Positions 1-64,000 of a stretch of 64,000 nt of DNA are shown here, piece after piece. The position numbers were made by a program, and so were the translations under genes. Under the pieces are notes generated by a model. The model saw nothing but the letters and a program-made list of their open reading frames with translations, had not been told where the DNA came from and did not search any database. Each line of letters opens with the position of its first letter. Position 1 is the stretch's first letter. Location of the stretch: IMG/VR virus record IMGVR_UViG_3300020221_000005, positions 1-64,000 of that record. One strand, given 5' to 3'. Source of the DNA: a virus.

Positions 1-57
1 GACTCGAAGATGCCTGCCGCCGCGCAAGTCGGACCGCTGGCGGAGATCATGGCGTGA
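1..57 (+). CDS. C-terminal fragment of a DUF1552-like protein (gene starts upstream of window)
   Basis: GC-rich frame 1 reads DSKMPAAAQVGPLAEIMA*, resembling the end of 21723..23090 (DKSATQGPLSEILA*). Confidence 0.6.
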   Translation, partial: DSKMPAAAQVGPLAEIMA

Positions 58-485
58 GGCTTTGAATCTGACCGGCCTCTGCTGAAAAATGAAATGACAC
101 CCCCTACCTCCACCTATCCCCCATATAACTCAAATCTACGCCCGTTATACCCATTAAATAATAAAAATATAAATCATTACCGTCACATATACAACATATT
201 CACTATCTATTTAACAATCTTAGTTAAATCATCGTTTTCATATAATAATTTACCGTTTCTTATAACTAAAAAATTATCATTTTCTTCTTCAAAATATAAT
301 TAATATTCTGAATCTTTAGATTTCAATTCATCACCACTCGATGCTACCTCAAAATATTTATTATATTTTTTATTATAACCCATAACTTTATATTTGTTAT
401 TTTATCTGCTTCACCTTTTGCCCAATTAACAAATTGGTTATAATCAATCTTACCGCCAACTAATCATATGGTTCTACCTATTTGC

Positions 486-953
486 TTAATAAACAGATAT
501 CACCGTATCTAAATCGTTACTATCCCAAAATTGGACATTCATTTTAAATTTACCCCAAAAATCATTATCTTTATCTAATAAGTTTTTTATAAGAAAAATA
601 GACGAAATTCTGTGTGCACCATCTTGTAATTTGCCATCAACTACAATTATTGGTGGTAAATTTTTCAACGAGGTTGGGTTTTTAATCATATAATCCGCAT
701 ATTCTTTCACCTTTTTAGTTACACCCCAAGAATAGCCATTGTTTTTAACATCATCCAAAACTTCTTTATAATATGGTATTCCATCAATATTATCAACTAT
801 CTGACTTATATTCATCAAATTAGTTTTGATTGGTTTTGAATTTTGTTTAAACACTGCTGGTTTACCAGAAGATTCGCCACTTTTAGGTGGCTTTTCATTC
901 TCATTCAAATACTCTCTTAACGTAGCTCTAATAAATTGTCCCAAATCTTTCAT
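486..953 (-). CDS. ParB/Srx-like nuclease-fold protein with N-terminal IRxxLRE leader
   Basis: PPIIVVDGKLQDGAHR motif; TATTTAT upstream on minus strand (971-977). Confidence 0.55.
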   Translation of the reverse strand: MKDLGQFIRATLREYLNENEKPPKSGESSGKPAVFKQNSKPIKTNLMNISQIVDNIDGIPYYKEVLDDVKNNGYSWGVTKKVKEYADYMIKNPTSLKNLPPIIVVDGKLQDGAHRISSIFLIKNLLDKDNDFWGKFKMNVQFWDSNDLDTVISVY

Positions 954-996
954 TTGTTTTTCTTTTATATATAAATATTAAATTACTACCCACAAA

Positions 997-1037
997 TTTA
1001 ATAATAACCCTTTAATAATAACCCTTTAATAATAACC
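997..1037. repeat. 14-bp tandem repeat (TAATAATAACCCTT, nearly 3 copies)
   Basis: direct reading. Confidence 0.85.
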
Positions 1038-1230
1038 AAAATTTCTACGATACTGTTGATAAAATTATTCACTATCTGCCTCCCTACCTTATCTAATTCT
1101 TCTCTGCCTTTTCCTAACTAATATCTCTAACTAACTTCTAACCAACTATATCCTATATCTACCACTTCCACGATCTAAGTCAATTATTTATATGTTCTGT
1201 TAACATCTGTTTGTGTCTTGTTATGTTATT

Positions 1231-1369
1231 CCGCCTCGAGGGGGGGGTACCACCCCCCTCATACGTCAATATTCTCAAAACAATATTATTCATGTTTATC
1301 CATATGTTGTGTTGACAATTATGTAAAAGATAACGAATGAACCGCCTCGAGGGGGGGTACCACCCCCTC
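1231..1369. repeat. Two copies of the imperfect palindrome CCGCCTCGAG(n)TACCAC(n)TC (1231-1260, 1342-1369)
   Basis: near-identical GC-rich copies in AT-rich DNA; GAGGGGG..CCCCCTC arms around GGTACC. Confidence 0.9.
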
Positions 1370-1929
1370 TTTTTTATATAATTGTAATGTTCACGTGTGA
1401 TTTCACGTATACGTTTTAACTATAGTGTATAAATTATATATGAACCGTGTGAACGTAGTCATCTTTGTTTTATTATATAAGAATATAATAGATCTATAGA
1501 AGCATTATCAAAGCTAAGAGATACGGATGAGGTTGATAAAATAAATAAATATTGACGTTTTCCACACCCATTTTTGTATTTTTCTCCAGATTTTTTTGTA
1601 TATTTTTGTTATTATATTTCGTGTTATATTTTTGTTATTATATTTTGTGATGTGATGTGATGTGATGTGTGATATGAACTGTGTGAGGTTGTGTGATGAG
1701 TGATATTATTTTTTTCATCGTATTTTCAACCCCACTTATTATATATTTGAGAAACTGATATGGTCTTGTGGTATTAGAAATGATTAAGTTGGAGAAAAGA
1801 TGTTAGATATTATTATGATAGTTGATATAACGAATATGGATATGAGTATTGATATATTATTTATTTTTACCGTTGGAGTTTTCGTTTATTAAAGTTTGTT
1901 CACCGTGGGGGTTTTTGCTTATTAAAAGT

Positions 1930-2119
1930 CAAGGTCGACTTACTTTGTTAGTCTAGCCTAACATTTTCAGTTCAACCTCGTATTATTAGTCTAGCCTAAC
2001 ATTATTAGGTTAGCCTAACATTTTCAGTTCAACCTCGTATTATTAGTCTAGCCTAACATTATTAGGTTGGTCTAACATTATTAGGTTAGCGTGAGACTAT
2101 TAAGGTAGTCAAATTAACA
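1930..2119. repeat. 19-bp tandem array (~10 degenerate units, e.g. TAGTCTAGCCTAACATTAT) with 57-bp higher-order duplication
   Basis: units start at 1949, 1968, 1987, 2006, 2025, 2044, 2063, 2082. Confidence 0.85.
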
Positions 2120-2162
2120 TAGTTAAGTTTTTTTAATAGTGATAATTTATGAACTAATGGCG

Positions 2163-2273
2163 ATAACGATAAAGGTATTTGCGCAGGTTTTGGTCCTCTA
2201 CCCTTGGTGCCCTTTCGGGTCGACCTGTCTGGCTATTAGTGTCGCCGCCACTTGTCTATCTGGTTTTACTTAC
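2163..2273 (-). ncRNA. Repeated phage sRNA family, long type with 5' pseudoknot (copy 1)
   Basis: TTTACT-16-TAAACT promoter (2307-2280); structured GC-rich transcript; homologous to 20038-20150. Confidence 0.6.
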
Positions 2274-2377
2274 GGGTACAGTTTATACTGATTTTATAAA
2301 AAGTAAAGAGAATTTTTTATAAAAATAATTTAAGGTATGTGTTTAAGGTATTGGTTGTGGACGTTATGGTGAAGTCA

Positions 2378-2452
2378 GATAACGATAAAGGTATATGGGT
2401 AGGGATTGGTCCCCTACTCTTGACGCCTTGCGGTCGGTCGCATCTTTATTAT
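2378..2452 (-). ncRNA. Repeated phage sRNA family, short type (copy 2)
   Basis: TTGACT-16-TAAAAT promoter (2486-2459); 39-nt core AGATGCGACCGACCGCAAGGCGTCAAGAGTAGGGGACCA. Confidence 0.65.
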
Positions 2453-2656
2453 GTGTACATTTTACATAGATTTTATAAAAAGTCAACATTAAAAAGAGAA
2501 TGGAAATTGAATGTGGGGTAGATATTTATGGTTATGTGGAGGGTGATATTGTGGTGGCGGATGAATGGGTGATTATTTATTTATGTAACCGTTTGAGTTT
2601 TAGGAATTTATGAAAGTGGTTGACATTTTATAAAGTTGGAATAAGATATTTGAACT

Positions 2657-2884
2657 ATGAATAACAAATTAAACACTATGAATAACAAATTGATTAACAA
2701 GGCTGGGTTTGAGGTTGTGCGTGGTCAGCAAGTGACAACCTTTCGGGGTGAGGAGGTTGAGGTGATTGATTGGAGGGCTCCTCACAAGCCATCTAGTTCT
2801 GGCAGGGTAGTGGTTAAGAATGTGAATGATAGTATTCGTGAGTATTTTCCGTCAGTGATTGGGTGTGAGATTGTGGTTGGTTAA
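2657..2884 (+). CDS. hypothetical early protein
   Basis: ORF directly after promoter 2620. Confidence 0.75.
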   Translation: MNNKLNTMNNKLINKAGFEVVRGQQVTTFRGEEVEVIDWRAPHKPSSSGRVVVKNVNDSIREYFPSVIGCEIVVG

Positions 2885-2930
2885 AACATACAGTTGACAA
2901 ATATAAAAAGTCGGATATTATTTATTCACT

Positions 2931-5186
2931 ATGATTATTACAGCTAAAGACACTACTGGTTTGGTTACGAACAATCTTGGGAACGAATCTCGTAAGTTGG
3001 GGATTAAGGCGAGTGGTTGGGCGCATTTGTCCACGATTTTGCGGGACAGTTTGTATTCTGACAAGATTTTGGCACCTATACGTGAATATTCGACGAATGC
3101 TATGGATGCTCATGTTGAGGCGGGCAAGCCGACTCGTCCGATTTTGGTAAAGTTACCTAATTTGATAGTTTCTACGTTTGTGGTAAGAGATTATGGAGTT
3201 GGAATGAGTGAGCAGCGAATTTGGGAGGTATTTGCTAATTATGGTGAGTCAACCAAGCGTAGTTCTAATGAACAGACTGGTATGTTAGGGATTGGTTCAA
3301 AGAGTGCGTTTGCGTACACTGATAATTTTACGATTGTGAATTATCATCGTGGGGTTAAGAGTATTTTTATGTGTCACGTCGCTGGTAGTGCGGAGGGTGA
3401 TTTGGTGCGAGTGAGTTGTGAGCCTACTGTTGAGGAAGATGGTTTGGAGATTCAGATTCCGGTGTCGAAGGGTGACGTTTCGTTGTGGGTTGACAAGGCT
3501 AAGACGTTTTTTAGTTATTGGAAAGTGACTCCTATTTTTGAGGGTAACACGGTTGTTATTGAAAAGGACAAGTCTTTATTTGAAGGTGAGACTTGGTATA
3601 TGAGTGAGAAATTGTTATCTCAGTCCAAGACTAAACTTTTGATGGGCAACATTTGTTATGAGGTTGATTCGGAACAGCTTATCAACAAAGAGGATTGCAC
3701 AACTTTTGCAAATTATAATAATTCTATTTACTCGTCGGGCATTGTTTTGAAGGCGGAGATTGGTGATGTGGATGTGGCCGCGAGTCGTGAGGGATTACAA
3801 TATACGGCTAAGACGAAGGCATATTTTGCAAAAGTTATGCCTCAGATTTTGCAACAGTTGACTAATTTGATTCAAAAGGAAATTGATGAGTGCAAGACTA
3901 ATTTTGAAAAGAAGAAATTGGTCAATCGTTTTAGTGATTATCATTCTAAGTATTATCATTTGAGGTTTGTTACGGATAATCTTATTAAGAAACTGGGTGG
4001 TAGCACTTATGATTTGAATTTGTCATCGACGGGGCCATTTGCGAGTTATGATTCTGAGAGCATTGGTCTTGCGGTTACGCGGTATAAAAAGACGCGGCGT
4101 GGGCATCGTCGAGTTCGTGCTTGTGGGCAATTTTCAACTATTGAATGTCAGGATTCCATTAAATATATTAGTGTGAACGACACTGATAAACAGATTTTGA
4201 ATCGTGTGGCGGCATTGATTGAACGTGCTCCGACGACAACGCCTGTAAAGTGGGTTTATGTTTTTAAGGTATTGGACAAAGTTAAATTTAATGCATGGGT
4301 GCGTAAGGTGGGTTTTGATATTCCGTTAATTAAGTTTGATACGTTACCGATTGTAAAGACTTCAGAATTGTATCCTACATCGTCTCAGTCTTATAGTTAC
4401 AATCCCAAGTCTGGCAAGAAGATGTTTTTGTTAGACCGTAAACGTGCTTCTTTGGCGAGGCATAGTTATTCTGATTATTACGTTCCGACGTTGGTTGATA
4501 AGAACGATAAACGGGTGATTTATGTAGAGATAAATCAGTGGCAGATTAACTTTAATGGGCGTGATTATTCGCCGGCGAGTTTTTTGGATTTTCTTACTTA
4601 TTTGGAAACCACCTTTAATATAAAACTTCCTAAAATTATCGCGGTTAGGTCATCGGCGGTCAGCAAGTTAAAAAGTCAATTTGTGAAATTGAATGTGTAT
4701 TTGAAAGAGTTATTTAGTGTGAGTCCTAATCGTGAGAAAATTGTATCGATGTTAAAAGCTGCCTGTGTCAATTACATTGAGATAGGTAGTAATTATGGTT
4801 ATAATTCGGGTGACATAGCGGGTTATATGAATTCCCATAAGTTTCGGCTTTTATTCAAAAACATTCAGACGAGTGAGATTATGGATTCGGAGAGTATTTT
4901 CTCTAAACTGAGAGAGATTATTTTTAATTCTTCAGACAGTAGAGAGCTTAAAACTTATCGTGAGGTTTTGTTAAATTTTGTATCTAACATTAAAAATTGT
5001 GAAAAAGAGATTGACGATTATAAGTCTATGGTGACATCTTTATTGAAACAGTTTAACAAGCGTTATCCGGTTTTGTGTATGATTGATGACCGTTTTATTG
5101 GAAAAAATAAAGATGAATCATACAGTAAAAATTTGGTAGAATATGTGAATTTCGTGGATGGTAACGAAAAGTTAGTAGTGAGTTAA
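2931..5186 (+). CDS. rIIA: RIIA-like protein (N-terminal GHKL/HATPase domain)
   Basis: REYSTNAMDAH, DYGVGM, STKRSSNEQTGMLGIGSKSAFAY motifs; followed by rIIB. Confidence 0.85.
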   Translation: MIITAKDTTGLVTNNLGNESRKLGIKASGWAHLSTILRDSLYSDKILAPIREYSTNAMDAHVEAGKPTRPILVKLPNLIVSTFVVRDYGVGMSEQRIWEVFANYGESTKRSSNEQTGMLGIGSKSAFAYTDNFTIVNYHRGVKSIFMCHVAGSAEGDLVRVSCEPTVEEDGLEIQIPVSKGDVSLWVDKAKTFFSYWKVTPIFEGNTVVIEKDKSLFEGETWYMSEKLLSQSKTKLLMGNICYEVDSEQLINKEDCTTFANYNNSIYSSGIVLKAEIGDVDVAASREGLQYTAKTKAYFAKVMPQILQQLTNLIQKEIDECKTNFEKKKLVNRFSDYHSKYYHLRFVTDNLIKKLGGSTYDLNLSSTGPFASYDSESIGLAVTRYKKTRRGHRRVRACGQFSTIECQDSIKYISVNDTDKQILNRVAALIERAPTTTPVKWVYVFKVLDKVKFNAWVRKVGFDIPLIKFDTLPIVKTSELYPTSSQSYSYNPKSGKKMFLLDRKRASLARHSYSDYYVPTLVDKNDKRVIYVEINQWQINFNGRDYSPASFLDFLTYLETTFNIKLPKIIAVRSSAVSKLKSQFVKLNVYLKELFSVSPNREKIVSMLKAACVNYIEIGSNYGYNSGDIAGYMNSHKFRLLFKNIQTSEIMDSESIFSKLREIIFNSSDSRELKTYREVLLNFVSNIKNCEKEIDDYKSMVTSLLKQFNKRYPVLCMIDDRFIGKNKDESYSKNLVEYVNFVDGNEKLVVS

Positions 5187-5196
5187 TATCATAGTA

Positions 5197-5234
5197 TAAC
5201 GGCGGAGAGAGAACCATCTTTCTCTCCGCCGTTA
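5197..5234 (+). terminator. stem-loop after rIIA
   Basis: TAACGGCGGAGAGA..TCTCTCCGCCGTTA inverted repeat. Confidence 0.6.
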
Positions 5235-5306
5235 AAAATAAGGTTGACAACGAGTAAATTTTTGATAAAGTAAAAAGTAGATTAAACATTAAACATTAAA
5301 CAACAA

Positions 5307-6287
5307 ATGAAAATTCCGTATATTATTACTTCTACGTCTATTACTGCGGTGATTAACGGTAAAACTTATGTGACGGATAAGACTCATAAGGAATATGAGG
5401 CTATTAAGGCGATGTTGGTGTCGGATTCTGTTGAAGTTGACAAGCTGGTTGAATTATTTGATATTACTTCGACGGTTAATCGTTATTGTGAAGGTAAGAT
5501 TTTGGTTAAACATGGTTTGGTATCTTACAATGATGTTCCAGTGGATAATTATGTGACTAAGAAAATTCTTCAATTTATGGATGAGAAGTTGCCGGTTGAA
5601 CCTATTGTGAATTTTTTGAATAGATTGATGAAGAATCCGAGTCGGCGAGCGGTTTCTGAGCTTTACACGTTTTTGGAGCATAAGAATATGCCGTTGACTC
5701 CTGATGGTTATTTTTTGGCATACAAGGGTGTGCAAACGGATTATTGGTCTAAGCACGCGAATCTTTCGACGAGAGTGATTCGTGGAAAAGTTGATAGTTC
5801 TGGTCGGCTTAACAACGCGGTGGGTGAAGTGATTGAAGTTGAACGTAACAATGTTTGTGATGATGCTTCGGTTGGTTGTGGAGAGGGCATTCACGCGGGT
5901 AGTTTGAAGTATGCTAATGATTGGGCGACTTCGGATGGGCGTTTAATGATTGTTAAGATTGACCCGGCCGATGTGGTTAGTGTGCCTACCGATTGTTCGT
6001 GTCAGAAACTTAGGACGTGTAAGTATGAAGTGGTGGCCGAACAGGTTGACAGAAGTGCGTTAAGTGATACTATGACTCCTGAAGATAAAAATCGTGTTCA
6101 GGCAACATCTAATAATGCAGAGTTCTCGACTGATGACTCATCCCTTAAATCGGAAGAATATGACCGTGGTTATTCTGCGGGTGAAAAAGACGCACAGTTG
6201 GGATTAGATTGTATTGATGAATTGTTGACGGATAGTGACTATCGAGATGGATATATTGATGGTTATAACGACTGTGATCCAATGTAG
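5307..6287 (+). CDS. rIIB: RIIB-like protein
   Basis: NPSRRAVSELYTFL, TPDGYFLAYK, CGEGIHAGS, KIDPADVVSVP, KLRTCKYEV. Confidence 0.9.
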   Translation: MKIPYIITSTSITAVINGKTYVTDKTHKEYEAIKAMLVSDSVEVDKLVELFDITSTVNRYCEGKILVKHGLVSYNDVPVDNYVTKKILQFMDEKLPVEPIVNFLNRLMKNPSRRAVSELYTFLEHKNMPLTPDGYFLAYKGVQTDYWSKHANLSTRVIRGKVDSSGRLNNAVGEVIEVERNNVCDDASVGCGEGIHAGSLKYANDWATSDGRLMIVKIDPADVVSVPTDCSCQKLRTCKYEVVAEQVDRSALSDTMTPEDKNRVQATSNNAEFSTDDSSLKSEEYDRGYSAGEKDAQLGLDCIDELLTDSDYRDGYIDGYNDCDPM

Positions 6288-6304
6288 TATAAACAAAACA
6301 TAAT

Positions 6305-6381
6305 GCGAGCCTGGTGATACATGGGGAGCACATCGGTCGTCCAGATCGAAGGGGAAGGTTTAAATCCTTCGGCTCGCTCCA
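6305..6381 (+). tRNA. tRNA-Gly(UCC), atypical (G33, T-loop UUUAAAU)
   Basis: acceptor GCGAGCC/GGCTCGC, U73, CCA; anticodon stem TCGGT/ATCGA, loop CGTCCAG. Confidence 0.75.
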
Positions 6382-6553
6382 AAACAAAAATATATGGGAA
6401 AAAGTTATAAAGCTAATAGTAAATACGAGAAGTATAAGAAGAATGGTAGTAATAAAAAGAATAATGGAAAACGACACGAACGTGAAGAAAATGAAAAGTT
6501 CGACTGGCGTAAGTCATTAGATAATTCTCAAGACTAATTTAACATATATTTAT

Positions 6554-7114
6554 ATGGGAACACGAAGTATTACGCGGGTTTTAGATGAATCAAACAATGT
6601 GATTCTAACCATGTATCGACAAATGGATGGTTATTTAGAAGGACACGGTGTCGAACTTGTTAAATTTTTGAAAGATTTCAAGATAACCAACGGAATTGAA
6701 ACCAACGTGGCGGCAAAAACTGCTAATGGAGTTGGTTGTTTAGCGGCTCAATTAGTGGGTCATTTTAAGACTGGTGTTGGCGGAATCTATCTTGTTCCGA
6801 CGTCTGCCGAAGAAGAAGAATACAATTATACCATCCGAGTTTTGGATGAGATGGTGACTCTTACCTATACACGAGGAGATGAGAGTGGAACTTTACTTCC
6901 GGTCAATGCTGATAAGATTGATAACTTTCAACAAGTGGTTGAGTTTTTATATCCGGACAAATATTTTGAGAATCAATGGCGTAAAATTCTAGTTATTTCT
7001 CGTGACGATCGGCACATAACTGGATTTGATTTAAAGAATAATAATCAGGTAAAACGTTTTCTTTTAGAAAAAGTTTTTGGTGGAGAAGACAAAGTGTTTG
7101 CATCTAGTAAATAA
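6554..7114 (+). CDS. conserved phage protein (MGTRS...YRQMDGY type)
   Basis: ORF; motif recurrent in phage early regions. Confidence 0.75.
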   Translation: MGTRSITRVLDESNNVILTMYRQMDGYLEGHGVELVKFLKDFKITNGIETNVAAKTANGVGCLAAQLVGHFKTGVGGIYLVPTSAEEEEYNYTIRVLDEMVTLTYTRGDESGTLLPVNADKIDNFQQVVEFLYPDKYFENQWRKILVISRDDRHITGFDLKNNNQVKRFLLEKVFGGEDKVFASSK

Positions 7115-7118
7115 AAGT

Positions 7119-7310
7119 ATGATAAAGTGTAAATGTTACAAGTGTGGTAAGGAAGAAGTGTTTGAAGATCATAAACAAGCCTGGATGGCTGGTTGGGATT
7201 TTCTAAGTGATGGTAAAATGATTTGTGGCGACTGTTCGTCAATGTCTTTTTCTAAAGATAATCTTCTTTCGAAAACCGCTAATAAAAAATATGAAAACTC
7301 CGAAGAATAA
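7119..7310 (+). CDS. small Zn-finger protein
   Basis: CxxC...CxxC; start moved to ATG 7119. Confidence 0.65.
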   Translation: MIKCKCYKCGKEEVFEDHKQAWMAGWDFLSDGKMICGDCSSMSFSKDNLLSKTANKKYENSEE

Positions 7311-7653
7311 ATCAAATATAAATAAGATATTCGTACCTTTTACTGGTACGATAGATCAATTATTGAATCACGTTGACAAAATTGATCCTACTCAAGTTGA
7401 AAATGTAGTGGTTAATCATACTGAAGACGTTTTTTTGGATGATAAAACCGCAATTGAAATAATTAAAAGTGAATTGAACTGTGAAAAACAACAGGCGATG
7501 GAGATCTTAAATCAAATTAAACTTGAAGAAATATCTAAAACTCTTAATGATTTAGTTGAAGAAGGTTTGGTAGAAATTAGTGAGTATGACAAAAATGGCG
7601 AACCACTATATTCTTTAACTGAAGCTGGAAAGTTGTTCTCTAAAAAAAAATAA
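7291..7653 (+). CDS. protein with C-terminal winged-helix-like segment
   Basis: LNDLVEEGLVEI...YSLTEAG; start moved to ATG 7291. Confidence 0.6.
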   Translation: MKTPKNKSNINKIFVPFTGTIDQLLNHVDKIDPTQVENVVVNHTEDVFLDDKTAIEIIKSELNCEKQQAMEILNQIKLEEISKTLNDLVEEGLVEISEYDKNGEPLYSLTEAGKLFSKKK

Positions 7654-7668
7654 TTAACAAAAATAAAT

Positions 7669-8004
7669 ATGATTGATGGAAATAATGTTACACTTGAAGT
7701 GGTAAAAGATTCTAAAACAGTTATTAAACGTGGTCCTGGCCGGCCTAAGACCAAAATGACACTTAAACGAGTAGTTTTATTGAATGGCAAACCAGTAGGG
7801 CGTGGTCGACCCGGTAAAACGAGTTGTTCTAATCGAACGGTAGTGTTTATTCCTATAAATGAAACCTATAACGAGTCTGTTCATGGTGTTGGTAAGAAGT
7901 ATATTTCAGGTTTGAATCAATATACGCATCAAATTAAACGGGTTGATTTGAATAACTTTACAAAATTAACTAAAATGACAAACAAAACTATGGTCGAGGC
8001 GTAA
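7669..8004 (+). CDS. basic protein with AT-hook-like motifs
   Basis: KRGPGRPK and GRGRPGK. Confidence 0.65.
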   Translation: MIDGNNVTLEVVKDSKTVIKRGPGRPKTKMTLKRVVLLNGKPVGRGRPGKTSCSNRTVVFIPINETYNESVHGVGKKYISGLNQYTHQIKRVDLNNFTKLTKMTNKTMVEA

Positions 8005-8025
8005 AATCGCCAAGGAAATGGGGGA

Positions 8026-8060
8026 GAATTCTCACCGGTCAAAAGCCGGTGAGAATTTTT
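8026..8060 (+). terminator. intrinsic terminator
   Basis: AATTCTCACCGG-tcaaaag-CCGGTGAGAATT followed by T run. Confidence 0.7.
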
Positions 8061-8072
8061 ATATTAAAGTTA

Positions 8073-8147
8073 GATAACGATAAAGGTATTATTGCAGGAT
8101 TTGGTCCCCTACTCTTGACGCCTTTCGGTCGGTCGCATCTTTACTGT
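8073..8147 (-). ncRNA. Repeated phage sRNA family, short type (copy 3)
   Basis: TTGACT-16-TAAACT (8181-8154); core at 8102-8140. Confidence 0.65.
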
Positions 8148-8240
8148 AGGTACAGTTTATCTTAATTTTAAAAAAAGTCAAATGCTAATTTTTAAAAGTT
8201 GGAGGCTTGACTTTTTATAAAACCGATGTAGGATTATGTT

Positions 8241-8531
8241 ATGACTAAAAACGAAGTTCTCTCTGTTCGTGAACAGATTCAAGAAGATTTAATTTGTCTG
8301 TTGGATTCGCAATTTGGTGAAGTCAAATATGTCGGCACGCTACGTGGTCATCCACAACGACTTCACCATTCCGCCGTTCGTCGGATTTACCACGACGATA
8401 AAGTAAAGGATTTGGCGTGTCAAATTGTGGTTGATAATTTTAATAAACTTGACCTTGATAGCCTTGATAACGTGCCGTGCACCAACGACACGTCGCCGGT
8501 CAGCCCGTCGCTCCAGGATTCTAATGACTAA
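8241..8531 (+). CDS. hypothetical protein, paralog of 11930..12142
   Basis: REQIQEDL...KDLACQIV; near-leaderless after promoter 8207. Confidence 0.75.
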   Translation: MTKNEVLSVREQIQEDLICLLDSQFGEVKYVGTLRGHPQRLHHSAVRRIYHDDKVKDLACQIVVDNFNKLDLDSLDNVPCTNDTSPVSPSLQDSND

Positions 8532-8748
8532 AAACACCGACATTCCCAATCCCCTCACCGCTAAGCAACTCAAGGATTATGTTAAACACGGCGGGAGTTA
8601 TTGCCCTGTCTGCCGTAGTGATTCGCTCGAAGGCGAATCCTACGCAAACTATGGCGTGGGCGTCGTGTATCAGCCTGTGTTGTGCCTGTCCTGTGGAGCA
8701 CGGTGGACGGATGGATACACGCTGACTAGCGTTTGGCTTGACAAATAG
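8524..8748 (+). CDS. Zn-ribbon protein
   Basis: CPVC...CLSCGARW; start moved to ATG 8524. Confidence 0.7.
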   Translation: MTKNTDIPNPLTAKQLKDYVKHGGSYCPVCRSDSLEGESYANYGVGVVYQPVLCLSCGARWTDGYTLTSVWLDK

Positions 8749-8771
8749 AAAAACTCTGATAGGATTTTATT

Positions 8772-9005
8772 ATGAATTTAGCAAAAGTTTGTATTTCTCA
8801 CCACTATATTGTGGATTTGGACAATGCGGATATGGTAGAGGAAGCTAAGAATGCTCTCTACGAGGATATTATGAATAGTGTTAAATATAATGAACTATTC
8901 TCTCATATTGATGTGATAACTCAAGAAGATTCAAATAAATGGGCGGACACTGATATTCCAGAGTTTTTGAATGGAAGAGATCGTGATTGGGATGCGGCTA
9001 CTTAA
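8772..9005 (+). CDS. hypothetical acidic protein
   Basis: ATG 6 nt after -10 box TAGGAT. Confidence 0.75.
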   Translation: MNLAKVCISHHYIVDLDNADMVEEAKNALYEDIMNSVKYNELFSHIDVITQEDSNKWADTDIPEFLNGRDRDWDAAT

Positions 9006-9041
9006 TAAATAATACTTACGTCATTAAATAATATAAATAAA

Positions 9042-9299
9042 ATGAAAAATATATTGTGTTTGGTTTGTTTGATTATGAGTGTTGGGTGCGTTGCTTCTAA
9101 GCCGCAGTCAAAACAATTAAAACTTAATCCGATTAAACTTCATCCGATTAGAGGAGTTGATGATGTTAGTCGCTCAAATACCGCTTTCACCCGCTCTTGG
9201 CAAACTCAAGCGCAAGGCTGGGTGTGTCCTTACTCCTCACTAGATGAGACGCATCGTAGAATCTACGACGAGAATAAAAATTCCTCGTCAAAAGAATAG
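9042..9299 (+). CDS. putative lipoprotein
   Basis: MK + hydrophobic stretch + SVGC lipobox-like motif. Confidence 0.55.
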   Translation: MKNILCLVCLIMSVGCVASKPQSKQLKLNPIKLHPIRGVDDVSRSNTAFTRSWQTQAQGWVCPYSSLDETHRRIYDENKNSSSKE

Positions 9300-9354
9300 T
9301 TTGATTAGTTTAAAAATAGTTTATACTGGTCTTAACATTAACCAATAAAAAATT

Positions 9355-9858
9355 ATGGGACTCGACTCTTATCTTCATTCTGTAAAGTATGTAAGCTCCG
9401 ACGCAACTGAACGGCTTTTGGGCCATCGCCCAAAGCCTGATTCTTTTGAAAAAATTCGTAAGGCGATAGATGTGCCGCTAAATCTGTTCGACCAAGATTT
9501 TCCAAGCATCGAAGTCTCTTGCAATATCGCTTACTGGCGAAAAGCGAACGCCATTCATGCGTGGTTTGTTCGTGAGTGTCAGGATGGAAATGACGATTGC
9601 CGACGCTCCCGCGTTTCTCGTGAAAAGCTAGAGACGTTGCGTGATTTGTGCGTTGAAATCACCAATCAAAAGTCTCCTGAAAAGCAGCGGAATATGGCTG
9701 AGAAAAATTTACCAACTCAATCAGGATTCTTTTTCGGTGACACAGAATATGATGAATGGTATTGGTCAAGTATAGAATATACGGCAGAAACTCTCACGAA
9801 GATTCTGGAATCGGACAAGTTGAAAGACCATGAGTTTGCTTATTCTGCGAGTTGGTAG
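9355..9858 (+). CDS. conserved phage protein (MGLD...YWRKANAIH...SGFFFG)
   Basis: recognisable family motifs. Confidence 0.8.
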   Translation: MGLDSYLHSVKYVSSDATERLLGHRPKPDSFEKIRKAIDVPLNLFDQDFPSIEVSCNIAYWRKANAIHAWFVRECQDGNDDCRRSRVSREKLETLRDLCVEITNQKSPEKQRNMAEKNLPTQSGFFFGDTEYDEWYWSSIEYTAETLTKILESDKLKDHEFAYSASW

Positions 9859-9906
9859 TTGTTGGCTCTTGACAAGTTTCAAAGAACCCTCTATAGTGTT
9901 ACCACA

Positions 9907-10212
9907 ATGAACCTCACTAAAAACGACGCTGGGGAGGTGCTGCACAAGCTCGCCGCCCTCGCGGACTCGCCCGACCTCATCGAGGATTATGGGCTTACAC
10001 AAGAGCAGGCTGACGCACTGCGCGACAGCGTGCCACATAACGGCGGCGAATGGACTGTTGTGCCTGAGTTTATCAATGCCGTGCGCGGCGAGATGCAAGA
10101 TCACGCACGAGTCCTCCGTAATATTGCTTACGACGCACGACATGGCGGGGAGGTTGGGCAAGCACTTCAGATTGATAAGCAAGCGAAACGATTTGAGAAA
10201 ATATTCAAATGA
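9907..10212 (+). CDS. hypothetical protein (GC-richer insert)
   Basis: start moved to ATG 9907 after promoter 9869. Confidence 0.7.
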   Translation: MNLTKNDAGEVLHKLAALADSPDLIEDYGLTQEQADALRDSVPHNGGEWTVVPEFINAVRGEMQDHARVLRNIAYDARHGGEVGQALQIDKQAKRFEKIFK

Positions 10213-10255
10213 TGTTGGCTCTTGACAAGTTTCAAAAAACCTGTATACTCTTAAC

Positions 10256-10367
10256 ATAATTAACCGTGTAGATTGCCACGGCGGGAAACCGAAAGAGCGT
10301 ATCTAAGGAACTGCTGACAATGCGGCGGCAAAGACTCCTAAAGTTTAATCAATAAACCCGCATTTTT
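10256..10367 (+). ncRNA. promoter-driven structured RNA with two predicted pseudoknots
   Basis: TTGACA-16-TATACT (10222-10249); no substantial ORF; multiple complementary segments; ends in T run. Confidence 0.55.
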
Positions 10368-10488
10368 GATTTTTTAACTCTAACGATATGACAACCATTC
10401 ACGACTTCGGATGGAGTCGAAATAATATAAATAAAATACGTTTTTATTTTTTCATATATATTTATTATCACAACTTTATATAATCCAC

Positions 10489-11373
10489 ATGAAAAAATCA
10501 GAATTAAAACAATTGATTAGAGAATGCTACAAGGAAGTCATAATAGAAAATTCAAATCCATTTTTTGACGGTAAAATTGAAGAAGAATCCAATCCATTTT
10601 TTGACAGCAAAATTGAAGACAGCAAAATTGAAAAAGAATCCAATCCATCTCACGAAACCCTCAGTGAGTATTCTGATATAAATGTGGAAGATGAGGATAT
10701 CAAAGATGCTTATGATAAAATGTTCAATGATGTAAAGAAGATAGGAAAAAAATCAGACAATCAACGATCTTATGAATATCTTAGAGAGATTCCTTTATTT
10801 AGACAAATATTGGATAAAGGATACTTTAAGACTTCTGTAAGACCAGGGGATTTGACTACCTTCTTTTCACCTTATGCGAGCACGACCGTGAAATACGAAG
10901 ACTATCTGGAAAATTGGAATGCTGCTGTTGAAAAATATGAAAAACGACATAAAAACCCTCTTACTGGAATAAAAGGATCCTTACCAGACGAATTTCGTCT
11001 GACAAAAAGGAAGGCCGAAAAACTATTGAATATTTTAAAAGCCAACAATGGAAAGCCCTTGGAGACATTCGAGCTTCTCACGCTTACAAGTCGCAATGGT
11101 GAAGATATGATAAAAATCAACTGTAAGGTTTCAAGTCTCGCCAAAATATTAACTTTAGGTATAGCAAAATCAGAATTTACCTACCTCTACGTAGCGGAGG
11201 CTAAAGGAACGTTTGCTGGCTTAGAAGGAAATATAGCAGACGACAAAGATGAACTAAACAAGCTAGGCAACGCGATACTTGCAAGTGTAGAGAAACAGGG
11301 GGGAACAGTCACCATGGGCGGTCGTAGAGTAGGTGAATTTGATAAATTTACAAGCATTTACGGACGCACTTGA
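10489..11373 (+). CDS. hypothetical, possibly virion/internal protein with MKKSELKQLIRE leader
   Basis: leader shared with 11405 and 36955; TATTTAT at 10459. Confidence 0.75.
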   Translation: MKKSELKQLIRECYKEVIIENSNPFFDGKIEEESNPFFDSKIEDSKIEKESNPSHETLSEYSDINVEDEDIKDAYDKMFNDVKKIGKKSDNQRSYEYLREIPLFRQILDKGYFKTSVRPGDLTTFFSPYASTTVKYEDYLENWNAAVEKYEKRHKNPLTGIKGSLPDEFRLTKRKAEKLLNILKANNGKPLETFELLTLTSRNGEDMIKINCKVSSLAKILTLGIAKSEFTYLYVAEAKGTFAGLEGNIADDKDELNKLGNAILASVEKQGGTVTMGGRRVGEFDKFTSIYGRT

Positions 11374-11404
11374 CAAGTTTCAAAAAACCCTCTATATAAT
11401 CCAT

Positions 11405-11620
11405 ATGAAAAAATCAGAATTAAAACAATTGATCAGAGAATGCATAAATGAATCATTCATTAATGAAAACCTTCCTGCGGGAAAAAGTGAATTAGCTAGG
11501 AAATGCGCTTTGACATTAAATTCTATAATTTCACAAATACGCAGACCTGATTTACAAGACGAAGCGGGGCGGCACGCAGCAGGGATTATAGAATTAATTG
11601 ATAAAGACAATGATTCCTAA
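11405..11620 (+). CDS. small protein with MKKSELKQLIRE leader
   Basis: start moved to ATG 11405; 5' end duplicates that of 10489. Confidence 0.7.
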   Translation: MKKSELKQLIRECINESFINENLPAGKSELARKCALTLNSIISQIRRPDLQDEAGRHAAGIIELIDKDNDS

Positions 11621-11724
11621 TATTTGATGTGGGATAAGATTTGTGGCGGTTATATCAATCAATTCGTTTATTTTGTGGTGTTGGCACTTGACAAGTTTCA
11701 AAAAACCCTCTATGATGTTACACA

Positions 11725-11922
11725 ATGAAAACTTACATCGTGTATCTGAATGGCGTTGAGGTTGGGTATATTAAAGCTGCAAATCATATTCAAGCAGAAA
11801 AGAAAGCGTGGAAGAAGCATAAAGCGTGCTTTCGGGATGATGAATCAGTCTGGTCAAAGATGGCAAACGTGTGGGTGAATGACACTTCACCAGCGGTGAG
11901 CGTAGCATACACTGAACTTTAA
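11725..11922 (+). CDS. hypothetical protein, paralog of 17485..17664
   Basis: MKTYIVYL..VGYIKA..KKAWKK. Confidence 0.75.
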   Translation: MKTYIVYLNGVEVGYIKAANHIQAEKKAWKKHKACFRDDESVWSKMANVWVNDTSPAVSVAYTEL

Positions 11923-11929
11923 ACAACAT

Positions 11930-12142
11930 ATGAACACAAATGATTTGTTATCTTGTCGTGAACAAATTCAATCGGATTTAACGAGTCTGTTAAATTCTAG
12001 GTTTTCTTTGTATCCAAAACGAGTTAGATCAAACGAGTGGGATCTTTTCACTCGTTCAGTTAGTGGAAAAGAGTTAGAAGAAATAAAAGATTTGGCGTGT
12101 AAAATAGTTGAAAATAATTTCAATAACTTTTTTGACAAATGA
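11930..12142 (+). CDS. hypothetical protein, paralog of 8241..8531
   Basis: REQIQSDL...KDLACKIV. Confidence 0.75.
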   Translation: MNTNDLLSCREQIQSDLTSLLNSRFSLYPKRVRSNEWDLFTRSVSGKELEEIKDLACKIVENNFNNFFDK

Positions 12143-12342
12143 AAGTTATTTATGTAAATGGAGTTCGTGTGCACGTGTTTTCTAATAGGCTTGTAAAAAT
12201 TTATGGTAAAACTCAAGCGATTTCTGACGCTACGATGTCATATATTGAATCTGAATTGTTATTGGATAATTTATTTAATAAACCGTGTAGTCAACAATCA
12301 CTAAATGATTCAGAGTTGAATAACGAATCTGACGAGCTTTAA
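12139..12342 (+). CDS. hypothetical protein
   Basis: ATGA overlap with upstream gene. Confidence 0.6.
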   Translation: MKVIYVNGVRVHVFSNRLVKIYGKTQAISDATMSYIESELLLDNLFNKPCSQQSLNDSELNNESDEL

Positions 12343-12431
12343 TTTTATTTGTTGATTGGAAAGATTTTAAAAAATAGTAACGCAAAATAAGCCATTGACT
12401 TTTTATAAAGTCGTGGTAAACTGGTTTCATA

Positions 12432-12737
12432 ATGAAATTGAAACTGAATCCTATCTCACTCGTCAAGTTCACTCACATTAAAGAGTCGAAGACTTTTGTT
12501 TCTGAACTCAGTGAATTGACTGGCCATGATCTTTTTCATCCTCTCTACGATGATGCGTGCGATGTGGGGTTTGATCTCGTTAACCCTTCTACGGGTGTCT
12601 CTGTGACAATGGTTTATAGCGGTGAGGAACGTGACGATGTGGGTGAGTTGGTTTGTCACTTCTTCGTTCCGATTGAGGAGGCAGTTCGGAAGAATCCTCG
12701 TTTAAACGGTTATAAGTGCGTCGTTTACAACGATTAA
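12432..12737 (+). CDS. hypothetical early protein
   Basis: after promoter 12395. Confidence 0.75.
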   Translation: MKLKLNPISLVKFTHIKESKTFVSELSELTGHDLFHPLYDDACDVGFDLVNPSTGVSVTMVYSGEERDDVGELVCHFFVPIEEAVRKNPRLNGYKCVVYND

Positions 12738-12783
12738 ATAACGGTCGACTTTTTATAAAAACAGTGTAAGCTGTCCTCACAAT

Positions 12784-12915
12784 ATGAAAGTCACTAAAGC
12801 ATATAAGTTGGTCCGAAAAACGTGGGGGGAGTTAAATCCTGTCACTCGCGTGGTTCCTTCCAAGAAGGGATACACTCGGAAAGAGAAGTTTAGAAACGAT
12901 TATTGTAAGGAATAA
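12784..12915 (+). CDS. small basic protein (43 aa, not in ORF track)
   Basis: MKVTKAYKLVRKTWGELNPVTRVVPSKKGYTRKEK... after promoter-like TCGACT..TAAGCT. Confidence 0.6.
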   Translation: MKVTKAYKLVRKTWGELNPVTRVVPSKKGYTRKEKFRNDYCKE

Positions 12916-12960
12916 CTAAAAGTCTTGTATTTTGAGGAATTTGGTGTATCTTTATTGAAC

Positions 12961-14337
12961 ATGAATTCTATTTCTACTTTATTGGAACCGCAAAAGCTAC
13001 ATGCGAAGACATTAATTGATAGTCTTTATTTGAATGGTTATGCGGTGGATAAGAGTGAGACTGGCACTGGTAAGACGTATGTGGCGTGTGCGATTGCCAA
13101 TCAAATGAATTCGCCGGTGGTGGTGATTTGTCCGAAAGTGGTGATACCTGTTTGGCATAAGGTATTGAAACAATTTGGGGTGGTTGGTTCATTAGTAATT
13201 AACTATGAGAAACTGATTCGAGGAAATACGTCGTGGGTAAAGTTTGATAAAAAGAAGTATTTTAAACGTAAGAATTGGGAATCTTCAGGAATAACTTTAA
13301 ATTTTCCTAAAAACAGTTTAGTAATTTTCGATGAGGTGCATAAGTGTCGTGGGTTTAACAGTATTAACTCGGATTTATTAATTGCGTGTGCGAATTATCG
13401 GTTTAAAATTTTGATGTTAAGTGCGACATTTGCAACCACGGTTTTAGAGTTAAAGGCATTGGGTTACGTGACTCAATTACATAACGGAGTTAATTTCACC
13501 AAGTTTTGTCAGTCTAAAGGTGCGGAATTCAATAAGTTTGGTGGAATTTCGATTGATATGTCGACAACTAAATCGATACGTGGAATGTTAGAAATTCATG
13601 AAGATTTATTTGTTACACAAAAAAGTGCGAGTCGGATGACAACCGATATGTTTACTGGGATTTTTCCTGAAAATCATATATTGGCAGAGGCATATGACAT
13701 GGGAGACAATACTGTAAAGATAAACACGATTTATGATCAAATGCAGGTGGAGTTAGATCGTCTTAATCAACGGGCGTCCAATTATAGTGCGCATGTATTT
13801 GCGATTATGATGGAGGCGCGGCGTAGAACCGAGTTATTAAAGGTTCCGAGTTTGGTTGAACAGGTTGAGGATTGGTATGAAGAAGGTATTAGTCCGGTGG
13901 TGTTTTTGAATTTTACGGATAGTATTGAAGCATTAGAAAATCGGTTATTGAAGAATACCAAGTTAGTTAATTCAATAGGTAAGATTGTAGGTGGTCAGAG
14001 TGATAAACGACGTCAGGCTGACATCGATGAGTTTAATTTAGATCGTAAGAGAATTATGTTAGTGAATATGATGGCAGGCAATGCGGGAGTAAGCTTACAT
14101 GATTTGAATGGAAAGTATCCTCGTGCGTCAATATTGATTCCAAGTTTTAGTGCAATAAATTTGTTACAAGCGTTAGGGCGAATTGCTCGTCAAGGCGGAT
14201 TGACAAAGTGTTTGCAAAAGATTATCTTTAGCAGCAATACTATTGAAGAACATGCGTGTGAGAGAGTTCAGACTCGGCTCAATAATTTATCCGCGTTAAA
14301 CGATGGAGATTTGAAGAGTGGTATTCATTTAGTTTAA
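12961..14337 (+). CDS. superfamily 2 helicase
   Basis: ETGTGKT, DEVH, SAT, QALGRIAR motifs. Confidence 0.85.
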   Translation: MNSISTLLEPQKLHAKTLIDSLYLNGYAVDKSETGTGKTYVACAIANQMNSPVVVICPKVVIPVWHKVLKQFGVVGSLVINYEKLIRGNTSWVKFDKKKYFKRKNWESSGITLNFPKNSLVIFDEVHKCRGFNSINSDLLIACANYRFKILMLSATFATTVLELKALGYVTQLHNGVNFTKFCQSKGAEFNKFGGISIDMSTTKSIRGMLEIHEDLFVTQKSASRMTTDMFTGIFPENHILAEAYDMGDNTVKINTIYDQMQVELDRLNQRASNYSAHVFAIMMEARRRTELLKVPSLVEQVEDWYEEGISPVVFLNFTDSIEALENRLLKNTKLVNSIGKIVGGQSDKRRQADIDEFNLDRKRIMLVNMMAGNAGVSLHDLNGKYPRASILIPSFSAINLLQALGRIARQGGLTKCLQKIIFSSNTIEEHACERVQTRLNNLSALNDGDLKSGIHLV

Positions 14338-14345
14338 TTAAGGTC

Positions 14346-14627
14346 ATGACAAAGATCCTACCAATTAAATATCGTTCATACATCGATCGTATTAAGTCGC
14401 CGCTTATGGATGATCATAAAACATGTGAACATGATCCTATTGAAATTTCTGATTCGGAGATTAAGGTATTTATTCAACGTTGGTTGTTTGATGAAAACTA
14501 TCATTACGTTTTGATTTATTATAAAAATGAGTTGTGGTTAGTTGAGAAGGATTCTTCGACCAGTTATTGTAAAAAATTGATTAATTATCATCCTTTAGAA
14601 AACTTATTTTCAAACAAAAAAATTTAA
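14346..14627 (+). CDS. hypothetical protein
   Basis: ORF in operon context. Confidence 0.6.
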   Translation: MTKILPIKYRSYIDRIKSPLMDDHKTCEHDPIEISDSEIKVFIQRWLFDENYHYVLIYYKNELWLVEKDSSTSYCKKLINYHPLENLFSNKKI

Positions 14628-14675
14628 ATTTAAAAATTGTTTGACTTTTTTTAAATTTAAGATATACTTTTAAAA

Positions 14676-14927
14676 ATGAACATCTGTGGTTGTGGAAACA
14701 AAATTTCAGAGGAACGATCTATTTTAGGATACAAGATATGTTTATCTTGTGGAGAAGAAATTGCCCGAAACAAATCACCCTATGGATACATTCATTATGG
14801 ACATAAGACGGCAGGTTCAATAGTTATTACTTCTAAACGAGGATTTCAAAATTATCAAAAAGTATCTTATCGTAAGAACAAAGGCAGCAATTTAGCTTAT
14901 TCTTCTAAATTAACCACTCAATTTTAA
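14676..14927 (+). CDS. DksA/TraR-like C4 Zn-finger protein
   Basis: CGCGNKISEER..LGYKICLSC. Confidence 0.55.
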   Translation: MNICGCGNKISEERSILGYKICLSCGEEIARNKSPYGYIHYGHKTAGSIVITSKRGFQNYQKVSYRKNKGSNLAYSSKLTTQF

Positions 14928-14929
14928 TT

Positions 14930-15118
14930 ATGAAAAAAAAATTTGTAGTCATTAAAGATGGTAAAGATCGAACATATCTTTCGATTTTAGGTTGGTCAGA
15001 AAACAAAAACTCCGCAACTTTATTTGAATTGGATGATGCCAAAAATTTGATTTTTGATAAAAAAATAGAATTTGAAAGTCCAGAGTCAAATCTGGAATCA
15101 AGTCAATTAAAAAAATAG
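14930..15118 (+). CDS. hypothetical protein
   Basis: ORF in operon context. Confidence 0.55.
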   Translation: MKKKFVVIKDGKDRTYLSILGWSENKNSATLFELDDAKNLIFDKKIEFESPESNLESSQLKK

Positions 15119-15161
15119 TTTGACATTTGATAAAGTAATCAACCGTTAAATAAAAACATCT

Positions 15162-16082
15162 ATGATCGAAAGTCTTACTTCTAAACAAATGGAAAAATTA
15201 AAGGTGTATGCGAACGAATGGATTCAAAAAGGAATCTGTTCTAAGTTTCCCTCTAAGAAACGTGTTCATCAAATTATTGATGCATTTTATAAAAACGCAG
15301 GTGAGAAGACTCCTAAAATCTACATTGTCGATTCTCCCGCCAAGGCAATCAGGTTGGCCAAAGAGATGGGTGCACTTAGATCAGAAATTAACTTCGGTTG
15401 GATGAATCACAACGTTGGCGGCGTATCATTATATGAATTCTTCCGAAAAGAAGTTAAACTCCAGAATATCACGCCCAATCAGTTTTTCGTGGATGGTATG
15501 GAACTGGGTTGGACGTTGTTTTTCGATACCGCGTGCATTGTTTGCAAGAAGCCTAAAGTTTATTTTGAACAAAACCACGAAGATATTCGCGCTGGAACAA
15601 TTTCACTTCTACATCGAATGGATGGACCCGCAATTGACTTTGGTAAGGATGATGAGAGCAATGTCTATGCCATTCGAGGGGTAATTGTTGAACGATACGT
15701 GGTTGAAAATCCTGAAAAGATCACCGTCAATGACATTGAAAACGAAATAAATATTGAAGTGAGACGAGTCAAAATTGATCAGTATAGTCAAAGCCGTTAC
15801 CTTAACGACAGTGGTGCAATCGTTGTGAATTCGGATGACTTTGGTGTTCTTTATCGGAAGGAACTTTTTGGCGATGAACCGCTGATGATGGTCAAGGTCG
15901 TCAATTCTACGATGGAGTCGGATGGCACCTTTAAGGATTACTTCATCCGCGTTGATCCTAACGCTTACGGTGGTCTTAAAACCGCTCGCGCAGCCGTTGC
16001 TTCAACCTGGCGCAATGAAGATGGCAGTATGATGTTTGAGACACCCGAACAATACTGTGATCAATTACAGGTTCAGACCTAA
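15162..16082 (+). CDS. DUF6745-like protein
   Basis: LHRMDGPAI, NIEVRRV, VKVVNST..DGTFKDYFIRVDP, TARAAVASTW. Confidence 0.75.
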   Translation: MIESLTSKQMEKLKVYANEWIQKGICSKFPSKKRVHQIIDAFYKNAGEKTPKIYIVDSPAKAIRLAKEMGALRSEINFGWMNHNVGGVSLYEFFRKEVKLQNITPNQFFVDGMELGWTLFFDTACIVCKKPKVYFEQNHEDIRAGTISLLHRMDGPAIDFGKDDESNVYAIRGVIVERYVVENPEKITVNDIENEINIEVRRVKIDQYSQSRYLNDSGAIVVNSDDFGVLYRKELFGDEPLMMVKVVNSTMESDGTFKDYFIRVDPNAYGGLKTARAAVASTWRNEDGSMMFETPEQYCDQLQVQT

Positions 16083-16166
16083 TTGATACTGTTAAAGTAA
16101 GTGTGGATAAATTAATAGATTGACATTTGAAAAAAATTTGATAAATTAGTATAAAGAATTAAAAAA

Positions 16167-16484
16167 ATGAAAAATAAACTATTCAGACAGGGAGATGTTC
16201 TTCTTATTCCAATTACATCTATTCCAAATTCATTGAAGCGAACCAAACGAGTTACTTTGGCCCTTGGTGAAGTTACCGGCCATCATCACAGTATTTTAGA
16301 TGGTAACGCGGTGGGTTATGCTGATAATGAGAATTCTTTGGCCAAGTATGTCGAGGTGAATAAACCAGCAGGAGCTTCTCTCACTCATCAAGAACATGAT
16401 ACTATCGTGTTGCCCGAGGGAAATTATCGTGTGGTTGGTCAAGTTGAATATACCCCAGAGAGACTATCTCGTGTAACGGATTGA
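16167..16484 (+). CDS. RQGD/His-rich partner protein of DUF6745
   Basis: RQGDV, LALGEVTGHHH, LTHQEH..I.LP.GNY. Confidence 0.75.
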   Translation: MKNKLFRQGDVLLIPITSIPNSLKRTKRVTLALGEVTGHHHSILDGNAVGYADNENSLAKYVEVNKPAGASLTHQEHDTIVLPEGNYRVVGQVEYTPERLSRVTD

Positions 16485-16519
16485 CATTAAACCCATGAAC
16501 AAGTCTATGGGTCAAGTCG

Positions 16520-16717
16520 ATGAAAAGCTTAACTGATAAAATTTATTGGGAAGTCTATGAGCAAGTCGATGATCAAGTCGATGATCAAGTCTGGGATCAA
16601 GTCGGTAATCAAGTTGGTAGACAAATCTGGGATCAAGTCGGTAGTCAAATCTGGAATCACGTCGGTAGGCAAGTCTGGAATCAAGTCTGGAATAAAGTCG
16701 ATGAAAAGCTTAACTGA
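16520..16717 (+). CDS. xQVW/xQVG tetrapeptide-repeat protein, copy 1
   Basis: MKSLTDKIYWEV(DQVW)n..VDEKLN. Confidence 0.65.
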   Translation: MKSLTDKIYWEVYEQVDDQVDDQVWDQVGNQVGRQIWDQVGSQIWNHVGRQVWNQVWNKVDEKLN

Positions 16718-16898
16718 TAAAATTTATTGGGAAGTCTATGAGCAAGTCGATGATCAAGTCTGGGATCAAGTCGGTAATCAAGTTGGTAGACAAATCTGGG
16801 ATCAAGCCGGTAGTCAAGTTAGTAGACAAATCTGGGATCAAATCGGTAGTCAAGTCGGTAGACAAATCTGGGATCAAGTCGATGAAAAGCTTAACTGA
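16701..16898 (+). CDS. xQVW/xQVG tetrapeptide-repeat protein, copy 2
   Basis: internal start of track ORF 16557..16898. Confidence 0.65.
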   Translation: MKSLTDKIYWEVYEQVDDQVWDQVGNQVGRQIWDQAGSQVSRQIWDQIGSQVGRQIWDQVDEKLN

Positions 16899-17091
16899 TA
16901 AAATTTATTGGGAAGTCGATGATCAAGTCTGGGATCAGGTCGGTAGTCAAGTCGGTAGTCAAATCTGGGATCAAGTCGGTAGTCAAGTTGGTAGGCAAGT
17001 CTGGGATCAAGTCTGGGATCAAGTCGGTAGTCAAGTCCGGAATCAAGTTTATGGAATCAATTCGGGATTGATTCAGTTAGTTGACAATTAG
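16882..17091 (+). CDS. xQVW/xQVG tetrapeptide-repeat protein, copy 3
   Basis: internal start of track ORF 16738..17091. Confidence 0.6.
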   Translation: MKSLTDKIYWEVDDQVWDQVGSQVGSQIWDQVGSQVGRQVWDQVWDQVGSQVRNQVYGINSGLIQLVDN

Positions 17092-17127
17092 GATTTTGTC
17101 ATATATATTAATGGTGTTTGGAATAAT

Positions 17128-17221
17128 GCTGTCGTGACCGGAATTGGATGAACGGCTCAGGTTTCTACCCTGAATGAGATAATATCAAACGTTGCAGGTT
17201 CGAATCCTGCCGACAGTACCA
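17128..17221 (+). tRNA. tRNA-Arg(UCU) with long variable arm
   Basis: acceptor GCTGTCG/CGACAGT, A73, CCA; stem TCAGG/CCTGA, loop TTTCTAC; A20; ~20-nt variable region. Confidence 0.8.
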
Positions 17222-17378
17222 CAAAATGTGAGACCTTCTCAAACGCGAGAGGTTTTAAATACAAGGCAGGGTTTATTAATTAAATTCAAATAAGTTATGG
17301 AAATAATTCATGTTTAATTTGTTTAAATACGATTGACTATAATTAGATAAATCATATATTAATACAAATTTATTTTAA

Positions 17379-17453
17379 GTCCGGATAGTTTAATTGGTTT
17401 AAAACAGTTCGTTTTCAGCGAGCAAGATGTGGGTTCGACTCCCATTCCGGATG
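17379..17453 (+). tRNA. tRNA-Glu(UUC), CCA not encoded
   Basis: GTCCGGA/TCCGGAT, loop TTTTCAG, T-loop TTCGACT. Confidence 0.85.
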
Positions 17454-17484
17454 CTAATATTTAAATTTAAAACAAAGATCAAAC

Positions 17485-17664
17485 ATGAAAAATTATGCAA
17501 TTTATTTAAAAAAAATTAGAGTGGGATACCTTAAAGCAAAAAATTTGACGAACGCAAATAAAAAAGCTTTTAAAAAGTGGTCAACGCTGGTTAAGATAAC
17601 ACCTAAAGACATAAAAGTGGTTTATGTTAAAGAAATAACTTCTCCACTTATAAGGTTTAATTAG
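17485..17664 (+). CDS. hypothetical protein (59 aa, not in track), paralog of 11725..11922
   Basis: MKNYAIYLKKIRVGYLKAKNLTNANKKAFKKW. Confidence 0.65.
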   Translation: MKNYAIYLKKIRVGYLKAKNLTNANKKAFKKWSTLVKITPKDIKVVYVKEITSPLIRFN

Positions 17665-17757
17665 GTTCCATGATGTAATGGTAACATGACAGACTTATAA
17701 TCTGTATATGCTCTAGATTGGAGCGCTATCTCGGTTCGAGTCCGGGTGGAACCACCA
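17664..17757 (+). tRNA. tRNA-Ile(UAU) with long variable arm
   Basis: GGTTCCA/TGGAACC, A73, CCA; stem ACAGA/TCTGT, loop CTTATAA; variable stem GCTCTA/TGGAGC. Confidence 0.85.
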
Positions 17758-17875
17758 TTTGTTAAGAAATAGTTGAGATTCCAACCATACATATATATTA
17801 AACTCCATCAGTTAGTCAACCAAATATATTTTTTTCTCTACCACGTAGAGAGGCGGTACCACCAGAGAAATTAAA

Positions 17876-17951
17876 TGGTGGCTAAGATGGGATTCGAACC
17901 CATACTACATTCATTTTAAGTGAATTGACTCTGCCGTTGGTCTACTTAGCC
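17876..17951 (-). tRNA. tRNA-Leu(UAA) with short variable loop
   Basis: GGCTAAG/CTTAGCC, A73, CCA; loop CTTAAAA; 5-nt variable loop. Confidence 0.85.
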
Positions 17952-17962
17952 ATTTGAAATTT

Positions 17963-18175
17963 TTAAACAATAGAATTGTTTTTTAAGTAATTTTCGAGCG
18001 CAGTGTCTCCGTCAATAATATCCTCAACTGAATCCAAAGCAACTATCGCAGTCTCGATCTGTTCAATTAGCTCTTGTTTAGCATCTTCTGTTGCAAATGA
18101 ACGAGTAACGTCAGCAATAGAATCTATATCACGTATAATCTGTTGAATTTTTAATTTAGCCGTTTCACTCGTCAT
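17963..18175 (-). CDS. hypothetical helical protein
   Basis: minus-strand TTGACA..TATACT promoter directly upstream. Confidence 0.7.
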   Translation of the reverse strand: MTSETAKLKIQQIIRDIDSIADVTRSFATEDAKQELIEQIETAIVALDSVEDIIDGDTALENYLKNNSIV

Positions 18176-18217
18176 AAATAAAGTATAGCGAATTTTTAAT
18201 GTGTGTCAAGAAGCGAT

Positions 18218-18604
18218 TCACCAGCTTAACCCCCCAGAGTGAACGCCAAAATGATTCATAATTAACTTTTCAATTTTCTTAATAGTAGAATACATTTCTG
18301 GAATTTTATCCATAGGAATAGTTGAACCTTGACCAAAATAAGTTTTATACATACCCTCATCTTCGTATCTTCTATAAACTTGGTCTGCACGAAGACGACT
18401 ACGACCACCATCAGGCATAGAAAAATTAAAATAAATTACAAATGATGGAAGATGCGTCTGCTCCATAAATAAAACAACCGCTGAATCTTCCCCGTCTTTT
18501 ATAGGAAATTCGCTTGTTCTTGTTCTTGAAGGAATAAAAGATGCCTCAATCGAATTGGCGTTAAGTAGTTTCGCAAATTTGTTGCTCTTAAAATAGATTT
18601 TCAT
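18218..18604 (-). CDS. hypothetical protein
   Basis: start moved to ATG 18604 after TTGACT promoter at 18643. Confidence 0.7.
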   Translation of the reverse strand: MKIYFKSNKFAKLLNANSIEASFIPSRTRTSEFPIKDGEDSAVVLFMEQTHLPSFVIYFNFSMPDGGRSRLRADQVYRRYEDEGMYKTYFGQGSTIPMDKIPEMYSTIKKIEKLIMNHFGVHSGGLSW

Positions 18605-18656
18605 ACTGTGAGGACAGCTTAAACTATTTTTATAAAAAGTCAATCCCTATCTTAAA

Positions 18657-18938
18657 TCAAGTCTTCAATTTTGATGGTTCCGGCTTTAGTTCTGCCGGCA
18701 GAAATTCTTCGTTGACATGACCACAAGATGCACATTGAAACGTAGGAATAGGCATATAAGAATCTTTTGGTGCTCCCGTCAAAATACGAGATACTCGTCG
18801 CATCATCACTACTTGTTGAAAGGTAGTGTTTTTGCATTCGTCACATTCAACCTGTTGAGTATCTCGAAGTGATACTTGAGTTTTAGCCGATGACATTGAA
18901 GCTGCGTCTATTTGATTTTGAAAATTTGATGAATTCAT
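18657..18938 (-). CDS. Zn-ribbon protein
   Basis: CDEC...CASCGH. Confidence 0.75.
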   Translation of the reverse strand: MNSSNFQNQIDAASMSSAKTQVSLRDTQQVECDECKNTTFQQVVMMRRVSRILTGAPKDSYMPIPTFQCASCGHVNEEFLPAELKPEPSKLKT

Positions 18939-18941
18939 AAT

Positions 18942-19136
18942 TTAAACTTTAAACGAAGAATTTGTTACGTCAACAAAAATTTCTCCGTTGCATAAAAAAA
19001 TCGTACTGTAGTTGTCGGATACTTTTTCAATTTTATAAATTTGAACCACGTCGTTTGATTTATAATTTTTATAAAATGTATCTCCATAAATGTCAATTAC
19101 TTGTACACACGTAGCCTTTGTAAATATAATTCTCAT
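18942..19136 (-). CDS. hypothetical protein
   Basis: ORF in minus-strand cluster. Confidence 0.6.
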   Translation of the reverse strand: MRIIFTKATCVQVIDIYGDTFYKNYKSNDVVQIYKIEKVSDNYSTIFLCNGEIFVDVTNSSFKV

Positions 19137-19250
19137 CTCGATTCAACACAATTTTTAAAATTTATTTAGTTTGATTATGAATGAGACTTAATCGATCGTC
19201 AATCAAAACAGTTTGTTTATTAACCTACCCGTTGGGGGGGTACCGCCAGA

Positions 19251-19964
19251 TTAAATTTCAGGTTCTACCACAAATCCACTTTCATCTTTTTTAGCTCTAC
19301 CTTTTTCGATTAAACCTACCACGACATTTTTCTCATCAGTAAAACGAAGGTCCGTCAAATCTCCGTCAACAACTTTGTAGCCTTTGTAATTTGTCGGTAA
19401 CGAATTACGAAAAACTACCGCAACATTTCCACCTGACTTCAAAACCAAGTCAACTTGATTGTCGTTTGTCTCACTACGGCTAAAAGTTAGATGATAATTC
19501 TTAGGAAGAGTACCCGTAATAAATTTATTCATCCGTTCAAAAGACTTGGTATAATCGTAAAATTGAACAACTGGAAAGTGTTCCATAATGTTTTTACCAT
19601 TAAGATTGATATTTTCCCATGGCAAATCACTGGTTCCATTGAGCCGGATGCATGGTATTTTACCTTGTTTATCGGCCTTTTTCAGAAGTTTTGTGATTTC
19701 AGAGGAAAGCTGACTCATCCAAATACCTTTGTTCTTGAAAAATGCCAATGTTTTAGCCACTCGTGCTTCCCTCACGTTAGACATAACGCCACGACCAGCA
19801 GTAAATAGACACGCAGATTTGCAACCAACAGAAGCGTTCTTGCACGTATTATAACCCGATTCGTCAGCGGGAGCCAAATACGAAATGCCAGTGATGTAAC
19901 CGAATTTAGAACCTTTGACGGTTTTAGCGTTAGTGTCGATTCCAAGAATAGGTTGACGTTTCAT
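19251..19964 (-). CDS. GP88-family phage protein
   Basis: CKNASVGCKSACL, RLNGTSD, FYDYTK, NYHLTFS, DGDLTDLRF. Confidence 0.75.
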   Translation of the reverse strand: MKRQPILGIDTNAKTVKGSKFGYITGISYLAPADESGYNTCKNASVGCKSACLFTAGRGVMSNVREARVAKTLAFFKNKGIWMSQLSSEITKLLKKADKQGKIPCIRLNGTSDLPWENINLNGKNIMEHFPVVQFYDYTKSFERMNKFITGTLPKNYHLTFSRSETNDNQVDLVLKSGGNVAVVFRNSLPTNYKGYKVVDGDLTDLRFTDEKNVVVGLIEKGRAKKDESGFVVEPEI

Positions 19965-20037
19965 AGTGAAAATAATCTATTAAATTTATAAAAAGTCAAG
20001 CTGATATATTGGTTCTTTCTGCAATCACTATAGACTT

Positions 20038-20150
20038 AATTTACTTTATTTTCAGTAAAGTGATTTGCGCACCCTCCGGTACCCTATCCTCGGCGCCTTG
20101 GAAGGTCTGGCCGGATCGTCCTTTAAGTGTCGGACACCACTTTCACTTAC
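20038..20150 (-). ncRNA. Repeated phage sRNA family, long type with 5' pseudoknot (copy 4)
   Basis: TTGACT-16-TAAACT (20184-20157); covaries with copy 1. Confidence 0.6.
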
Positions 20151-20310
20151 AAGGACAGTTTAGACTAAATTTATAAAAAGTCAACCGTTATTTTATAAAA
20201 AATGAAGATTGACATTTTGAACATTTATTAGTATTGTATTTTCATAATCAAAAACGACACGTTTTTCCTCAATTAAACATTCGAAATTGGTAATTTAAGA
20301 TTTTACAAAT

Positions 20311-20387
20311 GCATCCGTAGCTCAACTGGTTAGAGCAGTAGCCTTTTAAGCTATTGGTTCCGCGTTCAAGTCGCGGCGGATGCACCA
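20311..20387 (+). tRNA. tRNA-Lys(UUU)
   Basis: canonical cloverleaf, loop CTTTTAA, CCA. Confidence 0.95.
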
Positions 20388-20426
20388 GACTTGACAAATA
20401 AAAAAAACTCAGATACGATTAAAAAT

Positions 20427-20735
20427 ATGAAAAATAAAAAAGACAACATCATCGCTGCTCTTGAAAAAACTCAGATTCTTGGCATAGGAGATCGGTGGGG
20501 CGGGTCTGATTATTTGATTCACTCTTGGGATATTGGCGCGGACGAGTCAGATTTCGCGTTGGCGTTTTCTTACACCGATTATGAGGGAATGATTTACGAA
20601 TTTGCATTTACTTGGGAATCAATAAACGATGCCGTTTTGTTTCCCGGTGGATTTTCTCTCAAAGATGATACAGGAGAAATGGTAGATATTCAGTTGTATG
20701 GACTAGAGGCAATAAATGTTACAGAAATATCGTGA
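20427..20735 (+). CDS. hypothetical acidic protein
   Basis: start moved to ATG 20427. Confidence 0.7.
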   Translation: MKNKKDNIIAALEKTQILGIGDRWGGSDYLIHSWDIGADESDFALAFSYTDYEGMIYEFAFTWESINDAVLFPGGFSLKDDTGEMVDIQLYGLEAINVTEIS

Positions 20736-21487
20736 AACTTGACAGTTCAAATAAAAGAATCTTAGTCATTTCCGACATTCATCAAGAATCTGACAAAGCG
20801 AACAAAATAATCAAAAAGGAAGATGCTGATGAAGTTGTGATTTTAGGAGATTTTTTTGATTCTTTTCAGAAAAACTCTGAGAGTGACACTGAAAAAACTT
20901 GTAATTTTTTATTAGAATGTTTTCAAACCGAAAAAATGTTTGTTTTATGGGGAAACCATGACCTTCATTATTTTCACCCCAGTCGACACACGATCTGCTC
21001 AGGATATTCTTCCATTAGACAAACCAGTATTAACACATTATTATATCCGATTAAAAATTATTTGTCAAAAAAATTTAAATGGTATATTCAAATAGATGAT
21101 TTTATTTGCACTCACGCAGGACTTAGTTCATTTCATTTTTATCCTAATCTTAATCTGGAAAAAATTTCTGAATGGTTAGATCAAGAATCAGAAACTGCAA
21201 CAATTAAATTGGAAACAAACGACTCGCATTGGTTCTATGGAGCAGGTAAAGCTCGTCGTGGCAAACTCGAAAAGGGCGGAATTGTTTGGCTTGATTTTAA
21301 TTATGAGTTTGAACCGATAAACGGATTGAAACAGATAATGGGCCACACTTTTGAAAAAATAATTCGACCAGATTATTCGGAAAAGTCAAGCAATCCTAAT
21401 GACTGGCGAAATATCTGCATTGATTGTAATTTAAATCAGTATCTTATTATTGATAACAAAAAAATAAAAGTGGTTGACTTTGTTTAA
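20732..21487 (+). CDS. calcineurin-like metallophosphoesterase
   Basis: SDIH, GDFFD, GNHD, THAG, GHT motifs. Confidence 0.9.
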   Translation: MKLDSSNKRILVISDIHQESDKANKIIKKEDADEVVILGDFFDSFQKNSESDTEKTCNFLLECFQTEKMFVLWGNHDLHYFHPSRHTICSGYSSIRQTSINTLLYPIKNYLSKKFKWYIQIDDFICTHAGLSSFHFYPNLNLEKISEWLDQESETATIKLETNDSHWFYGAGKARRGKLEKGGIVWLDFNYEFEPINGLKQIMGHTFEKIIRPDYSEKSSNPNDWRNICIDCNLNQYLIIDNKKIKVVDFV

Positions 21488-21513
21488 CGGTTTTATAAAA
21501 TTAAATGGTTTTC

Positions 21514-21590
21514 GGGCCCATAGCTCAATTGGTTAGAGCAAAGAACTCATAATTCTTGGGTTGTCGGTTCAAGTCCGGCTGGGCCCACCA
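21514..21590 (+). tRNA. tRNA(CAU), probably Ile2 (lysidine type)
   Basis: GGGCCCA/TGGGCCC acceptor, loop CTCATAA, CCA; lacks initiator features; elongator Met not excluded. Confidence 0.8.
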
Positions 21591-21722
21591 ATTTAAAAAT
21601 ATCACAATGCAACAAATTATTACTATTTATAAATAATATTATAGGCAAATCATATCGTGAACGGTTGGTAAAGTTTAAACTAGAAAATCAATAAAGAACT
21701 AACACTGAACACGAATCAATCA

Positions 21723-23090
21723 ATGAACATGAACTCGCATCGTCGAACGTTTCTCAAGGGCGTCACCCTCGGAGCAGGAGCGGTAGTGCTGCAACCGGTG
21801 CTGCAGCAACTGCACGCCGAGGCCAACGGCAAAGCCGCCCCACGGAGGATTGTCTTTTTCCTCGAAGGCAACGGCATGCCCCCCGCGCACATCCAGCCGG
21901 TGGGACTGGATCGCCCGGAGGGTGCAAATAACGGGAGCGACAAACTTATCGACGAGTCCCTGGCGAAATACAAACTGCCCGATCCGATCGCGGCGCTGGC
22001 TCCCTTCCAGAACCGCATGACGATCATCCAGGGGCTTTCTCACAAGATCGCATCGGGGCGCGGTCACTCGCCGGAGTTTGGATCTCTGGGTTGCTACAGC
22101 GGCGCGGCGGGACCGATCGAGCAGACCATCGACGCGGCGCTGGCGGCCAAATTGCCGAGTGTTGTACCGCATCTGGGTTTGGCTCTGACTCCCAGCGCCG
22201 AGTCGATCGTCAGTTACTCCTGTTCGGTCACGTCCAAAGGAAAGCCGCTTCCGTTGCTTTGCAAGCCGGAACTCGCCTTCCAGTCGCTGTTCGGCAGTGC
22301 CGCCGGGGGAGAGGCCGCCAAGACTCCCTTCCTGCGACAGAAGCTGATGGATTACATGAGCGGGGATATTAAGCGAGTCCAATCGCAGTTGGCCGGACCG
22401 GAGCGAGAGAGCCTCGACCGATACCTCGAAGCGTACGAAACGATGCTCGATCGTCACCACGGCATCATCGGCATGAAGGACGCATTGAAGGCGAACATGC
22501 CTAATACCGACAAGTTCAAGAGCACGAAAGAGACCGACCGTCTCGAAGCGCAGTGCGACATGGCCGCCAGTTCGTTGCTGTCGGGCCTGACGAATGTGGT
22601 CACGATCTCTGCCTGTACGGGGAACAGCTACATGCAGTGGAACAGTCTCGGCATGACGCTTCGCACCAACGCCATCGGTCACGGTGGCGGGGAAAATGGC
22701 AAGACATCCGATGAACTGCTGAGAATTATTCGAGCGTTCCATGCCGAGCGGATCGCCGCCTTGGCGAAGAAACTGGACGCCGTCAAGGAAGGCAACGGCA
22801 CGGTGCTCGACAACACGCTGATCGTTTACATGAGCGACTTCGGCGACCGTCACCATCCGTCCTACCTGCAGTGGCCGGTGGTGCTCATTGGCAACTTGGG
22901 CGGCAAGCTAAAGACCAATGGACGATTCCTGGAATATCCTCGCTACGGTGTCAAAGGACATCGAACCATCGGGACGTTGTATCAAGGCCTGCTCCACACG
23001 GTGGGCGACAACCGCGAGCAGTTCAACAACGTCGATCTGGCACTCGACAAGAGCGCCACGCAAGGACCGCTGTCCGAGATCCTGGCGTAG
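21723..23090 (+). CDS. DUF1552-family protein with Tat-like signal, host-derived (GC-rich)
   Basis: RRTFLKG, PRRIVFF..GNG, GTVLDNTLIVYMSD, HHPSY..WPVVLIG; GC far above flanks. Confidence 0.85.
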   Translation: MNMNSHRRTFLKGVTLGAGAVVLQPVLQQLHAEANGKAAPRRIVFFLEGNGMPPAHIQPVGLDRPEGANNGSDKLIDESLAKYKLPDPIAALAPFQNRMTIIQGLSHKIASGRGHSPEFGSLGCYSGAAGPIEQTIDAALAAKLPSVVPHLGLALTPSAESIVSYSCSVTSKGKPLPLLCKPELAFQSLFGSAAGGEAAKTPFLRQKLMDYMSGDIKRVQSQLAGPERESLDRYLEAYETMLDRHHGIIGMKDALKANMPNTDKFKSTKETDRLEAQCDMAASSLLSGLTNVVTISACTGNSYMQWNSLGMTLRTNAIGHGGGENGKTSDELLRIIRAFHAERIAALAKKLDAVKEGNGTVLDNTLIVYMSDFGDRHHPSYLQWPVVLIGNLGGKLKTNGRFLEYPRYGVKGHRTIGTLYQGLLHTVGDNREQFNNVDLALDKSATQGPLSEILA

Positions 23091-23115
23091 GAAAATAATT
23101 CGAGCAGACTGATTT

Positions 23116-23295
23116 ATGAAAGACTCCGCTAAATATAAGCAGGCGAGCGAAATGGTCTTGAATAGTCTACCTAGTTGGAAACGTGAAGCAATAAAAGAAG
23201 ATCGAATTAATGGCAATTTCGACAGTCAAATAATGAATGAATTTGCCCGCAAAGTGGTGACGCTTGTAGAACAAGAAAAAACTAAGTTCGATTGA
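23116..23295 (+). CDS. hypothetical protein (59 aa, not in track), paralog of 26029..26244
   Basis: LPSWKREAIKEDRINGNFDSQIMNEFARKV vs LPAWKQSAIKIDRQTGNFNSHVMNEYAKQV. Confidence 0.7.
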   Translation: MKDSAKYKQASEMVLNSLPSWKREAIKEDRINGNFDSQIMNEFARKVVTLVEQEKTKFD

Positions 23296-23478
23296 GTTGA
23301 AATTTCTTTATTGACAAACTTTTAAAAATTTGATAGACTTTTGACGTTAAAGATTATTTATATAAATTTGGTTTCCAATTTTATTTGTCTGTTGCGCAGA
23401 CGACCAGAAAAAAGTTGGCTGGTTGGAGGTTAACCAGAGAATAAAATATATTTTTTATTCTTAAAACCTCAGTTCGTT

Positions 23479-23631
23479 ATGAAAAAACAAGTTAAAATAA
23501 ATAAAACACGTAGTCGAGTTAAGAAAACAAAAACCACTACTAATTCACCATTCACACTTTTAATCGATATTGGTAGAATTACTCTAATCACACTTCTTGT
23601 GGGCATCGCAATATGGGTTTTGTTTAAGTAG
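23479..23631 (+). CDS. small basic membrane protein (50 aa, not in track)
   Basis: K/R-rich N-terminus, C-terminal ITLITLLVGIAIWVLF. Confidence 0.55.
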   Translation: MKKQVKINKTRSRVKKTKTTTNSPFTLLIDIGRITLITLLVGIAIWVLFK

Positions 23632-23675
23632 AGGCTTGACTTTTTATAAAATTAGAGTATTCTATTTTTATATTT

Positions 23676-24035
23676 ATGACACCTTGGAAACACGCTGAAA
23701 CAACCGCCCATCGTTGGGGGGGTACCCCACTTGATTATATCAAAATCCATGATTGGTTTGATGAAACAAAATCATTTACTGGCGACTGGACACATCGTGC
23801 GTTAAGACACCATAGCGCGGGTATTCAGTGGGCAATCGAACATTTTGGCCACGTAGTCGTAAATAGTAAAGGTCAAAGTATTCCTGTAAAAGTTATTGCC
23901 GAACAACACGTTGAAGAAGATTGTGGTTGGATTCCTACACCTAAAGATTATCTCAAAGTATTGTCAAATAATCCCGAAAAGTGGATGCTTAAAGTAGGTA
24001 AAAAAACCGTCACTCAAAATTTGATAGTAAATTAA
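23676..24035 (+). CDS. DUF6915-like protein
   Basis: IHDWFDETK, HRALRHH, EQHVEEDCGWIP. Confidence 0.75.
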   Translation: MTPWKHAETTAHRWGGTPLDYIKIHDWFDETKSFTGDWTHRALRHHSAGIQWAIEHFGHVVVNSKGQSIPVKVIAEQHVEEDCGWIPTPKDYLKVLSNNPEKWMLKVGKKTVTQNLIVN

Positions 24036-24078
24036 AATAAAGCTTGTTTATTAAAAAAAACTTGATATATTAAAAAAT

Positions 24079-24408
24079 ATGAAAATACATCCTCTAAATA
24101 AAGAAATCTATAACCTCGCCCTTAAACTTGGAGTTCAAAAAATTGAACTGAACTTTTCAGGAGGTAGCGATGAGGGTTATCTTGACGTAGTCGTTTATCC
24201 GTTCGGCACAGCTAATAAGGAAAATAATCTAACAACTAAAATTGAAGAATGGGCATGGAATGTTTATTCGTATAGCGGTGCAGGTGATGGAAATGACTAC
24301 GGTGATGATGTAGTCTATGACCTAGAAAAGAAAACCGTACATAGTTCCGAATGGTCTATGGTCCGACATGATAGTGGAAATTCTAAAATTTCATTACAAG
24401 TCGATTAA
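24079..24408 (+). CDS. DUF6878-like protein
   Basis: FSGGSDEG; adjacent to DUF6915-like gene. Confidence 0.55.
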   Translation: MKIHPLNKEIYNLALKLGVQKIELNFSGGSDEGYLDVVVYPFGTANKENNLTTKIEEWAWNVYSYSGAGDGNDYGDDVVYDLEKKTVHSSEWSMVRHDSGNSKISLQVD

Positions 24409-24481
24409 ATCGCACAACTAAAATTAATAACATTTGCTAAAAAGTCAAACGATAAATTTCAAATCGATGGTATTTAATTTA

Positions 24482-24552
24482 ACGATAACGCAATGTAGGT
24501 AGGAATTGGTCCCCTACTCTTGACGCCTTTCGGTCGGTCGCATCTTTATTAT
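24482..24552 (-). ncRNA. Repeated phage sRNA family, short type (copy 5)
   Basis: TTGACT-16-TAGACT (24586-24559); core at 24507-24545. Confidence 0.65.
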
Positions 24553-25074
24553 GCGTACAGTCTACTAAAAATTTATAAAAAGTCAACCGTTATTTTATAA
24601 AAAATGAAGATTGACATTTTGAACTTTTATCGGTATTCTATTTTGACAGTTGAAAATTCTAAAATAAACTGATTGAAAAACTTCCTATAAATCTTATTTA
24701 ATAATAATTATGACTGTATTATCTTTGGTATTCTATTTGGTTGGTGATTTTATCATTTGGATTTCTCAGATGGTTTCTAATCTCGGAAATTTACTATACT
24801 CTTTGGGAAATAAAATTTGTGAATGGGGTGATTAAAATAATATAATTAAATAATATTATTAAATAATATGTTTATTCAAGGCAAGTATATGAAAGTTATT
24901 GGAAATAATAAAGAAGGAATATGGTTCTTGGATGAGGAAGAATTGTATGAGATTTTTATTTCTTTTATTGATTTGCCTAAATATGCTGCAATTCATCCAG
25001 TTTTGGTGATGTGAGTCTTGACAAATAAAAAAACTTTGATAGGATTCTATTATGATGAACAGCGCGGCCTTCGC

Positions 25075-25398
25075 ATGAAATACCAAACCAAATACGACAG
25101 CCTGCAAATTTGGCACCTGCACAAACTGTTTGCCGATGAAGCCTTTTCGAAGTGGGTCGTCAACGAGATCGTCAGCGGCGAAAGAGACTTGTCACCCGAC
25201 GAGATTGAACTGCGTGATCAGGCGCTTAGAAACGCTGAAGTCGAACGCGCCTTCCTGCGTTCCCTCTGGTCCGCCCGCGAGGCTCGTCTGCACAACCCAA
25301 AGGAAACTTCGGCGCACTTGGATAAAGCTATGAAAGAAATAGAATTATATTATATTGCCCCAGGAATTATCAAATACAAAATCAAAAAGAAAAAATGA
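25075..25398 (+). CDS. hypothetical protein (GC-richer)
   Basis: start moved to ATG 25075, coupled to mini-ORF 25052..25078. Confidence 0.65.
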   Translation: MKYQTKYDSLQIWHLHKLFADEAFSKWVVNEIVSGERDLSPDEIELRDQALRNAEVERAFLRSLWSAREARLHNPKETSAHLDKAMKEIELYYIAPGIIKYKIKKKK

Positions 25399-25453
25399 TT
25401 ACCACAAGGAATGATAGCCTTGACAAATAAAAAAACTTTGATAGGATCTTATT

Positions 25454-25708
25454 ATGATGACCGAGTTGACTAAACGTGAGCTTGAGATTATTCGGGTTGC
25501 GCTTTCCTACATGAGCAGCAACGTTTCTGATATAAACGAGGTCGTTGGCAAAGATTTTGATTCCAATTTTACCGAAGCCGAGGTTTGTGATGTCCAGAGA
25601 AAGTTGCTCTCCGAAGATCCGCTCTTCAAAGAGCTGATGGCGGAAGGTCTGGCGATGCAGGACCGCTTCTCGGCGGAACCGGTTTACGCTAAGACCGGCA
25701 AGGACTAG
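25454..25708 (+). CDS. hypothetical protein
   Basis: leaderless after promoter 25420. Confidence 0.7.
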   Translation: MMTELTKRELEIIRVALSYMSSNVSDINEVVGKDFDSNFTEAEVCDVQRKLLSEDPLFKELMAEGLAMQDRFSAEPVYAKTGKD

Positions 25709-25788
25709 CTTACGAGAACACGAGCAACTATCTGTTGCAACGATTATACAAGTCTTGACAAATAGAAAAACTTTGGTAGGATTCTATT

Positions 25789-26004
25789 ATGAATTCTCAA
25801 AACTGCATGGCCAAATACGAAATTACCGTTGAAGAAATTTGTGAAATTCGTCACGCAATGGCAAATGCCAAAGGTGCTTTAATTGCAATCTCAAATTTTG
25901 AACAGTTAGATCACGTAAAAGATTTGATTCAATCTCACATCGAAAAGCTTGAATCCGCATTACAAACGAGTAACAAATGTTTGGACCGTCGTTCTGAAAA
26001 TTAA
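25789..26004 (+). CDS. hypothetical protein
   Basis: leaderless after promoter ~25755. Confidence 0.7.
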   Translation: MNSQNCMAKYEITVEEICEIRHAMANAKGALIAISNFEQLDHVKDLIQSHIEKLESALQTSNKCLDRRSEN

Positions 26005-26028
26005 CTTTTTAAGTTGGTTTTATTTTTT

Positions 26029-26244
26029 ATGCCTTCTAAAAAACAAAAACCCGGTTTTAGGACAAACTTAAGAAATCGTTACGAATTGGCGAGTCATTCA
26101 ATTTTTAATAAACTGCCTGCGTGGAAACAATCCGCGATTAAAATTGATCGACAAACAGGTAATTTTAACAGTCATGTAATGAACGAATATGCTAAACAAG
26201 TCGAAAATCTTGTCAATGATAACACTGAAATATTTTTGACGTAA
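26029..26244 (+). CDS. hypothetical protein, paralog of 23116..23295
   Basis: start moved to ATG 26029. Confidence 0.7.
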   Translation: MPSKKQKPGFRTNLRNRYELASHSIFNKLPAWKQSAIKIDRQTGNFNSHVMNEYAKQVENLVNDNTEIFLT

Positions 26245-26296
26245 ACTAACCTTTTGAGGTTGACTTATTTTAAATTACTGATATTATTTTTTCACA

Positions 26297-26617
26297 ATGA
26301 ATCAACCAATCTACCACGAAACCTCGGCTGCCATTTACTTCGATAACGGTGACGGAAGTTTAACGGTTAAACAAAAACGAAACGTCACAATAAGGAAAAC
26401 CATCGCGACGTTTAAAAACGACGATCTTGGACGTTTAGCATATAAAAACTTCCGAAAAACTCTTGTTAATAAGGAAAATATCTATTGTCTTTACCGATGC
26501 CCTAATGACGGTAGAACTTATGACAAGACTGCTCCTTTTTCGACAAGTCGTTCTCGACGTGGTTCTATTCGTAAAAAATTTGCTAAAGTAATGACGGTTC
26601 TTCAATCAAATAGATAA
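26297..26617 (+). CDS. basic protein, paralog of 31603..31917
   Basis: IYHE..GDGSLT..LYRCPNDGRTYD..SRRGSI. Confidence 0.75.
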   Translation: MNQPIYHETSAAIYFDNGDGSLTVKQKRNVTIRKTIATFKNDDLGRLAYKNFRKTLVNKENIYCLYRCPNDGRTYDKTAPFSTSRSRRGSIRKKFAKVMTVLQSNR

Positions 26618-26660
26618 ATTCTATGAAGATGAAAACCACTAAACCAAAACTCATTTCCGA

Positions 26661-26912
26661 ATGAAAACCATCGTCCTAGTGTTCGTTCAACAAGAAGGCG
26701 AACCGCAGTATTGCATCGGGCAAGTTGCGGTCGAAAACACGTTGCTTCGGGCCGATGAACCCGATGCCTTGCTGAAAGAACTTTGGGCGGAATGGCGGAA
26801 AGATGTTGAGGAACCCGATTCCGATTCCGAGTTCATTGATTGGCTTGTAACGAACAAGCCGGGATTTGATGCCGTTGTCATGCCAGTGACTTACACGGTT
26901 ATCAAAGACTAA
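26661..26912 (+). CDS. hypothetical acidic protein (GC-richer)
   Basis: ORF; coupled to mini-ORF 26623..26664. Confidence 0.65.
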   Translation: MKTIVLVFVQQEGEPQYCIGQVAVENTLLRADEPDALLKELWAEWRKDVEEPDSDSEFIDWLVTNKPGFDAVVMPVTYTVIKD

Positions 26913-26966
26913 AAACTCATAATTCAAGAGTGAAAATATTATACAATTTGTTAAATCTTAAATAAT

Positions 26967-27041
26967 TCCAGAGTAGCTCAATTGGTAGATTGCGTTCGGC
27001 TGTTAACCGAAATGTTGTAGGTTCGAGTCCTACCTCTGGAG
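26967..27041 (+). tRNA. tRNA-Asn(GUU), D-stem with 2-nt insertion, CCA not encoded
   Basis: TCCAGAG/CTCTGGA, G73, loop CTGTTAA. Confidence 0.85.
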
Positions 27042-27116
27042 CTCTTTTAATTTTGAGGCTTGACTTTTTATAAAAATCTTCTATACTTTCCTCACAATGA
27101 AAAACGAAATGAAAAT

Positions 27117-27362
27117 ATGAAACTCAATCATACATTTGAAGATTACTTTTGTCACCAAGGCCGCGAATACTATCTCTGTACGGATTACGAATTCGATCAT
27201 GCCGATAGATTACAACTCGCCAACTTCGCCATGTGGAAATCCAACCATTATGGCGACAAAATTTCGCAAAAAGAATTTGAAGCAGACCAAGAGCTCTATG
27301 ATACTGTCTGCGAAATTCTCGCAAATCAAAACCCGACTTGCTACGGCGGTGCGCCTTGCTAA
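27117..27362 (+). CDS. hypothetical protein
   Basis: start moved to ATG 27117, coupled to mini-ORF 27097..27120. Confidence 0.65.
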   Translation: MKLNHTFEDYFCHQGREYYLCTDYEFDHADRLQLANFAMWKSNHYGDKISQKEFEADQELYDTVCEILANQNPTCYGGAPC

Positions 27363-27593
27363 CTCGCGCAGCTTATCAATCGAAAAAGTTGTGCCAATCG
27401 TTCTTTAAAAACTTTTTGACAGCAGCATACATTGATGTATGAATACGATGAGTGAATCGTTGAAAGTATCTAGCCAACACCTAGCCGATGTTGGTCTGCT
27501 GTCATTCTTCTTTGGGTGTAGAAGTTTACACAAAGCGTTTTTTTTCAAATTGAGGCTTGACGTTTTATAAAAATCCTCTATACTGTTTTCACA

Positions 27594-28097
27594 ATGAAAA
27601 TTAAAAAACACTCAGTCGTTAAGACCCTTGTTGACCTCCCGAGCCAGAATGATGTTAAACGAATCCTCCCGGCCGGCACCGTTGCTCAAGTGAGCAAGGT
27701 TTATCGTGATGGTAATCGGAAACTGTATCTCTACTGTAATTACTATGGTTTCTTGGCTGCCGAACACGAAGTCGAACTGACGCCTGGCAATCGTCAAGTT
27801 CCCAAGGTCGGTGACGTGTTCCTGACCTCATGGGGTTACGATCAGACCAACATCGACTTTTATCAGATTACCGCCGTGAAGGGTGAGTCGGTGAAGGTTC
27901 GTCAGATTCGTGGCGAGACAGTCAACTACGCCAATATGTCAGGCGAAGTACGGGCGGTTAAGGATTCGTTCTGTGGTGAGGAAATGACCAAAAGGTTGAA
28001 ATACTCCATCAAAGGCATCCCTTCCTTCAGAATTGCCAGTTACGCTAACGCTTTTCCTGATGACGGAGGCACCCACTTCTTCAGCGAGTGGCACTAA
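27594..28097 (+). CDS. conserved phage protein (SWGYDQTNIDFYQ type)
   Basis: motif; near-leaderless after promoter 27557. Confidence 0.75.
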   Translation: MKIKKHSVVKTLVDLPSQNDVKRILPAGTVAQVSKVYRDGNRKLYLYCNYYGFLAAEHEVELTPGNRQVPKVGDVFLTSWGYDQTNIDFYQITAVKGESVKVRQIRGETVNYANMSGEVRAVKDSFCGEEMTKRLKYSIKGIPSFRIASYANAFPDDGGTHFFSEWH

Positions 28098-28237
28098 CCC
28101 AACGTCTACAAGAGAATTTAGATTACATCTATGAAAGTTAATAACTAAATTTTAGCCTATCGAGGCATCCTAATCGCCTCCGAATTCATTGTCCACTCTT
28201 GTTCCGTAGTGGGGCTTACACGGAACATTTTTTTACC

Positions 28238-28420
28238 ATGAAAATTACACCAATTAAAGATTGTGTCAATTACATCGTTGGTTGTGGCTTTACTTTCGAG
28301 GGAAAGGCGGGCAGAAACACCTACGTTTTTCGTAAAAATGTAGGAACCATGCCGAATGGGAGCGACGTGGTTTTCTTCACTCTGTCAGAACTTCGTCACG
28401 CTGAAAAGTTTGGATGGTAA
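28238..28420 (+). CDS. hypothetical protein
   Basis: start moved to ATG 28238. Confidence 0.6.
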   Translation: MKITPIKDCVNYIVGCGFTFEGKAGRNTYVFRKNVGTMPNGSDVVFFTLSELRHAEKFGW

Positions 28421-28465
28421 AAAAACAGTCGACTTTGTATAAAAATCCTCTATACTGTTTTTACA

Positions 28466-28735
28466 GTGAAAATTGAAAATTACATCGGACCTAAAATGAA
28501 AGCAACCATTGCTCCTCTCGAAATCGCTGTGAACCACACTGTTCGCCCCGATGTGGGACGTGAATTTATCTCCTTCTCGATCACTGGTTGGGATGACGTT
28601 AAGAAATTAACTAAAAAGGTGCTTGTCTATGACGGACGTAAGTTTGTGTTCTCCTGCTGGGATTCCGACAGAATGGAGTGCGTGTTCTATCGCATGTTGG
28701 ATGGTTCGACAATCACCGCGAAAATTGCAAAATAA
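28466..28735 (+). CDS. hypothetical protein
   Basis: after TCGACT..TATACT promoter. Confidence 0.7.
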   Translation: MKIENYIGPKMKATIAPLEIAVNHTVRPDVGREFISFSITGWDDVKKLTKKVLVYDGRKFVFSCWDSDRMECVFYRMLDGSTITAKIAK

Positions 28736-28738
28736 TCT

Positions 28739-29512
28739 ATGAAAAGTGTTAAAATAAAAAGCAAGTGTGGCACAACAATGGAAATACTATCATTCGATCC
28801 TGTATTAGAACTATTCTATTGTTTTATGCCTGTTTTAAAGAAGACTTTTAGTATTCATTCTTCTGGCATTGACATTGATGAAGAAAAACTAGATACTCTT
28901 AAAGAGGAGATGACAAATAAAACCAACCTACAACGTCTTACTGTGGGCAGCTGTCTTGCTGTCTCAAACCTCATAGACAAGACCGTTCGTTATACGACGA
29001 CTGGAAAAACTTTCTCCATCGACGTTTTAGAGAGCGATTACGGAAACAAATCGAAGGCGAATAATCTCATTACCATGCATTCTGTTAGCTGTGCTCGCAA
29101 GGCATCTTTTGACGAATTTGTGTCTATGGTAGACAATGACTACTTCGAGGAATTTGTGTATTTGTTCACCCCTGGTCGCGGCTGGACCACTCTTTACCCA
29201 CTGTTGGATATGAGCGGCGGACATAAGAAATCACCAGTAACAGAATACGTTATTTCTCGCCTTAACAAGATAGCGCCAGGTTTTCTATTATTTCCAAAGG
29301 ATTTTCAATGGCTTTTGGAACTAAACCGTTGCCATGGAAAGACGAAGATCACGAATGAAAGTCTAGTATCGGCAATGCGTAAGGCTCTGCCAAAGGAAAC
29401 GGAAAAATACTCTAAGAAATATGATAAATTCCCCGCAATGTGCGATCCGTGGGAGCTACTGATCGAAGCGGGGATTTGTGATATACACACTATTGCGACA
29501 AAAAATTTATGA
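28739..29512 (+). CDS. hypothetical, possibly mosaic protein
   Basis: 257-aa ORF. Confidence 0.65.
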   Translation: MKSVKIKSKCGTTMEILSFDPVLELFYCFMPVLKKTFSIHSSGIDIDEEKLDTLKEEMTNKTNLQRLTVGSCLAVSNLIDKTVRYTTTGKTFSIDVLESDYGNKSKANNLITMHSVSCARKASFDEFVSMVDNDYFEEFVYLFTPGRGWTTLYPLLDMSGGHKKSPVTEYVISRLNKIAPGFLLFPKDFQWLLELNRCHGKTKITNESLVSAMRKALPKETEKYSKKYDKFPAMCDPWELLIEAGICDIHTIATKNL

Positions 29513-29700
29513 AAAGAGTAATTATTGACAATAAATACACTTATGAAACCAACATACCACGTCTTCGTGTGGGCAACAAAGTCGTCCTTCCTACGCCGTA
29601 TTGGTTAAGAGATGTTCGGGGGAACACGTGGATAGGACGAATCACTTCCATGACCAGCACTTATGAGGGATATTGTGAAAAAATTATCAGTAGAGCTTGA
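29509..29700 (+). CDS. hypothetical protein
   Basis: ATGA overlap. Confidence 0.65.
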   Translation: MKRVIIDNKYTYETNIPRLRVGNKVVLPTPYWLRDVRGNTWIGRITSMTSTYEGYCEKIISRA

Positions 29701-29759
29701 CAAATCCAACCCAATCTGTTAAAAGTAATAATAAATAGTATTCAACAATAAAACCTACT

Positions 29760-30275
29760 ATGCCAAACTGGTGCAATAATCAAATTGAAATTACCGCAAC
29801 CTCTCCACAAGAGTTTAAGAAATTCCATGAACATATGGGAGATTATTTTTCTTTTGAACGAATCGTTCCCACGCCGCTTGCTGCGGATGGTAAAGTTATA
29901 GAGAACTGGTACACTTGGCGGCTCGAACATTGGGGAACCAAGTGGGACTTGGAGAAGGAAGAATTTCTTGCTGGGAATCAAGATGCTTGGAAATTTTCTG
30001 ATACGGATGATTCTGTGACTTTGAATTTCGATACCGCTTGGGGGCCACCAATCGAAGCCTTAAAAAATTTGGTGGAGAAGTTTCCTGCGCTCACGATAGA
30101 CCTTAAGTATTTTGAACCGGGAATGGCTTTCGGCGGCGTGGCGAATTTTTCTGCGCGAGATGGTTTTACTGAACGATGTTACAAAAGCCATGAGCCAGAA
30201 TATGCAGAGCTTGTCGAGGATTTTTCTTACCAAGACGAAAATCTTTCGCCAGATCAAGACGAAGGAAAACTTTAA
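29760..30275 (+). CDS. DUF1281/Api92-like (YubB ferredoxin-like) protein
   Basis: MPNWC.N, NWYTWRLEHWGTKWD, FDTAWGPP, YFEPGM. Confidence 0.8.
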   Translation: MPNWCNNQIEITATSPQEFKKFHEHMGDYFSFERIVPTPLAADGKVIENWYTWRLEHWGTKWDLEKEEFLAGNQDAWKFSDTDDSVTLNFDTAWGPPIEALKNLVEKFPALTIDLKYFEPGMAFGGVANFSARDGFTERCYKSHEPEYAELVEDFSYQDENLSPDQDEGKL

Positions 30276-30339
30276 GAAAATCTTTAATTCGACATCAAGG
30301 GCTTGACATTTTATAAAAAGTAGATAAACTGTTTGCACA

Positions 30340-30450
30340 ATGAATAACGCAACCGACCCCAACAACTCTAAGCTCGACCCGCAAGATGAGGATGACTTCG
30401 CGCTGATGGTGATGGTTTTACTGATAGTGGTGGTGGTGATGTTCTGGTGA
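30340..30450 (+). CDS. 36-aa single-pass membrane peptide (not in track)
   Basis: near-leaderless after promoter 30303; FALMVMVLLIVVVVMFW. Confidence 0.5.
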   Translation: MNNATDPNNSKLDPQDEDDFALMVMVLLIVVVVMFW

Positions 30451-30547
30451 CGGGTCGGGCGTGGATGACTTCGCGGAATTTCGTCATCGTGTGTATGGTG
30501 AGCCGTTGCCGGCTTGACATTTTATAAAAAGTAGATAAACTAGTCAC

Positions 30548-30630
30548 AGTTGAGATGCGACCGACCGAAAGGCGTCAAGAGTAGGGGACCAGGGGGTGCG
30601 CAAATTACTTTACTGAAAATAAAGTAAAAT
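30548..30630 (+). ncRNA. Repeated phage sRNA family, hybrid copy on + strand (copy 6)
   Basis: TTGACA-16-TAAACT (30514-30541); core 30553-30591; 3' tail shared with 20038-20075. Confidence 0.65.
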
Positions 30631-30672
30631 AAGTCTTGTGTTTTTTTAAATATAAAATATACTGTTTGCACA

Positions 30673-30996
30673 ATGAAAGTTACTCAAGCCTCCATCAAGA
30701 ACTTCCTCAAGAACAAGTTGGCCACTGATAAGTCGTGGGCCACACGAGCTCTCGTTCGAATCCACCAACGTCAAACTCTCGCCGAACAGTCGTGCCAACA
30801 CACTATCGAGGCCAACGGCGTCGGTTTCAGTGGTTGTGACGCTGAGATTTTGTCTTCTTTTGCTGATCAATTTAATAAAAGAGGTTCGCTTTCTGAGAAA
30901 CAGATGAAGTTAGTGTTCAGAAAGATGCCTCGTTACTGGCAGCAAATCAAGTCGTTGATCGATCCGGCCGTCTTGGAGAAGATGGTAACGGCTTGA
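30673..30996 (+). CDS. conserved phage protein (RQT..NGVGF..DAEILSSFA..LSEKQ)
   Basis: motif. Confidence 0.75.
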   Translation: MKVTQASIKNFLKNKLATDKSWATRALVRIHQRQTLAEQSCQHTIEANGVGFSGCDAEILSSFADQFNKRGSLSEKQMKLVFRKMPRYWQQIKSLIDPAVLEKMVTA

Positions 30997-31029
30997 CTTT
31001 TTTTAAAATTCATATATACTATTCTAACA

Positions 31030-31335
31030 ATGAAACTATTCACTAAAGAAATCAACGAAAAACTCGTTAAGTGTGGATATGAAAATCGTCGTCCCATCTT
31101 CAAACTGTTCACTCCCTGGTCCAATTGTACGTGGTTGGTGACGGGTGAAGAAGACGGAAATTTAATTGGATATTGCGATCTTGGAATGGGTTGTGTGGAA
31201 TTTGGTGCATTTTCAAATAGAGAAGAAATAGAGTCTATTCGTGGTCCGTTCGGACTCACCATTGAACGTGATCTTCATTGGCAAGACGATGACAAGACCG
31301 ATTACGAAACACGAGAAAGTCTCATGGGAGTTTGA
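31030..31335 (+). CDS. DUF2958-like protein
   Basis: KLFTPWSNCTWLVT, GYCDLGMGCVEFG, IERDLHW. Confidence 0.75.
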   Translation: MKLFTKEINEKLVKCGYENRRPIFKLFTPWSNCTWLVTGEEDGNLIGYCDLGMGCVEFGAFSNREEIESIRGPFGLTIERDLHWQDDDKTDYETRESLMGV

Positions 31336-31375
31336 GGCTTGACTTTTTTTAAAATTTATCTATACTATTCTAACA

Positions 31376-31540
31376 ATGAAACACATTCCTAAAGTTCGTA
31401 ATTGGAAGGTTCGTGAGCTTGAGACTAACAAGATAGTCATCATTTCCACCATCAACAAACGTCTGGCTCGTTGGGTTGCAACAACAGTCTTCAGTTTCTA
31501 CGGAACTAAGGTGGTATCTCTTTGTAAATCGAACGTTTAA
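31376..31540 (+). CDS. small basic protein (54 aa, not in track)
   Basis: near-leaderless after promoter 31339. Confidence 0.6.
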   Translation: MKHIPKVRNWKVRELETNKIVIISTINKRLARWVATTVFSFYGTKVVSLCKSNV

Positions 31541-31602
31541 CCAAAAACAAATAAGAAATTGGGGCTTGACTTATTTCAAAATCCTGATATTCTATTTACA
31601 CA

Positions 31603-31917
31603 ATGAATATCTATCATGAATCAAGAAACGCCGTGTATCAAGACCACGGTGACGGTTCCCTCACTCAACTTCTCAAACGAAAGTGTTCAATCGTTTCCAC
31701 CATCGGATTCTTTCGGAATGACTCTGAAGGTCAGAAACTTGCGAAGGAACTGACTAAGTTTGTCAAAGAACAGTTTGGTTGGAGCGTGTATCGTCTCTAC
31801 CGTTGTCCCACGGATGGTCGAACGTATGACGCTACCACCAAGAAAAGTCAACGGAGTTCTCGTCGCGGTTCAATCAAGAAACAGGACGCAAAGGTGTTGG
31901 TTCTTCTGAAAAATTAA
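31603..31917 (+). CDS. basic protein, paralog of 26297..26617
   Basis: IYHE..GDGSLT..LYRCPTDGRTYD..SRRGSI. Confidence 0.75.
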   Translation: MNIYHESRNAVYQDHGDGSLTQLLKRKCSIVSTIGFFRNDSEGQKLAKELTKFVKEQFGWSVYRLYRCPTDGRTYDATTKKSQRSSRRGSIKKQDAKVLVLLKN

Positions 31918-31927
31918 AGTTATACTT

Positions 31928-32275
31928 ATGGGTTATACACATTACTGGAGAAACAAAGTTTCGTTCACCGACGCTGAATGGAATACGATGGTGGAACGGT
32001 TCAACAAAGAAGTTCTCCCCTTCTACGACATCGCCGGACCTGATTCTCACGGTGTTCCGATTGTTGACCGTAACAAAATCTTTTTCAACGGCACCGAGAA
32101 AGATGGTGCGTGTGAATCGTTAGTGTTCCACAAAAAGGCTATAGACTTCGAGTTTTGCAAGACTCGTCGACTTCCCTACGACGCTGCGGTAGTCAAGACG
32201 TTGAAAATTGCTCGTGAAGTTCACCCTCAAATTCAACTTTCCTCTGACGGTGGAACGGAAGTGTTTGAAAATTAA
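31928..32275 (+). CDS. conserved phage protein (MGYTHYW...FCKTRRLPYD)
   Basis: motif. Confidence 0.75.
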   Translation: MGYTHYWRNKVSFTDAEWNTMVERFNKEVLPFYDIAGPDSHGVPIVDRNKIFFNGTEKDGACESLVFHKKAIDFEFCKTRRLPYDAAVVKTLKIAREVHPQIQLSSDGGTEVFEN

Positions 32276-32358
32276 AGAAAATCAAATCCCCTCTTTTGAA
32301 ATTAATAAAATTGAGGTTTGACTTATTTTAGAATCTTGATATTCTATCTCTACAATTT

Positions 32359-32961
32359 ATGATGAGACAACTCAAAATCGGAGATAAAGTAGAATGTTTT
32401 GGAATTAGCTCACCAAAATGGTGGGAGTTTTGCTATCTAAAACCCAAATGGTTATGGGAAGATTTTAGTTATTGGTGCAAGAAACAATACCAAAGAATAC
32501 GTTATGGCTTTCCGCTCGAAGAAAGTTGGGATTTTAGAAGTCATTGCGCCAAATGGGTTTTGCCAAGATTAAAAAAATTAAGAGAAGATACATTGAGTTA
32601 TCCAAGCCGTCTATCCAATTCAGATGAGACTTCAAGGTATTTTTCAAATCAAAGATATTTTTCCTTTTACAAAGATGTTAGCAAAGACGACTCTAAAACG
32701 CAAGAATTCGGCGCACTAAAATGGAATGAGATATTGGACAAAATCATTTGGTCGTTTGAACATATAAATGATGATGTTGACCCAATTTATCCTGAGAATT
32801 ATGATAGTCGTCACATTGTAGTTGACATTTCAGAAAAAGGAACTGCATTTAGACTAGCAGATGATAGAAAAATTGACTGGTCCCCAATTGAAGCCCATCA
32901 AAGACGACTTCAAGAAGGATTTGAATTATTTGGAAAACACTACGAAAATCTTTGGGAGTAA
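32359..32961 (+). CDS. conserved phage protein (..WNEILDKIIWSFE..EGFELFGKHYENLW)
   Basis: motif. Confidence 0.7.
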   Translation: MMRQLKIGDKVECFGISSPKWWEFCYLKPKWLWEDFSYWCKKQYQRIRYGFPLEESWDFRSHCAKWVLPRLKKLREDTLSYPSRLSNSDETSRYFSNQRYFSFYKDVSKDDSKTQEFGALKWNEILDKIIWSFEHINDDVDPIYPENYDSRHIVVDISEKGTAFRLADDRKIDWSPIEAHQRRLQEGFELFGKHYENLWE

Positions 32962-32962
32962 T

Positions 32963-33136
32963 ATGACTGAAAATCTATCAAAAGAAAATAAAAAATATCT
33001 CGATAGCGTAAAATTTAAAATTCAAGAGTTGCAAAGCCAACAAGATGATCTTTACAAACTTGCAATAAAAACTCTTGAAATTGAAGATACCGACGAGGTT
33101 TTTGATTACGTTTTTAACTCAAGAAATGATCAGTGA
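32963..33136 (+). CDS. hypothetical protein
   Basis: start moved to ATG 32963. Confidence 0.6.
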   Translation: MTENLSKENKKYLDSVKFKIQELQSQQDDLYKLAIKTLEIEDTDEVFDYVFNSRNDQ

Positions 33137-33233
33137 TAACGTAAATCGTTACGTTAAAGTGGTTTACAACTTTCGCAATAATAATAATAAAAGGACTTGA
33201 CTCTTTAGAAAAACCCTCTATACTGTTTCCACA

Positions 33234-33479
33234 ATGAATATTGAAACTACTAATCAAACCGTTGACCAAACCATGAATACCACCGTTGACCAAACCGTTG
33301 ACCAAACCACGAATACCACCGTCGAAGTGCCTGTTATGACCTATGAGGAAAAGATGAACTTTCTCCAAGCAATTCGTGTCGAAATTGGTTTGGAGAAAAA
33401 TAATTCTTCTTCCGAAGAATTCGTCGACGAATCTCCAAAGGGTAAATACATCGACTTTTACAACATCGGAACCATCTAA
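33234..33479 (+). CDS. hypothetical protein with TVDQ repeats
   Basis: ACCGTTGACCAA repeats; after promoter 33197. Confidence 0.65.
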   Translation: MNIETTNQTVDQTMNTTVDQTVDQTTNTTVEVPVMTYEEKMNFLQAIRVEIGLEKNNSSSEEFVDESPKGKYIDFYNIGTI

Positions 33480-33528
33480 CAAACAAGAGGCTTGACAGTT
33501 TATAAAAAGTAGATAAACTGTTTGCACA

Positions 33529-33699
33529 ATGAAAGATGAACGAACAAAATACGCCTCGTTGATTTACTTCTCCGAAGGTGTTGACCCGGAACGAATCAAA
33601 CGGTGGATCAAGGCCCTCGAAGAAAAGGGCGTGATTGACGACAGCCGCACCCTCGACTACAACCCCGACCACGGCGAGCCGGTTTGGTATATCCCCTGA
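33529..33699 (+). CDS. hypothetical protein (56 aa, not in track)
   Basis: MKDERTKYASLIYF...HGEPVWYIP; near-leaderless after promoter 33492. Confidence 0.7.
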   Translation: MKDERTKYASLIYFSEGVDPERIKRWIKALEEKGVIDDSRTLDYNPDHGEPVWYIP

Positions 33700-33705
33700 T
33701 ACATT

Positions 33706-34077
33706 ATGAAAGTCTATTCCCTACCCAAAGACCTCCCCGCACCAGAGCCTGATTACAAGAACTGGGACTCCAAGAAGGAGCAGGCCCGTGAACAGAACCA
33801 CACTGATAAACTCAAGGAACATCTGTTGAAACAAGGTTTCACCGGCAAAATGACCGGCAAAATCTATCGTGAAGGCGTCGGTGATGGATATGCGCTTTAC
33901 ATGGTGGCGGATGTTCCCAAGGAAGTCAAAACGTCCCAATCCTTCCTCGTCCACCTTCCTTACGGTGACGCCTATCAGTCTCGTAACGTCAGTTTCATTC
34001 CCAAGACGGAAATCTTTCGCCGGATTAAAACAAAGGAAAACTTTAAGAAAATCTTTAATTCGACACCAAGGGCTTGA
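33706..34077 (+). CDS. hypothetical protein (GDGYALYMV..HLPYGDAYQ)
   Basis: ORF; 3' end duplicated at 30230-30344. Confidence 0.75.
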   Translation: MKVYSLPKDLPAPEPDYKNWDSKKEQAREQNHTDKLKEHLLKQGFTGKMTGKIYREGVGDGYALYMVADVPKEVKTSQSFLVHLPYGDAYQSRNVSFIPKTEIFRRIKTKENFKKIFNSTPRA

Positions 34078-34110
34078 CATTTTATAAAAAGTAGATAAAC
34101 TGTTTGCACA

Positions 34111-34347
34111 ATGAAATCCTATCTGACCATCGAAATGGGTAACGGTGCCACCTACCGCAACAACAAGTATACCGTCTACGAGCACTCTACCTACCCCCGC
34201 AGTAGTGTGCTGTCGGGTCAACGTCGTCGTGTTTGGCTTGATGACTTTGACACTCTGTCAGAGGCTCAAGCAGCCTATCCGAACGCGGAAGTGAGCGGTG
34301 ACACCTACCAAGAACCTTATTTGGAACATCTTTCCGACGATCAATAA
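34111..34347 (+). CDS. hypothetical protein (YPRSSVLSGQ type)
   Basis: near-leaderless after promoter 34074. Confidence 0.75.
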   Translation: MKSYLTIEMGNGATYRNNKYTVYEHSTYPRSSVLSGQRRRVWLDDFDTLSEAQAAYPNAEVSGDTYQEPYLEHLSDDQ

Positions 34348-34393
34348 CGATAGGGCTTGACTTATTTTAATAAACTGTTATTCTATTTTCACA

Positions 34394-34606
34394 ATGAACA
34401 ACGAACTAATCACGAAAGCGCTCATCAAATTCCCCAAGGCTAAAAAGATCGCCGTTGAAAACTTCACCATGGGTTATGACAGCCTCTCCATGGAAGCTTC
34501 CATGAATTTAGAAATGGATGCCCATTGCTACAAGTGGAATACTCATACCGTTGGTGCAATTCGGTGGGTGTTGAATCGTAAACACACTTACTCAACCGTT
34601 CGTTAA
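34394..34606 (+). CDS. hypothetical protein
   Basis: after promoter 34357. Confidence 0.7.
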   Translation: MNNELITKALIKFPKAKKIAVENFTMGYDSLSMEASMNLEMDAHCYKWNTHTVGAIRWVLNRKHTYSTVR

Positions 34607-34674
34607 AATTCCACAAACAAATTAAAAGAATAATTGGTTGACTTTCTATAAAATAAGTCCATACTGTCTGAAAC

Positions 34675-35259
34675 ATGAAAACACTCGAAACACAGTTTGT
34701 CAGCGGCGAAGGTGGATTTTCTGCCAATCCTCTAACCTATACCCAAGTTCAACGTAATGGAAAATTCGCAGTCTATGAACGTTGCTGTGACGGTAAAGTA
34801 AAAGACTACGAAACCATCGTCATTCGTACCCTCAAAGCAGGTACCAAAATCTTCAAACAAACCCTCGCCGAAGACGAAGAACGATATCCCGGAACTTCTC
34901 AATGGGGACATTATGCCTGGTCGTTCGGAAACAAATCCGCCGCAATCAATAAACTCAATCAGTTGGTCAAATCAGAATCTACACCCGTCATTCCTAAAGA
35001 ACAATTCAAAGCCGTCGTTCTAACTCCCAAGAAATTCAAAGGCCGACCCAAAACAATTCGACCCACTCTATCCCTACCCACTCAACACGACGGATTTACC
35101 ATGAAACAATTGCTCAAGGTCAATCCACAATGGACCCAACCACTCGCCTATATGGAAATTAAAAAACTCGTATCCACTGGTCGCATCGTCATCGCCGATC
35201 GAGTAAAATCCAAGTCAGCTCGTGGCCGAGCTTCAGTGGTTTATAAAATAATTGATTAA
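34675..35259 (+). CDS. hypothetical protein with basic, possibly DNA-binding C-terminus
   Basis: KGRPK, RGR; YPGTSQWGHYAWSF. Confidence 0.7.
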   Translation: MKTLETQFVSGEGGFSANPLTYTQVQRNGKFAVYERCCDGKVKDYETIVIRTLKAGTKIFKQTLAEDEERYPGTSQWGHYAWSFGNKSAAINKLNQLVKSESTPVIPKEQFKAVVLTPKKFKGRPKTIRPTLSLPTQHDGFTMKQLLKVNPQWTQPLAYMEIKKLVSTGRIVIADRVKSKSARGRASVVYKIID

Positions 35260-35369
35260 CTCTGTATCAATTTAAAAATTGTGAAAGAAATCTTAGCGAT
35301 CTTTATTATCGTAATAATCTTCGCGGTAATCCTAATCATATCTTTAGACTCAGTTGATTGAGATAATTA

Positions 35370-36000
35370 TTATTACCCCCCACATTATAAAATATAAAAA
35401 CCCTCCCACAAACTCAAACACCTATGCCCTCCTACCATAACTAACCACCCTTGTTTATTATCCCCTCCACCGCTCTTTGCCCCCAAACATTGCTATTAAG
35501 ACCACCCCACCCAACAAATACCCACCGCGAGGAGCCTACCAAACATATATGCTCCCCCACCCCCTGGCCCCGAAGAATACCCCTAAAATGACGGTACCCC
35601 CCTACTTCTGAATAGGGGGTCCCCCAACCCCAACTTTGGGCCAGAGTCACCCGACACACACCGAGTATTTTTTATAAGACTTTTTTTTTATAAAAAGCGT
35701 ATTTTGTTATATAGTTTTTTGTTTATTTGTTAATTTTTTGAAAAAAACCGGGGGGAAAATTTTTTATAGGGGAGATTTTAAGTTAGATATTTGTTTTATT
35801 TTTGATTTTGTGATAAAATCTGGAGATATTTTATAATTTTACGAGATAAAATAAGCGGCAGTTGGTGGAGTAAATATTTTTTTGTGAGAGGTGGTGTAAA
35901 AGGTATATTTTTTATAGATTTGGGATATATTGTAGGTGTGTGGTGGTAGATTTTTGATTATTTTATATTTTTATAAGTTATTGGTTATTAATGAGTTACA
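35370..36000. other. non-coding strand-asymmetry switch (C-rich to G/T-rich), candidate origin or packaging site
   Basis: 35370-35665 dominated by C runs; from ~35666 T/G dominated. Confidence 0.6.
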
Positions 36001-36106
36001 GTTTGTGATATTATTATAATTGATGTTTTTGTTATATAGGATATAGTTATCCACGATTGAAATTGAATGTGTAATTTAGTTTCGATTAAATGAAAAGGAA
36101 AAAAAT

Positions 36107-36874
36107 ATGATAAAAACAGTAAAAAATATAGTAATAATGTTGATTATGTTGACAGGTTTTAATGAACTGTCAGCTGCGTCTGCAAATGCGACTAGTAATG
36201 TGGTTGCGGATCCATTAACGGCTCGTGCGGTTGCAAAGCCAGAATTTGTAGTGACTCCTAGAGTTGCGTTTGATTCTGGTTATACGACGCGTGCGAATCA
36301 TCTTGGTTTGCAATTTCAAAAGAACAGTGCGTTTGTGGCTTCCACGATTGCGTTAGAAAACTCTTTTTTGACGCCACAGTTGGGAGTTACGTATTTTATT
36401 CGTGGCGAGAACGCTGAACAGGCGGTTTTTGATGCGAATGTTTCACGTAAGCTTGGAAACGGTGCGATTGAAGTTACTGCGGTAGGTGGTGTTGAGAAGC
36501 GTATGATAGGTGGTGCGTTTAGCGATACTTTTACTGCGTATGGTGGATTTCGTTTGAACAAGTTTCCGATATTGACTACATTGGCGACTCCATATGTGAG
36601 GGTGGCGCGTGATTTTGACACGCAATTGTTTGGTGCTACCTTGGGAGTTGATCGTACTTTTACCTTGGGGCAGGTTGAGTTAACTCCTAGAGTTGAGGCA
36701 TATTTGTATGACAAGCATACAAGTTACACTGCTGGTGGTACGTTAGCTTATACCGGAGTCAAGTATTTGAAGCCATATATTGATATTGGGTATGTGACGT
36801 CTGATACGGCTTTGGCTGCACGTAGGTTTGATGGAAATTTGGCTTTTACCACTGGTGTTAAAGTAAGTTTCTAA
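36107..36874 (+). CDS. outer-membrane beta-barrel protein
   Basis: signal peptide, alternating amphipathic strands, C-terminal GVKVSF. Confidence 0.75.
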   Translation: MIKTVKNIVIMLIMLTGFNELSAASANATSNVVADPLTARAVAKPEFVVTPRVAFDSGYTTRANHLGLQFQKNSAFVASTIALENSFLTPQLGVTYFIRGENAEQAVFDANVSRKLGNGAIEVTAVGGVEKRMIGGAFSDTFTAYGGFRLNKFPILTTLATPYVRVARDFDTQLFGATLGVDRTFTLGQVELTPRVEAYLYDKHTSYTAGGTLAYTGVKYLKPYIDIGYVTSDTALAARRFDGNLAFTTGVKVSF

Positions 36875-36901
36875 AAAGCAAGTGAAAGTTAAATAATGAG
36901 A

Positions 36902-36938
36902 TAAACCGTTGAATTTTTTCGACGGTTTATTTTTTTTT
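36902..36938 (+). terminator. intrinsic terminator
   Basis: AAACCGTTGAA/TTCGACGGTTT + T run. Confidence 0.75.
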
Positions 36939-36954
36939 AAAATATTTATTTAAT

Positions 36955-37194
36955 ATGAAAATGAAAATATCTGAATTAAAGTCTATTATAAGAGAATGTG
37001 TGCGTGAATATTTAACTGAGAATACTGATGAAGTAAGAAAAGGTACGGTTGAGTTAGAGGGAACTAATTATAATTACGAAGTTGTTGTGAAGGTGGATAT
37101 AAATTCTATTGAACCGGCTCCGTTGGACGCTGCGGATCGTGAAGCTATATCTGATATGATTGTTGCACAAATTTTGAGAGATGGAAAAAAATAG
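36955..37194 (+). CDS. small protein with MKISELKSIIRE leader
   Basis: TATTTAT at 36943. Confidence 0.7.
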   Translation: MKMKISELKSIIRECVREYLTENTDEVRKGTVELEGTNYNYEVVVKVDINSIEPAPLDAADREAISDMIVAQILRDGKK

Positions 37195-37224
37195 ATTTAG
37201 ATTAGGCTGTTCTTTGAATTTGAT

Positions 37225-37600
37225 GGGGATGTAATGGTTTCGACAATAGTTAGAGAGAGTATTTGGCACGTCGGGGATGATAGTTGGCCTCGTAAAGAAT
37301 CTATCAAGAAGATAAACGCTAAAAACGTAATCGCATATGACTTCATTCCTGTTGAGGAAGAAGTTCTTGTTGTGGCTTAATTATAAGTCACCCATAATTA
37401 GGATGATGCACAATAGTTTTAATTATGACATTATTGTGATTGGCATTAAAAAGTGATTTAAGTTAATGTTGAAATATAAATCTTAAGATAAACAACTTTT
37501 GAGTTTTAGAATTGTTTTTACGAAAATATTAAAAACTATAAGCGTGTAGTCAGGTAATTTGTATAATTATTGGACTCGGGTTCAACTCCCGACATCTCCA
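37225..37600 (+). ncRNA. ssrA: tmRNA; tag (A)AKNVIAYDFIPVEEEVLVVA* at 37318-37380; CCA not encoded
   Basis: GGGGATG..GGTTTCGAC 5' end; GGGTTCAACTCCC-GA-CATCTCC-A 3' end with G3.U70; PK1-like segment; ATAAAC|GCT resume site. Confidence 0.92.
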
Positions 37601-37661
37601 GAGCACAGTAGAATATCACCTTCACGTTGGTTGTGCTTGAGTAACGCCGAGAATATTCTGT
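37601..37661 (+). ncRNA. minimal HDV-like (theta-type) self-cleaving ribozyme abutting the tmRNA 3' end
   Basis: P1 GAGCACA/TGTGCTT with G1.U, P2 GTAGAATAT/ATATTCTGT, P3 ACC/GGT, L3 TTCACGTT, P1.1 TC/GA, J4/2 C-C-G-A. Confidence 0.75.
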
Positions 37662-37859
37662 ATTAGTTTAGATTTTACTTTAACGATCTTATTATTCCGT
37701 GGGCAAAGAATTTTAATTTTTGCCAATAATTTTTTTTATTTATTTTATTTAAAATAAGTTGGCAGGATATTCTTAGTATGCATATACTATGAAACAGAAT
37801 GTGAAGTATTCTTCTTTTCATAGGATACTCATTCATTCTGGTATAAATATTAAAAAAGT

Positions 37860-38126
37860 ATGAATAAGTTTATAAAATGTGAGTGTTATGGTCATTTATT
37901 GGAATTGGAATATGATCGTGAGTATAACCAGCATTATTTAACGGTTTGGAATTCTGGATTTAGTCGTAATCGATTAAGTTGGTTTAATCGTATTTGTTGG
38001 TGTTGGCAGATTTTGAAAACAGGAAATCCGTGGAATGATATGTTTATCATAAATGCGGCTGCGAAGAAAGAGATTGTGGAATTTCTTGGGCGGGATGTGA
38101 AGGATAAAATTTTATTGAAAGGTTAA
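37860..38126 (+). CDS. hypothetical protein
   Basis: ORF (KCECYGH..). Confidence 0.65.
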   Translation: MNKFIKCECYGHLLELEYDREYNQHYLTVWNSGFSRNRLSWFNRICWCWQILKTGNPWNDMFIINAAAKKEIVEFLGRDVKDKILLKG

Positions 38127-38297
38127 TTATGGATAATATTTACATGGAAGACGTTGATTATGCGATTGGTAATGAGGTTAAGTTAGAGAAGATCAAGCAA
38201 TTGATTATTGCATCGGACGGTGATAAAAAAGCGTTATTATTGGCGATTGAGAAGATTGTATTTGACAAGTAGAAAGTTAATGTTAGAGTGAGGTTGT

Positions 38298-38525
38298 ATG
38301 AGTGATACGAAAAAAAATACTAATAAAAAACAAAATCAGGGTAATAAGAGCAACGTTAATATTAAGAAGTATTGCGTTATTAGGGATGGTCATCGAGTAT
38401 CTGATCGAGATTATGATACTAAAGAGTTGGCGATTTCCGAGTATGATTATTGGAATCGGCTGACTTTGAATTGGGATCCTACGTCAAAGGTTTCGATTTC
38501 TGATCGGCATAATTTAAAAAAGTAA
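38298..38525 (+). CDS. hypothetical protein
   Basis: ORF after TTGACA promoter; hairpin terminator at ~38546-38577. Confidence 0.65.
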   Translation: MSDTKKNTNKKQNQGNKSNVNIKKYCVIRDGHRVSDRDYDTKELAISEYDYWNRLTLNWDPTSKVSISDRHNLKK

Positions 38526-38631
38526 GCAAAGTAAAATTTATTTTGAGTCCGGCCTGATTTGGGTCGGATTTTTTTTTGCAATAATTCATTTAACGTATTT
38601 TTTTTAGATATTTATTATTGGTATTCATTTT

Positions 38632-38946
38632 ATGAATAAATTTAAATATACGCCGTTGATTTTACCATCGGATGACGAGCAGCTTCAAGCCTACATAAAA
38701 AATCATCGTTTAGTTTTATTGGAGAACGTAATTGAATCGATTAATCATTCGATTGATAAAAGTTTATCTGTCGTTGAAGTTTTCAAATTTGAGAATAGCG
38801 ATTTTATTGTTACGTTAGATCGTAAGAATTTTTTATGCAATATTAAAGAGATATATGATTATTGTATTGAAAATGAGCATTATGAGTTATGCAATAAAAT
38901 TAAAAAAATAAATGTAAGGTTAAACAACAAGTATGAAAAAACATAA
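38632..38946 (+). CDS. hypothetical protein with UvrB/C-like C-terminal motif
   Basis: ENEHYELCNKIK. Confidence 0.65.
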   Translation: MNKFKYTPLILPSDDEQLQAYIKNHRLVLLENVIESINHSIDKSLSVVEVFKFENSDFIVTLDRKNFLCNIKEIYDYCIENEHYELCNKIKKINVRLNNKYEKT

Positions 38947-39652
38947 ACTTATCGATCGTAGTTCACACGTTCATCAGGATAAAAAGATTTCATTAAAAAT
39001 AAACATAAAAGAACAGCAAATTTTAACTGACAAGCAGAAATTGTTTTTGGAATTGGCGTTAAATAAAGAAAGCAAGATAATTTTTGTTTCTGGTCCGGCT
39101 GGCACGAGCAAAACATATCTTGCGATATTGAGTGCGTTAAAGTTATTAAATGATCGTAAGGTTAGTGATTTGCTTTATATTAGAAGTGCGGTAGAGAGTA
39201 GTGATAGCAAGTTGGGTTTTTTACCTGGAGAAAGTCACGAAAAAATGGCGCCATATTTGCAACCATTGATTGACAAGCTTGAGGAATTTTTAAATAGAAG
39301 CGACATTGATTTTTTGCAAAAGAATGAACATATTGATTCTGTGCCGGTAGGATTTTTGCGTGGGTTGAATTGGAATGCTAAAGTTATTATTTCAGATGAG
39401 TCGCAGAACATGACTACTAAAGAATTGGTGACATTGGTAACCAGAGTTGGAGAGTTCAGCAAATTATTTATATTAGGTGATCCGGATCAATCTGATATTG
39501 GAAACAAGAGTGGGTTTAAAAAAATGATTGAATTGTTTTCGGATGAAGATAGTCGAGAAAACGGAGTATATACTTTTGAATTTACTGAGGATGACATTGT
39601 TAGGTCTAAACTGGTTAAATTTTTAATTAAAAAAATGAAAAAGATGGGTTAA
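38933..39652 (+). CDS. phoH: PhoH-family ATPase
   Basis: GPAGTSKT, LGFLPG, FLRG, DESQN, TRVGE, GDPDQSD, DIVRS. Confidence 0.92.
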   Translation: MKKHKLIDRSSHVHQDKKISLKINIKEQQILTDKQKLFLELALNKESKIIFVSGPAGTSKTYLAILSALKLLNDRKVSDLLYIRSAVESSDSKLGFLPGESHEKMAPYLQPLIDKLEEFLNRSDIDFLQKNEHIDSVPVGFLRGLNWNAKVIISDESQNMTTKELVTLVTRVGEFSKLFILGDPDQSDIGNKSGFKKMIELFSDEDSRENGVYTFEFTEDDIVRSKLVKFLIKKMKKMG

Positions 39653-39673
39653 AGACTATTTATCTTCTGATAT

Positions 39674-41485
39674 ATGTCTAATAAAAAAATTACTGAATTG
39701 ACTCCAATGACGTCTGGAAGTCTTGATCCTCAGGACTTATTAGTGGTGGTAGATAGAAGCTTCTCTGAGACCAAAAACATGAGCATACATGAGTTTTCTG
39801 GATATTTGTCCAAAAAAGTCATACCCGAAGAAGCCGTTCACGCATTAAATGCGGAATCGGCTGAAATTTCTACTGTGTCAGAAAGAGCATTTATAGCAGA
39901 CAGTGCTTTAACAGCAAACACCGCGTCTTTTTCTGATAAAGCGGAACTATCTAGTGTGGCAGAGGTCGGCGGAACTCCTTTTAATTCGTTCCTCATACGT
40001 TCTTATACAACGCAAAACAGAGACGCTTTGCAGTTCACCACCAAAAACGGAAGTATTATATATAATTCCGATACATCGGCATTTCAAGTGTTTGAAGGTG
40101 GTGTGTGGAAAAATTTAATAGTTAATTCTGCTGGAGATGGTAATTTTACCAATTTAACGGCGAGCAACATTCTTGCAATCAGTGCAATCAGTGGCAGTAC
40201 GTTGCATGGCACCACATCGATCACGTCGCCGATAGGCAACTTCACCAACCTTACATCGAACAATCTTACAGCGAACAATATTACATCTCCAACCGAAGCC
40301 TACGAAGCACGTATTGGAAATCCAAACCAAATAGCTCAGTTTCTTTATAGAAAAAATCAACCAAATTTTCTTAATGATAATCAAATAAATGCACTTGATT
40401 ACTCATATGCGTCAGTTGTAATAGCAGCAACTGGCTCTGAAAATCTTGGAGGATTAAATATGGCGTTGGCAATTGGCGGAACCAGACGTGCAAAAAACGT
40501 GTTTCAGACAACCGGCGAATTAGGATTTCACATATTTGATAAAGCTGATCAAAAATTATCACAAAGCTTGATTGCATCTATAGGAGCATTTGCCGAATCT
40601 ACTGCTAGTGGAGACAGAGGTGGAAATTTGGCATTTTTTACGGTAAAATCTGGATCCAATAACAATTCTCCAAAAGAAGCAAGAGTCGTAATTACACATG
40701 ATGGAAAATTTGGAGTGGGAATAGTTCCAACAGCGTCAATGGGCGTGTGCACAATAAGAGGAGACTCGTCCGTATTTAATGTTTTATCCAGCAGTGTGTT
40801 ACACGTAATTAAACATGATGCGGAGTTGGGATTTGACGCGGGAATTTATATCTCGTCAAATCCCCATAATCAAAACGCAGGAAGAGGTGGAGGTATTACA
40901 TTTCAAAATTCCGATGTTTGTACTGCAGGTATTTATGGTTTAAGAACCTGCGGGCAGACGGGTGGACCTACCAATTGTTGGGGTAGCGCATTATCATTTT
41001 ACACACATAATGACGTGGACTATAACGTATTTAACAGTACATTTACTGAAAAGATGCGTATCAATCATAAGGGTGATGTTAATATTCATAGTGGAAGTCT
41101 CAATGTCAATAGTGGAAGTCTCAATGTTAATGGTCAAATTGCAGGAAAATTTTTCACCTTGCCTGGTACGTTTGGCAATGCAAGCGTAACAACCGCTTCA
41201 GTTACAGCTTCTACTAATAGTGTGTTACAAATGACTGTAAGCGGCACATTTGCTATAATGATAACTTCTTCTGCGATTCCTTCGGCTGGCTCAAATTTTA
41301 CTTTAATTTTAAACCATACTAGTCCTGGTTATACTGGAGCAATTACATTTTCGGCAGGTCAATTTGCTACCGGCAGTAACTACGTTCCTACGTCAACTTT
41401 AGTCAGACGTTCTGTTTTTGTTTTCGTTTCTGATGGATCCAAGCTTCTTGAATGTTCTAGAAATACGGGTATTACTTCTTCCTGA
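39674..41485 (+). CDS. tail fibre-like virion protein
   Basis: KKITEL..DLLVVVD N-terminus; GSIIYNSDT..F; GKFGVG; EKMRINHKG beta-rich repeats. Confidence 0.7.
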   Translation: MSNKKITELTPMTSGSLDPQDLLVVVDRSFSETKNMSIHEFSGYLSKKVIPEEAVHALNAESAEISTVSERAFIADSALTANTASFSDKAELSSVAEVGGTPFNSFLIRSYTTQNRDALQFTTKNGSIIYNSDTSAFQVFEGGVWKNLIVNSAGDGNFTNLTASNILAISAISGSTLHGTTSITSPIGNFTNLTSNNLTANNITSPTEAYEARIGNPNQIAQFLYRKNQPNFLNDNQINALDYSYASVVIAATGSENLGGLNMALAIGGTRRAKNVFQTTGELGFHIFDKADQKLSQSLIASIGAFAESTASGDRGGNLAFFTVKSGSNNNSPKEARVVITHDGKFGVGIVPTASMGVCTIRGDSSVFNVLSSSVLHVIKHDAELGFDAGIYISSNPHNQNAGRGGGITFQNSDVCTAGIYGLRTCGQTGGPTNCWGSALSFYTHNDVDYNVFNSTFTEKMRINHKGDVNIHSGSLNVNSGSLNVNGQIAGKFFTLPGTFGNASVTTASVTASTNSVLQMTVSGTFAIMITSSAIPSAGSNFTLILNHTSPGYTGAITFSAGQFATGSNYVPTSTLVRRSVFVFVSDGSKLLECSRNTGITSS

Positions 41486-41689
41486 TTAAGTCTTGATAAT
41501 AATTTGTATGGATTCTAACAATAAAAGTATAGATGATCTTTTAGAAGAAATTTTAAAAATTTCATTTGAGAAGGCAAAGAATGGAGACGTTGATTTTGCT
41601 AAAATTAATGAGTTGGCGTATATTATAAAGAAAAAGTTATTGTATTTAAAATAAGTTGAATAGTTATTGAATTGAGTTAATATGGGCGG

Positions 41690-42352
41690 ATGAAAGAATA
41701 TACTGAGGTTGAATTACAAACAAACTACGAAAATTTTTTATCTTTAATAAAGTCTTTATTTTCGGGAGAGAGACTTGAAAGGTTGTTATATTTATACGAT
41801 GAAGATCAGTTTGGATTGCGTTTGATTACCGCGCCGGCTTCTTCAAAGTTACATTTTCACAATGCATATATTGGTGGTTATTTGGATCATATTAATAATG
41901 TATATCGGGCGTCTTTGGGGGTAAAGAAGTTGTGGGAAGTGATGGGGGCTACGATAGATTTTACGGATGAGGAGTTGGCGTTTTCGGCGTTGCATCACGA
42001 TTTAGGAAAGTTGGGTGACAAGCAGCAGGGAGAGTATTATTTGCCACAGGATAACGATTGGTATATTAAAAATCGTGGTGAGGCATTTAAATTTAATTCA
42101 AATTTGCAATATATGGATGTTGCGGATAGGGCGTTATATATTTTGCAGCAATATCAAATTAAGTGTAGTTGGAGAGAAACTTTGGCTATAAAGTTGTCGG
42201 ATGGTTTATATAATGAGGCGAACACTTCTTATTTAAAGAATTACAATAATGATCATGATTTAAAAAGCAATCTTCCTAGAATTATTCACCATGCGGATTA
42301 TTTGGCGTGTAGGGTTGAATATGACGCGTGGAATTCTGTTAAAAATTCTTGA
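41690..42352 (+). CDS. HD-domain phosphohydrolase
   Basis: APAS..FHNAY.GG.LDH, LHHDLGK, IHHAD. Confidence 0.85.
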   Translation: MKEYTEVELQTNYENFLSLIKSLFSGERLERLLYLYDEDQFGLRLITAPASSKLHFHNAYIGGYLDHINNVYRASLGVKKLWEVMGATIDFTDEELAFSALHHDLGKLGDKQQGEYYLPQDNDWYIKNRGEAFKFNSNLQYMDVADRALYILQQYQIKCSWRETLAIKLSDGLYNEANTSYLKNYNNDHDLKSNLPRIIHHADYLACRVEYDAWNSVKNS

Positions 42353-42450
42353 TATAATATTATTTTGGTATATATGTATATATGTCAACACCTATGTTGG
42401 GTTGGCACAGATGTATATCCATGTGGAGTACATAAATAGAAAGATAAAAT

Positions 42451-42930
42451 ATGAATATTATAAAAAACAATCCGTTATTTCGTTACACATCTCGCGATGA
42501 ATTTTTGACACCCTTTGATAAAATCTTTGATGATTTTTATAAAGCTACTTCTCCGAATTTTGGCAAGGAATTTGGGGTAGATTTTTTTGAAAAGGGTGCA
42601 TATCCTAAGATAAATGTGACCGAGTACGAAAATTTGGTGATTATAGAGGCTGGTATTCCTGGTTTGACTAAAGCTGATATTAATGTGGAGATAGAAACGG
42701 GAGTGTTAACTATTACAGGAAATAAAGTTTCAAAAAATAACACAAACGATGTAATATGTAATTCGTATCGTGAATTAAAGCATAGTAGTTTTGTTCGTAG
42801 TTTTAGTTTGAGTGAAAATATTGATACTGATACAGTTGATGCGAAAGTTGAAAATGGGTTATTAACTATTGTGTTAAAAAAGTTAAAACCGACTAATATT
42901 TCCAACAAGAAAAAGGTTAATATTAGTTAA
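42451..42930 (+). CDS. Hsp20/alpha-crystallin small heat-shock protein
   Basis: YPKINVTE, IPGLTKADI, SFVRSFSL, AKVENGLLTI. Confidence 0.92.
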   Translation: MNIIKNNPLFRYTSRDEFLTPFDKIFDDFYKATSPNFGKEFGVDFFEKGAYPKINVTEYENLVIIEAGIPGLTKADINVEIETGVLTITGNKVSKNNTNDVICNSYRELKHSSFVRSFSLSENIDTDTVDAKVENGLLTIVLKKLKPTNISNKKKVNIS

Positions 42931-42953
42931 AAATAAAGGTTATATTTGACCTT

Positions 42954-42982
42954 TAACCCTCGATCAAATCGAGGGTTTTTTT
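42954..42982 (+). terminator. intrinsic terminator
   Basis: AACCCTCGAT/ATCGAGGGTT + T run. Confidence 0.8.
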
Positions 42983-43004
42983 ATTTTTACACTATTTATA
43001 AAAT

Positions 43005-43805
43005 ATGAATAAGTTTAATTTTAAAAATTTGGTAGGAATTACTTCATTATTTATTGCTGCGTGTGCGGCATATTTTTCTATAATTGGAATTGCGATGTTA
43101 TTTTCTGGTTCTAAACAATCGGCTATAATCATGGCATTTTCGTTAGAGTTAGGTAAATTAGTAGCGACGAGTTATTTATTTAGATATTGGCAAGACACAC
43201 GCCGGCTTTTAAAGTTTTATTTAACACTGAGTGTTATTGTATTAATGTTTATAACGTCATTGGGTATCTTTGGTTATTTAAGTGCATCGTATCAACGGTC
43301 TTCGTTGGCAGATAAGGCTAACGAGGAAAAAATTCAAATATATGAATCTAAGAAAACCTCATATGTTGATAAAATTTCACAATCGAAATCGAGAATAAAA
43401 AGTCTTGAAGATTTGCGGATCTCACAGGAACGTAGATTGAGTGAGGCGATGACGAATATATTTATAGCTAGAAATCCTATTCAGCTACAGGAGATACAGT
43501 CTCAAACGGTGGAGTTAATTTCTAGCAACGAAAAAAGTATTGAGGGAGAAAACAAAAAAATTCAAGATGCCAACGATGAAATTTTTAAGTTAAATGAGAC
43601 TATTAATCAGTTTAAATTATCGGGAAGAGAACAAAGTGATATAATTACCTTTAAATTTGTGGCAGATGAATTTAATTTAACGATGGATAGAGTAGTAAAG
43701 TGGTTTATTTCTATATTAATATCAGTTTTTGATCCGTTGGCTATTTGTTTGTTATTGGCGTATAACAACATTATATTTTTGGAAGACAAAAAAAAAATAA
43801 TATAG
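43005..43805 (+). CDS. membrane protein with coiled coil (conserved in large phages)
   Basis: AAYFSIIG, LELGKLV, ITSLGIFGYLS, VFDPLAI. Confidence 0.75.
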   Translation: MNKFNFKNLVGITSLFIAACAAYFSIIGIAMLFSGSKQSAIIMAFSLELGKLVATSYLFRYWQDTRRLLKFYLTLSVIVLMFITSLGIFGYLSASYQRSSLADKANEEKIQIYESKKTSYVDKISQSKSRIKSLEDLRISQERRLSEAMTNIFIARNPIQLQEIQSQTVELISSNEKSIEGENKKIQDANDEIFKLNETINQFKLSGREQSDIITFKFVADEFNLTMDRVVKWFISILISVFDPLAICLLLAYNNIIFLEDKKKII

Positions 43806-44110
43806 TTGGAGAGAAAATTATTGACAATAAAAGTTTACATAATACTGTAGGAAGAAATCTGAATGCGTCTAATGCTAAATATAAAAACGTTAGAAAGCAT
43901 GATATTTTTTCTAGATTGTTTAGAAATAATTGATTTTGGAAAAAGATTTTAATATATAGTTTATATTATGGGTGATGAAAATATAACTGAGGTTTTAAGA
44001 TTATTAAAGAAATCAATCAAAACAAAAGATTGGGAGTATGTTTTGGAGTCGATAGACTATCTAGAAGAATATGTCGAAGACGATTCAGACGATGAAAAAT
44101 ACTAATTTAA

Positions 44111-44392
44111 ATGGATCATATTTTACTTATATTGTTTATAATTTCTTTAATTGGAAATATTATATTATTTAAGTTATTTCGTATAAATTTAACTAAAGTG
44201 GATATTTACGAAGCTTGGATTTTAGGATATAAAAATCAAATTGAAGAAACGTATCAGGCGTTAAAATTTGTAGATGAAAAACAAATATTTGAAAAAGATG
44301 ATGAAGTTGGTTTTGTATTTTCTGACATATTGAAAATTATCAAAGATTTAAGGACTAAAATTTATGAAGAAGAAACTACTAAAGAAGAATAA
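44111..44392 (+). CDS. small membrane-anchored protein
   Basis: N-terminal TM, FEKDDEVG. Confidence 0.65.
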   Translation: MDHILLILFIISLIGNIILFKLFRINLTKVDIYEAWILGYKNQIEETYQALKFVDEKQIFEKDDEVGFVFSDILKIIKDLRTKIYEEETTKEE

Positions 44393-45227
44393 AATGCGAA
44401 AAGTGCGTAAAATAAGTAAACCCAAGTCTTTTTTAAAATCAAAAAAGTTTTTTAAAAAACAAAATAAAATAAAAAAAATTAAGGTGATAAATATAACCGA
44501 CTCAGTTAGTTCTAACAATATTAAGCCGGTCGAAGTTGTTAGAAAACGTTCAGGAAAAGGAAAAATGTATTTTACAAAAGAAACTGAGGATGCAATTATT
44601 TCTTACAACAACGAGGTTGACGATCTTATAAAAAATCAAATTTTTGAGACTAAGATAAAATTTGCTTTGGAAAAATTGGTAGAGAATATATTTAATACTT
44701 TTAAATTTACGTATTTTGATGTAGGTCCGTTAGAAGTACAAAAAGAAACTTTATCTCATCTTGTAGCAAATCTGCATAAGTATGAATCTGGAAAAGGAAA
44801 AGCTTTTGCATATTTTAGTATAATAGCAAAAAACTATTTAATTTTTCATAATAATACCAATTACAAGCGATATAATCAACATGTAGATATTAGCGAAGAA
44901 AATGAAGAAAACACGGTAAGATTACAATCTGAAGATTCTCACTATAAAAATGTAGAGACACAACAGTTTATAAAGATGATGGTAGAATATTGGGAAAAAA
45001 ATTTAAATGATATTTTTTCTAAAAAAAGAGATTTGAAAATTGCGGAAGCCGTTGTGGAGTTATTTAGAAATAGTGATCGAATAGATTATTTCAATAAAAA
45101 AGCATTATATCTTTATATTAGAGAAATTTCTTCTTGCAAAACGCAGCAGATAACCAAAGTAATTAATAAAATGAAAGAGTATCAAGATAAAATAACGAGG
45201 TTATATATGGAACATGGAAAAATTTGA
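44364..45227 (+). CDS. phage sigma factor, gp55-like (late transcription)
   Basis: MYFTKETEDAI, LHKYESGKGKAFAYFSIIAKN resembling the gp55 region-2 AFAYF motif. Confidence 0.7.
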   Translation: MKKKLLKKNKMRKVRKISKPKSFLKSKKFFKKQNKIKKIKVINITDSVSSNNIKPVEVVRKRSGKGKMYFTKETEDAIISYNNEVDDLIKNQIFETKIKFALEKLVENIFNTFKFTYFDVGPLEVQKETLSHLVANLHKYESGKGKAFAYFSIIAKNYLIFHNNTNYKRYNQHVDISEENEENTVRLQSEDSHYKNVETQQFIKMMVEYWEKNLNDIFSKKRDLKIAEAVVELFRNSDRIDYFNKKALYLYIREISSCKTQQITKVINKMKEYQDKITRLYMEHGKI

Positions 45228-45942
45228 TAATAAGTATTACGCTTATCAACTTGTCGATTCTTCTGACGGCAAGACTTTTTATGTTGGTAAAGGTTGTAAG
45301 AACCGAATGTATAAACATGAAAAGGATGTTAGATTAGGAAAAATTCCCAATAAAACAAATTATAAATTATATTATAAAATAAAAAAATTAATTGACGAAA
45401 ACATTCCTATATTGTACGAAAAATTAACCGAAAATGTTAATGAGTTAGAAGCTTTAGCCTTAGAATCTGCATTTATAGAATATTATGGAATAGAGAATTT
45501 ATGTAATTATTTCAAAAGTTGGTCAGGAAAATCTTTCAGAAGCGAACAGACTAGAAAAAAACAAAGTTTGGCGAATAAAGGACCAAACTCTTATATGTAT
45601 GGCAAACCCAAAACGGCGGATCAAACTTTAAAAAATAAAATTGCTCACTTGGGAAAGAATAACTATAGATATATACATAAAAAGTATACATTTTATAATA
45701 AAAATCTTGATATATTAGAGACTTTAACTCCTTACGATTTTAGAAAAAAATATAACATAGATAGTGGCGGGTTACATTTATTTTTGAAAGGAAAACGTTT
45801 TTCTATAAAAGGCTGGACGTTAGGAATTCCACTGGAAGATATTGAAAAAAACCGAAGATCCAAAATAAGTAAAAAATTAAAAGGAAAGGCTAAAACTATA
45901 ACCCACCGTAAAAACTTATGGAAAAATCGAAAAAAAACTTGA
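45214..45942 (+). CDS. GIY-YIG homing endonuclease (NUMOD3-like segments), free-standing
   Basis: YAYQLVD..FYVGKG..RMYKH, LALE..I, N; SEQTRKKQS..KG..MYGK. Confidence 0.75.
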   Translation: MEKFDNKYYAYQLVDSSDGKTFYVGKGCKNRMYKHEKDVRLGKIPNKTNYKLYYKIKKLIDENIPILYEKLTENVNELEALALESAFIEYYGIENLCNYFKSWSGKSFRSEQTRKKQSLANKGPNSYMYGKPKTADQTLKNKIAHLGKNNYRYIHKKYTFYNKNLDILETLTPYDFRKKYNIDSGGLHLFLKGKRFSIKGWTLGIPLEDIEKNRRSKISKKLKGKAKTITHRKNLWKNRKKT

Positions 45943-45966
45943 TAATGTGATATATTTATAAACATC

Positions 45967-46341
45967 ATGGATTTACAAGATATTGAAATATATAAAGGAA
46001 AGTCATTTTCTTCTTTATGTAAAGAGATTGTGGTTAATCAAAACGAAAAAAAGGACCAGTTAGACGTATTAATTAGCGAACTGCGGGCTTTAATTAAGAC
46101 GGTTAATGATGCTATGATTATAGTTCCTTTAATTAAGGACTATATGGATGTGGGTGTAAAAAATGACGAACAGTTAGTTAAACTGGCGGCAGTTATTCAA
46201 AGAATATTATTAAGGCAAAATGAAAGTGGCGATGGATCAGTAGCCATGATAACTGATGCAGAAAGAGAAGAATTAATGCGAGAAGTGGAAAATATTAAAG
46301 CCGGACATAATAGTTCTATAAAAATTAAGGATATATCATGA
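45967..46341 (+). CDS. conserved hypothetical protein
   Basis: IYKGKSFSSL, VPLIKDYMDVGVKNDEQLVKLAAV. Confidence 0.7.
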   Translation: MDLQDIEIYKGKSFSSLCKEIVVNQNEKKDQLDVLISELRALIKTVNDAMIIVPLIKDYMDVGVKNDEQLVKLAAVIQRILLRQNESGDGSVAMITDAEREELMREVENIKAGHNSSIKIKDIS

Positions 46342-48101
46342 GTTATACTGTAAATAATAACGTAGTTAATACGGCAAACGAAGATTATAACTTATTGTAT
46401 ACTCGTAGAGATGCTAAAAATCTTGTTGAAAATGTTTTTAGTTATCAGTTTGAACCGGGTTTGGTATTAGATGTTCTTTTAAACGATTCTCATCCCAAGT
46501 TTAAAAATGAAAAAATGGGAAAAATGAACGATCCACAAGATCGTCCTATTAATTATAATGGAGAAGAAGCAAAAACTACAGATAACTCTTATTTTGTTAT
46601 TGGCAGCGTTTTAGTAAGATTGTGTTATTCTCAACAAAAAAAAGATCAATCTGAATTAATTTGGGCCTGTCCGTTAGACAATTCATTTTCTACATTTCCA
46701 CTTCTAAATGAAATAGTACACGTCGTAAAAATATTTGACACTTATTATTATACTAATAAAGTAAATACTAGAAATTTTTCTAATACATCTGCGGATTTTA
46801 GATATGAACAAACTTACGGAAAAAGATCTAGAAATACGTCTTACGAAGAAGTGACGTTAACCGGACCAGAATCAAAGCTAGATTCTACTAAAAATTCTAA
46901 TCAGAACAGTTTTAACGGAATTTTAGGTAATTATTTTTGGTTTAATTCAAGAATAAGAAATTTAAGAAGATTCGAGGGTGACAGTGTATTTGAAAGTAGA
47001 TTTGGACAAAGCATCAGGATGGGATCTTATGATGATAACAGAAGCAATGACAAGGGAAACTATACTGATTACAAAAGTGGTAAAGATACACATGGTGGCG
47101 GAAATCCGATGATATTAATCCGAAATCGTCAACGTCCATTAACGCAAGATAAAAAACAGACGTTGCATCCACTTTTAAATACCATATCGGATATTTCTTC
47201 TTCATTAAATGAAAAAAATGTGGGCGGATACATGATTGAAGATATTAATAACGATGGTTCATCAATTCATATAACTAGCGGACTTACTGTTTCAAAGTTT
47301 AGAACCACTTGTTATAAAAAATATTTTTCAACAGATAAACAAGAAGAACAGTTAAAGTTTATTCCGTCGGAAGCTACAAAATTTAAAACTCCGGTCTTTA
47401 ATAAAGATCAAATTGTGATTCATAGTGATAGATTAATTTTTGCTTCTAGGTTTAACGAAACCATGCATTTTTCAAAGAAAAGATATATGATAACCACGGA
47501 TAGTGAATACACCGTGGACGCGCACGATCAAATTGTATTGACTACAAATCAAAAAACTGTGATAAATTCGCCCGCGATTTATTTAGGCGAATATAATAAT
47601 ACCAATGAACCAGCGTTATTAGGTCAAACAACGGTGGATTGGTTATATGATTTATGTTGTTGGTTAGAAGAACACGTTCATCACTATGAACATTCGCATT
47701 CTCATTCTGGTGAAGCGTCTCCATCAGACACTCAAGTTCCTGTTCAATTAACAGAACTCCGTGCGTTGCGTGATCGATTACATACCTGTTTAAGCCGAAG
47801 AGTATTTTTAACAGGAGGTGGATATGCGACAGGAGCAAATGGAAAGTCTATAACCGATGGAGTAAATCCTGTTTCAATAGAAAATATTGACAGTGAGATC
47901 GGGGTTTCAGGAATTCCTGGCGGTTGGACAGGTCGTAGCAGAAGATTAGATGCTGTATTTGATGACGAAACTGTGAGTGCAGCAGAATCTCAAATAGAGT
48001 CTTCTATGAACGATATATTAGAGGAATTTGGAGAGACATTATCTCCTGCCGAATTGACCGTTTTATTGTCTGACGTAATAGATCAATCTTTAGCAGAATA
48101 A
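46338..48101 (+). CDS. baseplate hub/central spike protein (gp5/gpV-like)
   Basis: EGDSVFESRFGQSIR, QIVIHSDRLIF, IYLG..EPALLG, His-rich tip motif; upstream of gp25. Confidence 0.65.
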   Translation: MSYTVNNNVVNTANEDYNLLYTRRDAKNLVENVFSYQFEPGLVLDVLLNDSHPKFKNEKMGKMNDPQDRPINYNGEEAKTTDNSYFVIGSVLVRLCYSQQKKDQSELIWACPLDNSFSTFPLLNEIVHVVKIFDTYYYTNKVNTRNFSNTSADFRYEQTYGKRSRNTSYEEVTLTGPESKLDSTKNSNQNSFNGILGNYFWFNSRIRNLRRFEGDSVFESRFGQSIRMGSYDDNRSNDKGNYTDYKSGKDTHGGGNPMILIRNRQRPLTQDKKQTLHPLLNTISDISSSLNEKNVGGYMIEDINNDGSSIHITSGLTVSKFRTTCYKKYFSTDKQEEQLKFIPSEATKFKTPVFNKDQIVIHSDRLIFASRFNETMHFSKKRYMITTDSEYTVDAHDQIVLTTNQKTVINSPAIYLGEYNNTNEPALLGQTTVDWLYDLCCWLEEHVHHYEHSHSHSGEASPSDTQVPVQLTELRALRDRLHTCLSRRVFLTGGGYATGANGKSITDGVNPVSIENIDSEIGVSGIPGGWTGRSRRLDAVFDDETVSAAESQIESSMNDILEEFGETLSPAELTVLLSDVIDQSLAE

Positions 48102-48106
48102 AAAAT

Positions 48107-48928
48107 ATGCCTACATATACAAATTTACCATCAACGCCAAGTTTACCATCGATACCAAGTTTACCATCGATACCAAGTTTACCATCGATACCAAGTTTAC
48201 CATCGATACCAAGTTTACCATCGATACCAAGTTTACCATCGATACCAAGTTTGCCATCGATACCAAGTTTACCATCGATACCAAGTTTACCATCGATACC
48301 AAGTTTGCCATCGATACCCGAATTTAAGGTTCCTAACATATCAGGCAATCTCAAATCTATAGCAGATAAAATTGATATTTCTAAAATAAAAATACCCAAC
48401 GTATCTAAACTTTTAAATTCATTACCTAGTGTTTCTATAAAATCTCCAATTCCACGATTGCCATCTTTTACGTTGCCAAAATTATCGGCAAAGTTACCAG
48501 TTTTGAAATTATCTATACCCAAACTACCTTCAATACCAAATTTACCATCGATACCAAGTTTACCATCGATACCAGGTTTACCATCGATACCAGGTTTACC
48601 ATCGATACCAAGTTTACCGCCGATACCAAGTTTACCGCCGATACCAAGTTTACCGCCGATACCAAAAGTCAACTTGCCAAACTTTAATAAAATGAAAAAT
48701 ACGATAGCTTCAAATTTAAAATCTAAAATTCCTAAAATGATTAACAATTTTAAATTAAACTCTAGCTTGCCTTCGCTTCCGAGCTTGCCTTCGCTTCCGA
48801 GCTTGCCTTCGGTTCCGAGTTTGCCTTCGGTTCCGAGTTTGCCTTCGGTTCCGAGTTTGCCTTCGGTTCCGAGTTTGCCTTCGGTTCCGAGTTTGCCTTC
48901 GGTTCCGAACATCTCTAGAATTGTTTAA
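48107..48928 (+). CDS. low-complexity (PSLPSI/V)n protein
   Basis: 18-bp tandem repeats; co-oriented and tightly spaced in the baseplate operon. Confidence 0.6.
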   Translation: MPTYTNLPSTPSLPSIPSLPSIPSLPSIPSLPSIPSLPSIPSLPSIPSLPSIPSLPSIPSLPSIPSLPSIPEFKVPNISGNLKSIADKIDISKIKIPNVSKLLNSLPSVSIKSPIPRLPSFTLPKLSAKLPVLKLSIPKLPSIPNLPSIPSLPSIPGLPSIPGLPSIPSLPPIPSLPPIPSLPPIPKVNLPNFNKMKNTIASNLKSKIPKMINNFKLNSSLPSLPSLPSLPSLPSVPSLPSVPSLPSVPSLPSVPSLPSVPSLPSVPNISRIV

Positions 48929-48961
48929 TAGTTTATTTAAATAAGTTTATATTTATAATAT

Positions 48962-49369
48962 ATGAATACTGAGACATTTAAGAAAATGATAAAAGAAACT
49001 GTAAATGAGGAATTAAAAGTTGTATTGCCGCAAATACTAAATGAGTTCTTTTCAAGAAACCTATCTTTACCTAAAAATAACGAGGGAAGTCTTAAAAAGA
49101 TATTAGATGCTTCAAAAGGTGTAAAAGAAACAAAGACAAATTTAGAAAAAAAGACGTATATCAAAAATAATTCGGTGTTGAATGATATTTTGAATGAAAC
49201 GGTTGTCAAAATTCCTAACGATAATGAAATATCTCCCATAACAAATTCCACGCCGTCAGTCTTAAATAATACTGAAAACTTGCCTGATACGTTGTCTTCT
49301 GTTTTTACAAAAAATTACTCTTCTTTGTTAAAAGCTGTAGATGAGAAAGTCAAAGAAAAAAGATTATAA
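48962..49369 (+). CDS. hypothetical protein (FKKMIKETVNEEL leader)
   Basis: TATTTAT at 48950; LNDILNET. Confidence 0.7.
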   Translation: MNTETFKKMIKETVNEELKVVLPQILNEFFSRNLSLPKNNEGSLKKILDASKGVKETKTNLEKKTYIKNNSVLNDILNETVVKIPNDNEISPITNSTPSVLNNTENLPDTLSSVFTKNYSSLLKAVDEKVKEKRL

Positions 49370-49783
49370 ATGACTATAACTTCCTCATATTCTCCTATCG
49401 GATTAGAAGTGCCTTTTACAAGAGGTAATAATGGTTATTTTCAACAAACGTTCGATACTAACAGTCAAGTAAAACAAAATCTTTTAAATTTTTTAAAAAC
49501 TAAAAAAGGAGAAAGACGAATGTTTCCTCAATTCGGCACTAAATTATATGATGTAGCATTTGAACAAATTGATGAAACTACAATCGAAATAACAAAAAAT
49601 ATAATAAATGAAGAAATAAAATATTGGGTACCAGAGGTCACGATAGAGAAAATTATAATTTCTGACAAATCTGATAGGGAAAATACTGACGGATATAAAA
49701 TATACATTTCTTTAGATTTTATTATAAATAAAACTAATGAATCGGATAATTTAGTGTTGGAATTACAATCTAATAGAATTTAA
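49370..49783 (+). CDS. baseplate wedge gp25-like
   Basis: VKQNLLNFLKTKKGERRMFPQFGT. Confidence 0.88.
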   Translation: MTITSSYSPIGLEVPFTRGNNGYFQQTFDTNSQVKQNLLNFLKTKKGERRMFPQFGTKLYDVAFEQIDETTIEITKNIINEEIKYWVPEVTIEKIIISDKSDRENTDGYKIYISLDFIINKTNESDNLVLELQSNRI

Positions 49784-49785
49784 TT

Positions 49786-51750
49786 ATGGCAACTATATTA
49801 GATAAAAATTTTAAACCTCAGGCAAGAGAAGTAAAATATCTCGGTCGAGATTTTAATCAAATTAAACAAAATTTAATAAATTTTGCAAAACAATATTATC
49901 CTAAATCGTATAAAGATTTTAGTGAAGCTTCTCCTGGAATGATGTTTATAGACATGGCATCATATGTCGGAGACGTTCTTTCTTTTTATATTGATTATCA
50001 GTTCAAAGAAGGACTTATAGAATTTTCAGAAGAACGAAAGAATGTAATAAATTTGGCAAAATATTTAGGATATACTACAAAACCATCTAAACCATCAATT
50101 ACTACTTTAGATTTATACATGATCGCTCCAGCCAAAAGAAATTTGGACGGAAAGTTTTCGCCCGACGAAAGATACATGGTAAGTATTTCGGAGGGAATGG
50201 AGGTTGTTTCTTCGACAGGAGTTTCATTTTTAACAACCGACGAGGTGAATTTTTCTTTAAAAAGTGAACTTTTTCCTAGAACCGATGAAGTATTTTCTAG
50301 AAATGATGTCGGTGAGCCTGAATTTTATTTATTAAAAAAGTCTGTTCAAGCTTATAGTGGTAAAAAAATAACTAAATCTGTTATAGTGGGATCTGACGAA
50401 CCAAATTTAAGAATTGAATTCACTGAGAATAATATTATTAAAATTTTAAATGTAAAAGATGCGGATAATAATACGTGGTATCAAGTAGATTATCTGGCTC
50501 AGGATTTAATTTCGTTATCGGTTGAAAATAACCAATACGATTTTGAAAAATTTTCAAAGTTTAAATCTACCGTTCCTAATATTATAAGATTCTTACGGAC
50601 CAATAGAAGATTTACAGTGAATGTAGATGAAAACAATAAAACGTTTTTACAATTTGGTCCATCTACAGATAGTATAGAAGAAGAACTTTTGGTGCCAAAT
50701 TCCGACAACATAGGAGTTGGTTTTTCAAATATAAGTAAATATAATTTGACACTAGACCCTACTTCTTTTTTGAAGTCTAATGCATACGGATTGTCGCCGT
50801 TTAACACTACGTTAGAAATAACATATGTTGTTGGGGGTGGAATAGAATCTAATGTAAACGTCGGCGATATTACAAAAGTAAGTAAAATAGAATTTATAGA
50901 TTTACATGAATATTTACCGACCGAAGCGGCATTAATAGGCACTATAAAAAATAGTTTAAAAGTTGAAAATTCAATTTCTGCTATAGGAGGTTCTGGACCC
51001 GAAACTATAGAAGAAATAAAAAATAATGCCATTTTTAATTTTGCTGCACAAGATAGAATAGTTACTAAAGAAGACTATATTGCTAGAGTTTTTAGTATGT
51101 CGCCTGAGTATGGAAAAATTGCTAAAGCATATGTTACAACGGAAAACGATTTATATACTAATAATACATCTTTTATTACAGGATTAATAGACAAAAATAA
51201 TAACATAATTGTCGACGAAAAAAATAAAGATTTTAGAAAAATTAATTTAGATGGTGTTAATCCGAATGCTATAAATTTATATGTATTAACATATAATGAA
51301 AATAAAAACTTAGAAGTAGCAAATGAAGCACTGACATACAATCTTAGAAATTATCTATCTAGATATAGAATGTTATCTGATAGAATTAATATTATCGACG
51401 CGTTTATTATTAATATAGGAGTAAATTTTACATTGTTAACATATTCTAATTATAATAAAAAAGAAGTATTAAATAACTGTATCGATGCAATAAAGAATTT
51501 TTTTAATATTGATTTGTGGCAAATTTCTCAACCAATAAATATAAATCAGTTGGAGTTGGAAATTGCAAAAATAGAAGGAGTTCAATCTGTGGCAGATATA
51601 GAGATTGTTAATATAATCGATTCCGGCTATTCAATTTGTGAATACGATTTGAAATCCGCCACTAAAAATAAAATAATATATCCTCCTATTGATCCTGCTA
51701 TTTTTGAGATTAAAAATCCAGACATAGATATCAAGGGAAGGACATTATAA
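49786..51750 (+). CDS. baseplate wedge gp6/J-like
   Basis: YLGRDF..KQNL, DFSEASPGMMFI..YVGDVLSFY, GGSGPETIEEIK, AQDRIVTKEDY. Confidence 0.85.
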   Translation: MATILDKNFKPQAREVKYLGRDFNQIKQNLINFAKQYYPKSYKDFSEASPGMMFIDMASYVGDVLSFYIDYQFKEGLIEFSEERKNVINLAKYLGYTTKPSKPSITTLDLYMIAPAKRNLDGKFSPDERYMVSISEGMEVVSSTGVSFLTTDEVNFSLKSELFPRTDEVFSRNDVGEPEFYLLKKSVQAYSGKKITKSVIVGSDEPNLRIEFTENNIIKILNVKDADNNTWYQVDYLAQDLISLSVENNQYDFEKFSKFKSTVPNIIRFLRTNRRFTVNVDENNKTFLQFGPSTDSIEEELLVPNSDNIGVGFSNISKYNLTLDPTSFLKSNAYGLSPFNTTLEITYVVGGGIESNVNVGDITKVSKIEFIDLHEYLPTEAALIGTIKNSLKVENSISAIGGSGPETIEEIKNNAIFNFAAQDRIVTKEDYIARVFSMSPEYGKIAKAYVTTENDLYTNNTSFITGLIDKNNNIIVDEKNKDFRKINLDGVNPNAINLYVLTYNENKNLEVANEALTYNLRNYLSRYRMLSDRINIIDAFIINIGVNFTLLTYSNYNKKEVLNNCIDAIKNFFNIDLWQISQPININQLELEIAKIEGVQSVADIEIVNIIDSGYSICEYDLKSATKNKIIYPPIDPAIFEIKNPDIDIKGRTL

Positions 51751-52037
51751 TGCATAAATTTATACATTGTTCTTCAGACTTTTTTATTTGGAATGATGGG
51801 GATTATATCTTGAAAAATTTTGGTCGAGACGAGATTTTAGAAGTTGAATCTGTTCATAGACCTATTAGAACATTTGTATATACCTCTTCAGCACAAATAT
51901 CTTCTACGCGAGAACGAATAGGACTTTCTGTTTTAAATTTTTATGGATACATTAACGGATGTATTACAGGATCCGGATTTGTTTCTGGAAGTGTATCTGG
52001 CAGTGGGATGTATATAGAGGATGTTCATACGTGTTAA
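51750..52037 (+). CDS. virion protein N-terminal module (NFGRDEILEV)
   Basis: homologous to start of 52042. Confidence 0.55.
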   Translation: MHKFIHCSSDFFIWNDGDYILKNFGRDEILEVESVHRPIRTFVYTSSAQISSTRERIGLSVLNFYGYINGCITGSGFVSGSVSGSGMYIEDVHTC

Positions 52038-52041
52038 ATAT

Positions 52042-52425
52042 ATGCACCATTTTATTTTTTGTAAAAAAGACACGCTTATATTAAACGATGAAGTTTTGTT
52101 TGATAAAAACTTTTCATTGGATAAATTTTTGGAAATTGGAGCGGTAAGCAAATTGGATTTTAATTATGAAAAGTCTAATTTACAATCAATTTTTTCAAAT
52201 AAATTAATTTCAGAAAATTTAATCAATTTTACTGGAAATTTTACAGGAAGTATTCACTGTGCGTCTGGTTCCGTAAGTGGTATAATAAATTGTGTATCTA
52301 TCAATCAACCCGGCGGAATTTGTGAGCCGGTTAATTCGGTTGACGATAATGGAAATATTATTGTCGATGAAAATGGTAATATAATTATACTTACTGGTCC
52401 TGAGGACTTCTATTATTTTCAATAA
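52042..52425 (+). CDS. virion protein N-terminal module (NFSLDKFLEI)
   Basis: start moved to ATG 52042 (MHHFIFCKKDT). Confidence 0.55.
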   Translation: MHHFIFCKKDTLILNDEVLFDKNFSLDKFLEIGAVSKLDFNYEKSNLQSIFSNKLISENLINFTGNFTGSIHCASGSVSGIINCVSINQPGGICEPVNSVDDNGNIIVDENGNIIILTGPEDFYYFQ

Positions 52426-52454
52426 AATATAGATTAAATTTTATACTTATAAAT

Positions 52455-53696
52455 ATGGCATTAACTTTTACAGTAGATAGTTTTACAGGCGTGACAGGAA
52501 GTGCGTGTGTTTCAGGAACTTTATCAGGTTCTTTTACAGGTTCTGCGTGTGGATACACTGGAAGTTTAGTAAATTTTTCAGGAATTCTTACAGGATATAT
52601 TTCAGGAACTTATTATGAAGTTGTAAACAGATATTTGACAAGTTTTAAATCTTTTTTAAAAAGGTCTATTTTAAAATTTGATTTAAGTTCTATAAGTGCT
52701 TCTATTTCTTCAGGATATATATCTAACCCTCGATTTATTTTAAATTTAAAAACTATTGAATCTACGGAGGTTCCGTTGGATTATAAAATCTATGCGTTCC
52801 CTATAAGTCAAAGTTGGGATATGGGAATAGGCACTTTTGCGGCAGGCGGTGGAAATTCAGGAGTCAATTGGAAATATAGAAAATATCCGGACACTTCAAG
52901 TGTTTGGTATTCAAATATTGATATGGAGTCGGATATTTCGGGAATAGATTATTTAAACTCCGCTTCTACCGCACCATTTACTAAAGGTGGTGGAACATGG
53001 TATTATTCTGCGCCCACCGACATAGTTAATAATTCACAAAGTTTTTGTGCAAATATTTCTGGAGCTAGTTATATTTGTACACAGTCATTTGAATATTCAA
53101 AATCTGATATTCAATTGGATATAACAAAAATATGTCAAGCGTGGATATGTGGATGTATACCTAATGAGGGACTTATAATTTTAACTTCGGATGAGCTAAA
53201 CCCCAAAGCAACTAGCAATTTAAAGTTTTTTAGCAGAGAAAGTAATACGATATACTCTCCATACATAGACGTCCAATGGTCGGATTTTACTTTTGACACA
53301 GGTAGTTTATCTCCTATCACATCTAGCTTGGGAATTTCGGTTTCAATAAAAGGATTAAGAAAAGAATATAAAGGCGGATCAAAAGTGAAATTTACCGTTT
53401 TTGCACGTGAACAAAATCCAAAAAAACAATTTACTTCTTTTCAAACTTCATATTTAACACCAAAATATTTACCGACATCTAGCTTCTATTCTATAAAAGA
53501 TAATGAAAGCGAAGAATCAATTATTGATTTTGATACTTATACTAAGTTAAGTTGCGACGAAAATGGAAATTATTTTTACTTAGATACCACGGGACTTCCG
53601 CAAGAAAGATATTACAGAATATTAATAAAAACTGAACTTTCTGACGGATCGATTCAGATATTCGATAACGGAGACATTTTTAAAATTGTGAGATGA
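52455..53696 (+). CDS. virion structural protein (DNRLRE-like beta-sandwich plus conserved C-terminal domain)
   Basis: RSILKFDLS, SQSWDMG.G, GVNWKYR, NEGLII, LKFFSRE.NTIY.P. Confidence 0.65.
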   Translation: MALTFTVDSFTGVTGSACVSGTLSGSFTGSACGYTGSLVNFSGILTGYISGTYYEVVNRYLTSFKSFLKRSILKFDLSSISASISSGYISNPRFILNLKTIESTEVPLDYKIYAFPISQSWDMGIGTFAAGGGNSGVNWKYRKYPDTSSVWYSNIDMESDISGIDYLNSASTAPFTKGGGTWYYSAPTDIVNNSQSFCANISGASYICTQSFEYSKSDIQLDITKICQAWICGCIPNEGLIILTSDELNPKATSNLKFFSRESNTIYSPYIDVQWSDFTFDTGSLSPITSSLGISVSIKGLRKEYKGGSKVKFTVFAREQNPKKQFTSFQTSYLTPKYLPTSSFYSIKDNESEESIIDFDTYTKLSCDENGNYFYLDTTGLPQERYYRILIKTELSDGSIQIFDNGDIFKIVR

Positions 53697-53697
53697 T

Positions 53698-54171
53698 ATG
53701 GCCGATATAAATAAATTTGGAAACGATATTCAAACGTTTAGAAACGGATTATTGAATTATACGCATAGTTTTAATTCTGTGGATAATTTATTTTTTAAAT
53801 CTAACTCCTCAAAATTAAACCAACAGTTTCTGAAAGTGGACATAAAAAATTTAGAATATGATAACAAAAAAATATTGAAATTTTTTCCTATAGAATTTGA
53901 AGAATTTGTCACACGTGAACAAACAGATTCATCGAACACTACTTTAGCTGCCCAAAATGAAAAAATTACTGATTTGGAAAATCAGGTTGTGGACTTACAA
54001 ACCCAATTAGAAGTTGCAAATCAATCGACGGCGGAAAAAGATGCAAAAAACGCAGAAAAACTAGCTATAAAAGATGTTATAATTGAATTAAGAATTTTAA
54101 ACGGCGAAGGTAAAAGTGCAACGGATTTTAGCGAAGATTTTCCGTATGTTTCTTTAGAAACTCCAGAATAA
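53698..54171 (+). CDS. coiled-coil protein
   Basis: ORF in structural operon. Confidence 0.65.
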   Translation: MADINKFGNDIQTFRNGLLNYTHSFNSVDNLFFKSNSSKLNQQFLKVDIKNLEYDNKKILKFFPIEFEEFVTREQTDSSNTTLAAQNEKITDLENQVVDLQTQLEVANQSTAEKDAKNAEKLAIKDVIIELRILNGEGKSATDFSEDFPYVSLETPE

Positions 54172-54207
54172 TACCAAAAATATTAAATATATTTAATAGT
54201 TATTAAT

Positions 54208-57200
54208 ATGTTGAGTATTATTACACAGTCATCCGATAAAATCAATCAGATAAGTTTTTTATCTCTAAAAGATTCGGAATTGTTATCTCTGAGTTCTTCT
54301 AGGGAATACTTCTTTGGAGAACAAGACACGGATTTAATTTCGGTGGGCATTTTTGATTCTCAAAAACAGTTGATTTCTTCAGGAGAAATAACGGGATCGT
54401 CATCTAACTTAAAGGTATATTATGATTATGAAGACGTCGATGGAAATATATTTAAGGATTATTATTTTCCCATCAAATCAAATTTAATTCAAGATTTAAA
54501 CAAAAATATATTGATTTCGATAGAAGATATTATAGATTCACAGTCTGTTACAAATAATAATTTTTATCTATCGATTACGCCGACGTCTCCGTTTTTTTCT
54601 CAAAAAAATCCATTAATCATCAAAGAAATAAGTAATTCTAGAAAAGAAATAAAATTCATAAAAAACTTCGCAGATGAAAGTGTGATAAATGATATATCTG
54701 TTACGTTTAATGGTAATCAAATATTGCTTAATGGTAATCAAGAGATAAAAATAAAAAAAGGAACCGTTTATAACTTAAATTTTACTAATCAAGATATAAA
54801 TATAGTTAGATTTAGTAAAACTAAAGATGGAAAATTTTTTAGTGGTGGTTCAGATTATGTTAAAAATATATTATATAAACAATCCACAAAACAAATTATT
54901 TTAGACGCTACGGAAGATATTCCCAACACTTTATTTGTATACAATAGAAATTTTAAAGATAATAACGCCATTATACAGTTTGAAGGAGAAGTTGATAGTA
55001 AAATTTTTAAATTAAATACCGAATTTTTAGCGTTAGAACAAAAAAGTTTTATAAATAAAAAATTATGCAGCGAGTTTGAATATTATTTGAATTCATTTAG
55101 TTTATCAGAGATTTTTTCAAAAACAAAAGACAACTATGAAACTGAGATAAATTCTTTGAAATTTTTATTTTCCTTAGTCGACGATGATGGTGTAATGGGA
55201 ATACTACGTTCGATCTATTATGGAGAAAGTTATTATGATGCTACATTAAGAAAACAAAAAAAATTATTAGGTATTAAAGACTATATAATAAATTATCTCA
55301 AATTTAATTACGAATTTATCAATACATTTGATTATACACGAACAATTTTTTCTAACATTAATAATTTTACCTGTAATAAAAGATTATTATTTTTTAATCC
55401 AAATGTTAACATATCAAAACAATCCAAACAACAGTATGTTGATTCTTTTAGATATGTGTCAACTGTAATGTCAGAATTCTTAACATATGTAATAAATTCA
55501 ATCGAATTACAATATTTATCAAAATTTAAATCGCCACTAAAAAATACAATAAAATTTAAAGAAAATGAATTATTTTTTATTTTGAATTCGAAAATTCAAA
55601 ATGATGAGTTTTTAGTAAAATTAAAAGATCCTATTCCAGATAACTATAACGCAGGAGATTTTTGTGAAATTTCAAATAATTCATATACCCCCTTCTTTCA
55701 AATAATTAATTTTGAAACTGATTCGATTAAATCAACTATAAAACTGACTCGGCCAAATTTTAATATAGACATAAATGAGCCGTCAACTAGAACTATCGGT
55801 TCTCAATATTTTAATAATAACGAGTTAAAATTAAACAGAATTGATAACAATAAAATTAACGCGGATAAAAAAATTAAAAATATAAATGTTGATTATACAA
55901 ATTTTAGCAATTTTGTGGTGTTTTCTTCGGCAAATTTACGTATTAAAATATTTCAAAATAAAATAATAAAAGAAACTTTGTTGGATGAAGAAAATCAAAA
56001 ATTGAAATCGTTAGATTCCAGTGGATCATCCGTAAATGATAAATTTAACGTTCATAAAAAAATTGAAGACAATAATAAAGAGATCGATGAAATATATTCT
56101 GGATTTGATGGATACGAATCATATCTTTATAATACAAATAAATTTATATATAATTCGACTTTAAAAAAGTTTACGGAATCTAAAACAAATAAATCTTCTT
56201 CCGATTTCGTGGATCAATTATTAAACGATTCAACGTATTATGATAAAAATAATAGAGACTCACTCATAAATAATACTCCTGAATATGTCTACCTAAATGA
56301 AAATAATGACGAATACTTGAAGTTTTTAAGTATGATAGGACATACTTTTGATAACATTTATTTATACATATCATCCATAGGGATTTATAAAAAAGTTGGT
56401 GAAGATTATTCGACGGGAATTTCATCCGATTTTATAAATCATATTCTTTCTAGCTTTGGGTTTGATACGCCTCCAAATGTAAGTGGGATATTAGAAAATG
56501 CATCGATTGAAGAATGTTATTTGGACAAATTTAAAAAGGCCGATTTAAAAAATTCTATATCTTTAGATAAAAAAACTAAAATTATATGGAAAAGAATATT
56601 AAATAATTTACCATCGATTTACAAAACTAAAGGAACTGAAGAATGTCTTAGACAGATATTTTCAATTTATGGAATACCAAATAATATGATTTTGGTAAAA
56701 GAATTTGGCGGCGGTTATACAAAAAATGAAATAAGTTCTTCATATTTGGTAGATGAAAAAGAGTATTTGTTGGAGTTTGTTGGTGGAGACGACGAGTATG
56801 TTGAAATTAAAAATTTAACTCCCTATAAATCTATAGATTTTAAACTTTTTATTGATAAAGAAAAATATAAAAATTTAAACAGACTGATTGTTCCTATTCA
56901 CGGAACTTTCAACGATCTCGGTGATCCGGTTTACTCTTTAGGGTTCATAAAATTTACCGAGAAGTTAGGCAGTTTATACTTCATAATAAAAAACGAAAAT
57001 TTCTTGCCTGTCGTGTATATAACCTCTCCATTTTATATGTTTAACGGAGAAGTAATGAACATTTTATTAAGAAAAAACGAGGCTTCAAAAAAATTTGAGC
57101 ATCCTATAGATGAAAATATATTACCTATTCAGTATGATATAGTCATACATCAAAATGAATTTTGCGTCGATCCAATTGACAAAAAATTTAGTTTTTATTT

Positions 57201-59151
57201 ATCAGGATCATATAATGAAAAATTTAATAGTTTAGGTGCAATTACGGCTTTTGGAAATCCAAACGAAAAAATAGATTTAATTTCAGAACTTAGTAACATA
57301 CCGATCGTTAGTAGAGAGGCCATTTTACAAGGGGTAATTTCTGAGAGTTTTGGTAACGTTGGTGATATAACCGATTTAGTTACAGAATTTGATTATAATG
57401 ATTTCTTTAGATTTACGGAGTTGCAACAATATTCACTCAGTAAGTTTTATGGTTGTTTGGATAAAATTACCATACAAAAAACCCCGATTTCAGACGAGAA
57501 CTTTTATACAAAATGTAAAAATTTTAATTCTTATTATCAGGGCCAACCGTCTTCGAGTTACGACGATATTTTGTTTAGATTTAATTTAGGCGTTCCGATA
57601 GATATTATTTCTGGTTCTTTTTTAGAAGACGGATATAAGGTAAATAATGTAAATCCACGTTATAATAACATATATGCAGCCGTTCATAATGTAGTGGGAA
57701 ATAATTATTACAATCGTTTTAATACGTCAAGTTGTGTAAGCGAATCATATTCTATATTTCCGCATCAGACTCGTGAATTTAATATTAGGAACGAATATTT
57801 TACAGCAGAAATAGGTCCTAGTAGATTCGAAAATGATAAAGTAAATAAAAGTGTGAGATATACATACGATGGCACTCTTTCTCCATTGAAATCTCAAACT
57901 TATAAAAATAAGAATGAATACTATGTAGATACTAATAAAATTGGGGTGTTTTTATCTCCCATTCATGAGCGAAATAAATCTATATTAGATTTTTTTGGAA
58001 ATTATGAAATTGTTTCTTCAATTTCAGATCCAAGAGAACGTTTTGGAAGAAAATATTTAGGGCTTGAGAAATTAAGAGAATATTATTATGGAGAAAATTA
58101 CATAAATAAAATTTTATTTAACGAATTATTTACAATTTATAAAACGTATGTTGACGGAAGTATTTTTGATACTCTTAAAAACTTATTACCCGCTAGAAAT
58201 AAAGTTTATACCGGGCTGTTAATAGAACCTACAATTTTAGAAAGAAATAGGATTGAAGAAAAACCTGTCAATATAACCAATTTACACGTTTTAACTGCCA
58301 GTATTCAATTATCTAATATCTTAGGTGACGTAGATAGTTCTACTATTAGTTATCTCACAAATTCTATTGTCGACTTAAAATTATATAAAAACAGTTTTGT
58401 GTTTGGTGATTATTCGTTTGAAGGATACAAATCTATAACTGATGTTCCTGATTTGTATATGAATAATATATTTGTCGACCATAATGGATTGGCTGACGTA
58501 GATGGAAAAAAATATTTTGCATATAGTAAAATTAATAAAAAAACTGTGACTTATTCTTCGGATAATATTACGTCTTCAAATGTTACTAAAGATTTTATTT
58601 CTGTAGAATTAATTAATAGCGGCAGTTCGTTTACAACATCTTCTGCACATAATATACTTTCTGATCTGCGAAATTTTCCACATATAAGTAGAAAAAATTT
58701 ATCGCTTAGAAAAGAACTGTATTATGTTACAGGCAGTCTTGCTGACGTAGATTTACCTCCGAGTTATTTCGGTAAAGGTAGACAAAATAGATTTACAACA
58801 ATTAATGAATCTGGAAACGATAACCGAGAACCAATAATTAGAATTGATACTAGCCAAGCGGTGATAGGAACTCCGATCACCTCTTCAATATCTAGATTAC
58901 AACTTCTACCTTGGTTTGGAAATCTAAGAAAACTACCGAGATTTGCTTCGCCATACCTTGGATCTGTAATAGACATAGAAACCAAAAATAGATTTAATAC
59001 GGCTAAATTGTATATATCGAGTGGAGAAATAATCTTAAACGGCTCTCAATTAATAAATGAAAATTCCACCACGACTATAAAACAATATACTAAATATAGA
59101 ATTCCAGAAGATTTTCAACCAAATGTGTTATTTGGTGGGAGAGGATTGTAA
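54208..59151 (+). CDS. large baseplate wedge protein (gp7/P2 gpI-like segment)
   Basis: IWKRILNNLPSIYKTKGT...IYGIP..VKEFGG; LLPAR..TGLLIEPTILER. Confidence 0.65.
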   Translation: MLSIITQSSDKINQISFLSLKDSELLSLSSSREYFFGEQDTDLISVGIFDSQKQLISSGEITGSSSNLKVYYDYEDVDGNIFKDYYFPIKSNLIQDLNKNILISIEDIIDSQSVTNNNFYLSITPTSPFFSQKNPLIIKEISNSRKEIKFIKNFADESVINDISVTFNGNQILLNGNQEIKIKKGTVYNLNFTNQDINIVRFSKTKDGKFFSGGSDYVKNILYKQSTKQIILDATEDIPNTLFVYNRNFKDNNAIIQFEGEVDSKIFKLNTEFLALEQKSFINKKLCSEFEYYLNSFSLSEIFSKTKDNYETEINSLKFLFSLVDDDGVMGILRSIYYGESYYDATLRKQKKLLGIKDYIINYLKFNYEFINTFDYTRTIFSNINNFTCNKRLLFFNPNVNISKQSKQQYVDSFRYVSTVMSEFLTYVINSIELQYLSKFKSPLKNTIKFKENELFFILNSKIQNDEFLVKLKDPIPDNYNAGDFCEISNNSYTPFFQIINFETDSIKSTIKLTRPNFNIDINEPSTRTIGSQYFNNNELKLNRIDNNKINADKKIKNINVDYTNFSNFVVFSSANLRIKIFQNKIIKETLLDEENQKLKSLDSSGSSVNDKFNVHKKIEDNNKEIDEIYSGFDGYESYLYNTNKFIYNSTLKKFTESKTNKSSSDFVDQLLNDSTYYDKNNRDSLINNTPEYVYLNENNDEYLKFLSMIGHTFDNIYLYISSIGIYKKVGEDYSTGISSDFINHILSSFGFDTPPNVSGILENASIEECYLDKFKKADLKNSISLDKKTKIIWKRILNNLPSIYKTKGTEECLRQIFSIYGIPNNMILVKEFGGGYTKNEISSSYLVDEKEYLLEFVGGDDEYVEIKNLTPYKSIDFKLFIDKEKYKNLNRLIVPIHGTFNDLGDPVYSLGFIKFTEKLGSLYFIIKNENFLPVVYITSPFYMFNGEVMNILLRKNEASKKFEHPIDENILPIQYDIVIHQNEFCVDPIDKKFSFYLSGSYNEKFNSLGAITAFGNPNEKIDLISELSNIPIVSREAILQGVISESFGNVGDITDLVTEFDYNDFFRFTELQQYSLSKFYGCLDKITIQKTPISDENFYTKCKNFNSYYQGQPSSSYDDILFRFNLGVPIDIISGSFLEDGYKVNNVNPRYNNIYAAVHNVVGNNYYNRFNTSSCVSESYSIFPHQTREFNIRNEYFTAEIGPSRFENDKVNKSVRYTYDGTLSPLKSQTYKNKNEYYVDTNKIGVFLSPIHERNKSILDFFGNYEIVSSISDPRERFGRKYLGLEKLREYYYGENYINKILFNELFTIYKTYVDGSIFDTLKNLLPARNKVYTGLLIEPTILERNRIEEKPVNITNLHVLTASIQLSNILGDVDSSTISYLTNSIVDLKLYKNSFVFGDYSFEGYKSITDVPDLYMNNIFVDHNGLADVDGKKYFAYSKINKKTVTYSSDNITSSNVTKDFISVELINSGSSFTTSSAHNILSDLRNFPHISRKNLSLRKELYYVTGSLADVDLPPSYFGKGRQNRFTTINESGNDNREPIIRIDTSQAVIGTPITSSISRLQLLPWFGNLRKLPRFASPYLGSVIDIETKNRFNTAKLYISSGEIILNGSQLINENSTTTIKQYTKYRIPEDFQPNVLFGGRGL

Positions 59152-59199
59152 ATAAAAAATAATAAAAAATAAAATTTTGAACTATTTATTAATTAAAAT

Positions 59200-59832
59200 A
59201 TGGCATACTTAGACAACAAATCCATCGTAGTTGATGCAGTTTTAACAAAAAAAGGTAGAGAACTTCTAGCCAAAAATGGAAGCTTACAAATAACATCGTT
59301 TGCATTAGCCGACGACGAAATAAATTATGGACTTTATAACGAAAACGCGGCATCCGAGGACCTAAAGGAGATTGCTCTAATAAACACTCCTATTTTTGAA
59401 CCTACGGTCGATGACACACAGACGATGAAATATAAGTTAGTTACCTTAGATCAGGGAACTACATTTATTCCTACTGTTACAATCGCACAATCTTCAATTA
59501 GTGTGGTATCTACATATAACGGTCGTATCGTAATATCGCCATCGACCACACCATCAAATTATAATGCTAATGGAGGATATACTGCGATATTGGGAAATTC
59601 TAAAGTTGGAACGTTGATTGTCACGATTGAAGCTCCCATAACCACCAACGTAGGTACAGTAACGGCGTTCGCTGGTGATCAATCTTCGGAAAATTCACAA
59701 GCTTTGGTAGGATTAGAATTTGCATTTACACCTTCTGCAAAATTATCACAGACCACCACTACCACACTAACTATCATAGGAAACGAAAGTGGCGGTGGTG
59801 TAAGTATTCCTGTAACTATAACCGTCGAATAA
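59200..59832 (+). CDS. baseplate/tail-fibre attachment protein
   Basis: DAVLTKKGRELLA..ITSFALADDE, resembling tail-collar (DUF3751) N-terminus. Confidence 0.65.
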   Translation: MAYLDNKSIVVDAVLTKKGRELLAKNGSLQITSFALADDEINYGLYNENAASEDLKEIALINTPIFEPTVDDTQTMKYKLVTLDQGTTFIPTVTIAQSSISVVSTYNGRIVISPSTTPSNYNANGGYTAILGNSKVGTLIVTIEAPITTNVGTVTAFAGDQSSENSQALVGLEFAFTPSAKLSQTTTTTLTIIGNESGGGVSIPVTITVE

Positions 59833-59836
59833 CTTT

Positions 59837-60928
59837 ATGGCAAATTTTAAAATTTATCAACCATTTGAATCGACTGACATAATTTCAGGAAAAACCACAG
59901 GAGTTTCTAGCGGTTATTTTCCTGGAGGTGACATTAGTATTTCACAGTCTTTTTTTCTAACTTCAAGTGCTCAGACAAAATTAATAGGTTCAAATGGTAG
60001 TTATGATGTGTTAAATGGATTGTATTATACTAATGTATATAATAACAGTATAAGTAATCCACAACTATTATTTTCGATTGCATATGGTTCTACAAGTGGC
60101 GGAGGAACAAGTACTGCCAACTCGGTATTTTCTAGTTCGGCCGCAATTTACAATCAATATAAAAACATATTATTAGGAATTTCAGATTTAGATGGAAAAT
60201 TTAGTTTTAAAACAGGTAGTATAGGTTCTTCTACTTTTATCACGAGTTCGGAAGTGTTTATAATTGCATTTAGTTCGGATTTGATGAAGGATCAAATTGA
60301 TAGAGGTCAGTGGTCGTTTACTATTTCAGGTTCTTTTGGTTCTAGTAGTTTATCTTTAATTGATGAATATCCTATTCTATCTTCAACGGAACAAAAGGAA
60401 CAACGGTTGGTATATCAAGTTATTACTGGAAGTTATAACGCAGCTACAGGACAGAATGGAACAATTTCTTCCCGCGAATATCATGGTTTGGGATTGTTTT
60501 ATCCTAAAAACGGAATCATTGTTTTAAACGCAAACAAATTAGCACAATACGCCGGTCATGTTTTTGATAACACGACCGCCTCATCGATAATAAATCATCA
60601 AGAACTATTCAAAAAATTAAAAGGCGCGACTAATTCTGTAATGCGTGTAAGAAAAACTGAGGCGGTCCCATCAACACACTATTTTATTAGAGTTAAAAAT
60701 CAAGACTATAATTTCTCAAATAATCCATCTTTTATTCATCAAACGACAGATGCAAATACTACAAAGGGAGATATAATTAATGGTCTCCAAACTGAGCCCA
60801 AGACTTTTGTGACTACGGTGGGTTTGTATAACGACCTGAATGAATTGGTTGCAGTAGCTAAATTAAGTAGACCAACGAAAAAAGACTTTACCACGGAATT
60901 GTTGATTAGAGTGAGATTAGATTTCTAA
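59837..60928 (+). CDS. baseplate/tail structural protein
   Basis: C-terminal TTVGLYNDLNELVAVAKLSRP..K..LIRVRLDF. Confidence 0.65.
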   Translation: MANFKIYQPFESTDIISGKTTGVSSGYFPGGDISISQSFFLTSSAQTKLIGSNGSYDVLNGLYYTNVYNNSISNPQLLFSIAYGSTSGGGTSTANSVFSSSAAIYNQYKNILLGISDLDGKFSFKTGSIGSSTFITSSEVFIIAFSSDLMKDQIDRGQWSFTISGSFGSSSLSLIDEYPILSSTEQKEQRLVYQVITGSYNAATGQNGTISSREYHGLGLFYPKNGIIVLNANKLAQYAGHVFDNTTASSIINHQELFKKLKGATNSVMRVRKTEAVPSTHYFIRVKNQDYNFSNNPSFIHQTTDANTTKGDIINGLQTEPKTFVTTVGLYNDLNELVAVAKLSRPTKKDFTTELLIRVRLDF

Positions 60929-60958
60929 AATTACAATTCGATTGATATTTATGGTAGA

Positions 60959-63900
60959 ATGATTAAAAGTCTAAATAAAGATGACATAAATTCAGTTCCA
61001 TTTGTTGTATCAAAAAGATGGAGAGCCACAAGCAAATCTAATATAAATTTATTGGGGGATGTGGATTTCGAGTATCTATTTACTGACGCCAATTTTGTTT
61101 CAGAGTCTAAAACTCATAAATTTATATCAGAATCTAAATCTTTTACAAATAAGTTTGTTGCTGAAAATACGGTTCAGTCAGTTGGTTTGCTTTCAACAAA
61201 GCCGTTTGCTATAGAATATCTTGATTATGGTGATGGTTGGCAATTTGGTTGCACTTCTTCTTTGGTCGCCGAACCAACATATTCAATAATAATGGAAGAT
61301 ACAAGTAGTGGTCAAGTGGATTTGCATGTGCAGGGATCTTCGGATTATTGGTTACTCGAATCATATGCAGATATAAGTAACAGCAAATCTCCATACAACG
61401 GACCTTCGTATAGATTTGATTTGGCTATGGATGTGCCGTTTACAAATTCTATATGTAATCTTTGTTTAGAACAAACGGAAGATAATTTTTTAACTATAGA
61501 AGATGGAATAAAGACTGAACAATTTATAAAATTCGATCCAGACATCGAGGTTCAAAATTTGAGTGATACATATAAAAGAATAATATACGATCAGACTAAA
61601 AATTTATTTTATAACGATTCTAAAGATCCAACTAAGTTATTGGGATTAGAAAATTTAGACGTGATTTTGGACGGAAAAAAAAGAGTTATATATGACAGAA
61701 TTAAAGTAGTAACTATCCCACAAGCTTATTTTGGTGATAAAATAATGGAAAATAGCGTGGAAATAATAGAAAATTCTAGCGATCAAACTTACACAGTAGT
61801 GGATGATGGCAAAGGCAATTTACATGTAAAAGAAAAAGTATTCGGCGTAATTACATCGGATCAAAATAAAGATATAAACCATTTTAATTCTTGTTCTTGT
61901 GTAAATTTTGATGGGGTCGAATTCTTTTTAAACGAAGATTCTGTGACGGAATTAAATTGGCAATATTACAAAAATAATATTCTTTTTGTCGATAGAAACT
62001 TCGCACACGATTTTTACATTTATGGATATGATACTACAAATAAAATAAAACCAAAAGAAGTAGAGTCTTATCTAATGTATATTGGAGATGCTGGTTTTGA
62101 CGTTGGCGGTGGAATACAACACAGCGAAAACTCTGATAGTGCTTCGGTTATGGCTATGGCTATACAAACCGATGACAAAGTGCTTATCGGCGGAAGATTC
62201 ACCAGTTACAACAATACACCAAGCTCTATTCTCGCTCGAATAAACATTGACGGTACTTTGGATGGACCCTTCAACAACAATCTTAATCTTTCCTTCAGAG
62301 GTAACGTATATAACTATGTTACATCTATTTTGATTTATCCGACGAGCAGTAATAATTCAGGCAAAATTCTTATCGGCGGCAATTTCATTTATTCCGGAAA
62401 GCAAGGAATTGTTCGAATTAACTCCAATGGTACGCTTGATGAGACATTCAACGGTGTAGGTGTTGGATTTAATAACGTAGTGACTGATATCGCATTACAG
62501 TCTGATGAAAAAATCATTGCGGTTGGGAGTTTCACCAGTTACAATGGTTACACCGTTCCTTCAATAGTTAGATTGAATAAAAATGGCGAAATCGACACCA
62601 CGTTTACATCTTCTGGCTACTGGACAAATCAACCCAATCCACCTACTCCAGCCTTGAATATTCTGAACAAGGTAATTGTCTATCCCACGGGAAATAATAC
62701 AGACAAAATTTTGATCGGTGGAGAGTTTATTGCTCTTACATCATCGGGCGGGCCTGTTAACCGCGATCGGTATCTTATACGACTCAAAAAAGACGGTGAG
62801 TTTGACAACGACTTCGGATATTACAACCACGCGGGTGGAATTAATGATATGGTATTATTACCAGATGAAAAAATAATTATTGCCGGCAGTTTCGGTTCTA
62901 ATCCACACGGAATTCAACGACTTAAACCGCCGACGACGAACATAACGGTTAGCCGTGATGAAACCTTTAACATTCCACCGACACAGACTGGCACTGAAGC
63001 TTATCCTTCAAGATCATTTTCTGTTGCTTTACAGTCGGACGGTAAAATACTTCTCGGCGGCATTTTCAATAGATATGATAACACACCAGAACAACATAGT
63101 ATCCTTCGTCTAAACTCTGATGGTGAGCTCGACACTACCTTTAGGAGCGGGTTGCCGCTCGCCGAGGGGCTGCTTAAAGCTGTTGATTCCATCAAACCAC
63201 TGTCAGATGGTAGAATAATGATAGGCGGAAAGTTTTCCACATATGATGGTCAGAGTGTCAATAATATTGCTCGGCTTAATAACAACGGAAGGCTTCAAAC
63301 TACGCAGTCGGTTTCGTTAACTAAAATACCTCACGATGAACTTTTGGGTAATTTTAGAAAAATAGAGTGTGGAGATAATTTTGCCGCAATTTTAAAAACA
63401 AACGGTCAGTTAGTTGTTTGGGGAGAAAGTGAGGTGTCTAAATCTGTTCCAATTTTTGGTGGCCTACTTATTGATATATCGGCGGGAGATCATCATATGA
63501 TTGCTTTAGATGAAAACGGTAAAGTTTATGTTTGGGGAAATTCGTTGTATACTGGTTCTATACCAACTTTTGTCGATAATAATTACTCTTATATAAAAGC
63601 AGGTCCAAGTGGAAGTGTGATTATTCATAAAAACGGATCAATTTATGGATTTGGACACAACAGTTTAACAAGTTCATTTTTTACCGCATCAAAAATTCCA
63701 CAAAAATCTAATGTTAAAAAAATATCATTTGGAAAATCGCATGGAATGATTTTAGATAATGATGGTAATTTGTATTCTTGGGGGGCGAACGATACATACA
63801 GTCAATCAAAAATTCCAAATTTAGAAAATGTCAACATATCGGATGTTCAATGTGGAGATGATCATACTATTATTTTAAAAAATAATGGTGAGTGTGTGGC

Positions 63901-64000
63901 GTGGGGAAAAAATGATTATTCACAATCTTTTATACCGTTTGGACAAAATATTAATTCGTCGTGGTCTAATCCTCCTCCGCCAACGTCGGTCGCGACAAAG
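60959..64000 (+). CDS. large virion protein with delta-60 and RCC1 beta-propeller repeats (runs off window; not in track)
   Basis: MIKSLNKDDI start; same-frame IQTDDKVLIGG, LQSDGKILLGG (62100-63300) and AGDHHMIALDENGKVYVWG, CGDDHTIILKNNGECVAWG (63360-63920). Confidence 0.75.
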   Translation, partial: MIKSLNKDDINSVPFVVSKRWRATSKSNINLLGDVDFEYLFTDANFVSESKTHKFISESKSFTNKFVAENTVQSVGLLSTKPFAIEYLDYGDGWQFGCTSSLVAEPTYSIIMEDTSSGQVDLHVQGSSDYWLLESYADISNSKSPYNGPSYRFDLAMDVPFTNSICNLCLEQTEDNFLTIEDGIKTEQFIKFDPDIEVQNLSDTYKRIIYDQTKNLFYNDSKDPTKLLGLENLDVILDGKKRVIYDRIKVVTIPQAYFGDKIMENSVEIIENSSDQTYTVVDDGKGNLHVKEKVFGVITSDQNKDINHFNSCSCVNFDGVEFFLNEDSVTELNWQYYKNNILFVDRNFAHDFYIYGYDTTNKIKPKEVESYLMYIGDAGFDVGGGIQHSENSDSASVMAMAIQTDDKVLIGGRFTSYNNTPSSILARINIDGTLDGPFNNNLNLSFRGNVYNYVTSILIYPTSSNNSGKILIGGNFIYSGKQGIVRINSNGTLDETFNGVGVGFNNVVTDIALQSDEKIIAVGSFTSYNGYTVPSIVRLNKNGEIDTTFTSSGYWTNQPNPPTPALNILNKVIVYPTGNNTDKILIGGEFIALTSSGGPVNRDRYLIRLKKDGEFDNDFGYYNHAGGINDMVLLPDEKIIIAGSFGSNPHGIQRLKPPTTNITVSRDETFNIPPTQTGTEAYPSRSFSVALQSDGKILLGGIFNRYDNTPEQHSILRLNSDGELDTTFRSGLPLAEGLLKAVDSIKPLSDGRIMIGGKFSTYDGQSVNNIARLNNNGRLQTTQSVSLTKIPHDELLGNFRKIECGDNFAAILKTNGQLVVWGESEVSKSVPIFGGLLIDISAGDHHMIALDENGKVYVWGNSLYTGSIPTFVDNNYSYIKAGPSGSVIIHKNGSIYGFGHNSLTSSFFTASKIPQKSNVKKISFGKSHGMILDNDGNLYSWGANDTYSQSKIPNLENVNISDVQCGDDHTIILKNNGECVAWGKNDYSQSFIPFGQNINSSWSNPPPPTSVATK

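Follow-up and report, generated by a model that had tools for sequence, protein, structure and literature searches.

Putative small structured RNA family repeated behind early promoters of uncultivated large phages

Background

To our knowledge, conserved structured RNA families of phages are few, and almost none is known from T4-type or jumbo phages. Abundant RNAs that display repeated recognition motifs include CsrB/RsmZ, 6S RNA and phage RNA decoys (RNA anti-CRISPRs, pseudo-ToxI). In the lambda nut sites and the boxB-boxA leaders of rrn operons, a GNRA-type hairpin and linear boxes at fixed spacing lie in a promoter-proximal transcript. The phage-encoded putL and putR of HK022 are about 70 nt long, form two stem-loops just downstream of an early promoter and occur more than once per genome (PMC9378689). 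Put RNA works in cis on the very polymerase that transcribes it, suppressing pausing and termination with no need of protein factors. In T4-type phages, PeSL cassettes consist of a terminator stem-loop abutting a near-consensus early promoter and are repeated between small early genes (PMC2839356, PMC4122927).

The element described here resembles each of these in part. Compared by description, it agrees with HK022 put in phage origin, length, position behind an early promoter and presence in more than one copy, and may also form two stem-loops; unlike put, many of its copies oppose their neighbours, only one helix covaries and four to six or more copies are present per genome, and its carriers are large virulent-type phages, not lambdoid ones. 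Its layout resembles that of nut and rrn sites, with a 3' tail that has CTTTAA in common with the boxA consensus GYTCTTTAANA (PMC5725501) but lacks the 5' G, Y and T and the last A, and with a dominant box, RAGRRUAGGGKACC, that has no counterpart in nut or rrn antiterminators. Identity of the tail with boxA was rejected, the agreement at 6 of the 10 specified positions being not significant. A terminator stem-loop fused to an early promoter of sigma70 type and recurring through plastic early regions characterizes only the flanks of the element, and this PeSL architecture explains its mosaicism; PeSL cassettes have no conserved transcribed body, whereas the element, which lies downstream of the promoter, is a module conserved at the RNA level. 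With CsrB/RsmZ, 6S RNA, RNA anti-CRISPRs and pseudo-ToxI it would share the logic proposed below, with no similarity in sequence or structure and, unlike protein-titrating sRNAs and phage RNA decoys, with dispersed rather than tandem copies.

Results and discussion

Six copies in one lake phage

The window, i.e. the whole 64-kb stretch analysed, is the first part of the 103-kb record of an uncultivated lake phage carrying rIIA and rIIB. The six loci of the original prediction are all present as described (Table 1), and a covariance model matches the window at those six places only (58-82 bits). The motif TAGRGKACC occurs at the six element loci and nowhere else in the 103-kb record. A near-identical core had been reported in four copies, and a 38-nt core was indeed found four times with at most one mismatch (chance expectation 0).

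Table 1. Coordinates of the element copies and their promoters in the window
Feature	Position	Strand	Details
Promoter of copy A	2453..2486	-	TTGACT, 16-nt spacer, TAAAAT, plus start region
Copy A, short type	2366..2452	-	model match 2376-2446, 76.8 bits; 38-nt core 2407-2444
Promoter of copy F	2274..2307	-	TTTACT, 16-nt spacer, TAAACT
Copy F, long type	2150..2273	-	model match 2160-2232, 65.6 bits
Promoter of copy B	8148..8181	-	back to back with + strand promoter at 8207
Copy B, short type	8061..8147	-	model match 8071-8141, 82 bits; 38-nt core 8102-8139
Promoter of copy E	20151..20184	-	
Copy E, long divergent type	20036..20150	-	model match 20046-20119, 58 bits
Promoter of copy C	24553..24586	-	
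Copy C, short type	24466..24552	-	model match 24476-24546, 75.4 bits; 38-nt core 24507-24544
Promoter of copy D	30514..30547	+	
Copy D, short-type core and E-type tail	30548..30632	+	model match 30552-30622, 80.3 bits; 38-nt core 30554-30591

The hairpin P1 of copy A reads GAC-CGA-CC-GCAA-GG-C-GUC; 3' of it come the box AAGAGUAGGGGACC, the local hairpin GUAGGG/CCCUAC and the tail CCUUUAUCGUUAUC. Copy F has an additional 5' hairpin (GGC-GACACUAAUA-GCC) before its P1 (GGU-CGA-CCC-GAAA-GGG-C-ACC), its box is AAGGGUAGAGGACC and its tail a double UUAUCG; moreover, its 5' GGCGGCGA is able to pair with its 3' UCGUUAUCGCC (duplex -16.2 kcal/mol). Copy E likewise carries an additional 5' hairpin (GUCC-GACACUUAAA-GGAC), followed by P1 (GGC-CAGA-CC-UUCCAA-GG-C-GCC), the box GAGGAUAGGGUACC, a GUACC-GGAG-GGUGC hairpin and a tail in common with copy D. 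The copies had been called mosaics, in keeping with the block GTGCGCAAATYACTTTACTGAAAATAAAGT, which is common to D and E only.

A family confined to uncultivated phages

Search of viral metagenomes with a covariance model, as had been proposed, extended the family far beyond six copies, to at least 95, of which at least 83 are distinct, from 59 sources. Carrier contigs hold two to five copies on either strand. Dosage is high locally, with six copies in 30 kb of the window, four within 14 kb of a second phage of 250 kb, and up to five inside a few kb of some contigs. A single degenerate pattern has matches in at least 80 metagenome stretches and three viral contigs, and none among 185,579 prokaryote species genomes; blastn against 50,697 GenBank phages gave no match to the element. 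The carriers belong to a single group of large uncultivated phages from lakes, soil and the sea and have early genes in common, so that common descent within one phage clade, instead of strong selection, could account for part of the sequence invariance. No gene family common to the carrier contigs has an RNA-binding Pfam match, and no partner protein was found among them.

Core columns are 90-100% identical over the 83 distinct copies from 59 sources, while the flanks, the spacer and details of P1 vary, indicating that the family is real and under selection.

Covariation of P1 and conservation of the boxes

P1 forms a standard pair in 99.3% of cells across the 83 distinct sequences, and 26 cells are changed on both sides. 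The swaps include GGC/GCC, GAC/GUC, GGA/UCC and GGU/ACC, those of the types GC/AU/CG and CG/UA/AU lie outside the constraints of the search pattern, and in copy F the change of CC to CCC is matched by GG to GGG. The outer-stem covariation first noticed within the window is thus strengthened by the homologs, and this pattern of pairing and swaps argues that the constraint on the element acts at the RNA level. The P1 loop is GAAA, GCAA or GGAA in 62 of 79 copies.

Apart from P1, there is no individual conserved helix, and P1 is the only one supported by covariation. The second hairpin shifts register between copies. A GUAGGG/YCCURC hairpin had been predicted in three copies and is present in A-C; it does not extend family-wide, the corresponding helix being paired in just 64% of cells. 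The GACCAA loop sequence and the CGA/C internal loop, also put forward as features, turned out not to be essential, as diverged copies keep only a hairpin of 2-3 bp with other loops in place of P1, together with the box and the tail. Single-copy folding energies are unremarkable (z -0.03 to -1.6) and no more stable than those of shuffles.

The near-invariant box lies 3' of P1, and the AU-rich tail YUUUAWCGWUA follows exactly 16-17 nt beyond it in about 60% of copies; it is absent in 30 of 79 (about 38%). Persistence of box and tail where P1 shrinks to 2-3 bp is expected if these linear boxes are recognised parts. Across 83 distinct copies the 14-nt box persists nearly unchanged in surroundings that have diverged completely, which points to a specific molecular partner. 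No antisense target of at least 9 nt for the box is present in the 103-kb record, which speaks against regulation of phage mRNAs by base pairing.

These observations bear on whether there is an RNA function at all. The element might be a passenger of mobile terminator-promoter cassettes of the PeSL type, which shuffle T4-type early regions (PMC2839356, PMC4122927), or a DNA-level site spread by recombination. The mosaic copies, the decayed copies with P1 alone in relatives and the repetition of the standard promoter in the window (38 times) would fit such an origin. Nevertheless, maintenance of P1 pairing by compensatory changes and of the box in wholly diverged surroundings makes this the least probable of the explanations considered.

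The same changes speak against translation of a 9-residue leader peptide, MRPT(E/A/G)RR(Q/R)E, with the conserved UAG as its stop codon. Of the 83 distinct copies, 47 have an AUG, GUG or UUG in frame, 29 of them giving MRPTERRQE or MRPTARRQE; codon 2 is limited to the Arg codons CGA, CGG and AGG, the last codon is GAG or GAA in AUG-bearing copies, and the AUG of some contigs follows the -10 box by about 10 nt, close to where genes of the phage usually start. However, 30 of the 83 have no in-frame start in the 7-nt flank checked, the paired CC/GG insertion breaks the frame in long types, and compensatory P1 changes replace Pro by Thr and, at the same time, Arg by Leu. Variation between E, A and G at the GNRA loop position suits a tetraloop and not a peptide. 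A translated micro-ORF is therefore very unlikely, and a small protein-coding gene was rejected since the frame is not kept.

Comparison with known RNA families

The family had matched nothing recognisable in the original prediction, and Rfam 15 (4227 models) agrees. At the gathering threshold the whole window contains tRNAs and tmRNA only, and relaxed searches of window positions 1900-2600 (E<=10) and of six metagenomic loci (E<=1) yielded nothing but chance matches to miRNAs and snoRNAs. None of the six loci is called a tRNA or tmRNA by ARAGORN or the Rfam tRNA model, and no CRISPR-like repeat of the element sequence occurs in the 185,579 species genomes. On sequence evidence the element is a small structured RNA family without earlier record.

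Short identities to rRNA were noted in three segments: CGAGAGTAGGGAAC of 5S (loop E 3' strand) equals the box at 13 of 14 positions, and GTAGGGGAACCTGCGG of 16S (helix 45) and GAGGACCGGAG of 23S (sarcin-ricin loop) also resemble it. Kinship was rejected as not significant (nhmmer E 0.39-4, cmsearch E 2.6-9, family mean z 1.2); the roughly equal scores of three unrelated rRNA sites argue for a chance resemblance of purine-rich sequence. The 16S rRNA model RF00177 has no match in the record, nor has the 5S rRNA model RF00001 in the Rfam scans. Against the E. coli rrnH operon the family model reached E 0.39 or worse, and it has no match in the E. coli rrn leader.

Small ribozymes are typically compact, with conserved junctions, and are dispersed in multiple copies and either orientation through phage metagenomes. 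The element has these traits, including junction-like conserved nucleotides between short variable helices, and might represent a new class of self-cleaving ribozyme or nuclease-processing signal. Against this, no Rfam ribozyme family is matched even at E up to 10, covariation supports one helix only, and the strict promoter coupling described below would be unexpected, so that we consider such an activity improbable.

Promoter coupling and gene context

Each window copy lies 13-57 nt behind the -10 box of a promoter. These promoters are of the standard type of the phage, TTGAC[TA]-16-TAnnnT (38 matches in the window against 1.3 expected), with the exception of F, which has the -35 box TTTACT. 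In phage genes, the ATG usually follows the -10 box by 9 nt; in copies A-D the first ATG comes 13-15 nt after it and in copy E none is found within 70 nt, as anticipated from the prediction of a dedicated promoter with no start codon at the leaderless position. Across the family, a -35/-10 pair is present at 62 of 66 distinct loci, with 13-30 nt, or 49-72 nt in long types, between the end of the -10 box and the core. In relatives, stem-loops abut TTGAC.

Orientation does not follow the neighbouring genes. By our reading of crude ORF maps, roughly nine loci run in the direction of both adjacent ORFs and roughly six run against both. Window copies B and C and copy 2 of the second phage are opposed to both their neighbours. 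Copy B reads into a hairpin (about 8028-8060) that is the terminator of the convergent gene 7669-8004, and copy C sits between two plus-strand genes and precedes another minus-strand promoter, at 24448, which has no ORF downstream. Downstream of copy E lie a separate promoter (19999) and a GP88-family gene (19251-19964), and downstream of copy D the promoter of the near-leaderless gene 30673-30996. The flanking genes are served by promoters of their own, so that none depends on the element. No element-owned terminator was found, and at 27 of the 66 loci the next promoter starts just 39-65 nt after the box; the 3' end is thus undefined, and read-through into the next cassette is possible, as would fit a cis-acting leader.

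The main rival to the decoy reading developed below is an element that modifies RNA polymerase in cis, in the manner of put or the nut/rrn leaders. Hairpins and boxes of the nascent RNA would bind the transcribing polymerase, with or without Nus-type factors, and make it resistant to pausing, Rho or the many terminators between early cassettes. Position behind an early promoter, a length of about 70 nt and a predicted pair of hairpins match HK022 putL (PMC9378689); the order of hairpin and boxes at fixed spacing recalls boxB-boxA leaders, the CUUUAA of the tail recalls boxA (PMC5725501), and the element, lacking its own terminator, often reads through to the promoter and gene that come next. 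T4-type early regions contain many terminator-promoter composites (PMC4122927), and how T4 early transcripts extend past Rho sites is unsettled (PMC2988021). On the other hand, many copies oppose both neighbours or run into a convergent terminator, which argues against put-like cis action as a general role, and downstream genes have their own promoters. In addition to its 6/10 score, the boxA match is weakened by the U that many copies have at consensus position 9, where boxA has A, by the copies with no tail and by the unmatched E. coli rrn leader. We hold this type of action to be unlikely overall.

An R-loop or primer RNA, also proposed originally, would act at replication origins, as at the transcript-primed origins of T4. 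Several dispersed origins are present in T4. Transcripts of copies A and F would enter 1.2 kb of non-coding DNA that contains iteron-like repeats and G-rich palindromes, the element of a distinct relative (L055) faces an AT-rich non-coding stretch of about 700 nt ending in a similar G-run palindrome, and the G-rich box would favour RNA-DNA hybrids. This part of the proposal would suit those copies only; most others are wedged between genes or promoters with neither non-coding stretch nor repeats downstream. R-loop formation does not need a sequence-specific box kept across a phage clade, and up to five copies within a few kb fit poorly, leaving a priming role little likelihood.

Putative function

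The independence of orientation from neighbouring genes suggests a stand-alone RNA. We tentatively favour, at somewhat less than even likelihood, a role as decoy or sponge, in which the RNA would be abundant early in infection and bind a conserved protein. This part of the original proposal is retained as conjecture, being consistent with the many copies, strong promoters, free orientation and invariant single-stranded boxes. Each copy would be a small independent early transcription unit, in which a strong sigma70-type promoter drives a non-coding RNA whose first 75-115 nt or so carry P1 (usually with a GNRA loop), the box and, in about 60%, the tail. The purine-rich box would be single-stranded, part of it folding back into the variable local hairpin. 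Acting in trans, RNA from many copies behind consensus promoters may flood the cell early in infection, and its invariant boxes would bind a conserved protein that is thereby titrated or redirected. Candidates for this partner include defence proteins, phage proteins and host factors that act in transcription, translation or RNA decay.

More broadly, a clade of large T4-related and jumbo environmental phages might use a new RNA-only device to take over a universal host machine, although we consider this rather doubtful. In a put-like form, the device would load onto RNA polymerase from the nascent transcript and, if so, would provide a concrete candidate for the system of anti-termination or transcript protection that has long been postulated for early transcription of the T4 type. 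As a multi-copy decoy, it would deprive the cell of a conserved host factor; Nus factors, ribosomal proteins and RNA-targeting defence proteins are examples. Identification of the partner would uncover a step of early take-over or counter-defence that is performed by RNA and not by protein. The element is abundant in public metagenomes, occurs in several copies per genome, is coupled to the strongest early promoters and has no match in the cellular genomes or in any cultured phage searched. It also provides a clean sequence marker of early regions in this clade of uncultivated phages.

Early-region layout and copies of the element

The source record, a 103,351-base IMG/VR virus estimated to be ~34% complete and covered by the window over its bases 1-64000, encodes in this stretch eight tRNAs, one tmRNA, homologs of rIIA and rIIB (PHROG E values of 1e-102 and 7e-67, respectively), a helicase and a baseplate wedge protein. 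DNA near-identical to window 1800-8400 is present in ~20 lake-water metagenome runs, all of them DNA runs; a lookup for these positions listed no RNA run. Between ~2.6 and 35 kb the genes form short cassettes, each with a promoter of the form TTGAC[TA]-16-TAnnnT and usually an ATG 9 nt past the -10 box; the promoter motif TTGACTTTTTATAAA occurs 38 times at no more than two mismatches, against 1.3 expected. The same combination of terminator and promoter is seen in cassettes of T4-type phages named PeSLs by Arbiol, Comeau and Krisch (PMC2839356, PMC4122927). A DUF1552/HXXSHH gene (Pfam E value 2e-37) with a high GC content of 48%, surrounded by early DNA of 35-40% GC, looks host-derived.

Coordinates of the copies of the element in the window and of other features discussed in the text
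Feature	Sequence	Position	Strand
Copy A, short type	window	2366-2452	-
Copy B, short type	window	8061-8147	-
Copy C, short type	window	24466-24552	-
Copy D, short-type core and E-type tail	window	30548-30632	+
Copy E, long type	window	20036-20150	-
Copy F, long type	window	2150-2273	-
G-run/C-run palindrome, first copy	window	1235-1262	
G-run/C-run palindrome, second copy	window	1343-1370	
Microsatellite-like run	window	1640-1690	
Iteron-like direct repeats	window	1950-2110	
Separate RNA candidate	window	10222-10290	+
DUF1552/HXXSHH gene	window	21723-23090	
Gene facing the second promoter behind C	window	24079-24408	+
Second promoter behind C	window	24421-24448	-
Gene of the GVGFSGCDAEILSSF-motif family	window	30673-30996	
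Gene of the GVGFSGCDAEILSSF-motif family	L091	3525-3851	
Decayed copy	L033	3552-3611	
Decayed copy	L067	416-481	
Palindrome behind the element	L055	~6500-6560	

The six loci of the original prediction, described there as small structured RNAs, are all real, and a covariance model of the family recovers exactly these six copies in the record. The short motif TAGRGKACC is also restricted to them when the entire record is searched. The near-identical core ascribed to four copies spans 38 nt with at most one mismatch, none being expected by chance, and every copy was confirmed to have its own promoter upstream. A 30-nt tail is found in D and E and in no other copy, which makes the copies mosaics, as had been proposed; that the element is nothing but a functionless passenger of such cassette shuffling appears very improbable. 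Folding energies of the single sequences are ordinary (z -0.03 to -1.6).

Conserved anatomy

Across the family, a -35/-10 pair lies upstream in 62 of the 66 distinct listed loci, with 13-30 nt between the end of the -10 box and the core (49-72 nt in the long forms). The hallmark hairpin, P1, usually reads G-R-N, C, G, A, CC, GNRA, GG, C, N-Y-C; with RNAalifold, base pairs form at positions 8-29, 9-28, 10-27, 12-26, 14-25 and 15-24, and no further helix is predicted. The outer-stem covariation claimed for the six copies holds in the larger alignment, where 99.3-99.5% of P1 cells are paired, GC, AU and CG are swapped at one pair and CG, UA and AU at the next, and 26 cells are double-changed; no shuffle and no slid register approached this signal. 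It is not built in by the search, because the search pattern did not reach the 5' strand of the swapped pairs and spanned their 3' strand with a gap of free bases.

Directly after P1 comes the box RAGRRUAGGGKACC, most commonly as AAGAGUAGGGGACC (26 of 79 listed copies), and then a variable spacer that begins with GGAG in 33 of the 79. An AU-rich tail is present in 49 of these copies, as CUUUAUCG, CUUUAACG or CGUUAUCG in 44 and as close variants in five, at a distance from the box of 17 nt (43 copies) or 16 nt (six copies); the remaining 30 carry different 3' modules. One subfamily of metagenome stretches (L016, L017, L020, L025, L026, L044, L056, L065, L077 and L086) has the tail CUUUAWCG replaced, 40-60 nt past the box, by YUGUAUUGC or CCUAUUR followed by a GCCAUAUGGCAUACCA-like sequence that ends exactly at the GCTTGAC of the next promoter; this conserved module may be either a second module of the RNA or an operator for the promoter that follows.

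Beyond P1, a second hairpin is not kept family-wide as any single helix. Box and spacer can pair in several registers (GUAGG with CCUGC or CCUAC, UAGGG with CCCUA, GKACC with GGUGC around a GGAG loop). The near hairpin GUAGG/CCUGC was rejected as a family helix, being only 64% paired and in a register that differs between subtypes, as was the far helix of UAGGGK with the tail MCUUUA, which is 72% paired and breaks in copies with a UUUUAAC tail; one pair of the latter swaps between G-C and U-A in a suggestive way (hand tally 16, 4, 2 and 6). The long forms (E, F, L079, L085 and L090) have an extra 5' hairpin with a loop starting GACAC, and their 5' end is able to pair with the tail. A closing helix between leader and tail is pronounced in F, E and L055 but was rejected as a general feature, with a mean z of -0.33 over 63 copies.

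Diverged copies retain box and tail while P1 is reduced to 2-3 bp with a 5-nt loop, which identifies the box, with the tail where present, as the family core and P1 as a hairpin whose fine details are dispensable. Decayed copies elsewhere retain P1 alone. Two of these, in the close relatives L033 and L067, have GAUGCGAC and P1 and have lost box and tail, implying that the two halves of the element are separable by recombination. A new ribozyme or a processing site is given very little credence.

The conserved motifs might instead encode a leader peptide, since 47 of 83 listed copies have an open frame of nine codons, beginning at the AUG of GAUGMG and closed by the conserved UAG, which mostly reads MRPTERRQE or MRPTARRQE. 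However, 30 of the 83 have no in-frame start in the flank checked, and the long types are frame-shifted by a paired CC/GG insertion. Moreover, the compensatory P1 swap from GGC/GCC to GGA/UCC alters Pro to Thr and Arg to Leu jointly, and the E/A/G variation at the loop position is exactly what a GNRA loop gives. The dominant constraint is RNA structure; a peptide, possibly translated in one subgroup, is a highly doubtful reading.

Family size and distribution

One degenerate pattern covering the upper part of P1 and the box matched three viral contigs and at least 80 metagenome stretches, some from records labelled marine, and none of 185,579 species genomes. Two matched stretches (L048 and L076) have no promoter and appear to have been hit by chance. 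With a covariance model trained on 64 distinct sequences, four copies were found in a second phage record of 250 kb (G002) and at least 95 matches in total, 83 of them distinct, from 59 sources. Many contigs hold two to five copies, on both strands. Several early protein families are common to the carrier contigs, which therefore belong to a single broad clade and not to unrelated phages. No related loci were found with the rIIA protein as query, and a search for rIIA in three other carrier records did not find it.

Searches of 50,697 GenBank phages, by blastn with a family member and by megablast with 6.4 kb of the window, gave chance hits only. Consistent with the original failure to recognise a family, Rfam gave no match at the gathering threshold or at E values up to 10, and a literature search with sequence strings of the element returned no relevant paper. 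The family is thus absent from Rfam and from the cultured phages and cellular genomes searched, and no paper describing it was found. Its kind, a phage promoter-proximal or small regulatory RNA, is already known; the novelty lies in this particular family and in its use in multiple copies by T4-related and jumbo phages.

Neighbourhood and possible mechanism

The next promoter begins 39-65 nt past the box in 27 of 66 listed loci, and in most of these its -10 box is followed within a few nt by an ATG. Downstream genes fall in at least five unrelated families and all flanking genes have their own promoters, so that the element behaves as a unit of its own and not as the leader of one particular gene. 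Directly downstream of it, in at least three sequence-distinct contig groups that include both large phage records, lies a protein family of 107-111 aa without Pfam hit (motif GVGFSGCDAEILSSF), with members in L091, L033, L062 and L064 besides the window. Orientation relative to neighbours is variable: by our reading of crude ORF maps, about nine loci are co-oriented with both, about six oppose both and the rest are mixed. Copies B and C sit between plus-strand genes and oppose both, transcription of B leading into the terminator of a convergent gene; the second G002 copy also opposes both neighbours. D and E are each upstream of a promoter and gene on their own strand. Copies A and F point into a non-coding stretch of 1.2 kb that contains iteron-like repeats and palindromes with G-runs, and in the distinct relative L055 the element faces a comparable one; a role as origin primer has, in our estimate, a very small chance of being correct.

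We tentatively favour, as the most likely mechanism, an abundant early RNA acting in trans, whose linear boxes would bind a conserved protein and titrate or redirect it. This reading fits the many copies behind near-consensus promoters, their orientation independent of neighbouring genes, which do not depend on the element, and the invariant single-stranded boxes at fixed spacing alongside variable hairpins. It also agrees with the outcome of a search for base-pairing targets, in which the 103-kb record contained no stretch of 9 nt or longer complementary to the box. Shared early gene families, considered as partners by co-occurrence, had no informative Pfam or PHROG hit.

The main rival, which we consider rather unlikely, is a put/nut-like element modifying the polymerase that transcribes it. 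In its favour are the location close behind a promoter, the absence of a terminator from the element and the frequent, presumed read-through into the next cassette, and put RNA, of ~70 nt with two stem-loops directly behind PL (PMC9378689), has a similar layout. The opposing orientations of copies argue against a general cis role. If true, the put/nut-like reading would bear on how early transcripts of T4-type phages are extended or protected, a question not yet settled (PMC2988021). The tail was rejected as a boxA, sharing only CTTTAA with the gamma-proteobacterial consensus GYTCTTTAANA (PMC5725501).

Mimicry of rRNA was also rejected. Against the E. coli rrnH operon the family covariance model gave E values of 2.6-9 and nhmmer 0.39-4, and pairwise alignments with the 3' end of the 16S rRNA averaged a z of 1.2. 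The box resembles three rRNA sites, 16S helix 45, the 3' strand of 5S loop E and the 23S sarcin-ricin loop; these resemblances are not significant and mutually redundant, and since three different sites score about equally, the likeness is best attributed to chance among purine-rich motifs.

Other features of the window

Directly behind copy C, a second standard-type promoter without ORF is aimed at the 3' end of a plus-strand gene and may yield an antisense transcript; the arrangement is kept in the relatives L050 and L057. Just downstream of F, where the GC skew switches sign, CTAACATTATTAGG occurs three times as iteron-like direct repeats within a duplicated unit of ~57 bp, a possible origin or packaging region. 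The left non-coding region also has a microsatellite-like GTGAT/GTGTGAT run. The palindrome CGAGGGGGGG(G)TACCACCCCC(C)TC is present in two copies, the second followed by a T-run, and GGGGGGTAC occurs five times in the record against ~0.2 expected from a rough estimate based on composition. In the unrelated contig L055, the non-coding stretch that the element faces also terminates in a similar palindrome. Finally, a further promoter of the standard type, lacking an ATG within the following 70 nt, precedes a CCGUG/CACGG hairpin and then a CGG-GAAA-CCG hairpin, a candidate promoter-driven RNA distinct from the element.

Follow-up and report, generated by a model that had tools for sequence, protein, structure and literature searches.

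The element described here lies between a GC-rich gene (9907-10212) and a gene for a 294-aa protein (start at 10489) in an array of small single-gene cassettes. The 64-kb stretch of DNA that was analysed (64,000 nucleotides, the window) is the start of a 103-kb IMG/VR virus record with a CheckV completeness of 34%. The record encodes rIIA, rIIB, a helicase and a baseplate wedge protein as well as eight tRNAs and one tmRNA, and its rIIA is at most ~41% identical to that of the nearest cultured phages. The rIIA, rIIB and wedge genes, the tRNAs and tmRNA and the low rIIA identity together show that the record is a piece of a large T4-like phage that has not been cultured. The surroundings of the element are a zone of cassette shuffling which holds other stubs as well. 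The features of the element are collected in Table 1.

Table 1. Features of the 10222 element in window coordinates
Feature	Position	Strand	Details
Sigma70-type early promoter	10222..10249	+	-35 TTGACA 10222-10227, 16-nt spacer, -10 TATACT 10244-10249
Predicted transcript body, ~110-120 nt	10256..10376	+	Predicted +1 to end of U-run
Hairpin 1, CCGUG/CACGG, loop UAGAUUGC	10264..10281	+	10264-68/10277-81, mean pair probability 0.83
Mini-hairpin CGG-GAAA-CCG	10282..10291	+	3 bp, GNRA-type tetraloop, low pair probability (0.20)
AUCUA, proposed pseudoknot 1 strand	10301..10305	+	Complement of loop UAGAU 10269-10273
Extended hairpin 2, outer stem AGGA/UCCU	10306..10339	+	10306-09/10336-39
Hairpin 2 inner stem, register of the initial annotation, UGCUG/CGGCA	10312-16/10326-30	+	Pair probability 0.09
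Hairpin 2 inner stem, preferred register CUGCUG/CGGCGG	10311-16/10323-28	+	Mean pair probability 0.76
7-bp helix AAUGCGG/CCGCAUU	10319..10364	+	10319-25/10358-64, -8.6 kcal/mol
AU hairpin GUUUA/UAAAC, inside the 7-bp helix	10343-57	+	10343-47/10353-57
U-run UUUGAUUUUUU, candidate 3' end	10365..10375	+	Directly 3' of the 7-bp helix
Direct repeat CGGCGGGAAA / CGGCGGCAAA	10279..10332	+	10279-88 / 10323-32, 44 nt apart, one per domain
Conserved cassette tail including ATG 10388 (MTTIH..)	10377..10404	+	Identity with L006 stops at 10404

The 10222 promoter and the reading frames behind it

An initial annotation of this DNA had placed a TTGACA-16-TATACT promoter at 10222, a sibling of those at 9869, 11370 and 11688, in front of a structured RNA with no substantial open reading frame. 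The promoter is indeed present and agrees with the consensus at 11 of 12 positions, with a spacer inside the 16-18 nt of bacterial sigma70-type promoters. It shares the 20-mer TTGACAAGTTTCAAAAAACC with the three siblings (four copies, 0.03 expected by chance) and is clearly beyond chance. Transcription is predicted to start at A10256, 7 nt past the -10 hexamer. A search of IMG/VR with the promoter 20-mer gave four loci, all lacking the element. Additionally, the IMG/VR contigs L083:6556, L084:2066 and L085:1521 carry an identical stretch of ~320 nt with CTTGACAAGTTTCAAAAAAC followed by TAGAAT; its -35 hexamer and spacer are those of the promoter family in the window, and it is otherwise unlike the phage.

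The 103-kb record contains 13 promoters of the strict sigma70-type pattern TTGAC[AT]-N16-18-TAYRNT. Ten of these have an ATG 6-9 nt past the -10 hexamer, which would give leaderless or near-leaderless mRNAs, two (17081 and 17333) read into tRNA genes, and the sole remainder is the one at 10222. Shine-Dalgarno-like (SD-like) motifs precede 10 of 85 ORFs in the whole record as compared to a background of 8.6%, which suggests that Shine-Dalgarno sequences are essentially unused by the phage. With SD-like motifs at background level and an ATG 6-9 nt past the -10 hexamer of most early promoters, it seems that leaderless and SD-less mRNAs are translated efficiently in the host.

Behind the 10222 promoter no ATG occurs at the leaderless position, 6-9 nt after the -10 hexamer. 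The plus-strand ORFs encode 11 (ATG 10320), 14 (TTG 10273) and 31 amino acids (ATG 10388), the last being the longest, in agreement with the annotated absence of a substantial frame. We regard the strong promoter without a gene as a solid observation.

That one of these frames encodes a micro-protein, either MRRQRLLKFNQ (ATG 10320-10355) or the 14-aa or 31-aa product, is very unlikely, and less likely than the two serious rivals discussed below, a leader and a decayed cassette. The 11-aa ORF is kept in three of three copies of the element (the window and the metagenome contigs L005 and L006, see below), and AAGGA is found 10 nt upstream of its ATG. SD-like motifs are, however, not enriched in a phage that hardly uses them, so that the AAGGA says little for a peptide, and ATG 10320 lies within the most GC-rich, base-paired part of the element. 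In the frame from TTG 10273 the substitution found in L006 is synonymous (GAA to GAG) and the L006 deletion falls just past the stop codon, but with two changes among the copies this 'silent' pattern is well within chance. The ORF from ATG 10388 is not conserved: its 31 amino acids in the window show two non-synonymous changes in L005 and are replaced by an unrelated 19-aa fusion in L006, and it is probably a stub.

The second explanation for a promoter without a gene is that the cassette once had one, of which the start codon and frame were lost, leaving a recent functionless relic whose helices arose by chance. We take this rival seriously and consider it unlikely. It is suggested by the alignment of the promoter family, in which ATT AAC C of the element (10259-65; ATT 10259-61) stands opposite ATG AAC C of the 9869 sibling, with BLAST homology between the element and the 9869 cassette extending to 10265. 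A location in the shuffling zone with its other stubs and a GC content similar to that of the neighbouring GC-rich gene 9907-10212 are also in line with a decayed gene. On the other side, no frame matches Pfam, frame C read through its TGA giving no family at E <= 10, and the phage contains no paralogue. A relic of a zinc-ribbon gene, considered on the basis of frame C (..NC*QCGGKDS), was rejected, since Pfam gave no match and the motif has no counterpart in the rest of the phage.

Folding and 3' end of the predicted transcript

The segment 10260-10339 has a GC content of 52% and adjoins a segment that falls to 14% GC. All seven helices described in the initial annotation exist as complementarity (34 of 34 standard pairs), and the U-run follows them at 10365-10375 as claimed. 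In the nested ensemble only two hairpins are robust, namely hairpin 1, which is the most robust helix of the element, and hairpin 2 in the CUGCUG/CGGCGG register (probabilities in Table 1). The latter register consumes the GCGG required by pseudoknot 2 and thereby excludes this pseudoknot.

The nested minimum free energy (MFE) is -24 kcal/mol (z = -0.20), and 79 of 200 dinucleotide shuffles fold equally well in this test, which scores nested structures only and leaves pseudoknots unscored. The nested structure is no more stable than those of the shuffles, as would be expected for a relic with chance helices. Two non-overlapping motifs composed of a hairpin and a downstream loop complement (>= 5 nt) were found in 19 of 2000 dinucleotide shuffles. 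This rarity of ~1% is suggestive and speaks against a relic, with the proviso that the criteria were post hoc, chosen with the sequence already known. Overall, the case for a fold beyond chance is borderline.

Of the two proposed loop interactions, that of hairpin 1 with AUCUA (pseudoknot 1) has a helix of 5 bp, four of them A-U, worth -1.8 kcal/mol. Zero linker nucleotides separate stem 1 from this helix, which makes the arrangement sterically awkward, and as modelled pseudoknot 1 appears both thermodynamically and sterically weak. Pseudoknot 2 (-8.6 kcal/mol, L1 = 2 nt, L2 = 0) has the geometry of a classical H-type pseudoknot. Its 7-bp helix may be read equally as a pseudoknot or as a terminator stem of non-canonical type that closes a branched loop. 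The annotated double pseudoknot is a possible pairing scheme and nothing firmer: the pairs can form, but the z-score, the energy of pseudoknot 1 and the competing register in domain 2 lend the fold no support.

A simple scan of the plus strand at 10340-10380 for a canonical intrinsic terminator (GC-rich stem of at least 5 bp, loop of 3-8 nt, U-run directly after) called none. The 7-bp helix next to the U-run closes a branched loop of 32 nt. The U-run not being part of a canonical terminator suits the other serious rival, a 5' leader or attenuator, which in our estimate has a rather low probability. Here the promoter would serve the truncated ORF at ATG 10388 and also the 294-aa gene at 10489, which would be reached by read-through, and the structured segment with the U-run would set the amount of polymerase passing. 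The 3' CCCGC can pair with either CGGCGG copy of the direct repeat, giving alternative long-range helices, and this is consistent with a leader. Likewise, ATG 10388 lies in an A/U-rich context, as do other SD-less starts of the phage, and the predicted first transcribed bases CTTAACATAATTAACC are similar to the leader of gene 9355 in L005. The lack of conservation of the ORF at 10388 argues against a leader, as does the absence of a match to a known riboswitch or leader family.

Copies of the cassette and rearrangements around it

Only two further copies of the element were found, both by a metagenome scan, on the contigs L005 (100% identical) and L006 (99%). Contig L005 has a length of 3.5 kb and is collinear with the window, with 93.7% identity over the aligned 3.5 kb and some segments at 0% divergence. 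Its 192-nt block 10213-10404 shows no changes, whereas divergence is 2.0-3.6% in the neighbouring gene 9907-10212 and in the 294-aa gene's leader. Over the 149 nt from 10256 to 10404, ~3.4 changes would be expected from the flanks and none is seen (P ~0.03), which is a point against decay.

Contig L006 (5.3 kb) keeps the 186-nt block 10219-10404, from the promoter on, with 99% identity and with flanks that differ from those in the window, since both the upstream gene and the downstream junction are others. At this junction ATGACAACCATTCACGA is joined to the tail of another gene, after which another sibling promoter follows. Found whole on different flanks, the block behaves as a separate cassette, which also argues against a relic. 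The changes within it are A10293G and a deletion of C10318, both at positions that are unpaired in the model. Two changes in 186 nt, one of them a 1-nt deletion, are nevertheless similar to the divergence of the other segments that L006 shares with the window (96-99% identity), as a decayed cassette would show.

Judged from their sequences, L005 and L006 are close mosaic relatives of the window phage. Near-identity of the element is therefore expected from drift alone and is weak evidence of selection. The homologue search and covariation check that the initial annotation had named thus produced two copies and no covariation: none of the 34 base pairs varies among the three copies (two distinct sequences; covariation score 0), so that the copies give no real evidence of selection.

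The arrangement of promoters around the copies bears on a possible leader function. In the window and in L005 no sigma70-type promoter lies between 10222 and the 294-aa gene, and in L006 this gene is served by a separate sibling promoter and has ~70 nt of leader; both can be taken in favour of a leader. In L006, however, the element precedes only the stub and then another promoter, with no intact gene, and the 294-aa gene retains a conserved promoter-like TATATAAT directly 5' of its ATG.

More distant relatives of the element were sought in several ways. A blastn search against 50,697 phage records gave no match, and scans of IMG/VR for exact 28-mers and 16-mers returned chance matches only, for example the coding sequence of a primase zinc finger (WYCNQCGGKD). 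A 22-mer scan of GTDB genomes gave a single chance match in a Planctomycetaceae MAG. With the conserved N-terminal coding 26-mer one distant relative (L087) was detected, which lacks the element, and the flanking proteins and rIIA as queries retrieved no IMG/VR relatives. A set of 599 metagenome stretches matching the N-terminal peptide pattern was discarded, as these are mostly unconfirmed pattern matches and no evidence of a widespread family.

Gene order downstream of the element differs between close relatives (L006:312-1520 compared with 10405-11720 of the window). In L006 the element is separated from a divergent allele of the 294-aa gene (66.6% identity at the nucleotide level) by the tail of a 71-aa gene, an intergenic spacer and a sibling promoter, whereas in the window these three come after the 294-aa gene. 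The breakpoints fall at promoter copies and at a shared MKKSEL start. A protein search with the 294-aa sequence yielded six homologues; the first 25 residues, MKKSELKQLIRECYKEVIIENSNPF, are identical at 23 of 25 positions in all seven proteins, which are 40-72% identical elsewhere. The unrelated 71-aa gene at 11405 opens alike, with 54 nt that are 94-96% identical (10489-10563 and 11405-11458 of the window). This shared start could be a targeting or propeptide segment, like the capsid-targeting sequences of T4, or it could be a handle by which recombination exchanges cassettes. At 10429-10452, within the leader of the 294-aa gene, lies an all-A/U hairpin, AAAUAAAA-UACGU-UUUUAUUU, followed by a U-run. 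It is kept in L005 and in L006, in the latter directly after the sibling promoter, and might function in weak termination or in regulation.

Six other candidate loci for promoter-driven small RNAs were noticed, five on the minus strand (2163-2273, 2378-2452, 8073-8147, 20038-20150 and 24482-24552) and one on the plus strand (30548-30630). Four of the six have a common GC-rich core, GATGCGACCGACCG(C/A)AAGGCGTCAAGAGTAGGGGACC, directly behind TTGACT or TTGACA promoters and no ATG at the leaderless position; in the loci at 2163-2273 and 20038-20150 the core has diverged and the -35 hexamer is less clear. None of the six has an Rfam match at the gathering threshold or significant similarity to the 10222 element.

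A predicted early small RNA and its relation to known systems

The reading that we favour, tentatively, is that the element encodes a stand-alone early small RNA of ~110-120 nt which is ended by the 7-bp helix and the U-run. The block 10219-10404 would then be a self-contained early cassette, with a small non-coding RNA rather than a protein as its most likely product. The non-coding RNA proposed in the initial annotation, although itself a predicted molecule, is thus also the most likely outcome of this analysis, the 10222 promoter being the only one of 13 with neither a leaderless ATG nor a tRNA gene behind it. A small RNA is supported since the other strong promoters of this phage without a leaderless ATG read into RNA genes, and further by the GC-rich island with stable hairpins and by the cassette being intact on different flanks. 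The 7-bp helix (-8.6 kcal/mol) abutting the U-run, the unchanged block in L005 and the restriction of the L006 changes to positions unpaired in the model count for it as well. Against it count the MFE z-score of -0.2, the absence of a varying pair, of an Rfam family and of a canonical terminator, and the near-identity of the L005 and L006 copies, which is explicable by drift. Moreover, one of the L006 changes is an indel, as neutral decay would give, and sibling promoters with leaders exist (~70 nt in L006, ~25-30 nt before gene 9355).

In the course of events that we infer, a host sigma70-type RNA polymerase would initiate near A10256, and at least two stable hairpins would form in the transcribed 52%-GC segment, at 10264-81 and at 10311-30. 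For most transcripts the end would be the U-run (10365-75) behind the helix AAUGCGG/CCGCAUU, giving an RNA of 110-120 nt early in infection, while part of the polymerase would read through. The RNA would most likely act in trans, as a stable structured molecule binding or titrating a protein or RNA factor. A more elaborate proposal, which we consider improbable, is that the element represents a new class of phage early non-coding RNA. In its 3' half UGCUG/CGGCA would stack on AAUGCGG/CCGCAUU, the resulting H-type pseudoknot would serve both as a stop and as 3' protection, and the 5' half would adopt a second loop-to-tail fold. Early in infection such an RNA might serve as a stable decoy or as a regulator, in a host able to translate mRNAs that have neither a leader nor an SD motif.

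Antisense regulation was considered as well. The U-run can pair over 12 bp (one G-U) with the AUG-proximal AAAAAAUCAGAA of two MKKSEL genes, but the duplex energy ranks only 59-62 among 126 gene starts, and antisense control of these genes was rejected. No complementarity of at least 13 nt to the element occurs elsewhere in the genome.

Should the RNA exist, a deeply divergent and uncultured T4-like lineage would gain an early small RNA outside the known classes; this lineage already looks RNA-rich, with a tmRNA and with tRNAs that have their own promoters. To our knowledge, few small RNAs of phages have been described, most of them with no assigned function, and in vitro tests would be easy on a cassette whose promoter and end are both defined. 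If the element is a relic, it shows how promoter cassettes of the phage lose genes. Whichever of the two applies, the present results speak for neither a ribozyme nor a proven pseudoknot.

The description of the element as an undescribed RNA holds. An Rfam 15 scan of the window at the gathering threshold gave nothing overlapping 10256-10370, a scan of the 371-nt stretch 10150-10520 at E <= 10 gave no family, and ARAGORN found no tRNA or tmRNA at the element; the only copies found beyond the window are those on the two contigs. The alternative suggestion of a ribozyme finds no support, as no Rfam ribozyme model matches at E <= 10 and HDV-like and hammerhead cores fail on inspection by eye. The element resembles the double-pseudoknot ribozymes (HDV-like, twister) and the pistol ribozyme in that a hairpin loop pairs with a downstream strand, with two such interactions proposed here. 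HDV-like ribozymes are built on a nested double pseudoknot (P1-P2-P3-P1-P4-P2), begin with G at +1 and carry their catalytic C in J4/2. In the element the would-be P1 opens with U10269 instead of G, the strand pairing with CACGG is 5' of P1 rather than 3', and no C occurs at 10340-10349, behind the UCCU of the would-be P4. The would-be hammerhead core CUGACAA lacks the essential G of the consensus CUGAUGA, and the order of strands, read by eye, does not fit the pistol ribozyme.

Type III antitoxin RNAs (ToxI, CptI, TenpI and the phage 'pseudo-ToxI' mimics) have a layout of promoter, pseudoknot-forming units, terminator and ORF start to which the element is similar, its units being possible pseudoknots and alike in topology. 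These units are, however, not near-identical tandem repeats, and the downstream ORF is a stub. A type III antitoxin RNA would have near-identical tandem repeats of 34-45 nt, a terminator and a ToxN, CptN or TenpN gene. The element has only a 10-nt direct repeat at 44-nt spacing, a Pfam search of the flanking and downstream proteins revealed no family, ToxN included, and an antitoxin RNA was rejected. The put RNA of HK022, a cis-acting processive antitermination RNA with two stems, is similar in layout, a two-stem RNA directly 3' of a strong early promoter. Since the genes downstream of the element have their own promoters, there is no obvious need for antitermination of this type.

The stable RNAs species 1 and 2 (RNA C and D) of T4 lie in the transcript of the tRNA cluster and are processed from it. 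By description they are comparable to the RNA predicted here, as small RNAs of a T4-type phage with tRNA genes, but the 10222 element has its own promoter and lies ~7 kb away from the tRNA cluster. Phages also form promoter-proximal small RNAs, such as the oop RNA and the short pR' '6S' transcript of lambda, and early small RNAs of Pseudomonas phages have reportedly been mapped by dRNA-seq and ONT-cappable-seq. Although the element has no sequence or Rfam relation to the RNAs of lambda and the Pseudomonas phages, is antisense to no gene here and has an atypical putative terminator, it is similar to them in its host-type promoter, a predicted ORF-less transcript in the range of ~80-200 nt, an end formed by a hairpin and a U-run, and its position in an early region.

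Follow-up and report, generated by a model that had tools for sequence, protein, structure and literature searches.

A theta-type minimal HDV-like ribozyme was found directly abutting the 3' end of a phage tmRNA (ssrA), with its first base at the position following the tmRNA discriminator (ARAGORN end, 37600; P1 start, 37601). The reading favored here, with a probability of about 0.8, is that the ribozyme makes the 3' end of the tmRNA, being cotranscribed with it and cutting itself off at the discriminator, after which the end would be healed and CCA added. The sequence analyzed (the window) consists of the first 64 kb of the 103,351-base IMG/VR record IMGVR_UViG_3300020221_000005. The record has a G+C content of 34% and was estimated to be 34% complete (CheckV), which suggests a fragment of a phage of ~300 kb.

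The tmRNA scored 122.8 bits against Rfam family RF00023 (cut-off, 47) and contained a tRNA-like domain with G3.U70 as well as a tag reading frame closed by a stop codon (Table 1). Its acceptor pairs GGGGATG (37225-31) with CATCTCC (37593-99), and the G3.U70 pair within it is the alanine determinant. The ARAGORN and Rfam placements, together with the bases GAG that follow discriminator A37600, agreed with the first-pass annotation, in which the tmRNA had been described as ending at A37600 without an encoded CCA. Eight tRNAs and one tmRNA were called by ARAGORN in the 64-kb window; six of the eight tRNAs encode CCA, no ribozyme was found beside any of the eight in the descriptor scan, and no signs of a suppressor tRNA or of recoding were seen in the window. 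Two of these tRNAs, tRNA-Arg(tct) at 17128-17221 and tRNA-Ile(tat) at 17664-17757, have a length of 94 nt and a long variable arm that forms a hairpin, which is uncommon in these isotypes.

The promoter candidate upstream of the tmRNA matched at 9 of 12 positions, which was not above shuffles, and a block (CTGTTCTTTGA) immediately upstream of the gene was common to the window and a related locus, L151. No RNA-repair gene was identified by Pfam searches of 40 ORFs, taken from the surroundings of the locus and from other parts of the window; the neighbors were unknowns and a PhoH-like ATPase (38933-39652; PF02562, 169 bits), the latter 1.3 kb 3' of the tmRNA locus. Further genes in the window encode Hsp20 (42451-42930) and a homing-endonuclease-like protein of the GIY-YIG/NUMOD3 type (45214-45942). 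No match to the tmRNA plus ribozyme was obtained by blastn against 50,697 GenBank phages.

Table 1. Positions in the window of the tmRNA, the ribozyme with its parts, and associated features
Feature	Positions	Strand	Evidence or remarks
Calcineurin-like metallophosphoesterase	20732..21487	+	PF00149, 52 bits; between tRNA-Lys and tRNA-Met
Weak sigma-70-like promoter candidate, TTGAGA-18-TAGATT	37174..37203	+	~20 nt upstream of tmRNA
tmRNA (ssrA)	37225..37600	+	ARAGORN; Rfam RF00023
Tag reading frame AKNVIAYDFIPVEEEVLVVA and stop	37318..37380	+	ARAGORN, gene positions 94-156
Theta-type minimal HDV-like ribozyme, 61 nt	37601..37661	+	Descriptor scan, CM R1, CM R2
P1 5' strand GAGCACA	37601..37607	+	Pairs with UGUGCUU 37632-37638; 7 bp, first pair G37601.U37638
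J1/2 and P2 5' strand	37608..37617	+	P2 is 37608-16/37653-61
P3 ACC/GGU (37618-20/37629-31) around 8-nt L3 UUCACGUU	37618..37631	+	
P1 3' strand (37632-38) and P1.1 3' strand (G37639, A37640)	37632..37640	+	
L4/minimal P4, 6-nt loop GUAACG	37641..37646	+	
J4/2 CCGA, then G37651 and bulged A37652	37647..37652	+	Predicted catalytic C37647
P2 3' strand	37653..37661	+	
Terminator-like hairpin (37702-37724) and T-run	37702..37740	+	Starts 41 nt past ribozyme

The 61 nt following the discriminator contain nested P1, P2, P3, and P1.1 in canonical order, a C opening J4/2, and a G1.U first pair, which are features of HDV-like ribozymes, as well as the short L4 and the conserved P3/L3 core ACC-U-yC-ACGU-GGU of the theta motif. 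Every element listed in the first-pass annotation (P1, P2, P3, P1.1, a minimal L4, and J4/2 from C37647) was located. The conserved core of P2 comprises 6 to 7 bp (37611-37616/37653-37658), with the outer two to three pairs being specific to the window; C37617 pairs with G37651, leaving A37652 bulged, and P1.1 is formed by U37622-A37640 and C37623-G37639. C37647 aligns with the C after GUAAYR that is invariant in 40 of 40 distinct relatives, and a catalytic role is inferred for it. Cleavage is predicted between A37600 and G37601.

A permissive structure-only descriptor was applied to the two strands of the entire 103-kb record and matched at 37601 only; in dinucleotide-shuffled sequence it matched 0.12 times per 64 kb, so that a chance start at the position following the discriminator would be of the order of 1e-6. 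When the first base of the descriptor was left free, an extra match appeared at window position 5476 (+), inside an ORF (5307-6287); this match, which lacks a theta-like core, probably arose by chance. Canonical theta ribozymes were collected from IMG/VR by pattern and were located after tRNAs (Thr, Leu, Met, Ala, Pro, and a CTA suppressor) or stood alone. Covariance models R1 (P1 and P3) and R2 (P2 and P3) were built from four canonical theta ribozymes only. In the Infernal-type search, which the first-pass annotation had put forward as a check, the best match of R1 in the window was 37601-37657 (24.6 bits, E = 1.9e-4), and model position 1 fell on 37601; the next-best match reached 9.1 bits, leaving 37601 as the single significant match. 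R2 gave the ribozyme 21.9 bits (E = 0.006). Canonical members scored 40 to 77 bits, and the lower score of the window ribozyme is attributable to its U-A/C-G P1.1, 8-nt L3, and J4/2 of CCGA+GA. Judged by its sequence, the window ribozyme is a divergent theta member. The U-A P1.1 and the 8-nt L3 probably violate the >97% identity constraints of the published RNArobo descriptor (iv). Rfam HDV families produced no match over 37560-37720, either at the gathering score or at E ≤ 10, but canonical theta ribozymes in the collected loci were likewise unreported by Rfam, so this null result says little. The minimum free energy fold of the 61 nt (z = -0.39) was uninformative because the fold is a double pseudoknot.

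Covariation was assessed in alignments of 40 distinct ribozymes guided by the covariance models, since a plain MAFFT alignment of the canonical theta ribozymes placed the P1 5' strands out of register. In these alignments, which lean towards the modelled helices, double-sided changes were found at all seven pairs of P1 (99.6% of cells paired), all seven pairs of P2 (98.8%), and two of the three pairs of P3, compared with 25 to 43% pairing in slid controls. P1.1, which lies outside the models, was paired in 100% of the relatives, with a C-G pair in 27 and a U-A pair in 13, and the pair next to P3 that is equivalent to C37617-G37651, with its one-base bulge, was CG in 14, AU in 11, and UA in 9. 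These counts bear out two further proposals of the first-pass annotation, that the U-C/G-A P1.1 is a compensatory variant of CC/GG and that C37617 pairs with G37651 around a bulged A; its assignment of the element to the theta/HDV-like class was upheld by the family-model score and covariation together. The first P1 pair was GU in 19 of the 40 relatives, GC in 12, AU in 7, and CG in 2.

A second, structure-blind MAFFT alignment was made from the 12 distinct tmRNA-linked sequences, which are of near-equal length. Within it, 99.6% of cells were paired (slid, ~30%) and five pairs showed compensatory changes; three pairs of P1 covaried within this tmRNA-linked subclass. Covariation in homologous tmRNA trailers, the absence of which the first-pass annotation had named as evidence against its proposal, was thus looked for and found. 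Among the 12 sequences, the first P1 pair was AU in seven and GU in five, so that seven begin with A and the window sequence begins with G (G.U). An A-U first pair slows HDV catalysis.

It is very improbable that the motif arose by chance or that it is what remains of a theta ribozyme that has decayed and lost its activity. The descriptor frequency in shuffled sequence, the lack of an Rfam HDV match, and the noncanonical core (P1.1 with U-A, L3 longer by one U, and J4/2 with G as its third base) would all fit such an origin, but every core position is conserved, including the predicted catalytic C, and the change in P1.1 is compensatory on both strands. Further evidence against it comes from the compensatory changes in P1 and P2 among the 12 distinct tmRNA-linked copies from different phages and from the model match (E = 2e-4) with its exact start at 37601; only one copy, L177, with a G-first L3 and an L4 of UUAACA, looks degraded.

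The tmRNA-linked subclass is distinguished by a U-A/C-G P1.1, a mostly 8-nt L3, and a C-G pair with a bulged A. The pattern ACCTTCACGTTGGT-N7-GAGTAAC matched nine IMG/VR loci, all immediately 3' of a tmRNA. Relaxed patterns added one locus with a 7-nt L3 (L091), giving 10 IMG/VR loci; looser DNA patterns gave mostly chance matches, of which a P1 filter left only this addition. A metagenome scan produced 13 further tmRNA-linked loci and three without a tmRNA link (L109, L114, and L123), and no matches to the subclass motif were found in 185,579 prokaryote species genomes. The 10 IMG/VR and 13 metagenome loci carry at least eight different tag peptides. P1 started at the position following the discriminator in 19 of 19 loci with an ARAGORN-called tmRNA, and the four remaining loci (L003, L006, L108, and L120-like truncations) have the ribozyme directly adjoining a T-arm and acceptor of tmRNA type. 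An encoded CCA is missing from every tmRNA-linked relative. The P1 sequence differed by lineage (GAGCACA, GAUUGCA, GAACGCA, AAGUGCA, and AAGUACA), with the junction unchanged. None of 33 canonical-core loci was linked to a tmRNA, and the subclass contigs came from samples other than 3300045988, the source of most canonical matches.

Other arrangements of tRNA-like genes and ribozymes were observed among these loci. In L110 (1117-1558, -), the T-arm, acceptor, and tag (AKNVIAYDFTPEGVEVELAVA) are unlike those of the window, and the ribozyme and trailer are identical to those of the window, a pattern of sequence similarity that implies recombination at or near the discriminator. In L161 (12360-12492, -), a theta ribozyme begins at +1 after a tRNA-Pro(tgg); its P1.1 is canonical (CC/GG), its L3 has 8 nt, and its P1 (GAGCACA/UGUGCUU) is identical to that of the window. 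A CCA-encoding tmRNA of the same clade is located on this contig too. Together, L110 and L161 suggest that the ribozyme module moves between the 3' ends of tRNAs and tmRNAs. In L035 (3118-3730, -), a tRNA-like gene of 124 nt begins within 3 nt of the end of a phage tmRNA (RF00023, 52.4 bits), in the place of a ribozyme or terminator, and a canonical theta ribozyme lies 6 kb off on the same contig. L019 (7119-7253) has an RNA of 81 nt whose match to tmRNA is confined to the tRNA-like domain (RF00023, 43.1 bits, just below the cut-off); this RNA ends in ..CATCTCCA and is followed at +1 by an A-first theta ribozyme. A ROOL RNA (RF03087, 303 bits) is directly downstream of that ribozyme (7306-7902), which thus lies between two noncoding RNAs.

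A survey of the sequence downstream of phage ssrA genes, also among the checks named in the first-pass annotation, was carried out on 76 IMG/VR loci retrieved with a pattern from the tmRNA body that was blind to the 3' trailer. A ribozyme was present at +1 in six loci (three of the window type, L004, L091, and L177), and an encoded CCA was found in none of these six. In at least 53 of the other 70 loci, the discriminator is followed by CCA and then by either a terminator or T-rich sequence, and the site has no ribozyme. L004, with a ribozyme, and L142, with an encoded CCA, have a common tag, and their ~97% identity begins shortly before the gene and ends at the discriminator, beyond which they are unrelated; the window and L151 are ~90% identical, with the break at the same base. 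The occurrence of either CCA or a ribozyme at the same junction in sister tmRNAs is as a role in 3'-end maturation predicts. Prophage integration at ssrA was considered as a cause of the homology break and rejected, the phage being large and the sequence beyond the break consisting of ribozyme and terminator with no integrase module. Many CCA-encoding relatives (including L131, L138, L143, L146, L152, and L153) have aberrant T-arms, such as GGGGTGCGACTCCTC, or have no GTTCRA loop, and these tmRNAs were uncalled by ARAGORN.

The ribozyme could instead be active for a purpose other than tmRNA maturation, with host RNase Z or exonucleases making the 3' end; the element might provide a downstream RNA with a 5'-OH, insulate the tmRNA from read-through transcription, or yield a small RNA with decoy or regulatory functions. 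In principle, a tmRNA lacking CCA could be cleaved at this same position by host RNase Z, so that the need for a ribozyme is not obvious. This explanation would also suit the ~42% of published theta ribozymes that are away from tRNAs and have no known role, the three loci with the same U-A P1.1 and no adjoining tmRNA (L109, L114, and L123), and the A1-type theta ribozyme directly upstream of a ROOL RNA in L019. It is nevertheless considered unlikely, because the start is exactly at the position following the discriminator in every tmRNA-linked lineage despite the varied P1 and because encoded CCA and ribozyme are mutually exclusive in sister tmRNAs. Moreover, the 1.1-kb region contained three sites resembling terminators (0.3 expected from shuffles), and a hairpin similar to that at 37702-37724 follows the ribozyme of L004. 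The terminator-like hairpin within ~40 nt of the window ribozyme implies that no downstream gene is on the same transcript, which leaves no cistron to process and argues against 5' processing of an mRNA.

Under 3'-end maturation by the ribozyme, the tmRNA would be transcribed together with the 61-nt P4-less ribozyme and the terminator, and P1, P1.1, P2, and P3 of the ribozyme would form a nested double pseudoknot. The phosphodiester between A37600 and G37601 would then be attacked by the A37600 2'-OH, with catalysis by C37647 and a bound Mg2+, releasing a tmRNA that ends exactly at the discriminator with a 2',3'-cyclic phosphate and a discarded 3' fragment made up of the ribozyme and a trailer of ~80 nt. 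Before trans-translation, the cyclic phosphate would have to be opened and removed, CCA added, and alanine charged. The cyclic phosphate end, its healing, and the addition of CCA are inferred steps; a 2',3'-cyclic phosphate from HDV-type cleavage blocks CCA addition until it is removed. Cleavage itself would be expected by homology to theta ribozymes that are active in vitro (PMC10879173).

The healing enzyme would be the host's or perhaps the phage metallophosphoesterase (Table 1). CCA addition is assigned to the host, given that the searches revealed no CCA-adding enzyme of the phage: matches to CCA-adding enzyme (PF01743), HD (PF01966), SmpB (PF01668), and polynucleotide kinase (PNK)-type kinase (PF13671) domains were all absent from the record, which represents ~34% of the genome, and no CCA-adding enzyme was found in an 89%-complete 303-kb relative. 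Of the two candidates for healing named in the first-pass annotation, the HD protein was thus not recovered, there being no PF01966 match in the record, and the metallophosphoesterase was present, 16 kb from the tmRNA. Searches of PDB sequences, PHROGs, and NCBIfam named it no further than its superfamily, returning weak matches with generic names, and a second calcineurin-like metallophosphoesterase domain occurs in the record (G000, 71216-74419). Homologues of the former were found in three of five other ribozyme-bearing records and in none of five larger CCA-type relatives, a comparison with no phylogenetic control. That this enzyme opens or removes the 2',3'-cyclic phosphate is speculative. 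It is also doubtful, although the presence of homologues in four of six ribozyme-bearing records (this one included) and in none of the five CCA-type relatives would fit, that the cyclic phosphate serves as a lock, keeping the tmRNA uncharged until the phage metallophosphoesterase opens the end and so allowing the phage to time the use of its tag. If this were true, ribozyme and encoded CCA would represent two regulatory states, beyond two processing routes.

A full-text literature search found no paper linking tmRNA and HDV-like ribozymes, in keeping with the first-pass annotation, which knew of no described tmRNA-linked case. A tmRNA-linked HDV-like ribozyme is apparently unpublished, a role at the 3' end having been published only for phage tRNAs; the window contributes a subclass with its own sequence features, together with the evidence of a swap between CCA and ribozyme. 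No small ribozymes other than theta ribozymes are known to have been assigned a part in the maturation of RNAs of translation, and a tmRNA partner widens that role to ribosome rescue. The swap at one junction between tmRNAs that are ~97% identical amounts to an evolutionary experiment supporting a processing role, and pairs of the L004/L142 type provide matched constructs. Descriptors used in searches for HDV-like ribozymes would be broadened by the subclass (U-A in P1.1, 8-nt L3, and C-G with a bulged A), and a biochemical question is raised as to which activity clears the 2',3'-cyclic phosphate ahead of CCA addition.

The closest known systems are the theta ribozymes, minimal HDV-like ribozymes that abut tRNA 3' ends in gut Caudoviricetes (Kienbeck et al. 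2024, Nat Commun 15:1559, PMC10879173). In vitro, four canonical theta ribozymes, among them one with an elongated J4/2, undergo Mg2+-dependent self-cleavage that yields a 2',3'-cyclic phosphate and a 5'-OH and is abolished by a C-to-U change; published cleavage sites are within ±5 nt, mostly ±1, of the tRNA 3' end, and 95.5% of the partner RNAs are without an encoded CCA (PMC10879173). The layout of theta ribozyme no. 1 in the supplement of that paper is P1-AA-P2-ACC-T-CC-ACGT-GGT-P1'-GG-GTAACG-CTAA-P2', and that of the window ribozyme is P1-..-P2-C-ACC-T-TC-ACGT+T-GGT-P1'-GA-GTAACG-CCGA+GA-P2'. The fold, segment order, P3/L3 core, and invariant C opening J4/2 are thus the same, as is the predicted cut at the position following the discriminator of an RNA without an encoded CCA; the L4 GUAACG is identical to that of theta ribozyme no. 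1, and canonical members, too, have an elongated J4/2 with a covarying extra pair. In contrast to the published cases, the partner is a tmRNA instead of a tRNA, with identical geometry. The pipeline of PMC10879173 used tRNAscan-SE only, which misses tmRNAs, and the paper never mentions tmRNA or ssrA; some of the ~40% of published theta ribozymes described as "isolated" may therefore adjoin RNAs invisible to tRNAscan-SE. The subclass motifs were absent from portions of the supplementary text of the same paper. The subclass also differs in its P1.1 of U-A/C-G (canonical, C-G/C-G), in the 8-nt L3 of most copies, and in its J4/2 of CYRA+GA with a fixed C-G pair. The L3 of the genomic HDV ribozyme likewise has 8 nt, the first being U and the sixth G, as in the window ribozyme.

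Genomic HDV/drz ribozymes (Webb and Luptak family) also share with the window ribozyme the nested double pseudoknot, the G1.U wobble at the cleavage site, a 7-bp P1, a 3-bp P3, a 2-bp P1.1, and a catalytic C starting J4/2. They differ in P4, which here is a 6-nt loop, and the element is missed by the Rfam models of the HDV family. The product required in canonical bacterial tmRNA maturation is the same, namely, discriminator-CCA charged by AlaRS via G3.U70. Canonically, the 3' end is made either by exonucleolytic trimming to an encoded CCA or by RNase Z followed by CCA addition. In the window phage, an RNA catalyst acting in cis would replace the endonuclease and would leave a cyclic phosphate instead of a 3'-OH, whereas sister phage tmRNAs retain the canonical encoded-CCA route.
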